A DNA stretch of 63,990 bases, counting the filler, from Malassezia furfur (Eukaryota), in NCBI GenBank assembly GCA_052055015.1. It is 3 parts of 3 records of this genome, joined end to end, with 100 filler letters (N's around TTAATTAATTAA, not from the genome) between each part and the next. Parts side by side here need not be neighbours in the genome. Positions count along the whole stretch, not along the records: positions 1 to 21,734 come from JBQJIT010000166.1; positions 21,835 to 43,353 come from JBQJIT010000167.1; positions 43,454 to 63,990 come from JBQJIT010000176.1. The stretch is one strand, 5' to 3'. Every line of letters begins with the position of its first letter. The stretch's first letter is position 1. The notes under the pieces are model-generated. The model searched no databases and was not told the DNA's origin. It worked only from the letters and a program-made list of their open reading frames with translations. The position numbers and the translations under genes were made by a program. Positions 1 to 63,990 of this stretch are shown here, one piece after another.

Positions 1-443
1 CCACGCGCCCGACCGAGCCGCCCCAGCGGCCCACGCGCAGCGAGGCACGCACCCATGCCACAGCACCGCGCCCCAAGCCGCCGCCGCTCGCGCCGCTCGA
101 GGTGTCGCCCACCACGACGTTCTGGGCGCCCGAGACGCCGCTCACGCCGCGGTCCACGACTTCGTCCGCCGCTCCGCGGACCCCACAGCGGTCTTCTGTG
201 CACCACGCAAGCAACGCGAGCATCTGGGAAACGCCGCGGTCGTCGGTCACGAGCGCTCGCTCGTACCACGATGAGGCTCACGCGTCGCCCGACCGTGCTT
301 CACAACGCGACAGCTACCGCCGATCGAGTCCAGGCCACTCGCTCTTCCGCGACGCACGTACGTCGTTTAGCTCGACGTCGGGCGCCTCCATCTACCGCGA
401 CGCACGCGCATCGACCGACTCGTACGCGGACGGCGCACCATAG
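1..443 (+). CDS. 3' end of a Ser/Thr/Pro/Arg-rich protein (5' truncated by window edge), unidentified
   Basis: Open frame from nt 3 to TAG at 441-443 (...VSPTTTFWAPETPLTPRS...SYADGAP*); low complexity, no family recognised. Confidence 0.45.
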   Translation, partial: TRPTEPPQRPTRSEARTHATAPRPKPPPLAPLEVSPTTTFWAPETPLTPRSTTSSAAPRTPQRSSVHHASNASIWETPRSSVTSARSYHDEAHASPDRASQRDSYRRSSPGHSLFRDARTSFSSTSGASIYRDARASTDSYADGAP

Positions 444-505
444 CGTGCCATAGCCAGCACCGGCGCCCTGCAACGCACGCCGTGTGGAGGTCGCTGCGCC
501 TCGCG

Positions 506-1188
506 ATGCACGACGACGCGTGCGTGCGCCCCGCCCCGGGCACGGCCCCGGCGCCGCATGCACGCGACTACATTCAGACCACGGCCACCGGCAATGCCAT
601 CTCGCGTCGCGCCGCCATTTACGGCGCCGCCCATATCGTACTCGGCGGAAAATGCATCGTCGAGCACCGCGCCGTGATCCGCGGCGACCTCACGCGCGCG
701 CTTCGCGCCGAGGACGCGGAGCGGTCCGGCACCTCGATGGCCATCTCCATGGGGCGCTACGGGTGCGTGGGCGAACGCGCCATCCTGCGGCCCCCGAGCA
801 AGATTTACCAAGGGTACGTTGCTCATCCCTCACGCAAGCCATTTCTCCTACTTTCCGCAGCGCATCGGTGACTACGTATACATCGGTGCACGCGCCGTGG
901 TGGAGGCATCACAGATTGGCAGCTACGTCGAGATTGGCGAGGACTGCGTCGTGGTACGTAGGCCGGACTCACCCCCAGGGACCTTCGTGCGTGATCCGCG
1001 ACTGTGCCGTTCTCCTGCCCGGCGCCGTACTCGCACCAGAGACGGTCGTACCGAGTCTGTCCATATTTGGTGGTGCGCCCGCCCAGTTTGTCGCGCCCCT
1101 TCTCGAGTCGTTCCAGGAGGACTGTGAGGATCGCGCCCGCGGCGCCTACGGCGCCTTTCCAGCCGCCCTCGCTCCACGCCGCTCGTAA
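506..1188 (+). CDS. DCTN5: Dynactin subunit p25 (left-handed beta-helix); introns 814-838 and 954-978 (25 nt each)
   Basis: YIQTTATGNAISRRAAIYG..HIVLGGKCIV..IRGDL, RPPSKIYQGHFSYFPQRIGDYVYIG, VIRDCAVL..ETVVPSLSIFGGAPA. Removing the two GTACGT..CTCAC..AG introns joins three ORF-track frames. Confidence 0.9.
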
Positions 1189-1235
1189 ATTGTAGCCATT
1201 TCTCCACACTCCACCTTAGCCTACGCTCCGCCCTC

Positions 1236-2666
1236 ATGACGTCGACGTCGCCGGCGGCCGTGCGCCTGCCGTCGCTGCTGGACACGGATGTGTACAAGCT
1301 GACGATGCAACAGGCTGTCCTCAAGCATTTCCCTGACGCCAAGGTCACTTGTACGTCGGCGCGCACTCACCACAGACCGGTTCACGAACCGATCCAAGGA
1401 GATGCAATTCACGCAGCGCGCCGTCGAGTTGATCGAGCAGGGCATTCACCGTACGCGCACAACTCACTGACGCAGACCTTGGCGACCTGCGCATGACTCC
1501 AGATGAACTCGATTGGCTGCGCACCGCTTGCCCGTACTTTCAGCAACCCTATCTCGACTTCCTACAGACGTTCCAGCTGCAGCCGACCGACGAGGTGCAG
1601 GTGCGCTTCGTGCCCGGCACGCAAGAGAGCAACGGCGAGCGCATGGGCGACCTGGAAATTACCATCAAGGGCCTCTGGTCGCACGTCATCTTGTACGAGG
1701 TGCCCGTTATGGCCATTATCAGCGAGACCTTTTTCCGTACGGTCGACACCGACTGGACGTCTGAGGGCCAGCGCGAGCAGGCCGCACGTAAAGCATCTAC
1801 TCTCCTCACGAACGGAATTATGCTGTCCGAGTTTGGCACGCGCCGCCGCCGCTCGCTCGCGACGCACGAGGTGGTCATCCAGGGGCTGCTTGACGCCCAG
1901 GCACAGCTCGCCCACACGCCGCACACGGGCCGTGTGCTGGGCACCAGCAACGTGTTGCTGGCCAAAAAGTTTGGGCTCGCGCCCGTGGGCACGGTGGCGC
2001 ACGAGTGGACGATGGGCATCGCCGCGATTGGCGGCTACGAACACAGCAACTTGCGCGCACTGCAGCTGTGGGGCGATGTGTATGCTCCGCCGGCGTTTAC
2101 GCCGCAGCGGCCGAGCGAGGATCTGACGATTGCACTCACAGACACGTTCAGCACGCGCGTGTTCTGGGACGATCTCTTGTCCTGCGACAAGGGAATCGAA
2201 ATGCTGCGCCGCTGGCGCGGCGTGCGGCAGGACAGCGGCGACTCACGCGTGTTTGTGCGGCACGCGCTCGACGTTTACCAACGCATCGGTGTCGACCCAC
2301 GGAAAAAACTCGTGATCTTCTCCGACGGTACGTTTGTCGCTCACTTACGCGCCAGGCCTCAATGTCGACAAATGTCTGGAGCTGCAACAGTACGCGCGCG
2401 AGGTTGGCATCCAAGCCGGGTTCGGTGTCGGGACGCACCTCACCAACGACTTCCACAAGGCATCCAATCCGCAAGAAAAGAGCCGTGCGCTCAACATCGT
2501 GCTCAAAATCAGCTCGATTAACGGCCACCCCACGGTCAAGATTAGCGACGAGCTCACCAAGAACACGGGCGACGCCGACGAGATTGCGTACGTGCACCGA
2601 CTGACGATCAGCTTTGTCAAGCGCCGCTTTGGTCTCGAGGGTCAAGAGTCGGTAGAAGACGCATAA
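1236..2666 (+). CDS. NPT1: Nicotinate phosphoribosyltransferase; introns 1351-1375, 1451-1475, 2328-2355, probable in-frame 2588-2611
   Basis: SLLDTDVYKLTMQQAV, YRFTNR, EFGTRRRRS, GTSNV, GTVAHEW, ALTDTF, GVRQDSGD, IFSDGL, FGVGTHLTND, VKISDELTKNTGD. Confidence 0.95.
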
Positions 2667-2697
2667 TTATACAACACACGGGCGAACTATGTCCGGC

Positions 2698-3212
2698 CTA
2701 GGCCAGTTCCTCGCAAGGGCACATGCCGAGCATCGCGACGACTGCGGTGAGTATGCCACATACACTTGCGGTACTCGAAGCGCTTGCAGGTCCGATCCAG
2801 GTAGGCGGGCACGAGCAGCTTATCGATCTGGGTCAGTTGGTCCACGTACCGCCTCTTGGTCTCCGGCCAAGATTTCGCGCACGGTCGCGACGTCGACAAA
2901 CCCTTCGTCGCGCTCATCAAAGCTCTCGAATGCGTCAAGCAGCTTGCGGGCATCGCTAAGCGCACCCATATGGTTGCCCATCATGGTCAGAAAACTGGTC
3001 GCATCCAGGCCGCGGTCCGACAACTGCGTACCGACCACGTCGGGGCTCAGGTACGCCGGCACCTCGGCCGCTGCGTCCTTGGTCCCAAGGCTACGCAGCG
3101 TCTTGTTCACATCGTCTGGACTAATGTAATTGTCTTCGTCGCGATCCACGGCGTAAAACACGCGCTGGAGCTGCTTAATCTGCGCCGGCGACAGGCTCTC
3201 CAGACCCGACAT
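2698..3212 (-). CDS. EF-hand myosin regulatory light chain-like protein; introns 2828-2849 and 2742-2763 (22 nt each)
   Basis: QIKQLQRVFYAVDRDEDNYIS, FLTMMG, LLDAFESFDERDEGFVD; splicing gives the C-terminus ..RFEYRKFVAMLG.., typical of RLC/calmodulin-like proteins. Confidence 0.8.
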
Positions 3213-3239
3213 AGGCGCGATGGAGCAACAAGTGTTGTT

Positions 3240-3247
3240 GTCACGTG
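3240..3247 (+). promoter_or_regulatory. GTCACGTG (Cbf1/bHLH E-box) in the 62-nt divergent promoter between the RLC gene and ORF 3275
   Basis: Exact RTCACGTG match; the same motif recurs in other divergent gaps. Confidence 0.55.
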
Positions 3248-3274
3248 CGCCGACGGTCCTTGCGAGCGCTCCTC

Positions 3275-4300
3275 ATGTTGCTGCCCGTGACACCCGGGCG
3301 GTCGTCGCCGTGGCGTACGCCGCAGAGCGCGGCGCGTAGGATGCAGAACACGGGTCGAAGTGCAGGGCGAGGGACCGGATCCTCCCCGAGCCTGGTTGCG
3401 CCTGGATCAGGTGCCATCGAGGCTGCCTCGCCCACGTCGATCGCGGTGCGTCCTGCGGCGCCGACAACGGTCGCACCAGCGGCACCGCTGTCAACCACGC
3501 CGGCAGTGCCCGCTGCATCTGTGGCCGTGGAAAAACCCAATGTGACCAGTAATCCGCCGTCCGCGGCGCCCGAGAAGCGTGCGCCATCTGCGCGCGTGCA
3601 AATGACGCCGGCGACGGCGCAGCGTCGCGCGTCGTGGAATGCTGCGGCGCTGCTTCTTCTGTACGGTGTACCTGCCGTGTGGCCGCGGCTACTGGATGTA
3701 TATTATGATGTGCTCGAGATGGTGGTTGAGCTCGGCAAGCTGCCGCCTGACGCCGACGAACTGATCGATACGGTACTAGTGTGGATGCGGTATGCCATCA
3801 CCATTGTGTTTGTGCTGAACCTTGCTGAGGCACTCATGGTGCGTGCACCGCCTGCGACAATCGAGGCGCGCCCGACCGAGGTCGGCGCGGCGTTTGCGCG
3901 GAGCGTGTCGAGCGGCTCGCCGCTAACGCGACCCGATGTGCCGCTGAAGCGGAAACCGAGCGGCGTGCCGAGCCCCGTGACGCCTGCGTCGCCCGTGTCT
4001 GGCTCTCCGGCGCGCTCGCCGTCGCTGCGTGCCGAGTCGCCGTACGGGCGTGCGTCGGCTGCGTCGCCGTACGCGTTGGGTCGCGGGCGGCCGTCGACCC
4101 CTTTTTCCGCACGCGTACCGTCCGGCGCAACGGCGCGGCGCACTCCGAGCCACAAGGACGTGTTTGCGGGGCGCAGTGTGAGCCGCTCCTCTCCCGGGCA
4201 TACACATTCGCCGCGCGCACGCACCGAGCTGGGTACGTGGGTGGTGGCTGACCTAGATGATGCACATGAAGTTGAGCTGGCATTGCAGCAGCTACGCTAA
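3275..4300 (+). CDS. Two-TM protein with S/P/R-rich flanks, possibly nuclear-envelope associated; probable in-frame intron 4233-4256
   Basis: Long ORF with two hydrophobic segments (NAAALLLLYGVPAVW; WMRYAITIVFVLNLAEAL) and many SP/TP sites; family not confidently recognised. Confidence 0.55.
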   Translation: MLLPVTPGRSSPWRTPQSAARRMQNTGRSAGRGTGSSPSLVAPGSGAIEAASPTSIAVRPAAPTTVAPAAPLSTTPAVPAASVAVEKPNVTSNPPSAAPEKRAPSARVQMTPATAQRRASWNAAALLLLYGVPAVWPRLLDVYYDVLEMVVELGKLPPDADELIDTVLVWMRYAITIVFVLNLAEALMVRAPPATIEARPTEVGAAFARSVSSGSPLTRPDVPLKRKPSGVPSPVTPASPVSGSPARSPSLRAESPYGRASAASPYALGRGRPSTPFSARVPSGATARRTPSHKDVFAGRSVSRSSPGHTHSPRARTELGTWVVADLDDAHEVELALQQLR

Positions 4301-4323
4301 GGGGCAAAAGAGGGTATCGAAGC

Positions 4324-4890
4324 CTATAGGGTCAAGTTGTATTCGTAGTCGCTCTCCACGCGCTGGCTGAACCACAGGATCACGGCGCAGGCCATGATCA
4401 AGAGATTCTGCACGACACCCGCAACGCCGAGCTCGATGAATCCCTCGGCATGCGTGTTTGCAAGGTACTTGATGATGAGCACGGCCATGCTGCCCGCCAT
4501 GCCGCCGGCGAGGAAGGCGAAGCCGATAAAGAGCCACATGCGCGTGCGCCAGAGGATGGGGTCTTCGTTCCACGACCCGCTCTGCAGCGCACCATCGTCC
4601 AGCAAGTACTGCTTGTTGATCATGTTGACGATGATGAGCCCCGTCGTGGTGCACAGGCCCGACACCCAGTCGTCGAACTTGATGGCGACTTCGGGCGGGT
4701 GGAAGGGGACGCCCTCGGGCGGCGGCCGGTGGAGCTGGTGGGAGCGCACGCATGCGTCAAAGAAGATCCACCAGCCTGCGGCAAAGAGCGCGCCGCTCGC
4801 ATACACGCCAAACGCACGCCGGTTGGTGCGCAGCAAGAGGGGCAGGTTGGGCAGCCGCACGCGGCACACACGCCGCGTCTCGCTCCGCAT
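4324..4890 (-). CDS. VPS68: Vps68/TMEM50 (UPF0220) endosomal membrane protein
   Basis: YASGALFAAGWWIFFDA, FDDWVSGLCTTTGLIIVNMI, WLFIGFAFLAGG, ESDYEYNLTL*. Confidence 0.9.
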   Translation of the reverse strand: MRSETRRVCRVRLPNLPLLLRTNRRAFGVYASGALFAAGWWIFFDACVRSHQLHRPPPEGVPFHPPEVAIKFDDWVSGLCTTTGLIIVNMINKQYLLDDGALQSGSWNEDPILWRTRMWLFIGFAFLAGGMAGSMAVLIIKYLANTHAEGFIELGVAGVVQNLLIMACAVILWFSQRVESDYEYNLTL

Positions 4891-4945
4891 TGTGGACGAC
4901 AGGAGGGCCCGTGTGGCTTACGTCAGCCCTTTGTCGTCGACCGCC

Positions 4946-7333
4946 ATGGTGCGCGTAATTGTCAAGGGCGGCGTGTGGAAGAATGTGCGTAGCAGCTGGC
5001 TGACGGGTAGACCGAGGACGAGATCCTCAAGGCGGCCGTGTCCAAATATGGGAAGAATGTAGGTGGTGTGACTCACACAGCAATGGGCACGTATCTCGTC
5101 GCTGCTTGTGCGCAAGTCGCCGAAGCAGTGCAAGGCGCGCTGGTACGAGTGGCTCGACCCGTCGATCAAGAAGATTGAGTGGTCCAAGGAGGAGGATGAA
5201 AAGCTGCTGCACCTTGCGAAGCTGATGCCGACACAATGGCGCACCATTGCGCCGATTGTGGGCCGCACCGCGACACAATGCCTGGAGCGCTACCAGCAGC
5301 TGCTCGACGAGGCAGATGCGATGCACGACCCGCTCGGCCTGGCGGGCCCCGGCGCGGAGACGGCGCCGAGTGCCGACGACGTACGTCGCCTGCGCCCCGG
5401 CGAGATCGACCCCGACCCCGAGACAAAGCCGGCTCGCCCCGATGCGGTCGACATGGACGAGGAGGAGAAGGAGATGCTGTCCGAAGCGCGTGCGCGTCTG
5501 GCCAACACCGAGGGCAAGAAGGCCAAGCGCAAGGCGCGCGAGCGTGCGCTTGAGGAGGCACGCCGCCTCGCGACGCTGCAAAAGCGGCGCGAGATGAAGG
5601 TTGCGGGCATCTACGCGCGACCAAACAAGAAGGAAAAGTTTCACATCAACTACAGCGCGGAGATCCCGTTTGAGAAGCAGCCCGCGCCCGGGTTCTATGA
5701 TACCACGGAGGAGAATGCGCGCACGTTTGACGCGCCGCTCGGGCGCACGATCGGCTCGATGGAGTCCAACGGCCGCGACGTCGAACAGGAGAAGCGCAAG
5801 CGCGAGGCCAAGCAGCCTAAGCAACCCAAGCACGACGACGCCTTGCGCCGGCTCCTGGAAGAAGAGGTAGTGACGAAGCGGCGCAAGCTGCAGCTCCCCG
5901 AGGCGCACGTGGGCGACCGCGAGCTGGAGCAGATCGTCAAGCTTGGCCAAGCGGGCAACGCCGCGCGCGAGCTCGTCGAGGGCGACGCCGGCGCGCCGAC
6001 CGACGGCTTGCTCGGCGAGTACGCCACGATGGAGCCGCCCGAGACGCCCGTCGCGGCGCCCAGCTCGTCGTCCCACGATGCTCTGCTTCGTGAGGCGCAC
6101 AACCTCAAGCGCCGCACCGAGACCCAGACGCCGCTGCTCGGCGACGATAATGCCGCACTGCTCGAGACGCCGAGCGCGCGTGCGGCGCCGACGCCCGGTG
6201 CACCCGGCGCGACGCCACGCACGGCCATCGGCGCGACGCCTGGCGCGACGCCGTACCGCGACACGCTCGGGCTCAACGCCGAGCCGAGCACACCGCGCAC
6301 GGAGCGGGCGGCACAGCGTGTCGCGAAGCACAACCTGATTGCGGCACTGCATGCGCTTCCACGCCCCAAGAACGACTTTGAGCTGGTCGTTGACGCCGGC
6401 GAGGCGCAGGCCGACGTGCCATCCAAGCGCACCGTCGAAGAGGATGCGGCGGAACGCGATGCGCGACTGGCGCGCGAGGCGGAGGAGGAGCGCCAGCGTG
6501 AGTTTGCGCGGCGGTCGCAGGCGGTGCAGCGTGACCTGCCGCGGCCGCTCGAGGTCGACGCGGCGGCGCTCACCGCGGAGCTGGCAAGCCTCGAGCCGGA
6601 CGCGGTGCAGCGCGAGATCGATGCCGAGATGGTTGCGCTGATGGCGCACGATGCGCGGCTCTACCCTCAGCCCGGCTGCCGGCTGCCGGGCGGCGCCGTG
6701 TCGCGCCTCGCGCCGGTCGACGATGCGGCGCTCGACGAGGCGCGGCAGCTGGTGCACGGCGAGCTGGCCGAGCAGCTGGGCTTCCCTGGTGCGCGGCCCG
6801 AGGCGCTCGCGGCGCTCATGCGCGACCAGGCCGATGCGCTCGATGCGCCGCTCGCGGCGGTGCGTGCGGCGTCCGTGTGGAGCACCGAGCGCAACACGTG
6901 GGTCCTGCGCGAGGACCTGGGCCTCTCGGAGGTGGTGCGGATGCATGCGACGCACCTCGATGCGCTGCGTACGCGCATGCAGGAGCAGGCAGCGGCGGCG
7001 GCCAAGGCCGAAAAGACGCTCGGCAAGCTGCTGGGCGGCTACCAGGCGCGCTCTAAGAAGCTGGCGGGCGAGATTACTTCCGCCGCGCAGGCACACACCG
7101 AGGCGTCGCTGAGCCTCGCGGCGTTTGAGCGCCTCGCGCTCGGCGAGCAGGGCGCGGCGCGCGACCGCCTCGAGCGCATCCAGGAGGCCGTTGGGCACCT
7201 GCAGCGCACCGAGGCTGCGGCGCAGGCCGAGTACCGCGACTTGGACGCACGGCGTGCCGAGGCGCAAGAGGCCTACGAAGCGCTCCAGACCGAGCTCGAT
7301 ATGCGCCGCGCCGAGCAGGCCCTCATGGCGTGA
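4946..7333 (+). CDS. CEF1: Myb-domain splicing factor Cef1/Cdc5; introns 4985-5010 (26 nt) and 5059-5080 (22 nt)
   Basis: Spliced N-terminus [88 protein letters not shown]. Confidence 0.97.
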
Positions 7334-7381
7334 TAGCTATGTAGCCCGTGTACAAAAGTTGGCTCTATGTGCGCTCGGTGC

Positions 7382-8617
7382 CTACACCGATGTCTCGCCG
7401 AGCAGCTGCGTGAGAAGCGCCACGGCGCGCGCGTTCTCCTCGGGCGTGCCGACCGAGATGCGCAGGCAGCCTGCGCACCCCAGCTCAGCGCTGCGGTTCC
7501 GCACCATGAGCCCGTGCTTCTGCGCCATGGCATGGTAGACGTCGCTCGCGCGCTCGCTGCTTGGCTCGCCGTCACGCAGCACCTGCACCAGCACAAAGTT
7601 GGCGTCGTTGTTGCCGAGCACGCGCCCGAGGTTCGGGACACCGCCGAGCGCCTCGATGAGCTGGCGCCGGTTCTCGATAAGGGTGCGCGTGCACGCACGC
7701 ATCTTGGCAATGCCCTCGGCAGAGAGCGCCTGCGCGGCAAAGTAGGCCGATGGCGCAGAGATCGAGTAGGGCGCCTTGGTGTTGTTCATGATCTGGATCG
7801 TGGGCGGCTGGGCGAACGCCACACCGAGGCGCACACCGGCCAGACCGAACGACTTGGACAGCGTCTGGGATACCACCAGGTTGGCATACGACGGCACGAG
7901 GTCCACCGCCGAGATCGACTCGCCGACGTACCGCAGACCCATCGCCTGCTCCTCGAGCGGGAAATCGATGTACGCCTCGTCGACGACCACGAGGCCGTTG
8001 TAGTCGGGGCAGTCGAGCACTGCCTGCACCGACTCGCGCGAGAGCAGCGAACCCGTTGGGTTGCCAGGCGAGCACAAGAAGACCATCTTGATCGACGGGT
8101 CGGTGCGCAGCGCCTCGAGCACCTTGGGCACATCGACCGCGAACGACGTGCCGTCGAGAATGAGCGGAACACTGACGAGGCCTACGTCGTTCACCGCGGC
8201 ACTCACCTTGTACATAGGATAAGTCGGGGGGCAGATAAGCACCTTATCGTGCTCGGGGCGCGCAAAGCAGCGGAAGAGAAGGTCAATCACCTCGTCGGAG
8301 CCGACGCCCAGGAAGGTGAACGCGTCGTCCGGCATGCCGCGCAGCTGCGTAATCGCGCGGCGCGTGCCCATGAGGTCTGGCGCAGGGTAGCGGTGCAAAT
8401 CCATGCGCGCTGCAAGCTCGCTCGGCTCGCCGAGCATGGGGCCGTACGAGTTTTCGTTCGCATCAAGCAGCACATTGACCTGAAAGTCGTCGCGCACCGT
8501 GTGGTATGGCTGGAGCGAGAGAATGTTGGGGCGCACGATGCGCTCTAGGTCAAAGTGCTCCGGCTTGTGCGCCGTGCACAGCGCGTTCGCACGCGCGTTC
8601 ACGCCGAGGATGGTCAT
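7382..8617 (-). CDS. HIS5: Histidinol-phosphate aminotransferase
   Basis: LLDANENSYG, GVGSDEVID, PPTYPMY, CSPGNPTG, VVDEAYIDF, TLSKSFGLAGVRLG, LRISVGTPEEN. Confidence 0.95.
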   Translation of the reverse strand: MTILGVNARANALCTAHKPEHFDLERIVRPNILSLQPYHTVRDDFQVNVLLDANENSYGPMLGEPSELAARMDLHRYPAPDLMGTRRAITQLRGMPDDAFTFLGVGSDEVIDLLFRCFARPEHDKVLICPPTYPMYKVSAAVNDVGLVSVPLILDGTSFAVDVPKVLEALRTDPSIKMVFLCSPGNPTGSLLSRESVQAVLDCPDYNGLVVVDEAYIDFPLEEQAMGLRYVGESISAVDLVPSYANLVVSQTLSKSFGLAGVRLGVAFAQPPTIQIMNNTKAPYSISAPSAYFAAQALSAEGIAKMRACTRTLIENRRQLIEALGGVPNLGRVLGNNDANFVLVQVLRDGEPSSERASDVYHAMAQKHGLMVRNRSAELGCAGCLRISVGTPEENARAVALLTQLLGETSV

Positions 8618-8631
8618 CAGAAGAGTCACAC

Positions 8632-8639
8632 GTCACGTG
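8632..8639 (+). promoter_or_regulatory. GTCACGTG in the 43-nt divergent promoter HIS5/MED17
   Basis: Exact RTCACGTG match. Confidence 0.55.
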
Positions 8640-8660
8640 CACGGCGCACGGTTCTCGACC

Positions 8661-10473
8661 ATGGCCGCGTCGTCGCGCGTGCGCCTCGCACTGGAGCGCG
8701 TGCTCCATGCGCCGCTCACGGACGAGGCACAGGATGCGCACGATACTTTGTTACTGCGCGAGGCGGAACTGCTCGATATTCTTGCGAGCGGCGAGCCCGT
8801 TCACGCGGAAAAGCAGACACCGCTCGAGGCGCGGCGGCAGGTGCGCCTGCAGATGTGGGCCGAGCGCGGTGACTTTTCGGCGCTGCATGCCGCGGACCTT
8901 GCGCCTGAGAACAAAGAGACACAGAGCGCGCTCGAACAGCTGCGTGCACTGCGCCGCGAGGCGTCCCCGGCACCGACCGCCGCGCCGATCCAGGCCGGGA
9001 CCATTGCCGAGTCGGAGTTTTTTCCGCTGCGCGACCGCATGCTGCACCAGCTCGAGATGGCGCTGTTCAATGCCGAGCAGGCTCAGAATCTGCTAGGCAT
9101 GCTCATTCACAATGCGCGTGCTCAGGTCGCACCAGGCAGCGACCTGACGACGGTGCTTGCAGCGCAGCCTGAATACTTCCTTGAGCCGCAGACCGTTTCG
9201 CTCAGTGCGCTCGCCAAGCCGCAGGAGGACGCGGAGCCCGAATCTGCAGCAGACTCTGCGCCACTGCATGAACGCAAGCTACTCTTAGAGCAAAAAGAAC
9301 AGTCGCTGCGCCGCTGCGCCGACATCCTCGCGAGCGGCGCTATGGAACTGCGCAAGAGCGCTCCGTCGGAGCGGGCACGCTGGTCAGCGCTGAGTGCGAT
9401 CCTAAAGCGCGGCTGGAAGCTCACGCCGGGGCGCCCGCTCGTGGACATGGAACGTTTCGATATGGCCGGACGCCGCACCAACGTCTTGGACGGCTTCGGC
9501 ACTCCCGTGCTCCAGGGCAGCGGCGCGCTCAACGAGGAAGGCGCGCGCGATGCATGGATTGGATACGGTCCTGCTGAGGCGCCCATCTCGCTGTTTCAGC
9601 GTACGCTGGCGTACTGGGCCGAGGCGAGTGATGACCACAGCGCACGCCTCGCCTTTCCTGACCGAGCGTGGCGGCAGCTGCGCGTCACGTTCCAGACCAC
9701 CGACAAGAGCAAGCGATGGGTGAGCAGTGCTCGTGTTCCCGACGCCGAGGCGTCGCTCGATGCGCAACTGTGCGATGCACAGCGCGACGCGGTCGATTCG
9801 CAGCTCTTCCATGACCTGGCTGCACACTCGGGTACGCTGTCGCCCGTGTTGGCGCACGTCGTGAGCGAGTCAAGCATCACGCTACCGCTCTCGTCCGGAT
9901 TGGAGCTGGAGATTGCGCTTGTGCCCCAGGACGCGGTGGAGGCCGAGGACGAAGCTTCGCCGCACGCGTCGCTGCTGCTCGCGGTGCTCCGGCTGCGGAT
10001 GCTGCGCAGTTGGACGCAGCGCATCGATGCGCAACGGAGTGCGCGCATCAATGCGCGGCAGCCGCCGCCGCGCGTGGATCTGATGGCGCCGTTGTGGCGC
10101 TTGTACCAATATACCCTGGTACGTAACCGCACTGACGCAGTACCTTTCGCGGCTCCGTGCGGTGCTGGACCGTGTTGTGGACGCACATGCAGATGCGACG
10201 TACGTGTGGAAGCCTTACGAGATGTTGGCCGACGTGCGGACGTGGCTGGTGTCGCTGCTGGACCTCGCGAGCGAGGCCGGGGCAGACCCCGCCTGTGGGG
10301 GCACCGTCCTGATCTACCGTGGCTCCAGCCTCGTGGCGCAGCTCGTGCTTCGTGCGCCTAGCCACCTGCTCGCCTTTTTTCCGCAGCACCAGACGCTCGC
10401 GAGCACCGGTGTGCGCCTCCCGCTGGAACTGGGTCAGCTCGAGGCGCGCCTCAGTGCGGAGCTCCGACCATAG
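8661..10473 (+). CDS. MED17: Mediator subunit Med17/Srb4; intron 10119-10140 (22 nt)
   Basis: RDRMLHQLEMALFNAEQAQNLLGML, SLRRCADILASGAMEL..ERARWSAL..GWKL, DAQRDAVDSQLFHDL resemble Med17 blocks; the intron joins ORF 8499 to ORF 10162. Confidence 0.7.
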
Positions 10474-10513
10474 ACCTCCACTTGATCCACGACCTCCTCA
10501 CTACCCCTACCTC

Positions 10514-11018
10514 ATGCGATTCGGCCTGCTGTGGACTGCGCTGGCGTGCGCCGGCCTTGCCGGCGTCGCGGCCAAGGAGCCGCCCAAGATGATGCAGATT
10601 GGTACCAAGTTTAAGCCGGAAAAGTGCGAGTATCGCACACAGCGTGGAGACGAGCTGGTGATGTACGTACTACCCTGGCTTACACTAGGCAATACACGGG
10701 CAAGCTATGGGACGGCACGAAGTTTGACTCGTCGTACGACCACGGACAGCCATTTGTACGTACAGGCGCGGGCGCAGCGTGCTAACGCAGACCTTTACGC
10801 TTGGCATTGGCCAGGTGATCCGTGGCTGGGACGAAGGCCTGCGCGAGATGTGCATCGGCGAAAAGCGCCGCCTGCTGCTGCCGCCGCACTTTGCGTATGG
10901 CCCCAAGGGTGCCGGGAGTGTAATCCCGCCGGATGCGTCGCTCGTGTTTGACGTTGAGCTGCTCGACATCCAGGGCCCACGCATCACCGCGAGCAAGGTT
11001 ATGCACAAGGAGCTGTAG
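10514..11018 (+). CDS. FPR2: ER FKBP-type peptidyl-prolyl isomerase (Fpr2/FKBP13); introns 10663-10688, 10756-10790
   Basis: Signal peptide, [65 protein letters not shown]-terminal HKEL. Confidence 0.9.
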
Positions 11019-11026
11019 ACACCTAT

Positions 11027-11466
11027 TTAGGTACGCTGGGCGCGCGCGCCACGCCCCCGTCCCCGCTGTGCATCGCCACGCCCGCGCCCGTCGCGGTTGT
11101 GCCCCGCAGCGGCCTGGCGCTGCTTGCGCGCGTGTTCTTCGGACTCGCGCACAGCGTCGATCAGGGCATCTGCAACGCGGCAGTACTTGATCTGTGTGAG
11201 CGCAGGACGACCTACCGTGCTGCCCTTGATATAGCACTCTTCCATCTTCCAGAACTGCTCGCCGCTGGCGCTGGTCTGGTACACGTCCTTGAGCGTGATG
11301 TTCATAAAGTTGTCACACGCCTGAAGGTTGCCGTTGAACGTCTCGCCGTTCTTGAGCTCCACGAGCTGTGTAAGTGGAACGCGCACGTACAATCGGCTTG
11401 TTTTGTGCCGCATTCAGCAGCGTGAGGGGAAGCTGGTGTCAGTGCGTGCGCACGCCCACGTACCAT
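11027..11466 (-). CDS. LSM4: U6 snRNA-associated Sm-like protein Lsm4; introns 11433-11463, 11366-11390, 11192-11215
   Basis: Spliced [59 protein letters not shown], RG-rich tail; the first coding exon is the ATG only. Confidence 0.95.
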
Positions 11467-11504
11467 GCTGGTGCGATCCGAGGCCCCTCCGCCGACGCGT
11501 TGCG

Positions 11505-11512
11505 CACGTGAC
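11505..11512 (-). promoter_or_regulatory. GTCACGTG (reverse) in the 62-nt divergent promoter LSM4/NAB2
   Basis: CACGTGAC on the + strand. Confidence 0.55.
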
Positions 11513-11528
11513 CTGTCTCTCCGCCACG

Positions 11529-12872
11529 ATGCACCTCGAACTCGGCACGCCGCGCGCGCAGCGCGTGCAGGACGCGGTGCAGCGCGTGCTTGTGTCGCGC
11601 GACATGACTGCGAGCGACGATATGGTAATGGCCGAGTATGTCACCGTGATGATCGCGAATCACAAGGGACTCGACGCGATCGCTGAGGAGCTCGGTGAGC
11701 TGGTCGGTGGCGACCTCGATCCGAGCATTCCGCGCGCCATTTGGGACGCGGCGAATGCGGCCGATACACAAGAGACGGCACACGATGCGCGGCGCTCAGC
11801 GTCACCCGTGCCGATGCATGAGGACCGCGCGGCGCGTACGCGCGACGACGACCGCCACGCACGCGTTGAGCGCCCCGAGCGGAACGAACGGCCGGCGAAG
11901 CCTGCGCGTGCGGAGCGCCACGCCGAGCGTCCGCCCGCGCGCGGCGGTCGTGATGCGCCCCGTGCGGCGTCCGAACGTGGGCGCCGGCGCGACCAGGAAC
12001 TCTTCCCCTCGAAACCGCGCGGCAAGATGCAGAGCGATGCCGTGCCGGAGGTGAGCATCTTTGGGCGTGCGGGTGTACCGGACCCCCATGCGGCGCCGTT
12101 TGTGCCCGACATGCCCCCACCCCCGCCCGAGGTCATGGCGATGATGGCGGCGATGGCGCAGGGCCCGTCGCTGTTTTCGCGTTTGGATCCCATGATGCCG
12201 AGCAATCCGCCGCTGGACGTGCAGCAGGCAACGGACGCCGCCTGGACACTGTCGCGTGACCCATCGACGTTCCCCACGCGCCCGTCCGAGACGGCGCTGT
12301 GCCGCTACTCGATCCACTGCACCAATCCGCAGTGTGTGTACAGCCATCCGAGTCCGGCGAATGCGGGCAAACACGGTGATGAGCATGCGCTGGTTCTCAG
12401 TGAAGAAGCGTGCGAGGCCGGTGCGCAGTGCACGGACAAGGAGTGCGTCAAGAGCCACGTGTCGCCCGCGGTCGCGATCCTGAGCAAGCGGCCCTCGGCG
12501 GCTCCGGCGGTCCCGTCGGCGCCGCCGTGCCGATTCCAGGCCGGGTGTTTGAACCCCGGGTGCACGTATGCGCACTACGACGCGCGCGGGCAGCTTGTGC
12601 CGCCGCCCGCGAGCGGAGCAACGCCATGCCGCTTTGGCACGCGGTGCACACGCGCGGACTGTACGTACACCCACCCCACCAAGAGCAAGACGCCGTGTCG
12701 GTACGGCGATGCGTGCACACGTGCCGACTGCATCTTTACGCACCCGCGCGACGGCCCTGCGCGCCCCACGGCGGACCGGCTGAAGCCGTTTGCCGAAGAG
12801 GGCGGGGCCGTGGAGCGCATCCTGCCTGGGCAGACGGACGCGCCGGGCGAGGCGGTGCCTGGCTCGGCCTAG
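11529..12872 (+). CDS. NAB2: Nab2-like poly(A)-binding protein (PWI-like N-terminus, tandem CCCH fingers)
   Basis: DDMVMAEYVTVMIANHK; repeated C-x5-C-x4-C-x3-H fingers (CRYSIHCTNPQCVYSHPS, CRFGTRCTRADCTYTHP). Confidence 0.85.
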   Translation: MHLELGTPRAQRVQDAVQRVLVSRDMTASDDMVMAEYVTVMIANHKGLDAIAEELGELVGGDLDPSIPRAIWDAANAADTQETAHDARRSASPVPMHEDRAARTRDDDRHARVERPERNERPAKPARAERHAERPPARGGRDAPRAASERGRRRDQELFPSKPRGKMQSDAVPEVSIFGRAGVPDPHAAPFVPDMPPPPPEVMAMMAAMAQGPSLFSRLDPMMPSNPPLDVQQATDAAWTLSRDPSTFPTRPSETALCRYSIHCTNPQCVYSHPSPANAGKHGDEHALVLSEEACEAGAQCTDKECVKSHVSPAVAILSKRPSAAPAVPSAPPCRFQAGCLNPGCTYAHYDARGQLVPPPASGATPCRFGTRCTRADCTYTHPTKSKTPCRYGDACTRADCIFTHPRDGPARPTADRLKPFAEEGGAVERILPGQTDAPGEAVPGSA

Positions 12873-12911
12873 ATACCAGTAGTCGTACATAATGCTACAC
12901 AGCGCGGGGTA

Positions 12912-14534
12912 TCAGCGCAGCCCGGCCATTCGGAGGGCCTGCTGCTGCTGCAGCGACGAGAGCTGCGGGAGGAGCGCATCACCGTGCGTCATGGCGGGCG
13001 GCGGCGGCGCCGGCGTGGGCGGTGCGACGCTTCGCGTACGCGGCGGCGTGTCGGCGCTTGGTTCGGGCGTGGGTGGTTCAAGGTACACGCGCGGCGACTC
13101 GCACGAGGCGGTATCGAGCGTGTCGACGCTCGCGATGCGCGGTTGCGCGACAAAACTCACCTGCGACGGGCGGCGCACCTCGGGCGGGACGGCGATGCCG
13201 GGCGGCGGCGCCTCGGGGTCTTTGGTGGGCGACAGACCATTTTTGGCCGAGGCCGAGGACCGGCTCGACGCATGGCGCTGCTCGAGGTCGTTGACAAACT
13301 CTTGGAAGCGGTCCAGCTCGCTCAAGCGCGAGTGGTCCAAGCGGCGCTCGCCGCCGACAACGCGGTGGACGAAGCGCCGCCCTGGGATATCGAAGTCGGG
13401 GTTGTACGTCGACCACACCGCGTCAAACTCGGTCAAGATCATGTTTTGACACATGACGCACATTAACGGCGCATACAGCGTCAGAAAACTTTTGGAGTGG
13501 ATCGAGTTGACCTCTTCGAGGACAAAGTTGACCACGTTGAAGGCGGTCGCCACGAAAAAGTACACCAGTCCATTGGAGATGAGGCGCGCCAGCAGCGGCG
13601 TAAGCGTCGACCACCAGTGCATTGCACCGCGCACCGCGTGGTACGGAAAGGTAGCCATGGGCAGCAGCTGCGCCGGCACGCGCTTGAGCACATCGGCGGC
13701 CGACGAGCGGCGCGAGTTGGACTCGTCGTTCGGCGTAAGCATGTCGTGCTCCTCCTTTTCTTGCTGCCGCCGGCGGTGCTCCTCAAAGGGATCTTTAAAT
13801 ACGGGCATGTCGAGGTTGCGGCCCATATTGGCATAATAGACCAGCTTGTAGGACGATAGTACCATGGTCACCGTGTCAAAGATCATGCTGATCAGGTAAA
13901 ACCACTTTACCGTGTTGATCGAGCGTGGATCCTTGCCTTTGTCCACCGGCTCCATCGCCGGGCGGCACGCACCGGTGAGCGTCACCGCGTCCTGCGACTG
14001 GTACAGCAGACCGACGCTCGTCGCGAACAGCGCAAGAGAAAACACCACCAGAAACACCACCACCCACCGCCGCCGCCGCCAGATTGCAATTGTACGCCAT
14101 GAGAAAATGCACGCAACGAGGAACTGTACCACAGCGACCGTAATCTGCTCCTCACGCGGACAGTCGTCGCTGCTCTTAAAGTGGTGCCAGAGCGCGTACG
14201 CCGGCACAATCAGCGCAGGGATCGTACCGTAGCGGATGAGCAGGAAGAGGATCACCTGGGGCCGCTTAATCATGTGTTTACGGTACATATACAGCTCGCG
14301 CGGCAGCGTGCGCATGTACTCCCACGCGTACAGCGTCAGACTCGCGACGGTGATGTAGTTGGCGACCTGCACCTGTTCGTCAAACTGCTGCTCGGACAGC
14401 GAGCGCGAGGTCGTCGGGTCGTTGTACGATAGCCCATCACTACTATCGAGGTTGACAGGCACCGTGTAGTTGCCGGACACGATACCCAGCAGCGCCCACG
14501 CCAGCGCTAGCCAGACTCGCCCGCGCCGTCGCAT
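12912..14534 (-). CDS. Multi-pass membrane protein with DUF6533-like N-terminal module (fungal GPCR-like), signal peptide, Pro-rich tail
   Basis: YITVASLTLYAWEYMRTLPREL..ILFLLIRY pattern; about 7 hydrophobic helices; IFDTVTMVLS and GLVYF motifs. Confidence 0.65.
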   Translation of the reverse strand: MRRRGRVWLALAWALLGIVSGNYTVPVNLDSSDGLSYNDPTTSRSLSEQQFDEQVQVANYITVASLTLYAWEYMRTLPRELYMYRKHMIKRPQVILFLLIRYGTIPALIVPAYALWHHFKSSDDCPREEQITVAVVQFLVACIFSWRTIAIWRRRRWVVVFLVVFSLALFATSVGLLYQSQDAVTLTGACRPAMEPVDKGKDPRSINTVKWFYLISMIFDTVTMVLSSYKLVYYANMGRNLDMPVFKDPFEEHRRRQQEKEEHDMLTPNDESNSRRSSAADVLKRVPAQLLPMATFPYHAVRGAMHWWSTLTPLLARLISNGLVYFFVATAFNVVNFVLEEVNSIHSKSFLTLYAPLMCVMCQNMILTEFDAVWSTYNPDFDIPGRRFVHRVVGGERRLDHSRLSELDRFQEFVNDLEQRHASSRSSASAKNGLSPTKDPEAPPPGIAVPPEVRRPSQVSFVAQPRIASVDTLDTASCESPRVYLEPPTPEPSADTPPRTRSVAPPTPAPPPPAMTHGDALLPQLSSLQQQQALRMAGLR

Positions 14535-14594
14535 CGTGGCCGAACACTGCCTCGCTGCAAAACCTCCACATGGACTTGCCCTCGCCGGCCGGCG

Positions 14595-17353
14595 CTAGGC
14601 GCCGAACAGGGGCGCCTTGCCGACCAGCGCTACGTAGGTGCGATGGTAGAAGAAGGAGCGCATGCCGCCTCGCAGCTCAGCCTCGCGCAATCCATCGTTG
14701 ATCGTGGGTGCATGTGCGCACGTAGGAGCACGCGTCCATGTAAACGGCGCCAGGCGCAGTGAGAATGGCGCACCGTCGCGGCGGCATTGGTTTTCGACCT
14801 CGCGCAGCGCGCGCGAGAGCATGCGTGGCTCACTCGTGAGTACCACGGCATACGTGTAGGGCGCAAGGGCGTGGAGCACCGTCGTCATGCGCTCCACCGC
14901 CAGGGGGAAGAGCGTCGCGTGCGGCACCTCGCGTGCTTTTTCGGGCAGCTCCACCACTGCGCCCTGCAACGTGCCGTCAGCGGGCGCCTCGTCCAGCACG
15001 GCACGCACGCCATGTACATGCAACTCATCCAGCAGCGCATCGGCGAGCGCGTGATCGGCGCTCTGCAACGTGCTGACACGGACGTCAGCGTTTGCGGCCT
15101 CATCGTCCGTGACCGGTAGCAGTCCGGCGATCGCACACCCTCGCGCCCGCGCAATGGTTGCGCGTGTCTCTTCAGGTGTACCGGGAGCACCAGGAGTAAC
15201 GTGCAGCTGGAACAGCAACGATCCACCGGGGTTGCCCTGCCGCGACCGAGGGCCGGACTGCAGCGACTCGTCGACGCCGAAACGCGGCGAAAACGACATC
15301 TTGACGAGCACCTGTGCCCCCTTACGCACGCGTTCCCATGCACCAGGACGCACGGAAGTAAGCCACGCACGCACAAGGGTCGCCAGGTGCTCTTCAAGCG
15401 CCGACGTACTTAGTGTTGGGAACACGTACGAACTGCGGTCGACGGCCACGGCAAACGTCCGGTCGGTGCCAATGTCGTACGCCGCCAGTACTTCGGCGCG
15501 TATCATGTCATCGCACGCCCAAGCTTCGGTGAGGTACGCCAAGAGCGCCTCTTCGCTGGAGGTCGGCTGCGCGTTCACTTCGTGCCCGGCATGGCCGGCG
15601 CCGAGAGTCTCGGCACGCTCGGCAAAGAGCGCATCAAGTAACGGCTGCGGCAGAATGTGTCGGCCCATGTCGTAGTACGCGGCGAGCACGCTCGGCAGCT
15701 GCGCCGCGCGATACAGGTGCACCAGATCACCTGCGACACGCGACGCATCAACACGCACGACTCCCGAGTGCAGCGCAGACTCAAGCGCGACGGGTGCCTC
15801 AATAGCGACACGCGCAAGCAGCTCACGCTGTGCGACATCCTCGAGGCCGCGTGGGACGTCGAGCAAGAGCGCCGGCGCTACTTGCGTTCCCGCATCGCAT
15901 GGGCGCGCAGGGCGTTCGACAATTGTCGAGGGCATCGTCAATGCGCCGTCGATGCGGCGGTGGGCCCCGCCTTTCCCCACGTCGACGCCCTGGTGATGCG
16001 AGAGGAGCGGCCAGTCGGGCAGGCGGCGGTCGCTCGTAGCGTGCGCATCTTGCCACGTTTCCGTCGCCCACCACGGCAGCTCGTCCTCAAATGACCATGC
16101 GTCCGTCCAATACTTGATGGCGTGCAGGTAGATGTACAGCTCGTCCGGCGTGGGGTCCGGCAACAGGGGGATGCGGCACACCTCGCACACCTCAGTGTCC
16201 ATTGGCGCCGTATCCGCGGGCGGCGCAGGCGCGGGCTGCCCGTTGGGGCCGGGTACATCTACCGTTTCGTACTGCATCTGGCGATTGATGGTGCCAAACA
16301 GCACGTCGTCGCGCCAGCGCGCCCAACCCTCGGAGTCGTCGCGTGCACCTTTGAGCGCGGCGAGCACGCGCTCGACCTCGACATTGCCCGACTCGCCACC
16401 GACGCGCTCATAGTGCCGCGGTTGGGCTGTAGAGAGGACATCGCGGTCAACCGACGCCCAGACAGGGTGGTTGTACAGCGGATCGTTGCTGATGGGATGG
16501 CCTAACCATTGCGCGTGTACACGAATCTGGTGCGTGCGCCCAGTGATGGGCCGGCACATGACCACGCTCGTGTCTGTCTTGGGGTCATACGAGAGGAGTT
16601 GAAACAGCGTACGACAGTCCTTGCCCTTAGGGTGCACAATGTTCAGGCCGCTCTGTCGGTCGACGGCGAGAATCGGCTCGCGGCAGTCGATCGTATCCGG
16701 CGGAAACTGACCGACCACACGGCACACGTACGCTTTGTTCACGAGGCCTGCATTAAAATCGTTGCCGAGCTGCGCCGCTGCCTCCTTGGTCGTGGAGCAC
16801 ACCATGATCCCAGACGTGAGTCGGTCGAGGCGGTTGCTCGTAAACACCTGGTCAAGACCCGTCTGCTCCTTGACCATTTCCACGAGCGTGTGTCGGTGGT
16901 AGCGCCCCGTAGAATGCACGGGGATGCTTCCCGGCTTGACGACCACCAACCGCCCCTGCTGGTCGTCGCGATGCAGGATGCGCACCGGCGCATCGGTCAC
17001 GGCCGGCTCGTGACGGTGCACCTTGTTGCTGGGTAAGCCAAACACGTACACAATCAAGTCGCTGTTTTGGATACGGTACGTCGGCGTAACCGACCCGCCA
17101 TTCACCGTGCACAGACCTGCATCAGAGGAAGTGACCTACCATTATAAATAGCCCAGGTCTGGGTCAGCGCTTCCTACCACGTACATAATACTCCTTTGTT
17201 CGGTCGCGAAACTCGGTTGTAAATACCTCGAGGATCTGCCGGCCATACCAGCGTGTCTTTGCACGCGTCTTGTACTCATACCTGCGTTAGCAGAACCGCT
17301 TACCAGTACGGCGACAGGCGCCGAAGCCCAGGCGCCGCGGCACTTTCGGCCAT
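14595..17353 (-). CDS. RluA-family pseudouridine synthase (Rib2/Pus9-like) with a long extra C-terminal region; introns 17282-17303, 17159-17184, 17117-17139
   Basis: Spliced N-terminus [64 protein letters not shown] (catalytic Asp), [26 protein letters not shown]. Confidence 0.9.
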
Positions 17354-17372
17354 GGTACGAAAAATGGCTTAG

Positions 17373-18540
17373 TCAGCGCGCTTCTCTACGGGGGGGCGCA
17401 CAGAGCACCAGCTGCTCGGGGTTTGTGTACATGGCCAGGTGCGCGGCGACAATACGTGCGGCCGACTTGGCATCGATGCGGTGTGTGGCAAGGGTACGAC
17501 GCTGCATTAGGGGTTCACGTACAAACACGACACAGGTGCCTGCGTATGCGGCCTGGAAACACGGGTCAAAGTCGCGCTCACTCCGCTCCATGCCGCTGCC
17601 AACCAACTGGTAGCGTACGAGGCGTTTGATCAGCGCGCGGTTGGTTTCTTCAGCGTTATCGACACTGGGCGCACCAGGTGCAGGTAGGGCCGCTGCGACG
17701 GGCGAGTACGTTGCATCTGGCGCACTAGTCATACTCCGCGCCGGGCGCTTTTCGCCGCGCCGACCAGGCGTATGGCCCGTGTGTCGCACGCGGTCTGGAC
17801 TTAGCTCAACGTGGCCTCGTCTCCGCACGCGCACGTCCAGGGCCGTGGTACGCTCGTCGTCACTCGAGTCCCGGGCAGAGAGACTGGGACGCCGCGCGCG
17901 CGGCAGGGGGTCGTCGGGCCGTGGGGCAGGAGTTTCGGTGCGTGCGCGCTCATTTGGTTCCTTGCGCTTGGGTACGGCCCGGCCAATGACCAAGTCGAGC
18001 GTTGTAGCATCGCCGTGGGACGACCGTGCCGTCACAATGAGCTCGAGTGCACCGCGGCTATGCAATGCAGTCCGGCGAATGGCAGTCAGGTCGCTCGCAT
18101 GCTCCGACACGCTGGGGTCATATACGAGCGTCAAAGTTTGGCTCGAGGGTATACAGAAGCGTTGAGCAAAGTAGGAGACCGTAAAGGGATGTGCCGGGTC
18201 CAGGTGCCTAGGGTCAGTCGAGGTTCACGCACAATTGAATGGCGCCAGATGCATCCACGATGCTCGGCTCCGTCGCCTGCGAGTCGGCGGGCCGGACACA
18301 CAGAGCGTGATGGCGCACCATTTCGAGCGCGAGACACAACTCGGCTTCGGCTTCCAGCGCGCCTGTCGCTGCGTGCTCGGTGGTATGAAGGTGCGCCCAC
18401 GGATGCATGATGGTCACAATGCTGGCGCCTGGCAAGCACGTTCCGTCGTGCAAGATGAGACTGCCGCGCCAGAGCACGCGTGGCCGCTTACTGGGCGACG
18501 CGCCGAGCTGGGGCGTCGACGCGTCGGCCTCGCGCTCCAT
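17373..18540 (-). CDS. Sld7-like protein (C-terminal Sld7 domain); introns 18208-18232 and probable in-frame 17502-17522
   Basis: C-terminus NRALIKRLVRYQL..G..DFDPCFQAAYAG..FRR..IVAAHLAMY resembles Sld7_C; the 25-nt intron joins ORF 18214 to ORF 17373. Confidence 0.55.
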
Positions 18541-18569
18541 AGTGGAGGTCACCTCCAAGCTGTGCGTCG

Positions 18570-19886
18570 ATGCCACGCCTTTTGCCTGCGCTCCGCGGGC
18601 GTGCGGCGCGTGCCATCCGCGCCGCCGCACCTGACAGCAGCACAACGCCCAAGTTTGCCCCACGGACGTCGTTCACGTTCCCTGCGTCGGTGCCGTCGTG
18701 GTACATTGGCCACATGCACCGCGCAATGCGCTCGCTTCCTGCGATGCTTAGCCGCACTCCGCCGCCGCTCGTGATCGAAGTGCGCGATGCACGGCTGCCA
18801 CTCACCAGCATCAACCCCCATTTTGAGCGGGTGCTACAAGAAGCGCCTAAAGCGCATGAACGCGTCCGTGTCGCACCCGGCCAGCGCCTGCCTGCCTGGC
18901 GTGCACGCCGGTTGGTCGTGTATGCCAAGCGCGACTTGATTGACCGGGCGCTCGAGCAGCCGCTGACCAGTGCACTGCATGCACACGGTCAGGACGTTGT
19001 GTTTGCCGAGACGCGGCGCAAGAGCGACGTTCAGCACATCTACAACTGGGTGTGTGCCCGTGCCAAGTTACTGGGCCAAGAGGTTGCCCGTGCCGCGTCG
19101 CGTGCATCGCGGCTGTACCGCCCGTCGCGCATGTCTGGTGCTGCGCGCTATACGCCGACGCCCGAGACAGGTGTTCGTCTGTTGATTGTCGGCATGCCCA
19201 ACGTCGGCAAGAGCTCGCTGTTGAACGCCCTGCGCTTTGTAGGCACGGGCAAAAAAGGGGCGGCCAGTACGCACCCCCACCCAGGCCATACGCGCAAGGT
19301 CACGGGCACGATCCGCATCACGCCTGCCCCCCCATCGCTGAACGAGTTGGAGGCGGATGGCGGGGCGGTGGATCTCAAGGCCATTGTGGCACAGCAGGCA
19401 CGGCAGGCACCTGCTGTGTACGTGTACGATACCCCTGGCATCATGGTGCCGCATTTTTCGTCGAGTGATGGTCGTGGCCCCGAGCGTGCGCTGAAGCTGG
19501 CGGTCGCTGGGTGTATGAAACAGACGTTGTTTGACCCTGAGGTGCTGGTCGACTATCTACTCTACCGTATGAATCAGCGCTACCTGCACACTGCGGCTCT
19601 TGATTCGCAGCTTCCGCCATATACCACACTCATGGTGGAACCGCACCTTACGGACGATGTCCACGTATACCTGCGGAGTGTGGCGGAGCGTGCGCCGGGG
19701 GCCAAGCAACGGGGTGGCGAGCTGAGTCTTTCGGTGGCCGCCGAGTACGTCCTAGAGCAATTCCGCCGCGGCGCGCTCGGGGATCGCGAGCTGGATCTCG
19801 ACCTCGACCCCACGGCGGCCACCCCGCGCGCGGATCAGATCCGCACGCGCGTCGATACAGCCATGGCCGAGATCGGGGCAGCGTGA
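18570..19886 (+). CDS. MTG1: Mitochondrial ribosome-associated circularly permuted GTPase
   Basis: SWYIGHMHRAM, IEVRDARLPLTSINP, VGMPNVGKSSLLNALR, PGHTR, YDTPGIM. Confidence 0.92.
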   Translation: MPRLLPALRGRAARAIRAAAPDSSTTPKFAPRTSFTFPASVPSWYIGHMHRAMRSLPAMLSRTPPPLVIEVRDARLPLTSINPHFERVLQEAPKAHERVRVAPGQRLPAWRARRLVVYAKRDLIDRALEQPLTSALHAHGQDVVFAETRRKSDVQHIYNWVCARAKLLGQEVARAASRASRLYRPSRMSGAARYTPTPETGVRLLIVGMPNVGKSSLLNALRFVGTGKKGAASTHPHPGHTRKVTGTIRITPAPPSLNELEADGGAVDLKAIVAQQARQAPAVYVYDTPGIMVPHFSSSDGRGPERALKLAVAGCMKQTLFDPEVLVDYLLYRMNQRYLHTAALDSQLPPYTTLMVEPHLTDDVHVYLRSVAERAPGAKQRGGELSLSVAAEYVLEQFRRGALGDRELDLDLDPTAATPRADQIRTRVDTAMAEIGAA

Positions 19887-20105
19887 CCAGTCGAGTTGAG
19901 AAGTTAGATTTTCATTGCAGGCGCATGCAGGGGTGCATAATTATGCAGAAGAGGGGGCCGATGCCGCAATCCTCCACGGCGCCGTGGCGCGGCAGACGCG
20001 CAGAGCAATTTGCGGCCTCGGGCGTACGCCTTGGGGTCTTTGTTTGCACTCATCGTACACGGTCGCGGGCGACGTGCAAAGTCGAGGGCTCGTTTGTGGG
20101 AAACC

Positions 20106-21650
20106 ATGCAAAAAACGCTCCTCCTTCTCGCTGTGCTCAGTGCACTGGCCAGCAGCAGTGCCTCGGAGCGGCCAAGCGCGCCGACCTCGGTGCCCGAGCG
20201 CGTCGAGGCATGGAACGGCGCGCGCGTCGGTCATGCGGGCGGCCCCGGCGCAGCATCACCCAAAGTGGTGCGGCGGCATTTGCGGCACCGCCGGCGACTG
20301 CCAGACATTGCGTCGCTGATTCCCGGCCTCAACCTCGCGTCGTCGCTGTGGGCCGGCGAGTTTACGACGATCCCTGTCACGCAGCCCGCCGAGCGTTCTT
20401 CGTCAGCACGCAACACGCGCGGTAGCGATAACGGCGGGCAGCGCACCCAGGGCTCCAACGGGAACCGTGGGGACAGCAGTAGCGGCGGAGACCAGCGCCG
20501 CACGAGCAACCGCGCGTCGAGCACCTACGGCAACGGCAACAACAACGGCAACACACAGGGCGCCAACGGCAGCAACTCGCGCTCGCAGAGCAGTGAAAAT
20601 GGCACCTCGCGTACGTCGTCGAATGGGAATGGCGGTGCGGGCGCCGCGTCGACGACCGCGTCGCGTACGCGGTCGAGTGCTTCGCCGACGTCAAGTTCGC
20701 GAGCGGCGACTACCGTGGTGACGAGTACCGACACGCAAGGCGCGTCACAGGGCAACTCGGTGGTGACATCACAAGTCAGTGTCACGGGTACACCGACGTC
20801 GCAACCTGCCCAGCCGCAAAAGAAGGAGAATCACACGGGCCTGATTGCGGGCGTCAGTACCGCCGGCGGTGTGGTGCTGCTGGCGATCATCGGTGTCGTG
20901 ATTGCGAAGCTGTTCGGCCGGCGCATTGTACGCTCTTTCCGCAACGACGAGATCAAGTGGCCCGAGATGCAGCAGGACGCGACGGCACCGCACGCCCCGC
21001 TGCCCGCGCGGCAGACAGGCGGCGCCGGTTTCGACATGGGCGGTGAGTCGGACGACGAGGGCAACGAGCGCACCATGCACGATGATTCCTTTAAGCCCGC
21101 CGAGTCTTTTGGAAACGGCTCGCTGCTCCAGGGTTCCGCGCCAGCGATGCAGCCGGTGCAGTATCCCGCAGACGAGACGTACATGCAGGGTGTTGGGGCC
21201 GGAGGCGACGCGTATACGTCGAGCTACGTGGGTACTGCACCACCCACGACGCACGTCGAGGGCCTTGTGCCCGGCGCCGTGGTGTCGCACGCAAGTACCA
21301 GTGCGCCGCGCGACGCGACGGGCGCCGAGGTGCCGGCCGCGCTGCAGCCAGCGCACGCGCGGCGCCCCAGTGCCAAGGGCAGCTATGCGGCCGCGGCGGT
21401 GCCGCAGCAGTACCTGGACGTGGACCAAAGCAACTCGTACGAGACCTACTCGCAGGCGACGGACCAGCACGGCTACCCCGTGAGTGCGATTGCCGAGGTA
21501 TATGGTGACGCACCGCCATACGCTGAAACGGAAACCCACTATGGCGTGGCGGCGCACGACATCTACGATGCTGCGGGCGGCTCGCCGTACGAGGCGGACG
21601 CATACGTCCCGCACTCGTACGCTAACTCCTCTGCACACCACCACGGCTAG
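20106..21650 (+). CDS. Type I membrane protein, Mid2/mucin-like cell-surface sensor
   Basis: Signal peptide MQKTLLLLAVLSALA, S/T/N/G-rich ectodomain, single TM (GLIAGVSTAGGVVLLAIIGVVIAKLF) followed by basic residues, Tyr-rich cytoplasmic tail. Confidence 0.7.
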   Translation: MQKTLLLLAVLSALASSSASERPSAPTSVPERVEAWNGARVGHAGGPGAASPKVVRRHLRHRRRLPDIASLIPGLNLASSLWAGEFTTIPVTQPAERSSSARNTRGSDNGGQRTQGSNGNRGDSSSGGDQRRTSNRASSTYGNGNNNGNTQGANGSNSRSQSSENGTSRTSSNGNGGAGAASTTASRTRSSASPTSSSRAATTVVTSTDTQGASQGNSVVTSQVSVTGTPTSQPAQPQKKENHTGLIAGVSTAGGVVLLAIIGVVIAKLFGRRIVRSFRNDEIKWPEMQQDATAPHAPLPARQTGGAGFDMGGESDDEGNERTMHDDSFKPAESFGNGSLLQGSAPAMQPVQYPADETYMQGVGAGGDAYTSSYVGTAPPTTHVEGLVPGAVVSHASTSAPRDATGAEVPAALQPAHARRPSAKGSYAAAAVPQQYLDVDQSNSYETYSQATDQHGYPVSAIAEVYGDAPPYAETETHYGVAAHDIYDAAGGSPYEADAYVPHSYANSSAHHHG

Positions 21651-21734
21651 ATGGCCACCGCGGCGTGGTCTGTGCAGGCTCATGAGTCCCTTGCACTCTT
21701 TCCCCCACCCCCCTTCGGTAGATTACGGTGACGA

Positions 21735-21834
21735 NNNNNNNNNNNNNNNNNNNNNNNNNNNNNNNNNNNNNNNNNNNNTTAATTAATTAANNNNNNNNNN
21801 NNNNNNNNNNNNNNNNNNNNNNNNNNNNNNNNNN
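21735..21834. other. Artificial contig spacer (44 N + TTAATTAATTAA + 44 N)
   Basis: Exact 100-nt symmetric structure with six-frame stop linker; repeated identically at 43354. Confidence 0.97.
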
Positions 21835-21882
21835 TACATCAGCTGCTCGGATAAGATCCCGGTTCGATTCCGGGTTGGACTA
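21835..21882 (+). tRNA. 3' half of a tRNA gene truncated by the contig edge (isotype not assignable)
   Basis: T-arm CCCGG-TTCGATT-CCGGG (21858-21874, B-box GGTTCGATTCC), 7-nt acceptor 3' strand TTGGACT + A, then TTTTT Pol III terminator at 21885-21889. Confidence 0.8.
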
Positions 21883-22048
21883 CATTTTTCCCTCCCTTTT
21901 CTCTCCCCCTTCGCCCGACTCGCACCAACCACGAGAGGTCTATTGAGATAGTGACCTACACAATGCGCTTGCGATCCGCAACGCTTACACCCACTCGCAT
22001 AGGTTAGCCACACACACTGTACATTCCATCGATCCTATATACAAAAAT

Positions 22049-25000
22049 CTAAGCGGAAGAACCGCCCATCTCGCCAAAGTACGGGTCATCGGGGGAGGTA
22101 TCTGGATGGAACTGGAGCTTGCCCTCGCGGAACAAGGCGCGCGCCGACACAGCCGGGCGCTTCTCGCTGTGCGGCGATGCACGATGCAATGGGTTGTTTG
22201 GCTTCCAGCCGCCGCCCACACTGGCGCCAATAAAGGCCGGGACGATGGCCAAAAGGCTCTTGGGATGGATATCACGGTCGCGCATCAGGCGCTTGTTGCT
22301 CTTGAGTACGAGGTTGCTCGCACGCAGGCGCCCGCCGCGAATGCTCGAGAAGGAGCCGAGTTGCTCGGCCAAGCGACCGACGGCCGGCTCGTTCCAATCC
22401 CTGTAATACGTGTTGGAGCGGGTCATCTTTTCTTCTTCTTCGGCCTCGTGCGAGAGCGTCGGCAAGGCGTTGGGGTCGGGCATGAGCTTGAGCCGGACGA
22501 GCGCACGTTCGATCGGTTCAGGGGGGCACATGCGCGTCAGCACGCCGAGCGGCCATGAGATGATTCCCGCCACGATCGAAATCCCCCAGTCGCGGCCGGG
22601 CAGGTGCGTGACACTAAACGTCGCGCCGCCCTTGAAGATGATGAGCACCTGAGCGCCAACTTCGATCGCAACAATCAAGATGAACCAGATGTTGCGGTGA
22701 ATGTTGTGGAAGATATTGAGCTTTCGGTCGAGCCGGCGTGCGTTGATTTGATTAAAAAGTTGGCACCACACGAATACATTGAACACGAGCGCACCCAGTT
22801 CGACGCCCTCCCTGTGTTGGCGCACGGGATCGGTATGGTCCAGGTTGAGGATATCGGCGCCGCGGAAGTTGAGCACGAGAATGACGATGATCTGGTAGAT
22901 GGACTGCACCGCAATGTGCATCCACATCTCGGTTGACACTAGCGGCGCCGTAAAGCGGTCCGGCTTGCGCTTCAGCGATTCGGGGTCCGCCGGGTCGGTT
23001 GCGAGCGCAAGCGCGGCGAACGTGTCCATGATCAGGTTGAGCCACAAAAGCTGCACGGCGGTCAACACCGAACTCTCGCTGTCACTCGCAACAGCCGAGA
23101 CAAAGGTGACCACCACCGCCACAACGTTCACGGTGAACTGGAACTGCAAAAACTTGCGCACTGCATCGTTCACACACCGGCCCCACATGATCGCATTCAC
23201 GATGCTCGAGAAGTTGTCGTCGAGCAGTACAATGTCGCTCGCCTCCTTGGCGACTTCAGAGCCCGACAGGCCCATCGAAAAGCCGACATTGGCGGACTTG
23301 AGCGCGGGGCCGTCGTTGGTGCCGTCGCCGGTCACCGCCACCACCTCACCCATGCTCTTGAGCTTGTCGATGAGCCGCTTCTTGTCGTCGGGACTCGAGC
23401 GCGCCAACACCTGCAGCCGCGGCACCAACTCGGTCAGGTCTTGGTCGTCGAGCTGCCGGAACGCCGGGCCCTCGATCACCACGCCACCAGGCGTGAACAT
23501 GCCACACTGTGCGGCAATCGAGCGCGCCGTGATAATGTTATCGCCCGTGCACATCTTGACTTGGACCCCTGCCCCACGGCACGCACGCACCGCATCTGGC
23601 ACACCCACACGCAGTGGGTCCTCGATTGCGGTGACGGCGAGCAACGTGAGGTCTTGCGCGAGGTAGTCGTACGCCACCTCGCCCTCGCTATCCCGTGTGG
23701 CGTTCGGCGGCGGCCACGAGGAAAAGTCGCGGTAGCACAGCGAGATAGTGCGCAGTGACTGCGACGCAAACTCGGTAATGAGCCCCGTGAGCTCCTCGTG
23801 TTCGGCCGCTTCAATCGCGCGCGTGGGCAGCTGGGCCGCATCCGTCGCGCCCGAAAGCGCCTCAACGACACGTGTGCTGTGTCCCAAGAGCACTTCGCTC
23901 GCGCCCTTGACTAGGAAGCGGTAGCCGTTGGGCGTCTTGATCACGACGCCCATCGCCTTGCGCTTCGAGCCAAACGGAATCACCTGCACAGTCTCGGTTG
24001 CTTTGCGGATCGCCGCATAGTCGCCCCAGTGGTACTTGGTGACCATGCCCAGCAACGCCGTCTCGGTCTTGGAGCCGACAAATGGCGTATCGTCCTCCTT
24101 GTCCGCGGCCGACTCGTTGGCCGAGGCCCTGCGCGAAAAGAGACGCACGTACCACGGCTGCGGTACTGGGCGCTCTTCCTCTTCGACGGCGTCGCGGCGC
24201 TCGGGGATGAATGCAGTCGAGTTGATACAGATCGACTCGGTAAACAGCTTTCGCAGTGCCTCAGGCAGCCGCGTCGACAGCTCGTCCATGTCGATGAGCG
24301 TCTCTGTGGATTGCGTATTTTCCACCTCAAACTTGACGCGGTCCTGGAAGCGTAGATCGCATCCGATGCTGCCAGCCACGACATTCATCTTGTTCTGCGT
24401 CAAGGTACCCGTCTTGTCGGTGCACACGCAGGTAGCATTGGCCATCGTCTCACACGAACCCAAAATACGCACAAGCAGGTTGCGATTCGACATGCGCCGC
24501 GTCGCAAACGCCAGTGCCAGCGTCACGGCGAGCGGCAACCCTTCGGGCACCGCCACCACAATGATCGTCACCGAGATGATTAGGATGTTGATGAAACGCT
24601 GCCCGTATTGACTGCCTTGCTCAGAGGTCAACTTGGGCGTACTGTCCGTCATGTCCAGGCCAAGCTTGACAAAGAAGCGAATCATGAGCGCCGTAAAGAG
24701 GATCAGACCCGCCGCCGTACCCAGTTTGGCGATAAGCTCGGCCATGTTGTTCAGCTTGCGCTGCAGCGGGGTGTTTTCCGGCTCCTCACGCAGCGACATC
24801 ATTAGCTTCCCGTTGAAACTCATCGGACCCACGGCAATCACCACAAATTGGCCGACACCCTCGAGCACCTTGGAGCCAGAAATCATAAAGCAGCTCTTGT
24901 GCTTGAGCGGCTTGTCGGCATTGTCCAGCTCACGGACATAGTCGTCGTATGGTAGCTTGTTGATCATATCCGACTCGCCCGTCACACTCGACTCGTCGCA

Positions 25001-26140
25001 TCGAATGTTGTGCCCCTCAATCACCACACCATCAAACGGTACAACCTCACCAGGCTCGAAGAACACAATGTCACCCACCAACACCTCGCGCACGTCGATC
25101 TGATGCTTGGTGCCGCTGCGGAGGACCGTCACGTCGCGCGCCTCTTTCTTGGCATCGAGCATGCGGAACTGGCGCTCTTTCTGCCAGTCGTTCAGCGAGC
25201 CGACCAGGTCGACAATCGCCACGGCCACGAGAATCGCCACTCCCTCCACCCAATCCACCTTGGGCGGCTCACATCGGTCCTCGCCCGGTGGGGGGTTGGC
25301 GCATGCCACCTTTTCCGGCCCATTTGGCCCAAAGTCGGTGTAAAAGCCAAGTGCCAGTGACACGATCGCTGCAATGATCAGCAGAATCAAAATCTTATCT
25401 TGAAGTGCAAGCCACATCAACATCAAAAGACTCTTAGACTTGCGCTCGGGCAGCAAATTGCGGCCATACACGCGCTCACGGTCAGCAATCGTCGCATGCG
25501 TTGGGCGTGCATCACCGGTGGCCTGCGGTGATGTGTCAGGCACCAACCCCATCTCCTTGCTCGTCCCCAGGCCAGCCAGCAGCCCAGAGAGACCGCCCAT
25601 GGCACGCAGTTCCTCCACGTTCTCGGGATCAATGAGCGAGCACAGTTGTCCCGGCTTGAATTGGAAGGGTGCAGGGTTCTTCCATAAATTCTCTTCCAGC
25701 TCCTTCTGCAAGCGTTCCTGCTCTAGCGGAGCAGAATCGCCTTTGAACCAGCATTTGATTCTCTGGAAGAAGCCGTTCTTCGGGACCTCGCCAGCAGTAC
25801 GCGTCGTAAGAGTGGTGCCGGCGCGGACCATATGTGGGCCCTCGGGGACGGGTCCGGCACCAGCAGTATTGCGCTCCTTGAGCGCCGGCGGCTCAATCGG
25901 CGATTCAGCTGGAAGCGAGTCGTGTTTATGGTCGTCTTCGACGTGAGAAGGCGTGCGGTGTGACCCCCTCTCGCCTTGCGAGAGGTATGGGCTATCCGTG
26001 ACAGCCCCCTTCGAGCTAAACTCGGTCTGGCGCACATCTGGACCGAGGCTGTCGAGCTGGACGTGGGTAATCGGGGGGGCTAAGCTCCCCCCATCTTCGA
26101 TATGGCCCCCTGACGCCACTGCGTCTGTGCTCGTCTGCAT
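22049..26140 (-). CDS. PMC1: P2B-type vacuolar Ca2+-ATPase
   Basis: DESSVTGESD, VVAVPEGLPLAVT, CTDKTGTLT, KGASE, TGDN, VTGDGTNDGPAL, WLNLIMDTFAALALATD; start assigned to the first ATG (MQTSTD). Confidence 0.95.
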   Translation of the reverse strand: MQTSTDAVASGGHIEDGGSLAPPITHVQLDSLGPDVRQTEFSSKGAVTDSPYLSQGERGSHRTPSHVEDDHKHDSLPAESPIEPPALKERNTAGAGPVPEGPHMVRAGTTLTTRTAGEVPKNGFFQRIKCWFKGDSAPLEQERLQKELEENLWKNPAPFQFKPGQLCSLIDPENVEELRAMGGLSGLLAGLGTSKEMGLVPDTSPQATGDARPTHATIADRERVYGRNLLPERKSKSLLMLMWLALQDKILILLIIAAIVSLALGFYTDFGPNGPEKVACANPPPGEDRCEPPKVDWVEGVAILVAVAIVDLVGSLNDWQKERQFRMLDAKKEARDVTVLRSGTKHQIDVREVLVGDIVFFEPGEVVPFDGVVIEGHNIRCDESSVTGESDMINKLPYDDYVRELDNADKPLKHKSCFMISGSKVLEGVGQFVVIAVGPMSFNGKLMMSLREEPENTPLQRKLNNMAELIAKLGTAAGLILFTALMIRFFVKLGLDMTDSTPKLTSEQGSQYGQRFINILIISVTIIVVAVPEGLPLAVTLALAFATRRMSNRNLLVRILGSCETMANATCVCTDKTGTLTQNKMNVVAGSIGCDLRFQDRVKFEVENTQSTETLIDMDELSTRLPEALRKLFTESICINSTAFIPERRDAVEEEERPVPQPWYVRLFSRRASANESAADKEDDTPFVGSKTETALLGMVTKYHWGDYAAIRKATETVQVIPFGSKRKAMGVVIKTPNGYRFLVKGASEVLLGHSTRVVEALSGATDAAQLPTRAIEAAEHEELTGLITEFASQSLRTISLCYRDFSSWPPPNATRDSEGEVAYDYLAQDLTLLAVTAIEDPLRVGVPDAVRACRGAGVQVKMCTGDNIITARSIAAQCGMFTPGGVVIEGPAFRQLDDQDLTELVPRLQVLARSSPDDKKRLIDKLKSMGEVVAVTGDGTNDGPALKSANVGFSMGLSGSEVAKEASDIVLLDDNFSSIVNAIMWGRCVNDAVRKFLQFQFTVNVVAVVVTFVSAVASDSESSVLTAVQLLWLNLIMDTFAALALATDPADPESLKRKPDRFTAPLVSTEMWMHIAVQSIYQIIVILVLNFRGADILNLDHTDPVRQHREGVELGALVFNVFVWCQLFNQINARRLDRKLNIFHNIHRNIWFILIVAIEVGAQVLIIFKGGATFSVTHLPGRDWGISIVAGIISWPLGVLTRMCPPEPIERALVRLKLMPDPNALPTLSHEAEEEEKMTRSNTYYRDWNEPAVGRLAEQLGSFSSIRGGRLRASNLVLKSNKRLMRDRDIHPKSLLAIVPAFIGASVGGGWKPNNPLHRASPHSEKRPAVSARALFREGKLQFHPDTSPDDPYFGEMGGSSA

Positions 26141-26385
26141 ACGCAAACTAGTTATGGTCGTCTTTTGTGTAGACACCTTGCAACTTAATCAACCTTTACA
26201 CGCACGCCACGCACATGCGAGGGCAGCAATTCCCAATGGCGTCGTCGGCGTGAGGAGTGTGCCCAGTCTATCTACGAACAGCCCGTACCCACGTGACTCT
26301 TGGCATGCCCGCACATAGACCGCGTGCCTGCCGGGGAAATCTGCTCTGTGCACAGCCCCTTGGCGCGCTGTTTTCGAATTTAGAT

Positions 26386-27307
26386 TCAGTAGCCCCAACT
26401 GCGCAAGATACCTGCCGGGGTATTAGCATGTGCCAAGATAACTGCGCCGCACGTACCGAGCCAGCCGCGACCTCCCCATTCGATCCATTGGCCTAGCCGC
26501 TTGGAGGCGTCATTGGCTGCGTCATATAGGCCAGGTGTTTCAGCGATCCGTGTCAGAAGCGTTGCACAGGCATCAGGAGAAACGTTGGGCTCTGCAGCCA
26601 ATACGAGTTCTGGAGCGTGTCAGCAAACGGAGTTACCCACCTGCAGATCCATAGGCTTGAGCCAGACGCGCACGGAGCGCATACCATTCAGGCTGCAACT
26701 GTGAGTATGCGCAACGTACCCCGTGGTGGCCCGTGACCCCCGCCGCGAAACACGCCTCATTGGCAATGTGACTCGCGCGAGTGGAGAGAGGCAGAGGTGT
26801 CGGTACTGCGCCTGACCAGGGGAACACTCTCGGTGATAGGCCCACTTTGTGCAACAAATGTGGCACGGATACCAACGCATCGCTAGATAGCAATCCAAAG
26901 ACCTGACACGGTCAGGTTCCGGCGAAACGTACGGGCATCAAGTGTGGCCGAACGGCGGCACTGGTGTGAAGGCGGTCGCGCAGCAAGCTGATTGCATTTT
27001 GGACTGCCTTTTGGTAAGAGATTTCCGTGACAGGTGAATCCCTTTGGGCCGCCATTTTGGCACAGGCATCATCGTCCCACACTTGGAAGAGACGCCGCGG
27101 AGCGGCTGTGGGCGCCGTGTCTTCTCCCGGGAAGAGTCGCTCTAGCGCGCGCTCCATGGTTAGCCGGTCGATACGGCCTGCGAAACGTTCGCTTTGCTCA
27201 GCAGCCTTTTGCACAGCTGCCAGGGAGAACCCTTGGCTGGGCACATGCGGAAGGGCGGCGCGCAGCAACATATGCGCATCGGCCTCCCCGCCAGGTAGGC
27301 TCGGCAT
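26386..27307 (-). CDS. COQ9: Ubiquinone biosynthesis protein Coq9-like; introns 26903-26932, 26693-26719, 26610-26640, 26412-26456
   Basis: LLRAALPHVPSQGFS, LFPG, HIANEACFAAG..PEWYALRARLAQAYGSAEL, GWLGILRSWGY* after splicing four GT-AG introns. Confidence 0.7.
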
Positions 27308-27338
27308 AGCGTGTGACGTATGTGGAGGTATGGAGGAT

Positions 27339-28546
27339 CTACGTCCAAATGTGAATGGCCCCGTCGTCTCCTGCGCTGGCGAGCATGGTAGGCGCCTGCA
27401 TAAGATCAGGATTGTCACTGCGTTGCTGCGGAGGCGCCCAAGCAACGCAATTGATATCACTCACGCCATGCGCATCTTCCACAGCGGCTGACAGCGTGAC
27501 AGTCGGCTGGATCGAGTTATCAGCATTCACGCCCACAGAAAAGACGCAAATTTTGCCGTCGGCTCCAGCCGCAGCAAGCTTGCCAAATCGCTGCGCTGCA
27601 TTGTCTGAGTCACCAATTGCCCAGCTCAGCGTGTAAATAGTGCGCGAGAAATGTCCCTCGATGCGTTGCACTTCCACCCATTTGTCGCCCGCCCGCCCAG
27701 GCACTTTGCCGTCAGGCACCAAATTTCGCTCTGCACATTCTTGTGCGGTAAATCGCCGCCATATACGGACGGTGTTATCGTCCGAGGCCGATGCCAGGTA
27801 AGCACCGCATGGGGAAAATGCCATCGCCCACACGGTCGACGTATGCCCCGAAAGCGTCGTGTAACAGAACCAGTCTTCCGAGGGGTCGTCCACATAGAGT
27901 TTAATGGTATCATCGTAGGACGCGCTGGCAAGGATCTGGGTCAATCAAGATTAACATACCTCCTCTTTCGGATGCCATGCCACCATCTTGACATCCTGTG
28001 AGTGTTCCATCATGACACTCAAGCACTCAAATTCCGAATCTGGCTGCACCTCCCAGATCCAGACACTCTTGTCCCGGCTGCAGCTCGCGAGGAGCGTCCC
28101 ATTATGATTGAAAGCGACGCTCTTACACTCGCTGTCATGGCCTTCTAGAGTTCCTGAGCAGTCCCATTCAGGTTCGTTGGAACCCTCACCACGCATATCC
28201 TCGGGGATCCGTTCCCAGATGCCTACTGTGCAGTCAAAGGAAGCTGTGGCGAGAATATCTCCCGAAGGCGACCACGCCACTTGGCGGACTGTACGTTTGT
28301 GTCCGGTTGGAATAACCTCGCGGAGAGAAAATACAACCTGATCTTCATTTGTGACTCCCGACGTCAACGACGTGTACGAGTGTAGTCGCACGTCACGGTC
28401 GGTGGAGCAGGAGGCCAAGAGGGGCTGTTTCGGGTTCCATGCCACGAACCACGCCGCTTCAGCGTGTCCTTCTCGTTAGCACAAGTTCAAACATCTTGCC
28501 TACCTTGCAGAGAGGTCAATTTTTGCAACGGACGTGCATCAGCCAT
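27339..28546 (-). CDS. CIA1: Cytosolic Fe-S assembly WD40 protein Cia1; introns 28469-28503, 27936-27959
   Basis: [88 protein letters not shown]. Confidence 0.95.
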
Positions 28547-28732
28547 GGTACTGCTGTCGACCACTTTTGTTCTCGACGATCGACGCTGCGTGAGGACTCC
28601 ACCCGAGCAAGGCATGACGTAATCGATGCGTTCGGTGCGCGGAGGCGCTGCTCACAGTGGTAGGGTATTTCGACGTACGAGTCGCTACGAGATGAGCGCA
28701 GACGACCCCGCTCTCGTGGGTATTTCTGGCTC

Positions 28733-29548
28733 TTATGGAGCCGCTGAAAATTCAAGCTCGTTGCCCCACCAATGGGCAGACTGTTCCCGCATGTAGTCCA
28801 GGTCATCTTCGTTTAGATCACTGGTGTTGTCCCAATGTTGTTCAAACTCGAGCGTCACAGCATCCAAAGGTTCAGCATCTCCTCCCGAAGATGCATTTGA
28901 CGGTGGGTCATCGAGGGCATGAAGGTAGGACATAGGGGGAAGCTTCCAGCTGTTTTCCCGTAGGCGCTTATGCTGCGGTCAGTTAGACTCGAGACCTACG
29001 CGTTCGCGGTCCTCTTCGATTCGACGCAGCACGTCTGTTCGAGAAATTCGTGTAACGTCGGCCATTTCCCCCCGCTGGCTTCGGTCCCGGACACTAGTAG
29101 CACGTTGCTCGATTGTCTCCATAAGCGGCGCCAGCACACTGGGCTCAAATATCCGCTTGGATTCCCAAGAGGCGAGAATCTGTTGTGTAAGTGGTAGGCA
29201 TACCTGTCGTGTGCTGGTGATGTTCAATACCGCATCCCAACTGTCGGGAGGCACCACCATGTCGATGATGGCGGGCAGATCACGCGTCGCCAAGGTCCGG
29301 TAGACCGCGACTTCTTCTGGGTTCGTCTCGAAATCGTCTGCAAGGAACGAGTCCAACATAAACAGGACGTTGATACGCGTGTTGGATGGCGCCTTCCGAC
29401 ATTCTGTCATAACACAGGCCCATATGTCGTCCGGGCATCGCGTCGCGTACTGCAAGGCAAATACCACAATGTTTCGTATGGACTGCTCGCTCGCGTTCAG
29501 ACGCTTAAGGAGCTCCAAGAACTCCATGCGGACCTGAAAGGGGTCCAT
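28733..29548 (-). CDS. CTK3: CTD kinase subunit gamma (Ctk3); introns 29180-29203, 28973-28999
   Basis: MDPFQVRMEFLELLKRLNASEQSI, RINVLFMLDS, RRIEEDRERHKRLRENSW, EFEQHWDNTSDLNEDD. Confidence 0.88.
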
Positions 29549-29665
29549 GTCTGCGAAGAAGGAGGAGCAGCTAGCGACGTAGGTGGATTGCCTGGTCTCC
29601 GGTGGTGTAAGCCCCAGGTGTCGTAGACGGTGCGGCGAAGCCTTCCACCTCCACTATTCGATCGC

Positions 29666-30112
29666 ATGACGCCGCCTCCCCCCGGCGAGCCCGCCGTGCA
29701 CGGCTCCCTAGATGAGGCCAACGAGCGCTATGATGCGATCAAAACACAGCTGAAAGAAGGACTTGCTCGAAAGCGCCAGACTGACCAGGATTTGACCGAC
29801 CTGGAATCCCAAATTTACCTCTACGAAGGATCATACTTGAACAGCACAGCGCTCAGCGGCGGAAACGTGATTCGTGGATTTGATTCCTACATGAAGGCTG
29901 CTGCACTGGGTACAGGGACTACACGTGCACCAACTGCATCGAGTTCCATTTCCAACGACGACAGGATGTTTAGTACGAGCAGTGCGACCCATCAACGGAG
30001 TATTGCGCTCAAGATGAACGAGGCTGCTGAGGATGCGGCGCGTCCGGAGGAAGCAAAAACACAAACACAAAACACACAATCGTCGGGATACAAATTGAAG
30101 CGAAAAACATGA
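29666..30112 (+). CDS. EAF6: NuA4/NuA3 subunit Eaf6
   Basis: LARKRQTDQDLTDLESQIYLYEGSYL..GNVIRGFDSY..DDRMFSTSSAT. Confidence 0.92.
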   Translation: MTPPPPGEPAVHGSLDEANERYDAIKTQLKEGLARKRQTDQDLTDLESQIYLYEGSYLNSTALSGGNVIRGFDSYMKAAALGTGTTRAPTASSSISNDDRMFSTSSATHQRSIALKMNEAAEDAARPEEAKTQTQNTQSSGYKLKRKT

Positions 30113-30202
30113 ATGGCTCGGTCGTGATCAATTGGCTAATATGAGGTTCTTACGCGGACTGGAACGAAGATTGCACGCTCAACTGTATTTACATACGAAT
30201 GT

Positions 30203-31773
30203 TTACCACATGCTGGCACTTGCAAGCAACAGTGCCAAGGCGGAAATAACAAGGACATCAGGGCGAACCATGGATGGCGCTGCCGCGTTTTTGTCCTTGC
30301 CCGTGACAGTCGTGCTAAGGCCGTCATCGGGGGCCACAACAACTTGTCCGCCTTGCTGTACAGGGGTAGGACCTTTAGCGTTCATGTTGCGACCGTAAAA
30401 GTCTTCCAGAAAGAGCGTTTGCATGCCTGCAGAAGACATGATAACACCCGAGGCAAGATGGGGGACGCCTTCAATCTTGGCATAAGCGACAGTCGGAGGG
30501 ATCTTGCCGGGGTTGGGGTTGTTCGGCAGGTAGGGGATGACATCCGCGATCCAATTGTCCATACGATTAACGTGGTCGCTGCCTTGCGATTTCGCTGCAC
30601 AAGACTTGTCGCCGCTGTTGCTGTCTTCGGTGCCCACGAAGTAATACACTTTGCGGGAGAGGTAGCGCTGGCGGATAATATCGGGCGTGTTTGCTCTGCG
30701 GTGCGGTTGACATAGGCCGGAAGCGTCCCGTCCAGACCATATTTGTATTCGTTGAAGTCTTTGCAACCTTTCGTGGACACCGGTCGCGAGTCGTTCAGGT
30801 AGAGCAAAGACCCTGGGCTTGAAATCCAGTAATTGATCATCGAGTCCTTGTCCGTGTCTGGACGGAACGTCACGTAGCGGTTGACAGCCTGACCACCCAT
30901 ACTGAACCCGGCAATGACCATCACCTCCATATTGGGGAACATGGTTTTATTGGTGAAATAGTCGACGTAGGCGTCAAGCACATCGAGCACACTCAGCCCC
31001 GGGCCATTCTGAGCAGCCTCTTGATCGGTAATGTGGATCAGTTTGCGCTTGTTCATCGTCGATGTCGGACCATCCTCGCTGCTTTTGGACCGCTTGCTGG
31101 AATCTTTGCTGCTCAGGTTCGTGTTGCCGTCCTTCGTCTTCTTCGACTTGGTCGTGACAAACTCGTACACGGGGTTGTCCAGTTCGCCCTGGCTGTTGAA
31201 CGAAGGATAAAGCGCATCATCCGTGTCTCCCCACCCATTCTGGTCCCAAATCAGCGTCTTGGTAGTGCTGATCTTGTTCGAGTCGTGGGGGAAAGCCTTG
31301 TAGTCGTTCACCGAAAAGAACATCGGTGCGGCAATCAGCACTTCATCCATAGTGAAGTTGCTAATTTGCGAAGCATTGCCAGCGGACAAGTGTGCATAGA
31401 GCCACTGGTTCCAAGCATCACGGTATTCACCATGAATCTGCACCACGGCGCGCTTAATCTTGCTCGGGTCGTAGTCAGCATTCACATAAGTCGTGATCGT
31501 AGCGCCCTGCTTGCCGACCGTGAACGTCTCGTTGTCAATCTTTGCACCGGCAACGTCAGGCAGATAGGGCCAACCGGCCTTGTAGCCATCCTTGCTCCCA
31601 CCCGGATATTGGCCTGGGTCCTTGGTATAGACGTCCTTGGAGCCGCGCTTAGCCAATTCACTCTCGCGAACTGCGCGCCGAATGACGTTCGGACCATCGT
31701 CCAGTATAGCACAGTGCGCTGTCACGGCACTCAGCAGTGCCAGGAGCTTGACAAAAGCACTGTTCACCAACAT
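30203..31773 (-). CDS. Secreted, probably GPI-anchored alpha/beta-hydrolase-like protein, interrupted by a 1-nt frameshift near 30690
   Basis: Signal peptide, VVQIHG, AGFSMGGQ nucleophile elbow, SSPGSLLYL, YKYGL; continues in another frame (RQRYLSRKVYY..GDKSCAAKSQG..GVPH) and ends in a hydrophobic tail. Confidence 0.75.
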
Positions 31774-32114
31774 GGCAGACGGTGGGCAAGTTCAACAGTA
31801 ACCGTGCTCCACGCCTCACTTGGGTTTATACAGAGGTCTGCCTTAGCTCTCCGCGCGCATGTAACGCACGCACTGCCACTGTACGACAAATCGCGTAGTC
31901 GTGCAGCGGAACACCGCGGTAGCGCCCGATATGCGCCCAACTTACTTCTACATATGTGACGCTCGCAAATAGACCGACCGGATTGGCTCCAAGTGGTTGT
32001 CTCATCCACTGCATTCCATTCCTGCGCAAATCCCCATAAGGCTGACTAATCCTCCCGTGGAGGTCCGGCAGCAAAATTTTCTGGCGCTCGTCGCGCAGGC
32101 TGGCACGGTGCACA

Positions 32115-34973
32115 ATGGCGGAAGATCGCGATGCATCGTCGGAGCGTTCGCGTACCGAGCTTTCCGCAGCATCCCAAGATACGAGCCAAGTACAAGGTGA
32201 TGAGAAACCTAAATCCAAGCATGGCAATACCCTTTTTGTGACGCGCCTGCCGTATACGGTCACCAATACCGATTTGTCCACCTTTTTTAGCGACATTGGG
32301 CCTTTGCGTCGCGCGTTCGTGGTCTCAGATCGCGAATCCCGCAAGTCCAAAGGAATTGGATATGTGACCTATGTGGATGCGGAAGATGCAGAGCGCGCGC
32401 ACGAGAAACTGCAGGGATCAAGCATTGACGGGAGTCGGCGTCACATCCAGCTCGAGTGGGCTGATCGGCGCTCAACCACCGCCGAGGGACGCGAAGGAAA
32501 GCGAGAGAAGAGCACAGCAGGGCGCGTGGCGCCTTCGCATACACTTCCCGAACGCGACCCAGATGCAGTGCGCACCATCGTCGTGTCTGGCCTGGAAAGT
32601 TGCTCGCCACCAGCCGACACCAAGACGCTCTACAAGCGTGTGCGCAAGATTGGCGATGTCGAGCACGTCGAATTCAAGGAGCTGGATGGGACACCGTCTA
32701 AGGATGTTGCTCTTGTCCGATTCCGTACGCCGAACCATGCCATGGACGCTGTGTCCAAGTTGCATGCACACCAGTTCAAAGGTGCCCAGCTTAGTGTGGG
32801 CCTGAAGAAGCGACTGGAGGGTGCTCTGCGCCTCGAGCAGCATATGCGCCCTGATACCCTAAAAAAGCACCAGTCTATGAAGCAAAAGATTGAGGAGCTC
32901 AACGGCCAGGCGTGGAACGTGAATCAGAACCGGGCCGGGCTGAGCCGCGAAAGCCGTGTGATCATCCGTAACCTTCCCTTCGATATCACACTGGAAGACC
33001 TGCGTGCAATTTTCTTGCCGTATGGACCGATCTACGACATCACTGTGCCGACTAAGCAATCCGAGGGAGAGGAGTCGAAGCCTCCGCGCGGTCGTGGGTT
33101 TGCGTTTGTGTGGTTCGTCTCACGTGCCGACGCGGCTCGGGCGATCGAAGCCGTGAATGGCGTTTCGCTCCGACATGGTGCCGCAGAGCAAGCTGCGCTG
33201 AAAAAGGCCAAAGGAAAGAAGGGGCGCGAGGTTGCAAAGGAGGCTCTGGACAAAGTACAAGCCTCGGCCCAGCCGGCTCGTCCTGTGGCCGTCGACTGGT
33301 CGCTGTCACAAAAGGACTGGCTGGCTCGTGCCGAAGAGGAACCTACTGAGGAGCCTGAATCGACACAGACCCCGACGAAACGCCCGCGCAGTGAGGGTGA
33401 CGATGAAGATGTGTCGCAGGAGGAAAACTCGTCAAGCGACTCGGGCGATTCAGACTCGGATTCGGACTCGGATTCGGAAAGCAGTGACGCAAACACTGAG
33501 CCCGAGAGCGACGACGAGGATGAGCAGGCCGACGAATCGTCCAAACCCCCCAACAAGCTGGCCACCACCGATACTGGCACAATCTTGTTCATCCGCAACT
33601 TACCTTACCAGGCCACCGAGCAAGAGCTCAAGGACCTATTCCGCTCGTTTGGGCCCATGCGTTACGCCAAGATCACCATGGATCCTGCAACAAAGCGCAG
33701 CCGAGGCACGGGCTTCGTGTGCTTCTGGAAACGTGAATCGGCCGATGCCGCATTGCACGATGCCGAGCTGGTACAGCGAGAGACGGCGGCATCTTCGTTG
33801 ATGGATGCCAAGCTGCCTAAGTCGAATCCCTTCTCGGTCCCTTCGGTGATGACGGCGGATCCATCGGCGCCCTTGGTTGCACGCTTCACGCTGCACGGGC
33901 GCGTCTTGAATGTCTCACGCGCTGTGACCCGCGAGCATGCAGCCAAGCTAGAGACTGCATCGCGCAAGTCGCGCGAGAAGAGCGACAACCGCAACACGTG
34001 GCTGTTGCGCGAAGGCGTACCTCTTCCCAATACGCCCCTGTCCAAATCATTGTCGGAGAAGGAGGTCGACCGACGCCTGCAGAGCTTCTCAATCCGTCGC
34101 GCGCAGCTCGGTGCCAACCCATCGCTACACGTTTCCAAGACGCGTCTGGCCGTGCATCAGCTTCCGCTGTTTGTCACCGACAAGATGCTGAAGCGCATGG
34201 CTCTGTATGCACTGCGTGCCTTTACGGATGAGGTCAAGGCGGGTGAGCGCGAGGATCTTGATGAAGACGAAAAGGCGGACAAAACGGTGAGCGCCAACGT
34301 CAAGGAGACGACCGATTCCGAGTCGGGCAAGAAGCGACCGCCGCCATCGCTCGTGATCCAGAGCAAGGTGGTCCGACAGAACGAGCGTGTGGATCCGTTT
34401 ACGGGCAAGGGCCGCTCGCGTGGCTACGGATTTGTGGAAATGCGCACGTTCCCTCATGCTCTCAAAGTGCTCCGCTGGGCGAACGGCAACAAGGCGCTGG
34501 GCGACTTGTTTACAACATGGTGGAAGGAAGACCTGACTGCTAACATCGCCAAAATCAAGGGCGAGAAGGCGCCGTCGGACGACCAGCGACTTTATTTGAA
34601 GCGCCTCGAAAGCGCGCTGCAGGACCTCGAAGAAGGACACAAGGCGATCAAGTCGGAGGTGCGTGGCACGCTGCGCATCGAGTTCTCTATCGAGAACGTC
34701 ACAACGGTCCGCAAGCGTGTTCTGCGTCAGACGCAGGCACGGGAAAAACAGGTGAAACGCCAAAAGGTATGTCTATATTTCGGTCGCTAACCGCAGCTCC
34801 ACGACTCAACGGACAAGCCAGCGCCTCCGGCACGCCCACAGCGCGGAGCTGAGACGCGCGCACGGGCCCAGGCAGCCCGCAAAATTGACGACGACGTCAA
34901 GCGCGGAAGCAAGCTAGGGTCGCTGATTGGCAGAAAGCGCAAAGAACGCAAGCGTAAGCACGGTGCAGCATGA
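32115..34973 (+). CDS. NOP4: Nucleolar 4-RRM protein Nop4/RBM28; intron 34767-34796
   Basis: TLFVTRLPY..KGIGYV, IIRNLPF..RGFAFV, acidic linker, LFIRNLPY..RGTGFV, NPSLHVSKTRLAVHQLP, RGYGFVE, IEFSIEN; last exon ends ..IGRKRKERKRKHGAA*. Confidence 0.92.
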
Positions 34974-35178
34974 GGGCATTTCGTGTTCCTGTGAGAATTG
35001 CTTTAATGTCCGATAGCGATTCAATTGGGGGTAGGGCGCAACCCTTTTTTATTTGATTGGTTGTCCGTGCGTGTGGTCGCAGCAGGTACGTGCGCAACCG
35101 TTGGGAAAGAACACTGCATTGCAACCCCCAGATAGCACCAGCCATTTGGCGCCTCTTTCTACAATCCCAGCCTTCACC

Positions 35179-38100
35179 ATGTCAAATGACAAAGACTCTG
35201 ACCATGTCGCTGCGCTCTTGAAGAACATGGGCGACATGCGTCACCGACTTATGGTGTCTGGAACAAATAGGTCTGGTACCATGACACCGGATGACCACAA
35301 GCTGGAGAACAACATGTACGTGGGGGATTTCTGACACCAGCGGCTACTCGACCACCGTCTTCCCTGACAAGCAAAGTCAGGCAGTGCAGGTGCAAGAGAT
35401 CCTAGAAGAAAACGGGTTCATTCCTCCCGATCTTGTGGCATCAGAAGTTGCTTGGTTCTACGAGAAGCTCGGCATCGATGACACCTACTTTGCGATGGAG
35501 ACGCCCGAGACAATTGCCAGCAACATTTTGTCGTTGTATGGTGCGAAGATTACCGAGTACACACAGCACACAGGATCTCTCAACGTTGACTTGCAGAAGC
35601 GCTCCGAGGACAGCGCTGTGTTCATCCACTCCAGCCAGGCCGGCGTGAGCCGCGGCAAGAAGGGTCCGCAGTGGGAGCGGACAATTGATGAGGAGTACCT
35701 TAACCCGTCCAACGTGGAGAAGGCGTACCGCCTTGAGACGTACCGCTCGACGGGCATGGCGGCGGCCAACTCACCGGAGCACCTGCGCTGCTACTTCCTT
35801 CGCCGCTGCAACTTTGTTGAGCCGATCCCTCGCCGCGACTCGCCCGAGTACCAGCAGATCCGCGCGGTGTCAGACAAGACGTTTTTGAGCAAAGTCAGTG
35901 AGCACACGCTTCGGATCTACCAGGGTGTGATGAACGAGGCGCTCCGCAGGCAAGGCCCAGTGATGGAGATGTACGAGGTGGTCGGCACCCAGGAGCGCCG
36001 AATCGTCATTGGCTACCGTATGGGGACCACTTCCAACTTCTTCAGTGCGCTGTCTGACCTGTACCACTACTACGGTCTATACTCCTCCCGCAAGTACGTG
36101 GAACAGTTCAGCAATGATGTGACGATCATTTCGATCTACCTGAACCCCTTGCCGAACTCGAACGCACCTCCAATCGAGAACAGCATCTTCCAGGTGCTCA
36201 AGGAGGTGTCGCTGATCTATGTCTTGCCAGACAACCCCTTCTTTATGACGGGTGATGTGCGCACGACGCACGCGGTGCAAGAGGCCACCTACGCCTACGT
36301 CGGCTGGCTGTTTGCGCAGCATTTCTGTAACCGTCTAGGCCCGGCGTACGAGGCGCTGCGCAAGATTCTGGACGAATCAGACTCGCACCAAGCCGCGGTG
36401 CTGAACGATATCAAGCTGCGCCTGCGTGAGGAGACGTTTACGCGGCAGTCCATTTTTGAGGTGATCCAGAACTATCCTCAGCTTGTGCGTTTGCTCTACG
36501 TGCACTTTGCCCACATCCACTACCCTGGTCGACAGGAGCAGGATCTCATGCCGACGCTGAGCCGGCAGCGTCTCACGCGCGAGACGCTGCTGGACGACGA
36601 CCAACTACGCGACGTGATCATCAAGTCGGTCAACAACTCGCACGAGCGCCATGTTTTCTTGGCGCTGCTGTCGTTTAACAAGTACGTGTGTGGCTGACCC
36701 TAGGTCGTTGCTCAAGACCAACTTTTACACGCCGACCAAAGTCGCCCTAAGTTTCCGGCTGGACTGTACGTCCGAGGTGTACTGACCCAGCAACCTTCCT
36801 TCCCGAGAGTGAGTACCCCCTGAAGCCGTACGGCATCATCTTTGTGGTTGGCGCCGAGTTCCGCGGTTTCCATGTGCGCTTTGCAGACGTGGCGCGCGGC
36901 GGGATCCGTATCATCCAGAGCCGCAACCGCGAGAACTACTCGATCAACCAACGCACGCTGTTTGACGAGAACTACGGCTTGGCGCGCACGCAGAATCTTA
37001 AGAACAAGGACATTCCCGAGGGTGGCTCCAAGGGTGTGATTCTGCCCAACATGGACGTCAATGCACGCCTCGTGTTCGAAAAGTATGTCGACGCCATCCT
37101 GGATCTCTTGATCAAGGGCGTCACACCCGGTGTCAAGGAGCAGATCGTCGACCTCTACGGCAAAGAGGAGATCCTCTTTTTTGGCCCCGACGAGGGCACA
37201 GCCGGCTTTATGGACTGGGGCGCCGAGCATGCTCGTGCGCGTGGAGCCTCGTGGTGGAAGTCGTTCACGACGGGCAAGTCAGCCGCGACGCTTGGTGGTA
37301 TTCCCCACGACAAGTTTGGCATGACCTCACTGTCAATCCGCCAGTATGTGCTGGGCATCTACGAGAAGCACAAGCTCAAGGAGGACGAAGTTACCAAGGT
37401 GCAGACCGGTGGCCCCGACGGCGACCTTGGCTCCAACGAGATCCTGCTCTCCTCCGACAAGACCGTGTCAATTATCGACGGCAGCGGTGTGGCGCATGAT
37501 CCTAAGGGTCTGAACCGTGAAGAGCTGCGCCGCCTTGCGCATGCGCGTCAGACCATTGCACACTTTGACAAGAGCAAGCTATCGCCTGAGGGCTACCTGG
37601 TGCTGGTGGACGATCGTAACGTGCGCCTGCCCTCCGGCGAGGTCGTACCCGATGGTGTGGCGTTCCGCAACCGTGCGCATTTGCGCTACACGGCGGACCT
37701 GTTTGTGCCGTGCGGTGGACGCCCTGACTCGGTGCAGATCGGCAACGTGAAGGAAATGTGTGACGAGCACGGCAAATGTCACTACAAATACATTGTGGAG
37801 GGTGCCAATCTGTTCCTGTCGCGTCAGGCGCGTCTGGAGCTGGAGAAGCGCGGCGTGGTGCTGTACCCCGATGCGAGTGCCAACAAGGGTGGTGTGACGT
37901 CGAGCAGTCTCGAAGTGCTGGTCGGCCTTGCGCTGAGCGACCAGGAGTACATTCAAAACATGCTCTTCCATGACGACAAGCCGACGCCATTTTATATGGA
38001 CTATGTGCGCGACATTCAAAAGATCATTGTGCGCAATGCGCGCTCCGAGTTTGGAGCGATCTGGCGCGAGCATGAGGAGACGGGCAAATACCGTTCGGTG

Positions 38101-38385
38101 ATTTCTACGGAATTGTCGTCGACGCTGATCCGTCTGTCCGAGGAAATCATCACCACAAATCTCTATGACCAAGAGAAGTTGCGTGAGGCGGTGCTCCTGC
38201 GTGTCTTCCCCGAGTCGCTCGTGGCCAAGATTGGCGTGAAGGAGGCAATCCGGCATGTGCCTGAGGCGTACCTGCGCAGTGCATTTGCCGCGATGGTTGC
38301 CGCAAGCTTCATCTATGCCAAGGGCCCGCGTGCAAGCCATGTCGACTTTTACAACCACGTCGAGCATCTGCTGCAGTCCGCCTAA
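35179..38385 (+). CDS. GDH2: NAD-specific glutamate dehydrogenase; introns 35316-35340, 36682-36703, 36766-36790
   Basis: EVAWFYEKLGIDDTYF, SRKYVEQFSN, LKTNFYTPTKVALSFRLD, FRGFHVRFADVARGGIR, KNKDIPEGGSKG, GPDEGTA, QTGGPDGDLGSNEI, ANKGGVTSSSLEV. Confidence 0.96.
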
Positions 38386-38662
38386 GTAGCCTCCCCTAGC
38401 CTCTCAACTCCGGTGTGCGCCGTGCGGGCGTGTTGGGGCCGTGGCGGAATTAGCGGGCGCAATTTCGCATACGATGATTGGCCTGGTTTGCCCGCTGCCG
38501 CTTATTCAGACAAGACGTGGCCAAAATTTGCGGCAGCGCCGGGGTGCTTGTGTTCCCTTGGCACATTTCCCATCAGGAAGCCTCGTACGCGCCCTTGTTG
38601 GAGTACGGGTGGACCGCGCACTAGACGTGGTTGATTCGGTTGTGCATTCTCTACACCTCTCC

Positions 38663-41600
38663 ATGTTAGGTTCGATTGCGAAAATGCCGCTGCGCGCCGT
38701 TTCGGTGCGCGGCGGCGCCACCCGTTGCACGGCGTTGCTCTCTTCTTCGCGCAACACGCGTGTGCTGACGACGAGCGCCTATGCGCTGTCTGCGAAGGAG
38801 GCGAAGCCCTCGCCGCCGTCGCCGAACGATGTGTTTATGAACCAGACGAACTCGTACTATGTGGACGAAATGTACCGCCACTGGAAGAAGGACCCGCTCT
38901 CGGTGCACTCGAGCTGGGACGCCTACTTCTCTGGTCTCGAGAAGGGCTACCCGAGCGAGTCGATCTTTACGCCGCCGCCGAGCTCGCTGACGCTGCCCAA
39001 CACCGACTTGCTGGAGAGCAGCCCCCGCCACCCGGCGGACGACTACCTCAAGCTCCAGCTGTTGGTGCGTGCCTACCAGGTGCGTGGGCACCTCAAGGCC
39101 CGGATTGACCCCCTCGGCATCATGGACCAAAAGGACCTGGCTGAGGAGAAGACGATCCCCGAGCTGGACCCCGCCTACTACGGCTGGACTGAGGAGGACA
39201 TGAACAAGGAGATGCTCCTCGGCCCCGGTCTGCTGCCTAACTTCGTGGACCACGGCATCGACAAGATGACCATCCGCGAGATCATCGACACGTGCGAGCG
39301 CCTGTACTGTGGCTCGATCGGCTGGCAGTACGTCCATGTGATGGACCGCGGCCCATGTGACTGGCTGCGTGCGCGCATCGAGGTCCCCGAGCCGTACAAG
39401 TACTCGACGGAGGAGAAGCGCAAGATGCTTGACCGTCTGTGCTGGTCCGACTCGTTTGAGCGTTTCATCTCGTCCAAGTACCCGAACGAGAAGCGCTTTG
39501 GTCTCGAGGGTGGTGAGTCGCTCATCCCCGGTATCAAGGAGATGATTGACCGCTCTGTCGAGCACGGCGTGCGCAACGTCACGATGGGCATGCCGCACCG
39601 TGGTCGTCTCAACGTGCTCGGCAACGTCATCCGCCGCCCTATCGAGGGCATCCTGCACCAGTTCGCGGACAACACGAACGAGGAGGGTGGCGGTGACGTC
39701 AAGTACCACCTGGGTGCCAACTACGTGCGTCCGACGCCCTCGGGCCACAAGGTGGCGCTGTCGCTTGTGGCGAACCCGTCGCATCTCGAGGCCGAGGACC
39801 CCGTGGTGCTGGGCAAGACGCGTGCGCTGCAAGAGTTTGACCAGGACACGGAGAAGCACGAGCGCTCCATGGCGCTGTTGATGCACGGTGATGCGGCGTT
39901 TGCCGGCCAGGGTGTGGTGTACGAGACGATGGGCATGTACAACCTGCCCAAGTACGCCACCGGCGGCACCATCCACATCATTGTCAACAACCAGATTGGT
40001 TTCACCACGGACCCGCGTTTTGCGCGCTCGACGCCCTACCCGTCGGACATCGCCAAGGCGATTGATGCGCCCATCTTCCACGTGAACGGTGACGACGTGG
40101 AGGCGGTGGTGTTTGTGTGCAACCTGGCCGCCGACTGGCGCGCCAAGTTCAAGAAGGACGTGGTGATTGACCTGGTGTGCTACCGCCGCCACGGCCACAA
40201 CGAGACTGACCAGCCGAGCTTCACGCAGCCGCGCATGTACGAGGCGATCGGCAAGCGTGAGACGGCACTCAAGCAGTACTCGGAGAAGCTCGAGAAGGAG
40301 GGCACGCTCACCAAGGACGAGATCCAGGAGCAGGAGAAGTGGGTGTGGGCCAAGCTCGAGGAGGCGTACGAGAAGAGCAAATCGTACGAGCCCGAGGAGC
40401 AGCAGTGGCTGTCGAGCGCCTGGGAGGGCTTCCCGTCGCCCCGCGAACTGGCCGAGAATGTGCTTAAGCAGCACAAGACCGGCGTTGAGCTCGACACGCT
40501 GCGCTACATCGGTGAGAAGGTTTCGACCTACCCCGAAGACTTCAAGGTGCACCGTAACCTCGCGCGCATTCTCAAGAACCGTCTGAAGACGGTGCAGAAC
40601 GGCGAGGGCATCGACATGAGCACCGCCGAGGCGCTCGCCTTTGGCTCGCTCGCCCTCGAGGGCAAGCTCGTGCGTGTGTCCGGCCAGGACGTGGAGCGCG
40701 GCACCTTCTCGCAGCGCCACGCGGTGCTGCACGACCAAGAGAACGAGCAGGTGTACGTGCCGCTTGCGAACCTGTCCAAGGACCAGGGTGTGTTCGAAAT
40801 TTGCAACTCGTCCCTGTCCGAGTTTGGTGCGCTCGGCTTCGAGCTGGGCTTCTCGCTGGTGAACCCCAAGAACCTGACCGTGTGGGAGGCGCAGTTTGGT
40901 GACTTTGCCAACAACGCGCAATGCATGATCGACCAGTTCATCGTGTCCGGTGAGCGCAAGTGGCTGCAGCGTTCCGGTCTTGTGCTCAACCTGCCCCATG
41001 GCTACGACGGCCAGGGCCCTGAGCACTCGAGTGCGCGCGCCGAGCGTTTCCTGACGCTCTGCGACGACCACCCGTACAAGTTCCCGGATGAGCACCAGCT
41101 CGCGCGCCAGCACCAGGACGCCAACATGGCCGTGGTGTACTGCACCACGCCTGCCAACGTCTTCCACGTGCTGCGTCGCCAGGTGCACCGCGACTTCCGC
41201 AAGCCGCTGATCCACCTGTTCAGCAAGTCGCTGCTCCGCCACCCCGAGGCGCGCTCGTCGCTCGCTGACATGGGCCCTGGCACGTCCTTCCAGCGGTACA
41301 TCCCCGACCCGCACCACACCGAGGGCAAGGACGCTCTTGTGCCGGATGACCAGATCAAGCGCCACATCCTCACGTGCGGCCAGTCGTACTACGCGTTGCT
41401 CAACCACCGTCGCGAGCAGAAGCGTGACGACGTGGCGATCTCGCGCATTGAGCAGCTCTCGCCGCTCGACTACGAGTCGATCATCAAGAGCATCGACCGG
41501 TACCCGAACGCGACCCTCGTGTACGCCCAGGAGGAGCCGATCAACATGGGCGGCTGGACCTACCTTGCGCCCCGCCTGCGCATGGCCTGCAACCACTCCG

Positions 41601-41731
41601 AGAACCACAAGGGCAAGGAGTTTGTCGTTTCGGCGCGTCCGCCGTCGTGCTCGGTGGCTACCGGCCACAAGGGCGCCCACCAAGCCGAGCTCCAGGCGTA
41701 CCTCAACGGTGCGTTCGAGCTCGAACTCTAA
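38663..41731 (+). CDS. KGD1: 2-oxoglutarate dehydrogenase E1, mitochondrial
   Basis: [77 protein letters not shown]. Confidence 0.97.
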
Positions 41732-41888
41732 GTAGATGCACAGAAATATCCAAGCAGAACAACGAAACCCACCAACGTATGCGGACGGGCAGATGCCACT
41801 TTGTCTGCCGCCCGTGGCGCTCAACACCGGCCCCCAAATAAAACAGCAACAGTGTCTCCTTCCTATGTACAGCAACCAAGGTCCTACG

Positions 41889-42326
41889 TTACCGCGAGGA
41901 CGCAGACGACGTAGGGCCACTCGACGATGACGACGACGACTTATTGTCATCCTTGTGGTCCACGCCCGAGACCGCCGAGGGGATAATAATCACACACAAC
42001 AGCGCAATGATGCCAATCACAATGATCAGGCGCATCTTCATGTCCTTCCACCACATTTGTTTCCGCACGCGGTTAGCGCCACGACGGAAGCCCTGCGCGG
42101 AGACGGACAAGTTGTCCGTCTTGTCCTGGAGACTGTTGAGGTTCTCGCCACGCTCGTGCACCTTGTTGATGTTGTCGCGCATGACGCCCACCGTCTCTTC
42201 AATCTGGGCCTGAATCTGCGCAGTACGCGAGCTGCCCGCCCCGGCAGCACCCTTGCTACCCGTCGGGTTTGACGATGCACCCCCCGCGGGGATGTAGGGG
42301 TCGTAGTGTCCATCCGATTCTGGCAT
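41889..42326 (-). CDS. SNC1: Synaptobrevin v-SNARE (Snc1/2)
   Basis: [61 protein letters not shown] + TM. Confidence 0.93.
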
Positions 42327-42542
42327 CGTGGTGGCGCGTCGGTGCGCGGACGGCGCGTGCGGCGAAGTGCCACGAGGCCCTGCGCTATGACGTCAGCTAG
42401 CCTACCGTGCGTTCCACGCGGGGCCCGCAAGCAAAACTGTATATGGCACGTGATATTTTGCATCCGTCTTTCGCGTGCGCTCTAGGTGCTCGGCGCCGCA
42501 CCGCATTTCCTATCGTCACGACATCTTCGTCAGACATTCAGG

Positions 42543-43263
42543 ATGGTACGTATGCTCAGCACGGACGCGCTCGCACATGATGGCACACACGGCGCTCGTA
42601 CGCATGCTCAGCATCTACGGCACCGGTGCGCCAGCGAAGCCGCCCACTGCTCTTGCGTTGACAACACGGTACTAACGTCGCCAGGCCCGTTACGCGTTTG
42701 ACGATACCAAGCTGACGGAGAAGACGGCCCGCTCCCGCGGTGACTACCTCCGTGTGCACTTCAAGAACACCCGCGAGACGGCGGCTGCGATCAACGGCTG
42801 GCCTCTGCAGAAGGCGTTTGCGTACCTCGAGAACGTCGCGGAGAAGAAGCAGATCATTCCCTTCCGCCGTCACAACGGTGGTGTCGGCCGCCACGCTCAG
42901 GCGAAGGAGTTCAAGACTACTCAGGGTCGCTGGCCCGTGAAGTCGGTCAAGTTCCTTCGCACCCTGCTGAAGAACGCCGAGGCGAACGCCGAGGCCAAGG
43001 GCCTTGACACTGAGACGGTGATCATCCGCAACATTGTGGTGCAGCAGGCCCCCAAGACCTACCGCCGCACCTACCGGGCGCACGGTCGCATTAACCCTTA
43101 CAGGAGCCACCCGACCCACATCGAGATCCACCTTGCTGAGCCTGCGGAGCAGGTGCCCAAGGCGGTGACCTCGGCTACTCCTCGCCTCAACTCGCGCCAG
43201 CTCGCCAAGAAGCGCGTGGCTGCGCAGCGTGCGCTCACCGCGGCCCCGGCTTCGTCGGCCTAA
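42543..43263 (+). CDS. RPL17: 60S ribosomal protein L17 (uL22); 139-nt intron 42546-42684 directly after the ATG
   Basis: Spliced [48 protein letters not shown]; branch TACTAAC at 42670-42676. Confidence 0.96.
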
Positions 43264-43353
43264 GTTGCGTACGCAATCGACAGACGTTTTTCGTCTGTTG
43301 TGCCCCTGTGTATGGTGCGTCCCGCGTGCGATGCACGTTGAAGTGCTTGGGAA

Positions 43354-43453
43354 NNNNNNNNNNNNNNNNNNNNNNNNNNNNNNNNNNNNNNNNNNNNTTA
43401 ATTAATTAANNNNNNNNNNNNNNNNNNNNNNNNNNNNNNNNNNNNNNNNNNNN
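43354..43453. other. Artificial contig spacer (44 N + TTAATTAATTAA + 44 N)
   Basis: Identical to the spacer at 21735. Confidence 0.97.
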
Positions 43454-46400
43454 ACCACAGCCGGTGGCGCGCCTTGTTGGGCGCCGTGAGCTTCAGCTCG
43501 CGCTTGCCAGTGGTGATAACGATCGTCTGGTTGTACAGACCAGGCGGGTGCTGGTTGTGGTCGTCGGCGAGCGCGACCTGCTCGAGGTGCGCCATCTTGG
43601 ACTTGCCGCCCTCGGTCGTGCTGGGGTCGTGCTCGGTCCAGTGGATGGTGCGGTTGTACGGGTTGATGAAGAAGTAGCGCCGGTGGCGGCGCTCCGACGC
43701 GCCAAACATGCCGTGGCGCACATACTTCCACATGTACTCGCCGATCATGCACTGCAGGATCGCGTCGGCCACCTCGGGGTCGACGTTCTGCATGTGCGCG
43801 GGGAGCGCCGCGGGCGTCGCCACGGGGCGGCCGACCCACTCGGGGATCTCGTGCTCGGCCGCCTCCGTCTCGATGCTGCGCATCGACGCCATGGTGCCCA
43901 CCGACGACGCGTTCGACAGGCCTCGGCGGTGGCCCGTGCCCGACGCGAGGTGCGCGGGCACCGACGGCGTCGACGGCATGCTTGCGGCGGCCGCCTCGGC
44001 CTGCAGCCGCTCGACGTCGGTGGCGAGGCCGGCCGTGCGCGCCACCGCGGCCTCCTTCTCGGCGCGCAGCGTCGCCAGCTCGGCACGCAGCGCGTCGGTG
44101 TCGTCGCGCTGCCGCTGCTCGAGCGCCGCAACCTCCGAGGAGCGCAGCGCAAGCTGCTTGCGCAGCTCCGCGACGAGCTCGGCAAAGTGCGCACGGTCCG
44201 CCTGGCTCTCGGCGAGGCGCGCGTCCGCCTCGGCGCGCGCGGCGCGTGTGGAGGCGAGCTCGGCCGCCACGTCGCCGGCCGGCACCGGCTGCGTACGCAG
44301 CTCGTCGAGCTGCGCGACGTGCGCGGCGTTGTGCGCCATGAGCTCCTCGGCGTGCCCGGCCTGCAGCGCCTCGACCACCGCGCGGTGGTGCGTGTCGGCC
44401 TCAGCGAGGCGCTGCGCAAGCGTCTCGGCGTGCTCGGCGCGCAGCTCGGCGGCGAGCGCGTCGAGCGCCTCGGCGTGCTTGACGTTGTACTCCTCCATGA
44501 TCGCACGCCGCGCCTCGGCGTCGCGCTCCGCAAGCTCGGCACGCAGCGTGTCGAGCGCCGCGGCGTGGTCGGCGCGTGTGCGGCTGGCCTCGGCGGCGTG
44601 TGCGTCGCGCAGCTCGGTGATCTCCGCGGCGTGCGACTGCCGCAGCGCATCGAGCTCGGCCCCGAGCGTGGCCTGCATCCCGGCAAATACGTCCTCGTGC
44701 TCCTCCTTGAGCGCGTCGAGCAGGGCATCCTGCCCAGCGACCGACTCGGCGTGCTGTGCACGCAGCGCCTCGATCTCCGCGGCGTACTTGCCCTCCAGCC
44801 CGGCGTACACCTCTTCGTGTTCCGTCTTGAGCGCGTCGAGCAGTGCGTCCTGCTCGGCGGCGAGCGACGCCCGCTCCTTGGCGTGCTGCTCGCGCGCCTG
44901 TGCGAGCTCGGCGCGCAGGGCCTCGAGTGCGGACGCATGCTTGTCGGTCTGCTCGGCGAGCGCCGCGTCGCGCTCCTTTTGGGCGTGCGCGAGCATCGCC
45001 TGGCTCTCGGCGGCCTTGTCGGCGAGCGCTGCCTCGAGCGCTGCCTGCTGCTCGCTCGAGAGCTGCGCAAGGACGCGCGCATGCTCCGCCTGCAGCGCGC
45101 CGAGCGCCGCGGCGTGCTCGGTGGACTGCCGCGCAAGCGCATCGGAGTGCGCCTGCTCAAGGTCGGCGCAGCGAGCGGCGTACGTGCGGTCCTGGTCGGC
45201 ATGCTCGCTGCGCAGCGCGTCGACGGCCTCGGCGTGCGTGCGGGTGTGCGACGCAAGCGCCGCGGCGTGCTCGGCCTCGGCCTGGGCGAGGGTGGCGGCG
45301 TGCTCCTTGCGCAGCGCGTCCAGGGCCGATTCGCGCTCGGCCCCGGCCTGTGCCAGGGCGTCGGCATGCTCCTTGCGGAGACCCTCGAGGGACGCGTCGC
45401 GCTCCGTCCGAGACTGGGCAAGCGCCTCGGCATGCTCCTTGCGCAGGGCATCCAAGGCCGCCTGGTGCTCGCTCTGCGTCTGTGCGGCCCCCTCGGTGTG
45501 CTCCTTGCGCAGAGCCTCGAGGGCTGCGTCGCGCTCGGCCTCGGCCCGTGCGAGGGCCTCGGCCTGCTCCCTGCGCAGGGCATCCAAGACCGACGCATGC
45601 TCGGCTTGGGCCTGTGCGGTGCTCGCCGCGTGCTCGTTCTGCAGTGCCTTGAGCGCCGTGTCGCGCTCAGTCTGCGCCTTGGACAGCGCCTCGTCGTGGC
45701 TCTTCCGTAGCGCCTCGAGGGCCGCGTCGCGCTCGGCTTGCGCCTTGGACCGCGCTTCATCATGGCGCTTTTGCAGCGCCTCGAGCGCCGCACGATGCTC
45801 GACCTGTGCCTGGGCAGACCGGTCGGCGTGCTCTTTCCGTAGGGTCTCGATAGCCGCGTCGCGCTCAACCTGCGCTTCGGACAGCGCCTCGTCGTGGCCC
45901 TTCCGCAGCGCGTCGAGGGCGGTGTCGCGCTCGATCTGTGCCTTGGACAGCGCTTCGCTGTGCTCTTTTTGCAGCGCCTCGAGCGCCGCACCATGCTCGG
46001 CCTGCACCTTGGCCACCGCCTCGTCGCGCTCGGCCTGCGCCTTGGCCATAGCTTCGGCGTGCTCGGCCCGGGCCTTGGCTACAGCCTCGTCGCGCTCTTT
46101 GCGCAGCGCCTCGAGGGCCGCGCCGTGCTCGGCCTTGCCTGAGGACAGCGCCGCGTCGCGCTCAGCCTGCGCCTGGGCAACAGCCTCGGCGTGCTCCTTC
46201 CGCAGGGCATCAAGGGCCGCAGAGCGCTCCGCCTCACCCTTCTGAAGAGCCTCGGCGTGCTCCTTCCGCAGTGCATCGAGGGCCGCAGAGCGTTCCGCCT
46301 CACCCTTCTGAAGAGCCTCGGCGTGCTCCTTGCGAAGACGATCGAGCTCCGTACCGTGCTCTTGGTGGGCGGCATCGAGGGCAGCGGCGTGCTCTGCCTG

Positions 46401-49400
46401 CATTTTGGACAGCGCCGCGTCGTGCTCGGCGCGCGTGCGCTGCAGCGTCTCAAGGTGCGGCTTCTGGGCCGCCTCCATGGCGCCAGCGACCTCGCGGTCC
46501 TTGCGTGCGAGTGCCTCGGCATGGGCCGTTTGGAGTGCGTCGATCGCCTTGGTATGGTCGTCGTCCTTCTGGGCGAGGGCCTCGGTGTGCTCTTTGCGGA
46601 GCGCCTCTTGGGCCGCGGCGTGCGCAGCCTCTTTCCGGGCGAGGGCGTCGGCATGCTCGTTATGCGTGCCGGTGCGTGCCTCGGCATGCTCCTGGCGCAG
46701 CGCCTCGAGTGCCGCGGCGTGCTGTCGCTCGCGCTCAGCCAGTGCGTCGGCGTGCCCGTTACGGAGCTTCTCGAGCTCAGCTGCATGCTTGGTCTGGCTC
46801 GACTCGAGCGCCGCCGCATGCTCGGCCTTGAGCGCGTCGAGCGCCGACGTGCTGCCGCTCTCGGCGCGCGCAAGCGCCTCGGTGTGCTCCTTGCGCAGGG
46901 CGTCCATCGCGTCGGTGTGCTCGCGCTGGACCTGGGCAAGCGCCGCAGCATGCTCTTTCTCGAGCGCCTCGCGCGTAGCAGCCAGCTCCTTTTCGCGCTG
47001 CGCCTGTGCGTCGGCATGCTCCTTCTGCAGCGCATCGAGCGCCGCGCGGTGCTCCTCATCGCGGCGGGCAAGCGCCGCATCGTGCTCCTTCTGCGCGGCC
47101 GCCAACGACCCGCCATGCTCATTCGCCCGCTGTTCGAGGGCACGGGCATGCGCCTTGTCGCGCGCGTCGAGCGCTGCTTGGTGCTCGTCCTTGTGCTGGA
47201 CGAGCACCGCGGCATGCTCTTTCTCAAGCGCTTCGAGGGCCGCGCGGTGCTCGGCAGAGCGCTGGTCGTGCGCCGTGGCGTGCTCTTTCTTGAGGGCGTC
47301 GAGCGCCGCTTGGTGCTCGTCCTTGTGCTGGGCAAGCGCCGCGGCGTGCTCTTCCTTGAGCGCGTCGAGCGCGGCCGTGCGCTGCTGCTCACGCTCGGCC
47401 AGCGCCGCGGCATGCTCCGTCTGAAGCGACGCAAGGGCCGTGCGGTGCTCCTCCTGGCCCTTTTGCAGCGCCGCATGCGCCTCGGCATGCTCTGCGACCT
47501 TCTTAGCAAGGGCCTCGGCGTGCTCTTGCTTGAGGGCATCGAGTGCCTTGGTGTGCTTGCCGTCTTTCTTGGTGAGCGCCTTTTTGTGGTCGCGCTTGAG
47601 GGCGTCGACAATCTTGGCGTGCTCGGTCTCTTTGCCCGTCAGCGCCTCGCTGTGTTTCTTGTGCCAAGCATCGAGCGCAGCGGTGTGCTCCGTGTGCCGG
47701 CGCGCCAGGGCCTCGGCGTGCTCTTTCTGCGCGGCATCAAGGGCCGCGGCATGTTCCTTGCGGACAGCATCGAGGGCCGCAGCGTGCTCTTGGCGCGCGG
47801 CATCGAGCGCCTGGGCGTGCTCGGTGTCCCGCGCGGCGAGCGCCTCGCTGTGCGCCTTCTCGAGGGCGGCCCTTGCCTCGGCGTGTTCCTTCTTGAGCGC
47901 ATCGAGCGTCGCCGTGGCCTTTTGCTCGCTCGCGGCGAGGGCCTCCGCATGCTCTTGGCGGAGCGCCGCCGTCGCCGCTTCGTACTCGTTCGTGAGCGCC
48001 GCGCGCGCCTCGTCGTGCTCTTTGGTGAACGTGGCACGCGCCTCGTCGTGCTCCCGCTTGAGCGCGTCGAGCGCCGTGCTGTGCTCGCGGTCCTTGGCGT
48101 CGAGCGCCGCGCTGTGCTCGCGGTCCTTCGCACTGAGCGCCTCGGCGTGCACGCTGTCCCGGCCGCCAAGCGCCTCTTCGTGCTGGGTGCGGAGCGCCGC
48201 CACTGCCTTGTCGTGCGCCTCGCCCTGGCTCGCGAGCGCCGCGTCGTGTTCACGCGCCTTGCGGGCGACCACATCGAGGTGCTCCTTCATGAGCGACTCG
48301 AGCACATCGGCATGCTCGTCGTCCTTGTGCTGCAAAGCCTCGGTGTGCTCCTTGCGCAGCGCGGCGAGCGCCGCGTCGTGCTGCGCTGCCTGTGCGTCGA
48401 GTGCCGCGCGGTGCTCCTCGCCAGCCTTGTCGAGTGCCGCGGTGTGCGCCTTCTTGAGCGCGTCAAGCGCGTCGGTGTGCGTACGCTCCAGCGCTGCAGC
48501 CGCCGCCTTGTGCTCGTCGGCGGCCTGGGCCAGGGCCGACTCGCGCGCGGCAGCCGCGTCGGCGAGCGCCTTGGCATGTGCGTCGTCCTTGGCCAGCGCC
48601 GCCTCCCGTGCACGCTCCACCTCCGCGGCATGCTCCGTGCGCAGCTGCGCGAGCGCCTCGGTGTGCTCCGTGCGCAGCTGGGCCTGTGCGTCGTCGTGCG
48701 CCTGCGCCTGCGCACTCGCCTGCGCGTGGGCCTCGTCGCGCTCTTTCTCGAGCGTGGCGACGCGCGCGGCGTGCGCCGCCTGCGCCTTGTCCAGCGCGGC
48801 ACTCCGCTTCTTGTCGAGCTTGGCGAGCGCCGCGTCGTGCTCGCGCTGGGCCTGCGCCAGCGCCTCGGCGTGCGTCTTGCGCAGCTCGTCCAGCACCCGC
48901 GCATGCTCCGTGCGTGTCTCGGTGAGTTGCGCCGCAAGCGCCGCACGCTCGTCGTCCTTGGTGCGCACCGCCTGCGCATGCCGCGCCTCGAGCGACGCGA
49001 CGCTCTGCTTGTGCTCGGCCTTGGTGGCCTTGAGTGCCTCGGCGTGCTTCGCGTTGAGCGCCTGGGCGGCCGCGGCATGCTGTGCGTCGCGCGCCGCGAG
49101 CTGTGCGGCATGGCGCTTCTCCAGCTCGCCCTGTGCCGCTGCGTGCTTGGCGTCGCGCGTGTCGAGCGCCGCCTGGTGCCGCCGCGCGAGCTTCTCGAGC
49201 TCGGCGGCCTGGTCGGACTTGGCCGCCTTGGCCGCCGCCGCATGCACACTGCGCAGCTGGTCGAGCGCGGCGGTGTGCTCCTTGCGCAGCGACGCGGTCG
49301 ACTTGGCGTGCCGCTGCTCTTGCACGGCGCTTGCGTCGCTGTGCGAGGATTTGAGCGCGTCGATGGCCTGCTTGTGCTGCGCCTGCAGCGCGGCCAGCGC

Positions 49401-50975
49401 CGCGGCGTGCTCGGCGTCGTGCGCACGCAGCGCCGCGGTGTGCTCGGCCTGGGCTTGAGCGAGCGCCGCGGCGAGCGCCTGTGCGTGCTCGGCGTCGCGC
49501 GCCGCCAGTTGCTGGGCATGGGCCGCCTCGGCCCGCGCGACGGCCTCGGCCGCAGGGTCGCCCTCGGTCATGACACACGCGTCGATAAGCTCTGGTTTGA
49601 ACGCATACTCTGCATCGAGCTCCGCGCCGAGCGCGCCGGTATGGATCACGCCGCTCGGCGAGCGCATCGTCAGGCTGCGCAGGCCGGCCTGGTCCGCCAT
49701 CGACGGGTGCGTACCGAGCAAGTCGGCCATCGACGGGTCGAGCGACACGTCCTTCACAATCACGCTCTCGTCCGCAAACTCCTCGTCGATCCAGTCGGCG
49801 TTCTCGGGGACCTCGGGCACGATGGGGATGTGCGTGTCGCGCGACATGATGCGCCGGTGCCCCGGGCGTTTCGGCACACGCACCGGCCGCGGCACGTGTG
49901 GCACCGCGACCGACTCGGTGATCCACGCCTCGTCGTCGTCCGCGACCGACGTCTCTTCGTCCTCCTCCTCGTCGTCGCTCGGCACCGGCAGACCGGCCGT
50001 CGTAAGAGAGCGCCGCAGCTCCACCAGCTGCTCGCGCAGCTTGCGCTGCTGCTGCCCGTCGCGCCCGATGCGCTTGAGCGCGACCGCGAGCTTGGCACGC
50101 AGGTCGTCTGCCTCGGACGCGGCCGGCATGGGCGGCGGCGTACTGTGCACCGCGTCGTCGTCAAGCGCAAAGCGGTGCCGCAGCGGCGGACTGTCTTCCG
50201 TCGTGGGTGTCGTCGGCGCGAGGGGCGCCGCCACCTCCATCGTGGGGCTACGCAGCGGCTGCCGCGGGCGCTCCGTAACCTGCATGCGTTTCAGCTGGCC
50301 CTGCAGGTCGGAGATGTTGCGCCGGAAACCGGCACGCTCCCGGCGCGACAGTGCTTGGGCGGTCTCGTGCTGCTTCTGCAGCTTGCGCACTTCCTCCTCA
50401 CGGCGCTCGAGCTCGGCGTGCTGCGCCTCGTACGTCTCACGCACCTGGGCAAGCTCGGCGGCGAGGCGCTGCCGCTCGCTCTCGGCCTTGTTTTGCGCCG
50501 CGGTGCGGGCGGCCAACTGCTCTTCGAGCTGCTGGTGCGCGACGTACAGGTCCCAGTTTTCCTGCTTGACTGCATCGTGCTTTGTTTCGAGGTCTGCGAC
50601 GCGCATCTTGATCACGTCGACCTGGCGCGCGGCCTCCTCCTTGTCGTGCCGCAAGCGGTCGACGTCGCCGGTGGGCGCCGGTTGTGCCCCTGTGCCAAAG
50701 AACGGCGGGACGCGCGCCGTGGCGCTGCGCTCGAGGCCAAGCGCATGCGTGATCTGCTCCAAAAGTTTCTCGCGCTGCGCGTGCATTTCGTGCAGCTCGG
50801 CGAGCACCTGCTCGTCGTCGGCCTGGGCCGCACGCGACGGGTCGTTGACGTCGTCGAGCAGTGCCTCGAGCTGCCGCTGGTGCTCGAGCAGGCCTTGGCC
50901 CAGGAGGCCGGCCGCATGCGTCTGTTCCTTCACCGCATCGATCCCTTCGCGGATCCGCGCTGCCGGGTGCGACAT
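43454..50975 (-). CDS. NUM1: Num1/ApsA/Mcp5-like cortical dynein anchor with giant repetitive coiled coil and C-terminal PH domain (3' truncated)
   Basis: N-terminal coiled coil (AAGLLGQGLLEHQRQL); C-terminal ILQCMIGEYMWKYVR..ERRHRRYFFINPYNRTIHW..PPGLY..RELKLTAP..RH..W, typical of the Mcp5/Num1 PH domain. Confidence 0.85.
44250..49520 (-). repeat. Degenerate coding tandem repeat, 33/66-nt (11/22-aa) period, consensus about EHAAALDALRK
   Basis: Recurrent GTGCTC (E-H) on the + strand at 33-nt multiples; near-exact 66-nt copies start at 46183, 46249 and (partial) 46315. Confidence 0.85.
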
Positions 50976-51085
50976 CGCGCCAGCGACCTCGGGGAACGCG
51001 TCGCTCGGTGCCAACCCAGGCACGCCCGCACGCGTCGCGCGGTGTTGGAGGTTCGGCCGAGAGGAACTACGGCGCGACTACTATG

Positions 51086-53164
51086 TTAGGCGTCCACGTC
51101 CTGCGTGCCGGTGTACGCGGGGAGCTTTTGGCACGCACCGGTCCAGTCGAGGCGGCCAGTGCACAGCTGCTGCACCACATCGACCACCTCGTCGACGGTG
51201 CCGATGCGCTGCGCGGTCGTGTCGCGCTCGCGCAGGGTCAGCGTGCCCTTGGCGACCGACGCAAAGTCGATCGTCACCGCAAACGGCGTGCCGAGCTCGT
51301 CGTTGCGCGCGTAGCGGCGGCCGATCGTCGCGCTGCTGTCGTCGATGCGCGACGGGATGTTGAGCTTGCGCAGGCGCTTGCACACCTGCTGCGCCAGCGG
51401 CGAGAGCTGCTCGTTCGAGCTGATCGGCACAATCAGCACCTTGAACGGCGCCACCAGCGGCGGGAGCGACAGCACACCGCGCTCCTTGTCCTCCTCACGC
51501 GACCAGAAGGAGTGCTCGAGCAGCGCATAGAAGATACGGCCGATACCGAACGACGGCTCAATCACGTTCGGCGTAAAGCTGCGCACGCTCTCCTTGATCG
51601 TCTTGTACTCGACCGCGACCTGCTCGGGCGTGAGGGCAAAGGTGTTGCCGTTCGCCTGCACGCTCGCGCTGCCGTTCGCCAGGTCGGCCTGCAGCGCCTT
51701 GAGCTGGTCCTGGTCAAGGCCAAGCACAGTGTCCTCGATGAGCTTGGCGTCCTTCTTGAACGCGGGGCCCAGCACCTTTTTGTTGAGCGTCGGGACGTAT
51801 TTCTGGTACACCTTGGGCTCCTTCAACGGGACCTGCACCACGAGCTCGCGCTTGGTGCGGTTGCTGTGCATCGTCAGGTCGTACGCGCTGCGGTCCGCAC
51901 AGCCGACGCACTCGATCCACCCGTAGCTCGTGAGCAGCTCGGCGTCCCAGCAGTCGCTCGCATAGTGCGCCATCTCGTTCTCCATGTGCTGGCGGAAGCG
52001 CAGGCGGTTGACGTCGATACCGATCGCCTCGAGGAAGAGGTAGATGCGGCCGACAAAGTAGCCGAGCGTCTCGTTGTCGACCATGCCGGAGCGCACCGCC
52101 TCGCCAATCGTCATCTTCTTCACCGTGGTCTCCCCGGCCTTTTGCACGTCGCGGTGCAGCAGCGGCACCACAATGTGCTCCACCTCGTGGAAGCGCGCGT
52201 GGTTCTTGTTCTCCGGGTCCACGTAGTGCTCGATCTCCGCCATGACGAACTCGCGCACACGCAGCAGACCGGCACGCGGGCTGATCTCGTTGCGGAAGCT
52301 CTTGCCGATCTGCGCACTCGCAAACGGCACGCGGCCGTTGTTGAAGTCGAGCAGGCGCTCAAAGTTGACAAAGTGGCCCTGCGCAGTCTCGGGGCGCAGG
52401 TAGCCCTTGGTCTGGCCAGTCGGGCCGATGTTGCTCTCAAACATCAGGTTGAACTCGGTTGGCTCCGACACTTCGTTGCCGCTCGCCGGCGCACGCAGGT
52501 CGTACTTCTTGATGATCTCGGAGAGCTGCGCACCGGAGTAGTCGTCGATCTGCGCCAGGATCTTGTGGTAGGCCGCGACCTCGTCGTCAGGCAGCTTGAC
52601 CGCCACCGACTTGGCCTTCTTCTTGGTCTTTTTGTCGTTCGCCGTAGGCGCCGCATCGGCAACCGCCTGGCCGGACTCCTTGGCGCGCGCCTCGGCGTCG
52701 CCCTTGAGGCGCGCCTCGAGCACGTTCTCCACCATGTGGTCCGCGCGGTAGATCTCGCCCGTCTTGGTATCCTTCACCATCCAGTCGGCAAACTTGTCGA
52801 CGTGGCCGGACGTCTTGAGCACGTCAGAAAGCGTCATGATCGTCGTGTCGAGCTCGAGCATGTCCTCCTCGATGATGAAGTGGTTGCGCCAGTGGTTGAT
52901 GATGTTCGACTGAAGCGCCGCACCACTCGGTCCGTAGTCGTAAAGACCCGCCACACCACCGTAGATCTCAAACGCCTGCGTGTAGAAGAAGCGCTTGGTC
53001 ATCAGCCCCTCGAGCTGAGCACGCTCAAAGGGGTGTGCGTCTTTCTTGACCAGCGTAGGTTCCTGCGCCGGTGCTGCCATACTTGCAAAGGTACGGAGTG
53101 CTCGTGGAAGTTGCGTTCGTACTGCAGAAGATGTGACTCGGAAGGCTCGCCCCACCGTCAGCAT
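51086..53164 (-). CDS. GRS1: Glycyl-tRNA synthetase (probably dual mitochondrial/cytosolic)
   Basis: FEIYGGVAGLYDYGP, SGHVDKFAD, FNLMF, YLRPETAQGHF, FRNEISPR, REFVMAEIEHY, EPSFGIGRI, IGRRYARNDELG. Confidence 0.97.
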   Translation of the reverse strand: MLTVGRAFRVTSSAVRTQLPRALRTFASMAAPAQEPTLVKKDAHPFERAQLEGLMTKRFFYTQAFEIYGGVAGLYDYGPSGAALQSNIINHWRNHFIIEEDMLELDTTIMTLSDVLKTSGHVDKFADWMVKDTKTGEIYRADHMVENVLEARLKGDAEARAKESGQAVADAAPTANDKKTKKKAKSVAVKLPDDEVAAYHKILAQIDDYSGAQLSEIIKKYDLRAPASGNEVSEPTEFNLMFESNIGPTGQTKGYLRPETAQGHFVNFERLLDFNNGRVPFASAQIGKSFRNEISPRAGLLRVREFVMAEIEHYVDPENKNHARFHEVEHIVVPLLHRDVQKAGETTVKKMTIGEAVRSGMVDNETLGYFVGRIYLFLEAIGIDVNRLRFRQHMENEMAHYASDCWDAELLTSYGWIECVGCADRSAYDLTMHSNRTKRELVVQVPLKEPKVYQKYVPTLNKKVLGPAFKKDAKLIEDTVLGLDQDQLKALQADLANGSASVQANGNTFALTPEQVAVEYKTIKESVRSFTPNVIEPSFGIGRIFYALLEHSFWSREEDKERGVLSLPPLVAPFKVLIVPISSNEQLSPLAQQVCKRLRKLNIPSRIDDSSATIGRRYARNDELGTPFAVTIDFASVAKGTLTLRERDTTAQRIGTVDEVVDVVQQLCTGRLDWTGACQKLPAYTGTQDVDA

Positions 53165-53203
53165 CCAAAGCCAAACGGCTGCATCGAGACGCTTCGGTGC
53201 CTC

Positions 53204-53225
53204 GTCACATGATGTACATCACGTG
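53204..53225 (+). promoter_or_regulatory. GTCACATG + ATCACGTG pair in the 77-nt divergent promoter GRS1/FMP25
   Basis: Two RTCACRTG matches 14 nt apart. Confidence 0.55.
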
Positions 53226-53241
53226 GTGCGAACGAGCCACC

Positions 53242-55046
53242 ATGTTCGGCGCACGAAGCTTTCGCGCGGCGGGGGCGCTGCGCACCGCGTGTGCCTCCCG
53301 GCCCCGCGCATGGGCATCGGGGGCCGTAGTCGGCGGCAGCGCACTTGCCTACTCGCTCGCCGCTGTCTGGAGCGACGGCGACGCGCTGCAAGGCGCGCCG
53401 ACGGAGCAGCGCTTCCCGCTCTGCTCCGTGTTCGCGTGGGGCAACAACCGGTAGGTAGACGCGCGCACGCTGACGCCAGCGACAAGGTCGTCGCACCGCA
53501 CAAGAACAAGAGCGACATTAAGACACCGGCGCCTATCCCGGCGTTTGACGGCGTCGCGCTGCGTGACTTGCAGCTTGCCGAGACACACGGCGCGGCCGTC
53601 GACGCCCACGGCGACGTCGTGCAGTGGGGCGCCGGCTTCACCGATGAACTCGATCCCAAGGCGCCCCTGGTCCCGCAAAAGACGCTCGTGGGCATGGACA
53701 TTGTGAAGGTGCAGTTGTGTGGGCCCAAGGTGTATGCCCTGTCGCGCGGCGGGTCGATTTATGTGTTCGCCGCAGAGCGCATCCTCCAGCTCACGCCGGG
53801 GTCGTGGCGTGACAAGCTGCCGGGCGCCTCGGCAACGATCGACTACGTCAAGCTCGACACGGTCGCTGACGGCCGGCCGACCAAGGAGCGTTTCGTGTCG
53901 ATCGCCGCGGGAAAGCACCACCTCCTCGCTCTCTCCCAGCGCGGCACCGTGTGGTCGGTGCCAGTTGATGAGCACGCCAACGCCTACGGCCAGCTGGGCT
54001 ATTCGCAGACCGCCCTCAACGCCGCGCCCGAATCGCAGCGCACGCAGGTGGAGGCCATTCCCTGGCGCCTCGAGCCGCAGATCCTCGCGCGCAAGCGGCA
54101 GGGCGCCGGATCGACGACGTCGCTGCTCGACGTACCGATGGGCGACCTGCCCGAGGGTCGCGTGTGGGTCGCGCCAAGCAACATCCGCTTTGCGACGCAG
54201 CTTCGCCCGATTCCCTCGCTGCGCGACGTGGAAATTGCACAGATCGCCGCCGGCCTCGAGCACTCAGCGGCGCGCACGCCGACGGGTCGCGTCGTCGGCT
54301 GGGGTCGCAACACGTACGGCCAGCTGGCGCTCGGCGAATCGTCGTTTGGCGACACGATCGCGGTGCCGACCGAAGTGCGCTGGCCCCACGCGGTGCTGGG
54401 CGCCGACACGCGGTGCACCGATTTGGTCGCCGGTGCACACAACACCTTTTTCGTGATGCGCAGCAATGGGGCGCCGCCAGCTCCCAAGGGCGACGATGAC
54501 GATGCGCCGCCGAAGCCCCTGGTGCTCAAGGATCGTGTGGACGTGCTGGCCGCGGGATGGGGTGAGCGCGGATCGCTTGGCAATGCGCTGCGCTCGCAGG
54601 TCTGTAGCGTGCCGGCGCGCGTGAAGAACGTCTCGGGGCTGCTCGAGTACTCTGAGCAGCAGCACACCGTCGTCCCGATCGGCGTGCGGTCGCTGAGCGT
54701 TGGGCCAGACGGACAATGTGCGCTGGTGGTCGATGTCAACTCGCTCGGCGAGCAAAACCACCGCGACGTGTGGGTGTGGGGCGCCAACGACCAATACCAG
54801 CTCGGGAACGGCAAGCACTCGAACCTCGCGACGCCCGCGCTGCTCACGCTGCCGCTCCCCGGCGGCGAGGCGACAACGCAAAAGAACGGGCCGACGCTCA
54901 ACCGCCTCCTGCTCGTGGAGCGCAGCAAAGTGCCCGGCAAGGCGTACGAGGCGGACGGCAGCGGCAGCCAGCGCAAGTACCACATCGAGCAGCACATCGT
55001 GGCCGGCGGCGATGGCATGGCGGTGTACGGGCGTGTGGTGCTATGA
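53242..55046 (+). CDS. FMP25: Mitochondrial RCC1-repeat protein (Fmp25-like); intron 53451-53479
   Basis: Arg/Ala-rich presequence, VFAWGNN, IAAGKHHLLAL, AYGQLG, IAAGLEHS..GWGRNTYGQL, WGANDQYQLGNGK. Confidence 0.75.
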
Positions 55047-55047
55047 T

Positions 55048-55956
55048 TTAGTCTGCCTTGTAGAAGCGCGTGTCCTCCCAGCCCAGCTCGTCGATCGACG
55101 CGCCCATCACCGTGTCGGTCGCCGAGTTGTACGCGACATAGTTCAGGCGGCCGTAGCGCTTGGGATCCTTGGAGATGTTGCTGATGCGCTCCATCTGCTT
55201 GTCCGTGAGCGTGATCAGCTGCAGGTTCTGCAGCGCACGCGTCGGGTTCGTGCTCTTGGGCAGGACACCCACGCCACGCTGCACGTTCCAGCTGAGTGCC
55301 ACTTGGCCGGGCGACGCATGCGTCTCCTCGGCGACCATCATCACGTCGGGGTCCTTGAGGATCGGCGAGTTCGCCTGGCCGAGCGGCGTGTACGCCGTGA
55401 CCAAAATGTTGTGCTTCTTGCACAGCTCCACCACGTCCCAGTCGGGCAGGAAGGGGTGCGACTCGATCTGGTTCACGGCGGGGACCACCTTGCACTGCGG
55501 CAGGAGCTCATTGAGCGTCTTGACGCTAAAGTTGGAAATGCCGATCGCACGGACCTTGCCCTTGCGCGTCTCGAGCAGCTTCTCCATGCTCTTCCACGTG
55601 TCGACAAAGTGCGCCGAGCCCTGCGGCCAGTGCATCAGGTAGAGGTCGATGTAGTCCAGACCGAGCTGCTCAAGGCTCCTGTCGAAAGAGCCCTCCACGT
55701 TCGCATGGTCCTGGTTCGGCAGCTTGGTGGTGACAAAGATCTCCTCACGCGGGATGCCGCTCTCGCGGATCTTCTCACCGACCACATCCTCGTTGCCGTA
55801 CATCGACGCAGTGTCAAAGTGGCGGTAGCCGGTCTTGAGCGCCATCACCATGCCATCGGCAAGGTCGAACGCGCCCGGGGCACCCATCCAGCACCCCATG
55901 CCCACGGCAGGGATGCGCGCGCCCGTGTTCAGCGTAAAGTACTTTTGGTCCACCAT
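55048..55956 (-). CDS. Aldo-keto reductase (Gcy1/Ypr1-like)
   Basis: LNTGARIPAVGMG, GYRHFDTASMYGNE, FVTTKL, DLYLMHWP, IGISNF, NQIESHP, AYTPLG, LPKS. Confidence 0.93.
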   Translation of the reverse strand: MVDQKYFTLNTGARIPAVGMGCWMGAPGAFDLADGMVMALKTGYRHFDTASMYGNEDVVGEKIRESGIPREEIFVTTKLPNQDHANVEGSFDRSLEQLGLDYIDLYLMHWPQGSAHFVDTWKSMEKLLETRKGKVRAIGISNFSVKTLNELLPQCKVVPAVNQIESHPFLPDWDVVELCKKHNILVTAYTPLGQANSPILKDPDVMMVAEETHASPGQVALSWNVQRGVGVLPKSTNPTRALQNLQLITLTDKQMERISNISKDPKRYGRLNYVAYNSATDTVMGASIDELGWEDTRFYKAD

Positions 55957-56012
55957 TGTGGCTGAAGGCCGACCTGGCCCCAGGGGAACGGCCGCACGGG
56001 CCGCCCCTGCTC

Positions 56013-56020
56013 GTCACGTG
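56013..56020 (+). promoter_or_regulatory. GTCACGTG in the divergent promoter AKR/CKS1
   Basis: Exact RTCACGTG match. Confidence 0.55.
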
Positions 56021-56089
56021 CGTGACACGTTAAGGGTCGCGCGGATCGCTGCCTAAAGGTTTCGCGCAAATTGTGCTGGAGCGCGCACC

Positions 56090-56582
56090 ATGTCGAACGA
56101 GCCCTCGTACGAGGAGTACGTCGAGCGGTATGTCTACGACCTGACCCAGGATTCACTACTCGGAGAAATACTGTGATGACAATTGGGAATACCGGTAGGT
56201 TGCGCGTGTTGCGCCGCGCCAAGCACGGTGCTTATACCAGTCACGTCATCCTTCCAAAACCGTTCCTGAAGCGGATCCCCAAGTCGTACTTTGATCCAGA
56301 GGAGCCCGGTGTGCTCCGTATTCTTTCCGATGCGGAATGGCGGGGGATCGGCATCACGCAGAGTCTCGGCTGGGAGCACTACGAGGTGCATGGTACGCAC
56401 ACGCAGCTCACGCCCAGCCCCCGAACCGCATATCCTTCTTTTCCGCCGGGAAAAGGACTACCAAGAAAAGGTACGCCGCGCACACACTCACACAGTACGG
56501 CCCCCACGGCAAACCCTCGGATGCAGCCAAGATCAAGGCCGCCTCCGCCGCACAGCAGCAAAACATGGGCGGACCTCGTTAA
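56090..56582 (+). CDS. CKS1: Cyclin-dependent kinase regulatory subunit; introns 56128-56149, 56195-56240, 56393-56417, 56471-56495
   Basis: Spliced [56 protein letters not shown]. Confidence 0.95.
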
Positions 56583-56725
56583 ATAGACGCTGCATAGCTA
56601 CGACGCCAGTGTGAAACTGACTGACCAGGCCACGGCACTCGTGCCGCGCGTGCAATCGGTGCAAACACCCGTGGGCGAGGCTTGACATGCCCTTGGCGCG
56701 TCGCAATTATTTCTCCACTCTCGCG

Positions 56726-58486
56726 ATGGTGCCCACCGAAACCGACTTCGCGTGCGCGATGGAGCGACCGCGCGATGTCGTGCAGGAGATCTATGGTACG
56801 TGGCGCACGTAATCCAGCACAACATGCCTCGCTGCCAGACACGGTGCGTGGCGTCGAGGCGCACTTTCGCGAGCTCTTTCACGACCCAGAGAGGCGCATG
56901 CGCGTACGTTTTGGGCGCTGACGCAGATCCCTCTGCTGGACGAGGGCAACCTCGACACCCTCTTGCAGCACGCACAAAGCCCCGAGGGGCGACGAAATGG
57001 CGTGCTGGTGCGGTGGATCTGCATGATCCAGGACACGGGCGTACGTGTTCCGCTTACCCAGTTTGGCTGCGAACTGTTCCTGGGCACGCTCCGTGCGAAC
57101 GACTCGTCGGTGTGCGGCCTGTACGGCGCGGAAGCGCGCTTTGATGCTATCCAGGAGACGGACGCGTCACCCCATAACATGGCCGAGCGGCTCGTGGTGT
57201 GTGGCGTCTCCATACCGGGCGAGTCGCCGTGGGTGCACCAGCTGCTGGCCGGCAGCGAAGACGTCACCGCGGCGCTTGCGCGCCTCGCCCTGAATGGTGC
57301 CGACCGCGCAAAACGCGCGGCGTCGGAACGCAGCCCCATCGCCGAGCAGCCAAGCATCACAGCGCTGGTCAAGCTCGCAGACGTGGACCGAGCCGAGCAG
57401 CTGCACACCACTGAGCTCATCGAGGTGCTTGGCCTGCTGGACACCAGCTTCTTGCCGAACCCCGAGCTTCCGATCGAGGGCACGGCCGAGGACTCGCTGC
57501 CGCAGCTGCCGTGCATCCATGCGCTGTGCTTTGACCGGGTGCAGGAAGATGCGGCGCTCCTGCCCATGCTCCACACCGCGTCGCTGACGGCGCCGCCGGC
57601 GTTTGCAGGTGTGGAAGAGACGCGGAATGCGATCATCGGCTATCTCGTGCACAACCTGGCGGGCGACGTCCTCGCCGCTGAGTTTGTGCTTTTGGCACTA
57701 CTCGCCAAGATGTACGTGCCTTGCTCACCCAGCCATGTCCGCCGCCCTGGCTTGGCGGTCGGTTCGCTCTCGCTGAACCTGTCGCACGTGGAAAGCACCG
57801 CGGTGCACCTCGGCCTGTTTGACGCCATTGCGTCGCTGGTACCCGCGGCGGTCGCGGAGCGCATGACGCTCGACAACCTGAACGACGCGAGCCGCTCCTT
57901 CTACGTACGCAGTACCGATGCGGGCATGTCGGCGGGGCGGCTGCAGCTTCCACGCAACACCTGCGTTGTCGTGGACGAGGTATGCCTTGGCGACGGCAAG
58001 CTGCTGGACGCCGGCGTCCGCAACGTGCGCGCCCTGGCCAACGTGCTCCAGAACCACACACTCACCTACCAATTCCCCTTTTCCGAGCTTGAGCTTGACA
58101 CGGATTTGAACGTGGTGGTGGTCAGTACCGGCAAGTCGTTGCTGCCCGTCGACGTGCAAGTTCCGCTGCAGGGCGAGCATGTAAGCCTCGGCGAGACATG
58201 TGTGCCTGCGCCTCCCGCGGCACTCACCGCATTCCGTGCGTACGTGCTGCAGGCACGCCAGGCGCAGGCCACCGTGCCCGAGTCCATGTCGATCCCGATC
58301 CAGAACTACTTTGTCGAGCGCCGGCAGAGCGGGCCGCGGTACGCGTACACCGAGCTGGACTTGCAGCGGTGTCTGAACCTCGCGCGCATCGTTGCCGTCT
58401 CTTTCGGGCAGCGTGAGCTGACGCCCGCGGCATGGGCGCACGCCGTGCAGCTGGACGAACAGCGGATGCAGCGCCTCGCTCCGTAG
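56726..58486 (+). CDS. MCMBP: Mini-chromosome maintenance complex-binding protein; introns 56796-56817, 56904-56926, 57041-57061, 57712-57732
   Basis: LVRWICMIQD, ER..VSIPGESPW, LAGDVLAAEFVLLALL, GRLQLPRNTCVVVDE..GKL..GVRN, YQFPF, STGKSLLP. Confidence 0.88.
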
Positions 58487-58500
58487 CCTCCACATACCCC

Positions 58501-59926
58501 ATGGTCCGCGACTTGGCGCAGCAGCGCGTCGGGCGCGCAGATCGCGCGAGCGACGTGGGACGCGCGAGCGGTGCGAGGCGCATCCCACAGGATGCATCGC
58601 CGTGGGCACACAGTCGTCCGCCCTTCCGCTCGGCGCACGCTAACGTGCTCGCAACGCCGCCGCGCGCCGCGTCGCCCGAGCGATCGTCGGCGAGGTCGGC
58701 GTCCGAGCAGCCTGCCGCGGCGACCACGCCACGCACACCGCATACCCCGCTCCAGCGCAAGGGTGCGTATGCCAGTCCTGCGCGGCCATATGCGCGCACG
58801 GCAGAGCAGCCGACCGAGCGTGCGACGGCGCCGCCGGCGTCCGCGTGGCCCTGGACTTTGGATGGGCGCGAATGGTGCGTGCAAGGCTCACATAGGCTCG
58901 TGCAGCTCTCCAACGCATTCCAGTCGGGATGGCAGAGCCTCGAGATGGAGCTCGAGCAAGCCATCTACTCGCCCGAGCTCGGTGTGCCGATTGGCATTGC
59001 CCTGCATGCCTTGTCGCTGCTGTCACAAGTCATGCTGCCTGGCTCTTCGTTTGCGCTCCCGTGTGTCTCGTCGACATATGCGCCTTCGAGCCAGCGGCGT
59101 GGTAAAACGCATCTCTTTTCGCAGCACCGCCGCAGCGACGACCGCAAGAGCTACTCGGCGCACCTCGGCCGCTTGCTTGCGGCGCAGCGCATGGCCGCTC
59201 AGCGCTATGCGGTACGTTGAACTCTGACCCAGTCGCGTGTGCTTTCGCTCGCACTGATTTTTGTCGCTCTGTACAACGCATACCTGCTCTTCCATCGGCG
59301 GCGCACGTACCGTTTGTGGTACCGCGAGGAGAAGGTGCGCTCTTTTCTAACGCAGGATGTGCTCTCCAACCCTCACGCCTCGCTTGAGGAGCCGCCGACG
59401 GACCCACCGGCGCCGCGTAGCTGGCATGAGCTCGCACGGTACGTAAGAATGCTCATGCAGTGACTGGGCACTAGCTGCGGCTCGTCAAGTCCCGGTCGTG
59501 GAGTGGTTTGTACCGCCGGCACCCATTCCCGCAGCACCGCCGAAGCGCGAACGCATTTACACGCTGCGGGTCTGGGACGTACTCGAGGCGCCGCTCTATG
59601 TCTTTGCGTACGTCGTGTGCTGACCCAGCCTCTACTCGCCCGCCCATGCACTGTGGTGGGCCATGGCTGGCTCGCTGGGGCTTGGCGCATGGACGACGTG
59701 GCTGCTGACCGCCGTGCTCATGAGCGCATTCTCGCTGCAAACCTACTACCTCGGTGTGCAATACGCGGCGCTCGTGCGCGACCGCCAGGTGCTCTCTGCC
59801 GAGGTGCTGCGCGAGTACGATGAAAAGGTACGTGACTAGCTCATGCAGTTTGTCCTGCCGCGCGCAATGCCGCTCGTGCGCGAGGCATCGACGATGACCG
59901 ACGTGCATGGTGCCGATTTTGATTAG
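58501..59926 (+). CDS. NUR1: Nuclear rim protein Nur1/Mug154-like; introns 59212-59232, 59335-59355, 59439-59460, 59608-59628, 59828-59848
   Basis: PIGIALH, NAYLLFHRRRTYRL, LRVWD..FALYSPAH, VRDRQVLSAEVLREYDEKFVLPR emerge only after splicing five 21-22-nt introns. Confidence 0.8.
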
Positions 59927-60447
59927 GCATCGTCGTAGGCCCGCCTACGTTCTTCCCAAACGTCGCGGTCGTCCACATCCGCCCGCGGCGCATCGTAGTC
60001 CGGCCGCTCATCCCGTGCATTTCCCCTGGGTGATCGCTCCTGGTCGTCGCGCTGGGCGCGACCCCAGACGCGCCGCGGAGGGCTGCGCTCCGCGCGGCGC
60101 GGCGGCATGCGCGGCCCTTCGAGGCGTGGATCCTCAGAGAGTGTCGCACGAATGTACACGCCGTCAATCTGACCATTGTCCATGTGTTCAATGGCCCTCT
60201 CGGCATCTTCGATGCGGTCGTACTGCAGCACCGCACTGCGCCGCAGCGTGTCTGGGTCAGGGGCGCACGTACCTCTTCGTACGCGAAGCCGCGCGATCCG
60301 ACCGTAATGCCCAAAGATCTCGTCGAGGTGTCGGTCGTCGACCTTGTCCGTGAGGCCGTATACGTAGACATTGGGACGTGCGTCGCGCGTAGGCGGCGGC
60401 GTCCGCTCTGCCGGCAGGTGCGGCACGCGCTCGGGGCTCGACGCCAT
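59923..60447 (-). CDS. Small RRM protein with Arg-rich tail (RNPS1-like); probable in-frame intron 60252-60272
   Basis: VYVYGLTDKVDDRHLDEIFGHYGRI..AERAIEHMDNGQIDG. Confidence 0.7.
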   Translation of the reverse strand: MASSPERVPHLPAERTPPPTRDARPNVYVYGLTDKVDDRHLDEIFGHYGRIARLRVRRGTCAPDPDTLRRSAVLQYDRIEDAERAIEHMDNGQIDGVYIRATLSEDPRLEGPRMPPRRAERSPPRRVWGRAQRDDQERSPRGNARDERPDYDAPRADVDDRDVWEERRRAYDDA

Positions 60448-60552
60448 GGCCCCCCTTCGACGTGCTTAGTCAGGGTGTTCTTTGTGTGTGCGCGCACCGA
60501 CCATCATAAAGGCGCGCGGGGGGGCGCCGCGCGCCCTTGAGGGCGTGCGGCG

Positions 60553-62213
60553 ATGCCTATGGTCCTAAACTGGCTGGGAATCGCGGTGGTCATCGCCTGG
60601 TACATGTATGGCGCAGTGGTCACGACGCAGCAGCGCGTGACGCAGCTCGCAGACCTGCTGATCGATGCACAGCAGGACTGGCAGGCCGCGTGCCGCCGCG
60701 TCGACGCGGCGGCAGCGGCAGTGAGCAGCCTACCACAGGATCTGGCATGGAGCATTGGCAACGAGTCGCTGCGCGTCGTCGAGGCCATGCTCCATACGCT
60801 TGCACGCATTCTTCTCGCCCTGTACGTGTGCTTCTGACGCAGCCTTGACATGGGTGGCCTGGTGCTCGCGTGGATCTGCTCATCGTACCGCGCCATCTTT
60901 GTGTGCACGGTGCAGCTGGTGGTGCAGGGCTCACTCGCGCTTCTTGACGCTGCGACGCAGGCCATCGCCGACGCCGTGCGGGCCGCTGGGCAGGCGCTGG
61001 AGGCACTGCTGCGGACGGCGATCCAAGGTGCGCAAGGCGCCGCAGATGTGGCGACTGACACGCTCAACGGCGTGCTGGGCGTGTTTGGGACGCACGTCGA
61101 TGCGCCGCAGCTCAGTGAGCCTGCGGCGCTGCAAGTGCTGCGTAACATTACGCTGCCCCCCGCCCTTGTGCAGCCGTTCCGTTCTGTCCAGCTGCCGACG
61201 GTCGACTCGCTGCGTGCCGCGTCGCGCGACACGTTCGACGGCATACTCCAGAATGTCAAGCAGGACATCCGTGCGGGTCTCGGAAGTGTTGCATTGCCGA
61301 TACCGCCGCGCCCCGCGGTGCGTGCGCCGCCGGCCGTGTGCCGCGACGTGGCGTGGTCGGCGTTTGACGATGGGGCGCATGAGCTTGCGCGGCTGGCGTA
61401 CGGCGCGTACTTTGCCGCAGCGATTGGCGCCGCGCTCGCCCTTGGCCTTGCATGCGGGGCGTGCTGGCTGCGCCCGCGGACGCCCTCGCCGAGCGCCGGA
61501 TGGGCAGACGTGCGGCACCGCGCACGGACCGCCTTGACCAGTCCGCTGCTCGTGTTTGTCGGTGCGCTCGTTTTGCTGCACGTGGGGGTGGTGCAAGTTG
61601 AGCTGGGGGTCGTGCATGCGATGCGCCAGCGGCTGGACGAGGTACGTTGCGGCGACTCACGCAGCTCCCTCGCATGCCCACGGCGTCCGCGCCGGCGCTC
61701 GTCGGCAGTGCCGCCGAGGTGGTACGTGCGACGAACGCACAGCTCGCCCAGGTACAGAACGACGTCAATGCGGTGCTGGCGCGCGGCGTCAACGAGGTGG
61801 TGCCCGGGGCGCTCGCTGCCCTCAATGCCGTGTTTGACGTGATCTCGGGTACGATCCGCGACGTGCTAGGAGCGACGCCGCTGCAGGCGCCCGTGCAGCA
61901 GTTTGCCATGTGTGTCGTCGGCAACAAGGTGCTCGCTGCGGAGCGCATGCTGCGCCAGCTGCAGAGCGCTCTGCGCGTCGAGATGCCGGCACTGGCGCTC
62001 GGTGCGATGCCCGCGCCCGCGGCGCTGCTGACGCCTGCCCTCGGCGCGCTGGCCGACGATGCGCTGCGCCCCGCGTACCGTGCGCTGGCGCGGCACGCCG
62101 CGTCGCTCGAGCGCGACCGGCTTGCGACGCTGGGGATCGGTGGCGCAAGTGCGGTAGTCGTCGCGGCGCAGATCCTGTGGCCTGTGCGTCGTCCAGCACC
62201 GAAAGTCGTCTAA
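60553..62213 (+). CDS. PRM1: Plasma-membrane fusion protein Prm1-like; introns 60822-60842, 61642-61664
   Basis: AAC..AA..SLP, SYRAIFVCTVQLVVQG, central TM pair, FG/LGATPL..PV..CVVGNK pattern of Prm1; the introns join three ORF-track frames. Confidence 0.7.
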
Positions 62214-62217
62214 GGGC

Positions 62218-63990
62218 CTACAGAAGCGGCGCATGGGTCCCGCTCGCCTTGGTGGGCGACACGGCAAGTTTGGCTGGCGATGCCAGACGCGCTGGGGTGC
62301 GGTCCTTGCGGTGGAGGTCGGTGTTGTCGATCGCGAGGCTCTTGGTGCAGTTGTTCGTCTTGTATACGCCGACGAGGCGCGAGCTGAGCTCAAACATGTT
62401 ATTCCGTAGCGAGATGATGATGAACTGAGCGCCGCGCGTGCGCTCCTTGATGATGTTGGCGATGATCGACACGTTGCGGAAGTCGAGCGCGGCGTCGATC
62501 TCGTCCATAACGTAGAGCGGCGTCGGCTTGTAGGCGTGCAGCGCAAAGACAAGCGCGAGACTGCTCAGCGTCTTTTCGCCGCCGCTCAGGTTGCTGATGT
62601 TCTTCCAGCTCTTTTTGGGCGGCATCACACTAAAGATGATGCCCTCGCTGAACGGGTCGAGGCTGTCGACCAGCTCGAGCTCCGCGTTGCCGCCGAGCGT
62701 GATGGTCTGGTACATCTCTTTGAGCTTGAGCGAGATTTGCGAGAAGCCGTGCATGAAGCGCTCCAGACGCTCCTTGCGCAGCGCCTCGAGCTTGGCCTGC
62801 GCCTCGTCGCGCGCGGCGGTGGTCTGCTCGAGGTCGCGCGCGCGCGTAAGGAAGGTCTCTTCGGTCTTGCGGTACTCGTCGAGCACCTCGAGGTTGACCG
62901 TGTCGCCGGCGAGGCGCGACTCGAGCTCGGCGATCGCGGATTCCGCGGCGCGCACGTCCACGGCCGCGAGGGCCGCTTCGTCGAGCTCGGGCAGCTCGGC
63001 GGGCGCGGCGCCGGCACTGGCGTCGCCGTCGGTAGCCTCCGGCGCCGCCTCGTCGGTGGCGCGCTGTGCGTCTCCGTCCGGCTGCGCTTCGGGCACCTCG
63101 ACGTCCATGGCCTCGGCCTTGACGTGCGCAGGCTCGCTGGTCGGCTCGCGGCTGGCGTCCTGGGCGGGCGGCGCGTCGGGCACGTCGTGGAGCGCCAGCT
63201 CGGCGAGCCGCTTCTGCCACGTGTGCACCTGCTTCTCGTGCTCGGCGGCGCGGCGCTGCAAGTCTTCGCGCTTCTGCTGCGTGTCGACCTCGAGCTTGCG
63301 GAACGCCCGCAAGGCGCGTGCGTGCTCCTCGAGCTGCGCCTCGAGCTCGGCGCGCTTCTCGCTCTGGGCATCCGCGTCGTAGCGCGCCGCATCCACCGCC
63401 TCGCGTGCGGCGTCGACGTCGCGCTGCGCCGCGGCGCTCTGTGACTCGACCTCGGCGAGCTCCGCGTCGAGCTGGGCGAGCTGTGCATCGCTCGTGGCAT
63501 GCGCCGCCTCGATGCGGCGCACCTCGCCCTCGGCCGTCGCCTGCGTCACCTCCACTTTCGCCTGGCGTTCCTGATTGAGCGCCAGCATCCCCCGCACACC
63601 CTCGACCTTGCTCTGGAGCGTGCGCAGCTCGACGCCGCCCGCGTCGAGGATCTGTTCCTGGAGCGCGCGGATGGCGTCCTGGACGCGCGCGGCGGCACCC
63701 TCGAGCTCGGCCAGCGCCGCGTCGTGCGCCTGGAGCGCCGCATCGAGCTCGGCGGCGCGCGCAGCGTCGGCGTCCGCACGCGCGTCGGGCGCGTCGGTGA
63801 GCGCGGCGAGGTGCGCCTCGGCGTCTGCGACGCGCTGCTCGCCCGCGCGCACGTCCATCTCGAGCAGCGCGAGGCGCCGCTGGATCTCGGGCACACGCTG
63901 CTCGTTGGCGGCATGCAGCGCGGCGAGCTGCGCCACCGACGCGCGGTGCCCGTCGAGCTGCTGCTGCGCGAGCTGCGCGGCACGCTGCAG
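62218..63990 (-). CDS. SMC4: Condensin subunit Smc4, C-terminal part (5' outside the window)
   Basis: LKEMYQTITLGGNAELELVDSLDPFSEGI, PPKKSWKNISNLSGGEKTLSSLAL, PTPLYVMDEIDAALDFRNVSI, ISLRNNMFEL. Confidence 0.97.
   Translation of the reverse strand: MQRAAQLAQQQLDGHRASVAQLAALHAANEQRVPEIQRRLALLEMDVRAGEQRVADAEAHLAALTDAPDARADADAARAAELDAALQAHDAALAELEGAAARVQDAIRALQEQILDAGGVELRTLQSKVEGVRGMLALNQERQAKVEVTQATAEGEVRRIEAAHATSDAQLAQLDAELAEVESQSAAAQRDVDAAREAVDAARYDADAQSEKRAELEAQLEEHARALRAFRKLEVDTQQKREDLQRRAAEHEKQVHTWQKRLAELALHDVPDAPPAQDASREPTSEPAHVKAEAMDVEVPEAQPDGDAQRATDEAAPEATDGDASAGAAPAELPELDEAALAAVDVRAAESAIAELESRLAGDTVNLEVLDEYRKTEETFLTRARDLEQTTAARDEAQAKLEALRKERLERFMHGFSQISLKLKEMYQTITLGGNAELELVDSLDPFSEGIIFSVMPPKKSWKNISNLSGGEKTLSSLALVFALHAYKPTPLYVMDEIDAALDFRNVSIIANIIKERTRGAQFIIISLRNNMFELSSRLVGVYKTNNCTKSLAIDNTDLHRKDRTPARLASPAKLAVSPTKASGTHAPLL

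Follow-up and report, generated by a model that had tools for sequence, protein, structure and literature searches.

The introns of this Malassezia furfur DNA are very probably normal GT-AG introns of the major (U2-dependent) spliceosomal type, in a yeast of the M. furfur clade, and appear to have shrunk nearly to the smallest size that the splicing machinery accepts. At the sequence level, the occurrence of ultra-short introns is confirmed for the window, i.e., the whole 64-kb stretch analysed. Our own census re-derived ~53 GT-AG introns in ~37 genes (0.83 per kb; intron G+C 60%), as against 52 counted in an earlier note, and its outermost members begin at 814 and stop at 61664, the same span as claimed before. 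The lengths were 21 nt (12 candidates), 22 nt (8), 23 nt (3), 24 nt (4), 25 nt (10), 26 nt (4), 30 and 31 nt (2 each) and, once each, 27, 28, 29, 35, 43, 45, 46 and 79 nt, with a median of 24 and a mean of 26.4. The 21-25 nt class, where the mode lies, comprises 37 of the 53 (36 in the previous count), and the nine introns formerly placed at exactly 21 nt become 12 candidates, again with none shorter. The five introns singled out earlier (two in the EF-hand gene and one each in Cef1, Gdh2 and Cks1) are all 22-nt GT..AG elements located where they had been placed. The complete set is as follows (strand in brackets).

814-838 (+): 25-nt intron, dynactin-5 gene; frame restored; Pfam DCTN5 passes from 74 to 81, 6 residues for 6 positions
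954-978 (+): 25-nt intron, dynactin-5 gene; frame restored; Pfam profile 116 then 118
1351-1375 (+): 25-nt intron, NAPRT; frame restored; NAPRTase_N 1-24, a 24-aa exon, then 51 onward, count exact
1451-1475 (+): 25-nt intron, 5' site GTACGC, NAPRT; same NAPRTase_N count
2328-2355 (+): 28-nt intron, NAPRT; frame restored; NAPRTase profile 149 then 151
2588-2611 (+): 24-nt candidate, in frame, stop-free, NAPRT; highest motif score (16.2 bits); yeast NAPRT 1vlp aligns only as far as this element, which is no more than suggestive
2742-2763 (-): 22-nt intron, EF-hand gene (as next); frame restored
2828-2849 (-): 22-nt intron, EF-hand (calmodulin / myosin light-chain-like) gene; frame restored; Pfam and PDB matches identify the exon as EF-hand
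4233-4256 (+): 24-nt candidate, in frame, stop-free, ORF without assigned function; motif only, 14.4 bits
4985-5010 (+): 26-nt intron, Cef1/Cdc5 gene; frame restored; residue numbering (29 residues before QW in the spliced N-terminus; the start of exon 3 aligns with residue 30 in human CDC5L and 28 in fission-yeast Cdc5)
5059-5080 (+): 22-nt intron, Cef1/Cdc5 gene, KYGKN/QW; Pfam and solved-homologue residue numbering
10119-10140 (+): 22-nt intron, Med17 gene; frame restored; top motif score
10663-10688 (+): 26-nt intron, FKBP gene; frame restored
10756-10790 (+): 35-nt intron, FKBP gene; FKBP_C profile 35 then 36
11192-11215 (-): 24-nt intron, in frame, stop-free, LSm4; read-through gives an 8-residue insertion relative to three solved LSm4 chains
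11366-11390 (-): 25-nt intron, LSm4 gene; residue count as next
11433-11463 (-): 31-nt intron, LSm4 gene; frame restored; residue count (15 residues precede exon 3, whose first residue corresponds to residue 16 of LSm4 in human and S. pombe)
17029-17049 (-): 21-nt intron, in frame, stop-free, pseudouridine synthase gene; the 7 residues of retention in 0/17 representatives
17117-17139 (-): 23-nt intron, pseudouridine synthase gene; homologue alignment
17159-17184 (-): 26-nt intron, pseudouridine synthase gene; homologue alignment
17282-17303 (-): 22-nt intron, 5' site GTAAGC, pseudouridine synthase gene; 16/17 aligned representatives gapless here and over all four junctions of the gene
17502-17522 (-): 21-nt candidate, in frame, stop-free, gene 17373-18540; motif only, exact 21-nt layout
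18208-18232 (-): 25-nt intron, gene 17373-18540; frame restored
18562-18640 (+): 79-nt candidate, GTPase gene; gene model only, weak; doubtful
26412-26456 (-): 45-nt intron, alternatively 58 nt with the boundary at 26399, gene 26268-27307
26610-26640 (-): 31-nt intron, gene 26268-27307; frame restored
26699-26719 (-): 21-nt candidate, gene 26268-27307; motif only; the alternative 27-nt reading (26693-26719) matches the usual geometry better
26903-26932 (-): 30-nt intron, in-frame stop, gene 26268-27307
27936-27959 (-): 24-nt intron, in-frame stops, THOC3-like WD40 gene; WD40/THOC3 Pfam matches in both flanking ORFs, one frame
28973-28999 (-): 27-nt intron, in-frame stop, CTK3 gene; flanked by CTK3 and CTK3_C
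34767-34796 (+): 30-nt intron, in-frame stop, four-RRM gene
35316-35340 (+): 25-nt intron, NAD-GDH (Gdh2) gene; frame restored; a 27-nt intron with stop at the same site in L001, a 73%-identical relative
36682-36703 (+): 22-nt intron, Gdh2, FNK/SLLKTNF; spliced protein gapless against the L001 ORF, intronless across this junction and the next
36766-36790 (+): 25-nt intron, Gdh2; gapless against the same uninterrupted ORF
42380-42405 (-): 26-nt candidate upstream of the synaptobrevin ORF; odd geometry, implied N-terminus implausible; doubtful
53451-53479 (+): 29-nt intron, RCC1-repeat gene; frame restored
56128-56149 (+): 22-nt intron, Cks1, ER/IHYS; spliced model 93/96 identical, gapless, to the Cks1 part of P0005
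56195-56240 (+): 46-nt intron, Cks1; CKS profile count exact; P0005 alignment
56393-56417 (+): 25-nt intron, Cks1; P0005 alignment
56471-56495 (+): 25-nt intron, Cks1; frame restored; junction at the end of the P0005 alignment
56796-56838 (+): 43-nt intron, MCM-binding protein gene; a 22-nt reading in the same frame (56796-56817) matches the usual geometry better
56904-56926 (+): 23-nt intron, MCM-binding protein gene; frame restored; relatives' proteins have 8 intron-like residues here
57041-57061 (+): 21-nt intron, in frame, stop-free, MCM-binding protein gene; P0003 and P0005 continuous across
57712-57732 (+): 21-nt intron, in frame, stop-free, MCM-binding protein gene; MCM_bind 320 then 323, count exact; 7 residues absent from P0003 and P0005, kept in M. 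furfur P0002
58875-58895 (+): 21-nt intron, in frame, stop-free, Nur1 (DUF2418); P0011, P0012 and P0013 without the 7 residues, ORF call P0010 with them
59212-59232 (+): 21-nt intron, in-frame stop, Nur1; relatives' proteins
59335-59355 (+): 21-nt candidate, in frame, stop-free, Nur1; weak 5' site GTGCGC, PWM only 4.6 bits; ~8 residues missing from relatives at this site
59439-59460 (+): 22-nt intron, Nur1; frame restored
59608-59628 (+): 21-nt intron, in-frame stop, Nur1; P0012 and P0013 continuous across
59828-59848 (+): 21-nt intron, in-frame stop, Nur1; P0012 and P0013 continuous across, P0011 keeps 7 residues
60252-60272 (-): 21-nt intron, in frame, stop-free, small RRM protein gene; top motif score; M. 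brasiliensis P0007 without the 7 residues
60822-60842 (+): 21-nt intron, in-frame stop, gene 60559-62213
61642-61664 (+): 23-nt intron, gene 60559-62213; frame restored

In 33 of the 53 introns the length is not divisible by three and their removal joins coding frames, and eight of the 20 in-frame introns carry in-frame stops. Protein-level support (Pfam continuity, solved homologues, relatives' proteins and ORFs) was obtained for 29 junctions, while four candidates (2588, 4233, 17502 and 26699) were called by motif only, three introns have alternative boundaries (26699-26719, 26412-26456 and 56796-56838), and the candidates at 42380-42405 and 18562-18640 are doubtful. The abundance of the short class far exceeds chance. 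The strict motif GT[AG]NGT..CTNA[CT]..YAG was found 30 times at 21-25 nt against 1.6 expected from 200 first-order Markov simulations, and twice at 12-20 nt against 1.3 expected, both times nested in 22-nt or 24-nt matches. A length-free PWM (at least 12 bits) gave 30 against 0.4 and 0 against 0.2 matches in the same two ranges. The scan is not biased by length: run on other fungal loci it returned matches of ~38-52 nt, and on L001 and L002 matches of 24-28 nt.

Three signals would nearly fill each intron: a strong 5' site of the form GTACGT or GTRNGT, a branch site of CTNAC type near the 3' end and a YAG placed almost directly after it, so that a pyrimidine tract has no room. This agrees with the architecture proposed earlier (GTACGT, CTNAC-type branch motif, YAG, no polypyrimidine tract); GTACGT occurs in 32 of the 53 introns and an unusual C at +4 of the 5' site in 40, frequencies that are partly circular because the catalogue was assembled with the motif model. 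The putative branch adenosine, placed by this motif, is followed by 5 nt in 29 of the 53 introns and by 4 nt in none, which bears out the -6 position previously described as frequent. It lies at position 16 or beyond in 52 introns (14 of them exactly at 16, none at 14-15), the sole exception being the doubtful 42380 element, and at least 5 nt follow it in 51, both exceptions having alternative boundaries. The minimal lariat loop for this putative adenosine is 16 nt, in line with the former estimate of about 16. As far as motif-placed adenosines can tell, two distinct minima, position 16 and the 5-nt tail, add up to the 21-nt floor. Well-formed 21-nt introns share one layout of 6 nt + 6 nt + 5 nt + 1 nt + 3 nt, leaving only 6 nt from the 5' hexamer to the branch motif.

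Two requirements could underlie such a floor. The branch adenosine would have to stand at least at position 16 from the 5' end, the resulting 16-nt loop perhaps reflecting the seating of U1 on the 5' site and SF1/U2 on the branch site of one short RNA, and at least 5 nt would have to follow, a tail possibly set by the catalytic centre. The whole intron may be recognised as a single unit across its length, and the first YAG 5-7 nt past the branch point would be chosen without a U2AF65-type tract.

The most serious alternative, tentative though it is, takes the 21-nt floor as a small-sample effect, with rarer introns of 15-20 nt elsewhere in the genome. The floor is drawn from only ~53 introns in 64 kb, and a genome-wide share of shorter introns could therefore be up to ~5%; weak-signal introns can slip past the scan, as the 4.6-bit element at 59335-59355 illustrates, and introns of 15-16 nt are reported as spliced in Stentor in the available part of PMC9505925. 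Against this stand the abrupt onset (12 candidates at 21 nt, zero below) and the splitting of the floor into two independent hard edges. Neither motif scans nor a motif-free frame test reaching down to 10 nt left any intron below 21 nt in the 64-kb window that survived checking. Of two 20-nt layouts, one had no match and the other a single match, which falls within the 24-nt element 4233-4256. The frame test returned four candidates below 21 nt, none of them independent: three lie inside 21/22-nt introns and the fourth runs antisense to a gene. A 19-nt intron in our own model of the pseudouridine synthase gene was likewise ruled out by homologues, which place a 26-nt intron there (17159-17184).

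It is rather improbable that some in-frame, stop-free elements of 21 or 24 nt are not constitutively removed, being instead coding loop insertions or alternatively retained, in which case the public models that keep them would be at least partly right. No stop is present in 11 of the 20 in-frame candidates; such elements are kept as residues by the window's own catalogued protein P0006 (the 7 residues of 60252-60272), by M. furfur P0002 and by M. brasiliensis P0011, and in the RRM gene the beta2-beta3 loop of solved RRMs (PDB) is nearer in length to the unspliced reading, though not decisively so. However, the exact 21-nt layout occurs 10 times against 0.03 expected in dinucleotide-preserving shuffles, and exactly those 7-8 residues are absent from homologues at 17029, 57041, 57712, 58875 and 11192. 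Moreover, residues differing between relatives (GTCAPDP vs. GTCAPHP) sit on the free N of CTNAC, as an RNA signal predicts. The intron-retaining models also seem error-prone, since the same models skip exons or fuse genes: P0002 keeps one intron and skips one exon, P0011 keeps at least two introns and skips one block, and one relative's gene model fuses Cks1 to the neighbouring gene. The earlier warning about mis-annotation by gene callers is thus directly borne out, with in-frame 21/24-nt introns often entering public proteins as 7-8 phantom residues.

Least likely of all is the earlier view that such short introns require an altered spliceosome or assembly route, in which U1/U2-associated factors are lost or truncated. 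The 6-nt spacing, the unusual +4 C and the proposal made for Stentor that involves non-conserved parts of branching factors close to the active site (PMC9505925, in part) could speak for it, whereas the window-encoded Cef1 and LSm4 align full-length to canonical solved homologues, the splice signals here are stronger than usual, not degenerate, and all snRNAs and U2AF are reported as kept in Stentor (PMC9505925) and myxozoans (PMC13644364) in the accessible parts of these sources. No snRNA genes were found in the 64-kb window.

In the fungal lineage of the microsporidia, the spliceosomal introns of Encephalitozoon (23-24 nt) vary little in length, carry strong 5' and branch signals and have their branch point adjoining the 3' site. 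Microsporidia, however, possess only some dozens of introns, and their spliceosome is reduced and splices inefficiently according to the accessible portion of PMC13644364, while the present DNA, with its intron density, belongs to a free-living, culturable yeast. In ciliates (Stentor, 15-16 nt; Paramecium, ~25 nt) the length is likewise at a hard minimum, and the Stentor tail after the branch adenosine is 5 nt, identical to the putative tail here, but its loop is 10-11 nt instead of 16 (PMC9505925, in part), and ciliate introns are AU-rich with a weak branch consensus in contrast to the G+C content and strong CTNAC motif of the window. Myxozoan and dicyemid introns (median 22-27 bp) resemble ours in a median in the low twenties, lack of a pyrimidine tract and a branch adenosine near the AG; unlike ours, they occur in parasites and their 5' and 3' motifs are reduced, and Malassezia does not appear among the lineages with introns <30 bp in the available part of that paper (PMC13644364).

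Within the genus, very short introns have been published at summary level (PMC5389616, PMC6473144, PMC9241646 and PMC7426719, as far as their available text extends). M. sympodialis has 5350 introns with a mean of 30 bp, 99% of them with RNA-seq support (PMC5389616, Table 2), so the kind is already known; M. restricta introns have a mean of 37.2 and a median of 30, and annotators of Malassezia lowered the minimum intron length to 15-20 (PMC5389616; PMC6473144; PMC9241646). In the same accessible text, the papers on these two species give means and cumulative curves only, and a 21-nt floor, the fixed 16+5 geometry or in-frame retention was not found in print. The best named matches of the window are to M. 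furfur (94%) and M. brasiliensis (88-92%). The introns are a known genus trait, likewise GT-AG and a few tens of bases long, in a sharper form here, with a median of 24 and a mode of 21-25 against the longer averages available for M. sympodialis and M. restricta.

The short-intron feature is real, and an earlier note on the sequence had described it correctly. The analysis drew on the window itself (63,990 bases, G+C 63.7%, four short masked runs), on comparisons with proteins and protein profiles, and on a single relative from metagenome data. A dynamic-programming gene model that admitted only well-scoring candidates produced 30 genes with 39 introns; more genes and introns came from searching individual exons, and the ORFs of unmodelled regions, against Pfam and from homologue alignments, resulting in a final catalogue of 53 candidate introns in approximately 37 genes, with a density of 0.83 introns per kb, a median length of 24 nt and a mean of 26.4 nt. 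Two early gene finders (flat intron penalty; iterative retraining) were discarded: they chained genes via spurious long introns. The earlier note had counted 52 introns, 36 of them of 21–25 nt and nine of exactly 21 nt, against the re-derived 53, 37 and 12. The five introns it had named were all found in place, each as a 22-nt GT..AG element:

2742–2763, RLC intron
2828–2849, RLC intron
5059–5080, Cef1 intron
36682–36703, Gdh2 intron
56128–56149, Cks1 intron

Lengths and signals of the 53 candidate introns (number of introns)
Length 21 nt: 12
Length 22 nt: 8
Length 23 nt: 3
Length 24 nt: 4
Length 25 nt: 10
Length 26 nt: 4
Lengths 27, 28 and 29 nt: 1 each
Length 30 nt: 2
Length 31 nt: 2
Lengths 35, 43, 45, 46 and 79 nt: 1 each
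Branch motif: CTGAC 24, CTCAC 13, CTTAC 4, CTAAC 4, CTNAT 6, others 2
3' site: CAG 46, TAG 6, AAG 1

All 53 candidates start with GT and end with AG, the search having been limited to such pairs. The 5' site was GTACGT in 32 and another GTRNGY form in the remainder; GTRNGT was present in 47 and C at +6 in six, while G occupied +5 in every case. C at +4, as in GTACGT, was seen in 40 of the 53. A putative branch motif, CTNAC or CTNAT, was found in 51. These motif frequencies are partly circular, since the position-weight intron model (PWM) helped to build the catalogue. The putative branch A stood at position 16 from the 5' end in 14 introns, at 14–15 in none and at 13 in a single doubtful element. 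It was followed by 5 nt in 29 introns, by 6 nt in 13 and by 4 nt in none; two had 3 nt, both with alternative boundaries. The 21-nt floor therefore equals the sum of the minimal branch-A position and the minimal tail, 16 + 5. Among the 12 candidates of 21 nt, ten had the exact layout, one had a weak 5' site and one was possibly 27 nt long. Nine of the 12 lay within 4 kb in four adjacent genes (57041–60842: the MCM-binding protein, Nur1, an RRM gene and an unknown gene), and outside this cluster the window's introns were mostly 22–26 nt long.

Minor (U12-type) introns are marked by an extended, rigid 5' site of the form /RTATCCTT together with a branch site of the TCCTTAAC type. None of the 53 introns had the U12-type form of the 5' site, and the terminal dinucleotides, the 5' consensus, the yUnAy motif and the frame restoration all point to major (U2-type) GT-AG spliceosomal introns.

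The frequency of such elements by chance was estimated with a strict pattern (GT[AG]NGT ... CTNA[CT] ... YAG, permitted length 12–60 nt) against 200 Markov simulations. There were 30 matches of 21–25 nt compared to 1.6 expected, and two of 12–20 nt compared to 1.3 expected, both nested in longer matches (22 and 24 nt) with a better 5' site. The PWM without a length term gave, at 12 bits or more, 30 elements of 21–25 nt (0.4 expected) and none of 12–20 nt (0.2 expected). The exact 21-nt layout, GTRNGT-N6-CTNAY-N-YAG, occurred ten times versus 0.03 expected in dinucleotide-preserving shuffles, and the two possible 20-nt layouts gave one match, nested in a 24-nt element, and zero matches. The scan is free of a bias toward short lengths: in other fungal loci it returned matches of approximately 38–52 nt; in the metagenome sequences L001/L002 of a close relative they measured 24–28 nt.

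When every GT..AG pair of 10–200 nt with coding flanks in the window was tested irrespective of motif, four candidates below 21 nt emerged; three of them lie inside introns of 21 or 22 nt, and the fourth is antisense to the aminotransferase gene. This leaves no independent intron under 21 nt, as the earlier note had claimed. A sample of about 53 introns is compatible with a share of shorter introns of up to roughly 5%. The read mapper STAR has a default minimum intron of 21 and treats smaller gaps as deletions, so that RNA-seq mapping could by itself mimic a floor at 21. The restricted gene model had proposed a 19-nt intron at 17159–17177, where homologues favor 26 nt instead, and had placed the Nur1 start codon at 58872, a false position that the relatives' proteins corrected; a false start codon accounts for the 19-nt model intron. 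The model's 26-nt element upstream of synaptobrevin is doubtful as an intron.

The sequence layout, the frame restoration and the protein continuity are direct observations. In 33 of the 53 candidates the length is not a multiple of three and the element joins two coding frames; the other 20 are in frame, eight of them with in-frame stops. Protein-level support was obtained for 29 junctions, and Pfam profile positions ran continuously across those in dynactin-5, NAPRT, FKBP, CKS and MCM_bind. In LSm4, 15 residues are encoded before exon 3, whose beginning corresponds to residue 16 in the human and S. pombe chains; if the 24-nt intron is read through, an eight-residue insertion relative to three solved chains appears at exactly that intron. 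Likewise, 29 residues of Cef1 precede exon 3, whose beginning corresponds to residue 30 in human CDC5L. For the pseudouridine synthase, the spliced 5' part gave gap-free alignments with 16 of 17 representatives across four junctions (22, 26, 23 and 21 nt), and the seven residues expected from a retained 21-nt intron were present in none of the 17. For the NAPRT 24-nt element, the PDB comparison is at most suggestive of an intron.

Relatives gave a similar picture. Spliced Cks1 and the protein of one relative were identical at 93 of 96 residues, without gaps. Proteins of M. psittaci, M. yamatoensis or Malassezia sp. CBS 17886 were devoid of exactly the seven residues in question at 57041 and 57712 and at four of the Nur1 introns:

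57041, MCM-binding protein intron
57712–57732, MCM-binding protein intron
58875, Nur1 intron
59212, Nur1 intron
59608, Nur1 intron
59828, Nur1 intron

The only close relative found in the metagenome scan was L001/L002 (about 21.6 kb, introns of 24–28 nt). At its 22-nt and second 25-nt sites, spliced Gdh2 aligned to an ORF of this relative that runs on without interruption. L001/L002 has a G+C of 47–48%, its Gdh2 is 73% identical and its other motif matches measure 24–28 nt; L001:8569–8595 is a 27-nt intron at the first Gdh2 intron site, and the other two sites are without introns.

The earlier note had also predicted that gene callers with a higher minimum intron size would mis-annotate these genes, and retained introns, skipped exons and fused genes indeed occur in the examined public models, the one from the window's own genome included. 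In these Malassezia models, in-frame introns of 21 or 24 nt are read as protein. The window's own protein P0006 (174 aa, 100% identical) keeps the RRM gene's 21-nt element (60252–60272, minus strand) as GTCAPDP; its M. brasiliensis orthologue P0007 is without these seven residues. The picture for this gene is mixed: in solved RRMs (PDB) the loop length is closer to the unspliced reading of this element. Over 56090–58486 the models of relatives (P0002–P0005) are faulty. M. furfur P0002 has 57712–57732 translated into seven residues and leaves out the exon before it; in M. psittaci and M. yamatoensis, eight intron-like residues stand where the window has its 23-nt intron in the MCM-binding protein; and in Malassezia sp. 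CBS 17886, P0005 fuses Cks1 to the neighboring MCM-binding protein into a product of 703 aa. In M. brasiliensis P0011, two 21-nt introns are kept and one block is missing. With the proteome models faulty in this way, comparative and structural work inherits small systematic errors. This corollary is useful and apparently undocumented.

Discussion of introns below 30 nt usually centers on ciliates, microsporidia and nucleomorphs and, lately, on parasitic animals. By sequence comparison, the host is a Malassezia species; the best named relatives were M. furfur CBS14141 (94%) and M. brasiliensis (88–92%). The window's mean of 26.4 and median of 24 nt agree with the published mean of about 30 bp, and the window is a sharper instance of a trait already known for the genus. 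The literature reports 5350 introns in M. sympodialis with a mean of 30 bp, 99% of them RNA-seq supported (PMC5389616), a minimum intron length put at 20 and later at 15 (PMC6473144), values of 37.2/30 for M. restricta and 68.1/40 for M. arunalokei (PMC9241646), an average of 76–79 for M. globosa (PMC4634964) and "very short introns" (PMC7426719). The part of PMC13644364 listing introns below 30 bp names ciliates, microsporidia, dicyemids and myxozoans, with Malassezia unmentioned there. For Malassezia, searches of the open-access literature turned up neither a 21–22 nt mode nor a floor nor a branch geometry on record. M. sympodialis is classed as intron-poor in PMC8476143; the window has approximately 1.4 introns per gene, and under-annotation of tiny introns may therefore affect intron-poverty surveys of this kind.

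Mechanistically, canonical U2-type splicing would operate here with the entire intron recognized as one unit and with the first YAG past the branch point used in the absence of a pyrimidine tract. The catalytic center would set the 5-nt tail, and the 16-nt loop would follow from the need to fit 5'-site and branch-site recognition onto one short RNA. The evidence neither favors nor counts against the modified spliceosome or assembly route suggested in the earlier note. Reduced-spliceosome introns of the microsporidian type go with the loss of many spliceosomal components from the host genome. Cef1 and LSm4, both encoded in the window, look canonical; no snRNA or other RNA family was detected in the window with Rfam. 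Stentor is reported to have the same 5-nt tail, whereas its loop is 10–11 nt compared to 16 nt in the window's introns (PMC9505925), and the snRNA sets of Stentor and myxozoans are complete, with U2AF present (PMC9505925; PMC13644364).

Taken jointly, it is possible, although we lean somewhat against it, that the spliceosome of the M. furfur clade is a fully canonical fungal one working at a strict physical limit (16-nt lariat loop + 5-nt tail = 21 nt) and that public Malassezia proteomes contain systematic phantom insertions of 7–8 residues, some perhaps dual-use (spliced or retained). Such insertions would follow from a third of the introns being in frame and many of them stop-free. If true, this would be unreported at such detail, and a culturable, transformable yeast would be the best available model of minimal-intron splicing. 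In Malassezia, a basidiomycete that is free-living and genetically tractable and whose introns would combine strong canonical signals with two sharp limits (16 nt and 5 nt), simple spacer mutagenesis would measure the minimal spacing that a conventional spliceosome tolerates.

At 26200–30400, with genes for THOC3-like, CTK3, Eaf6 and one unknown protein, the third-position G+C was lower, the introns were somewhat longer (24–45 nt) and the codon model failed. The single-exon ORF at 43398–50975 (minus strand; 2,525 residues, with a C-terminal Mcp5_PH as its sole domain) is intronless, unlike its neighbors, and its G+C is very high at the first and third codon positions. The masked stretches are four runs of 44 N at 21735–21834 and 43354–43453, one pair lying at the 3' end of the Mcp5/Num1-like gene.
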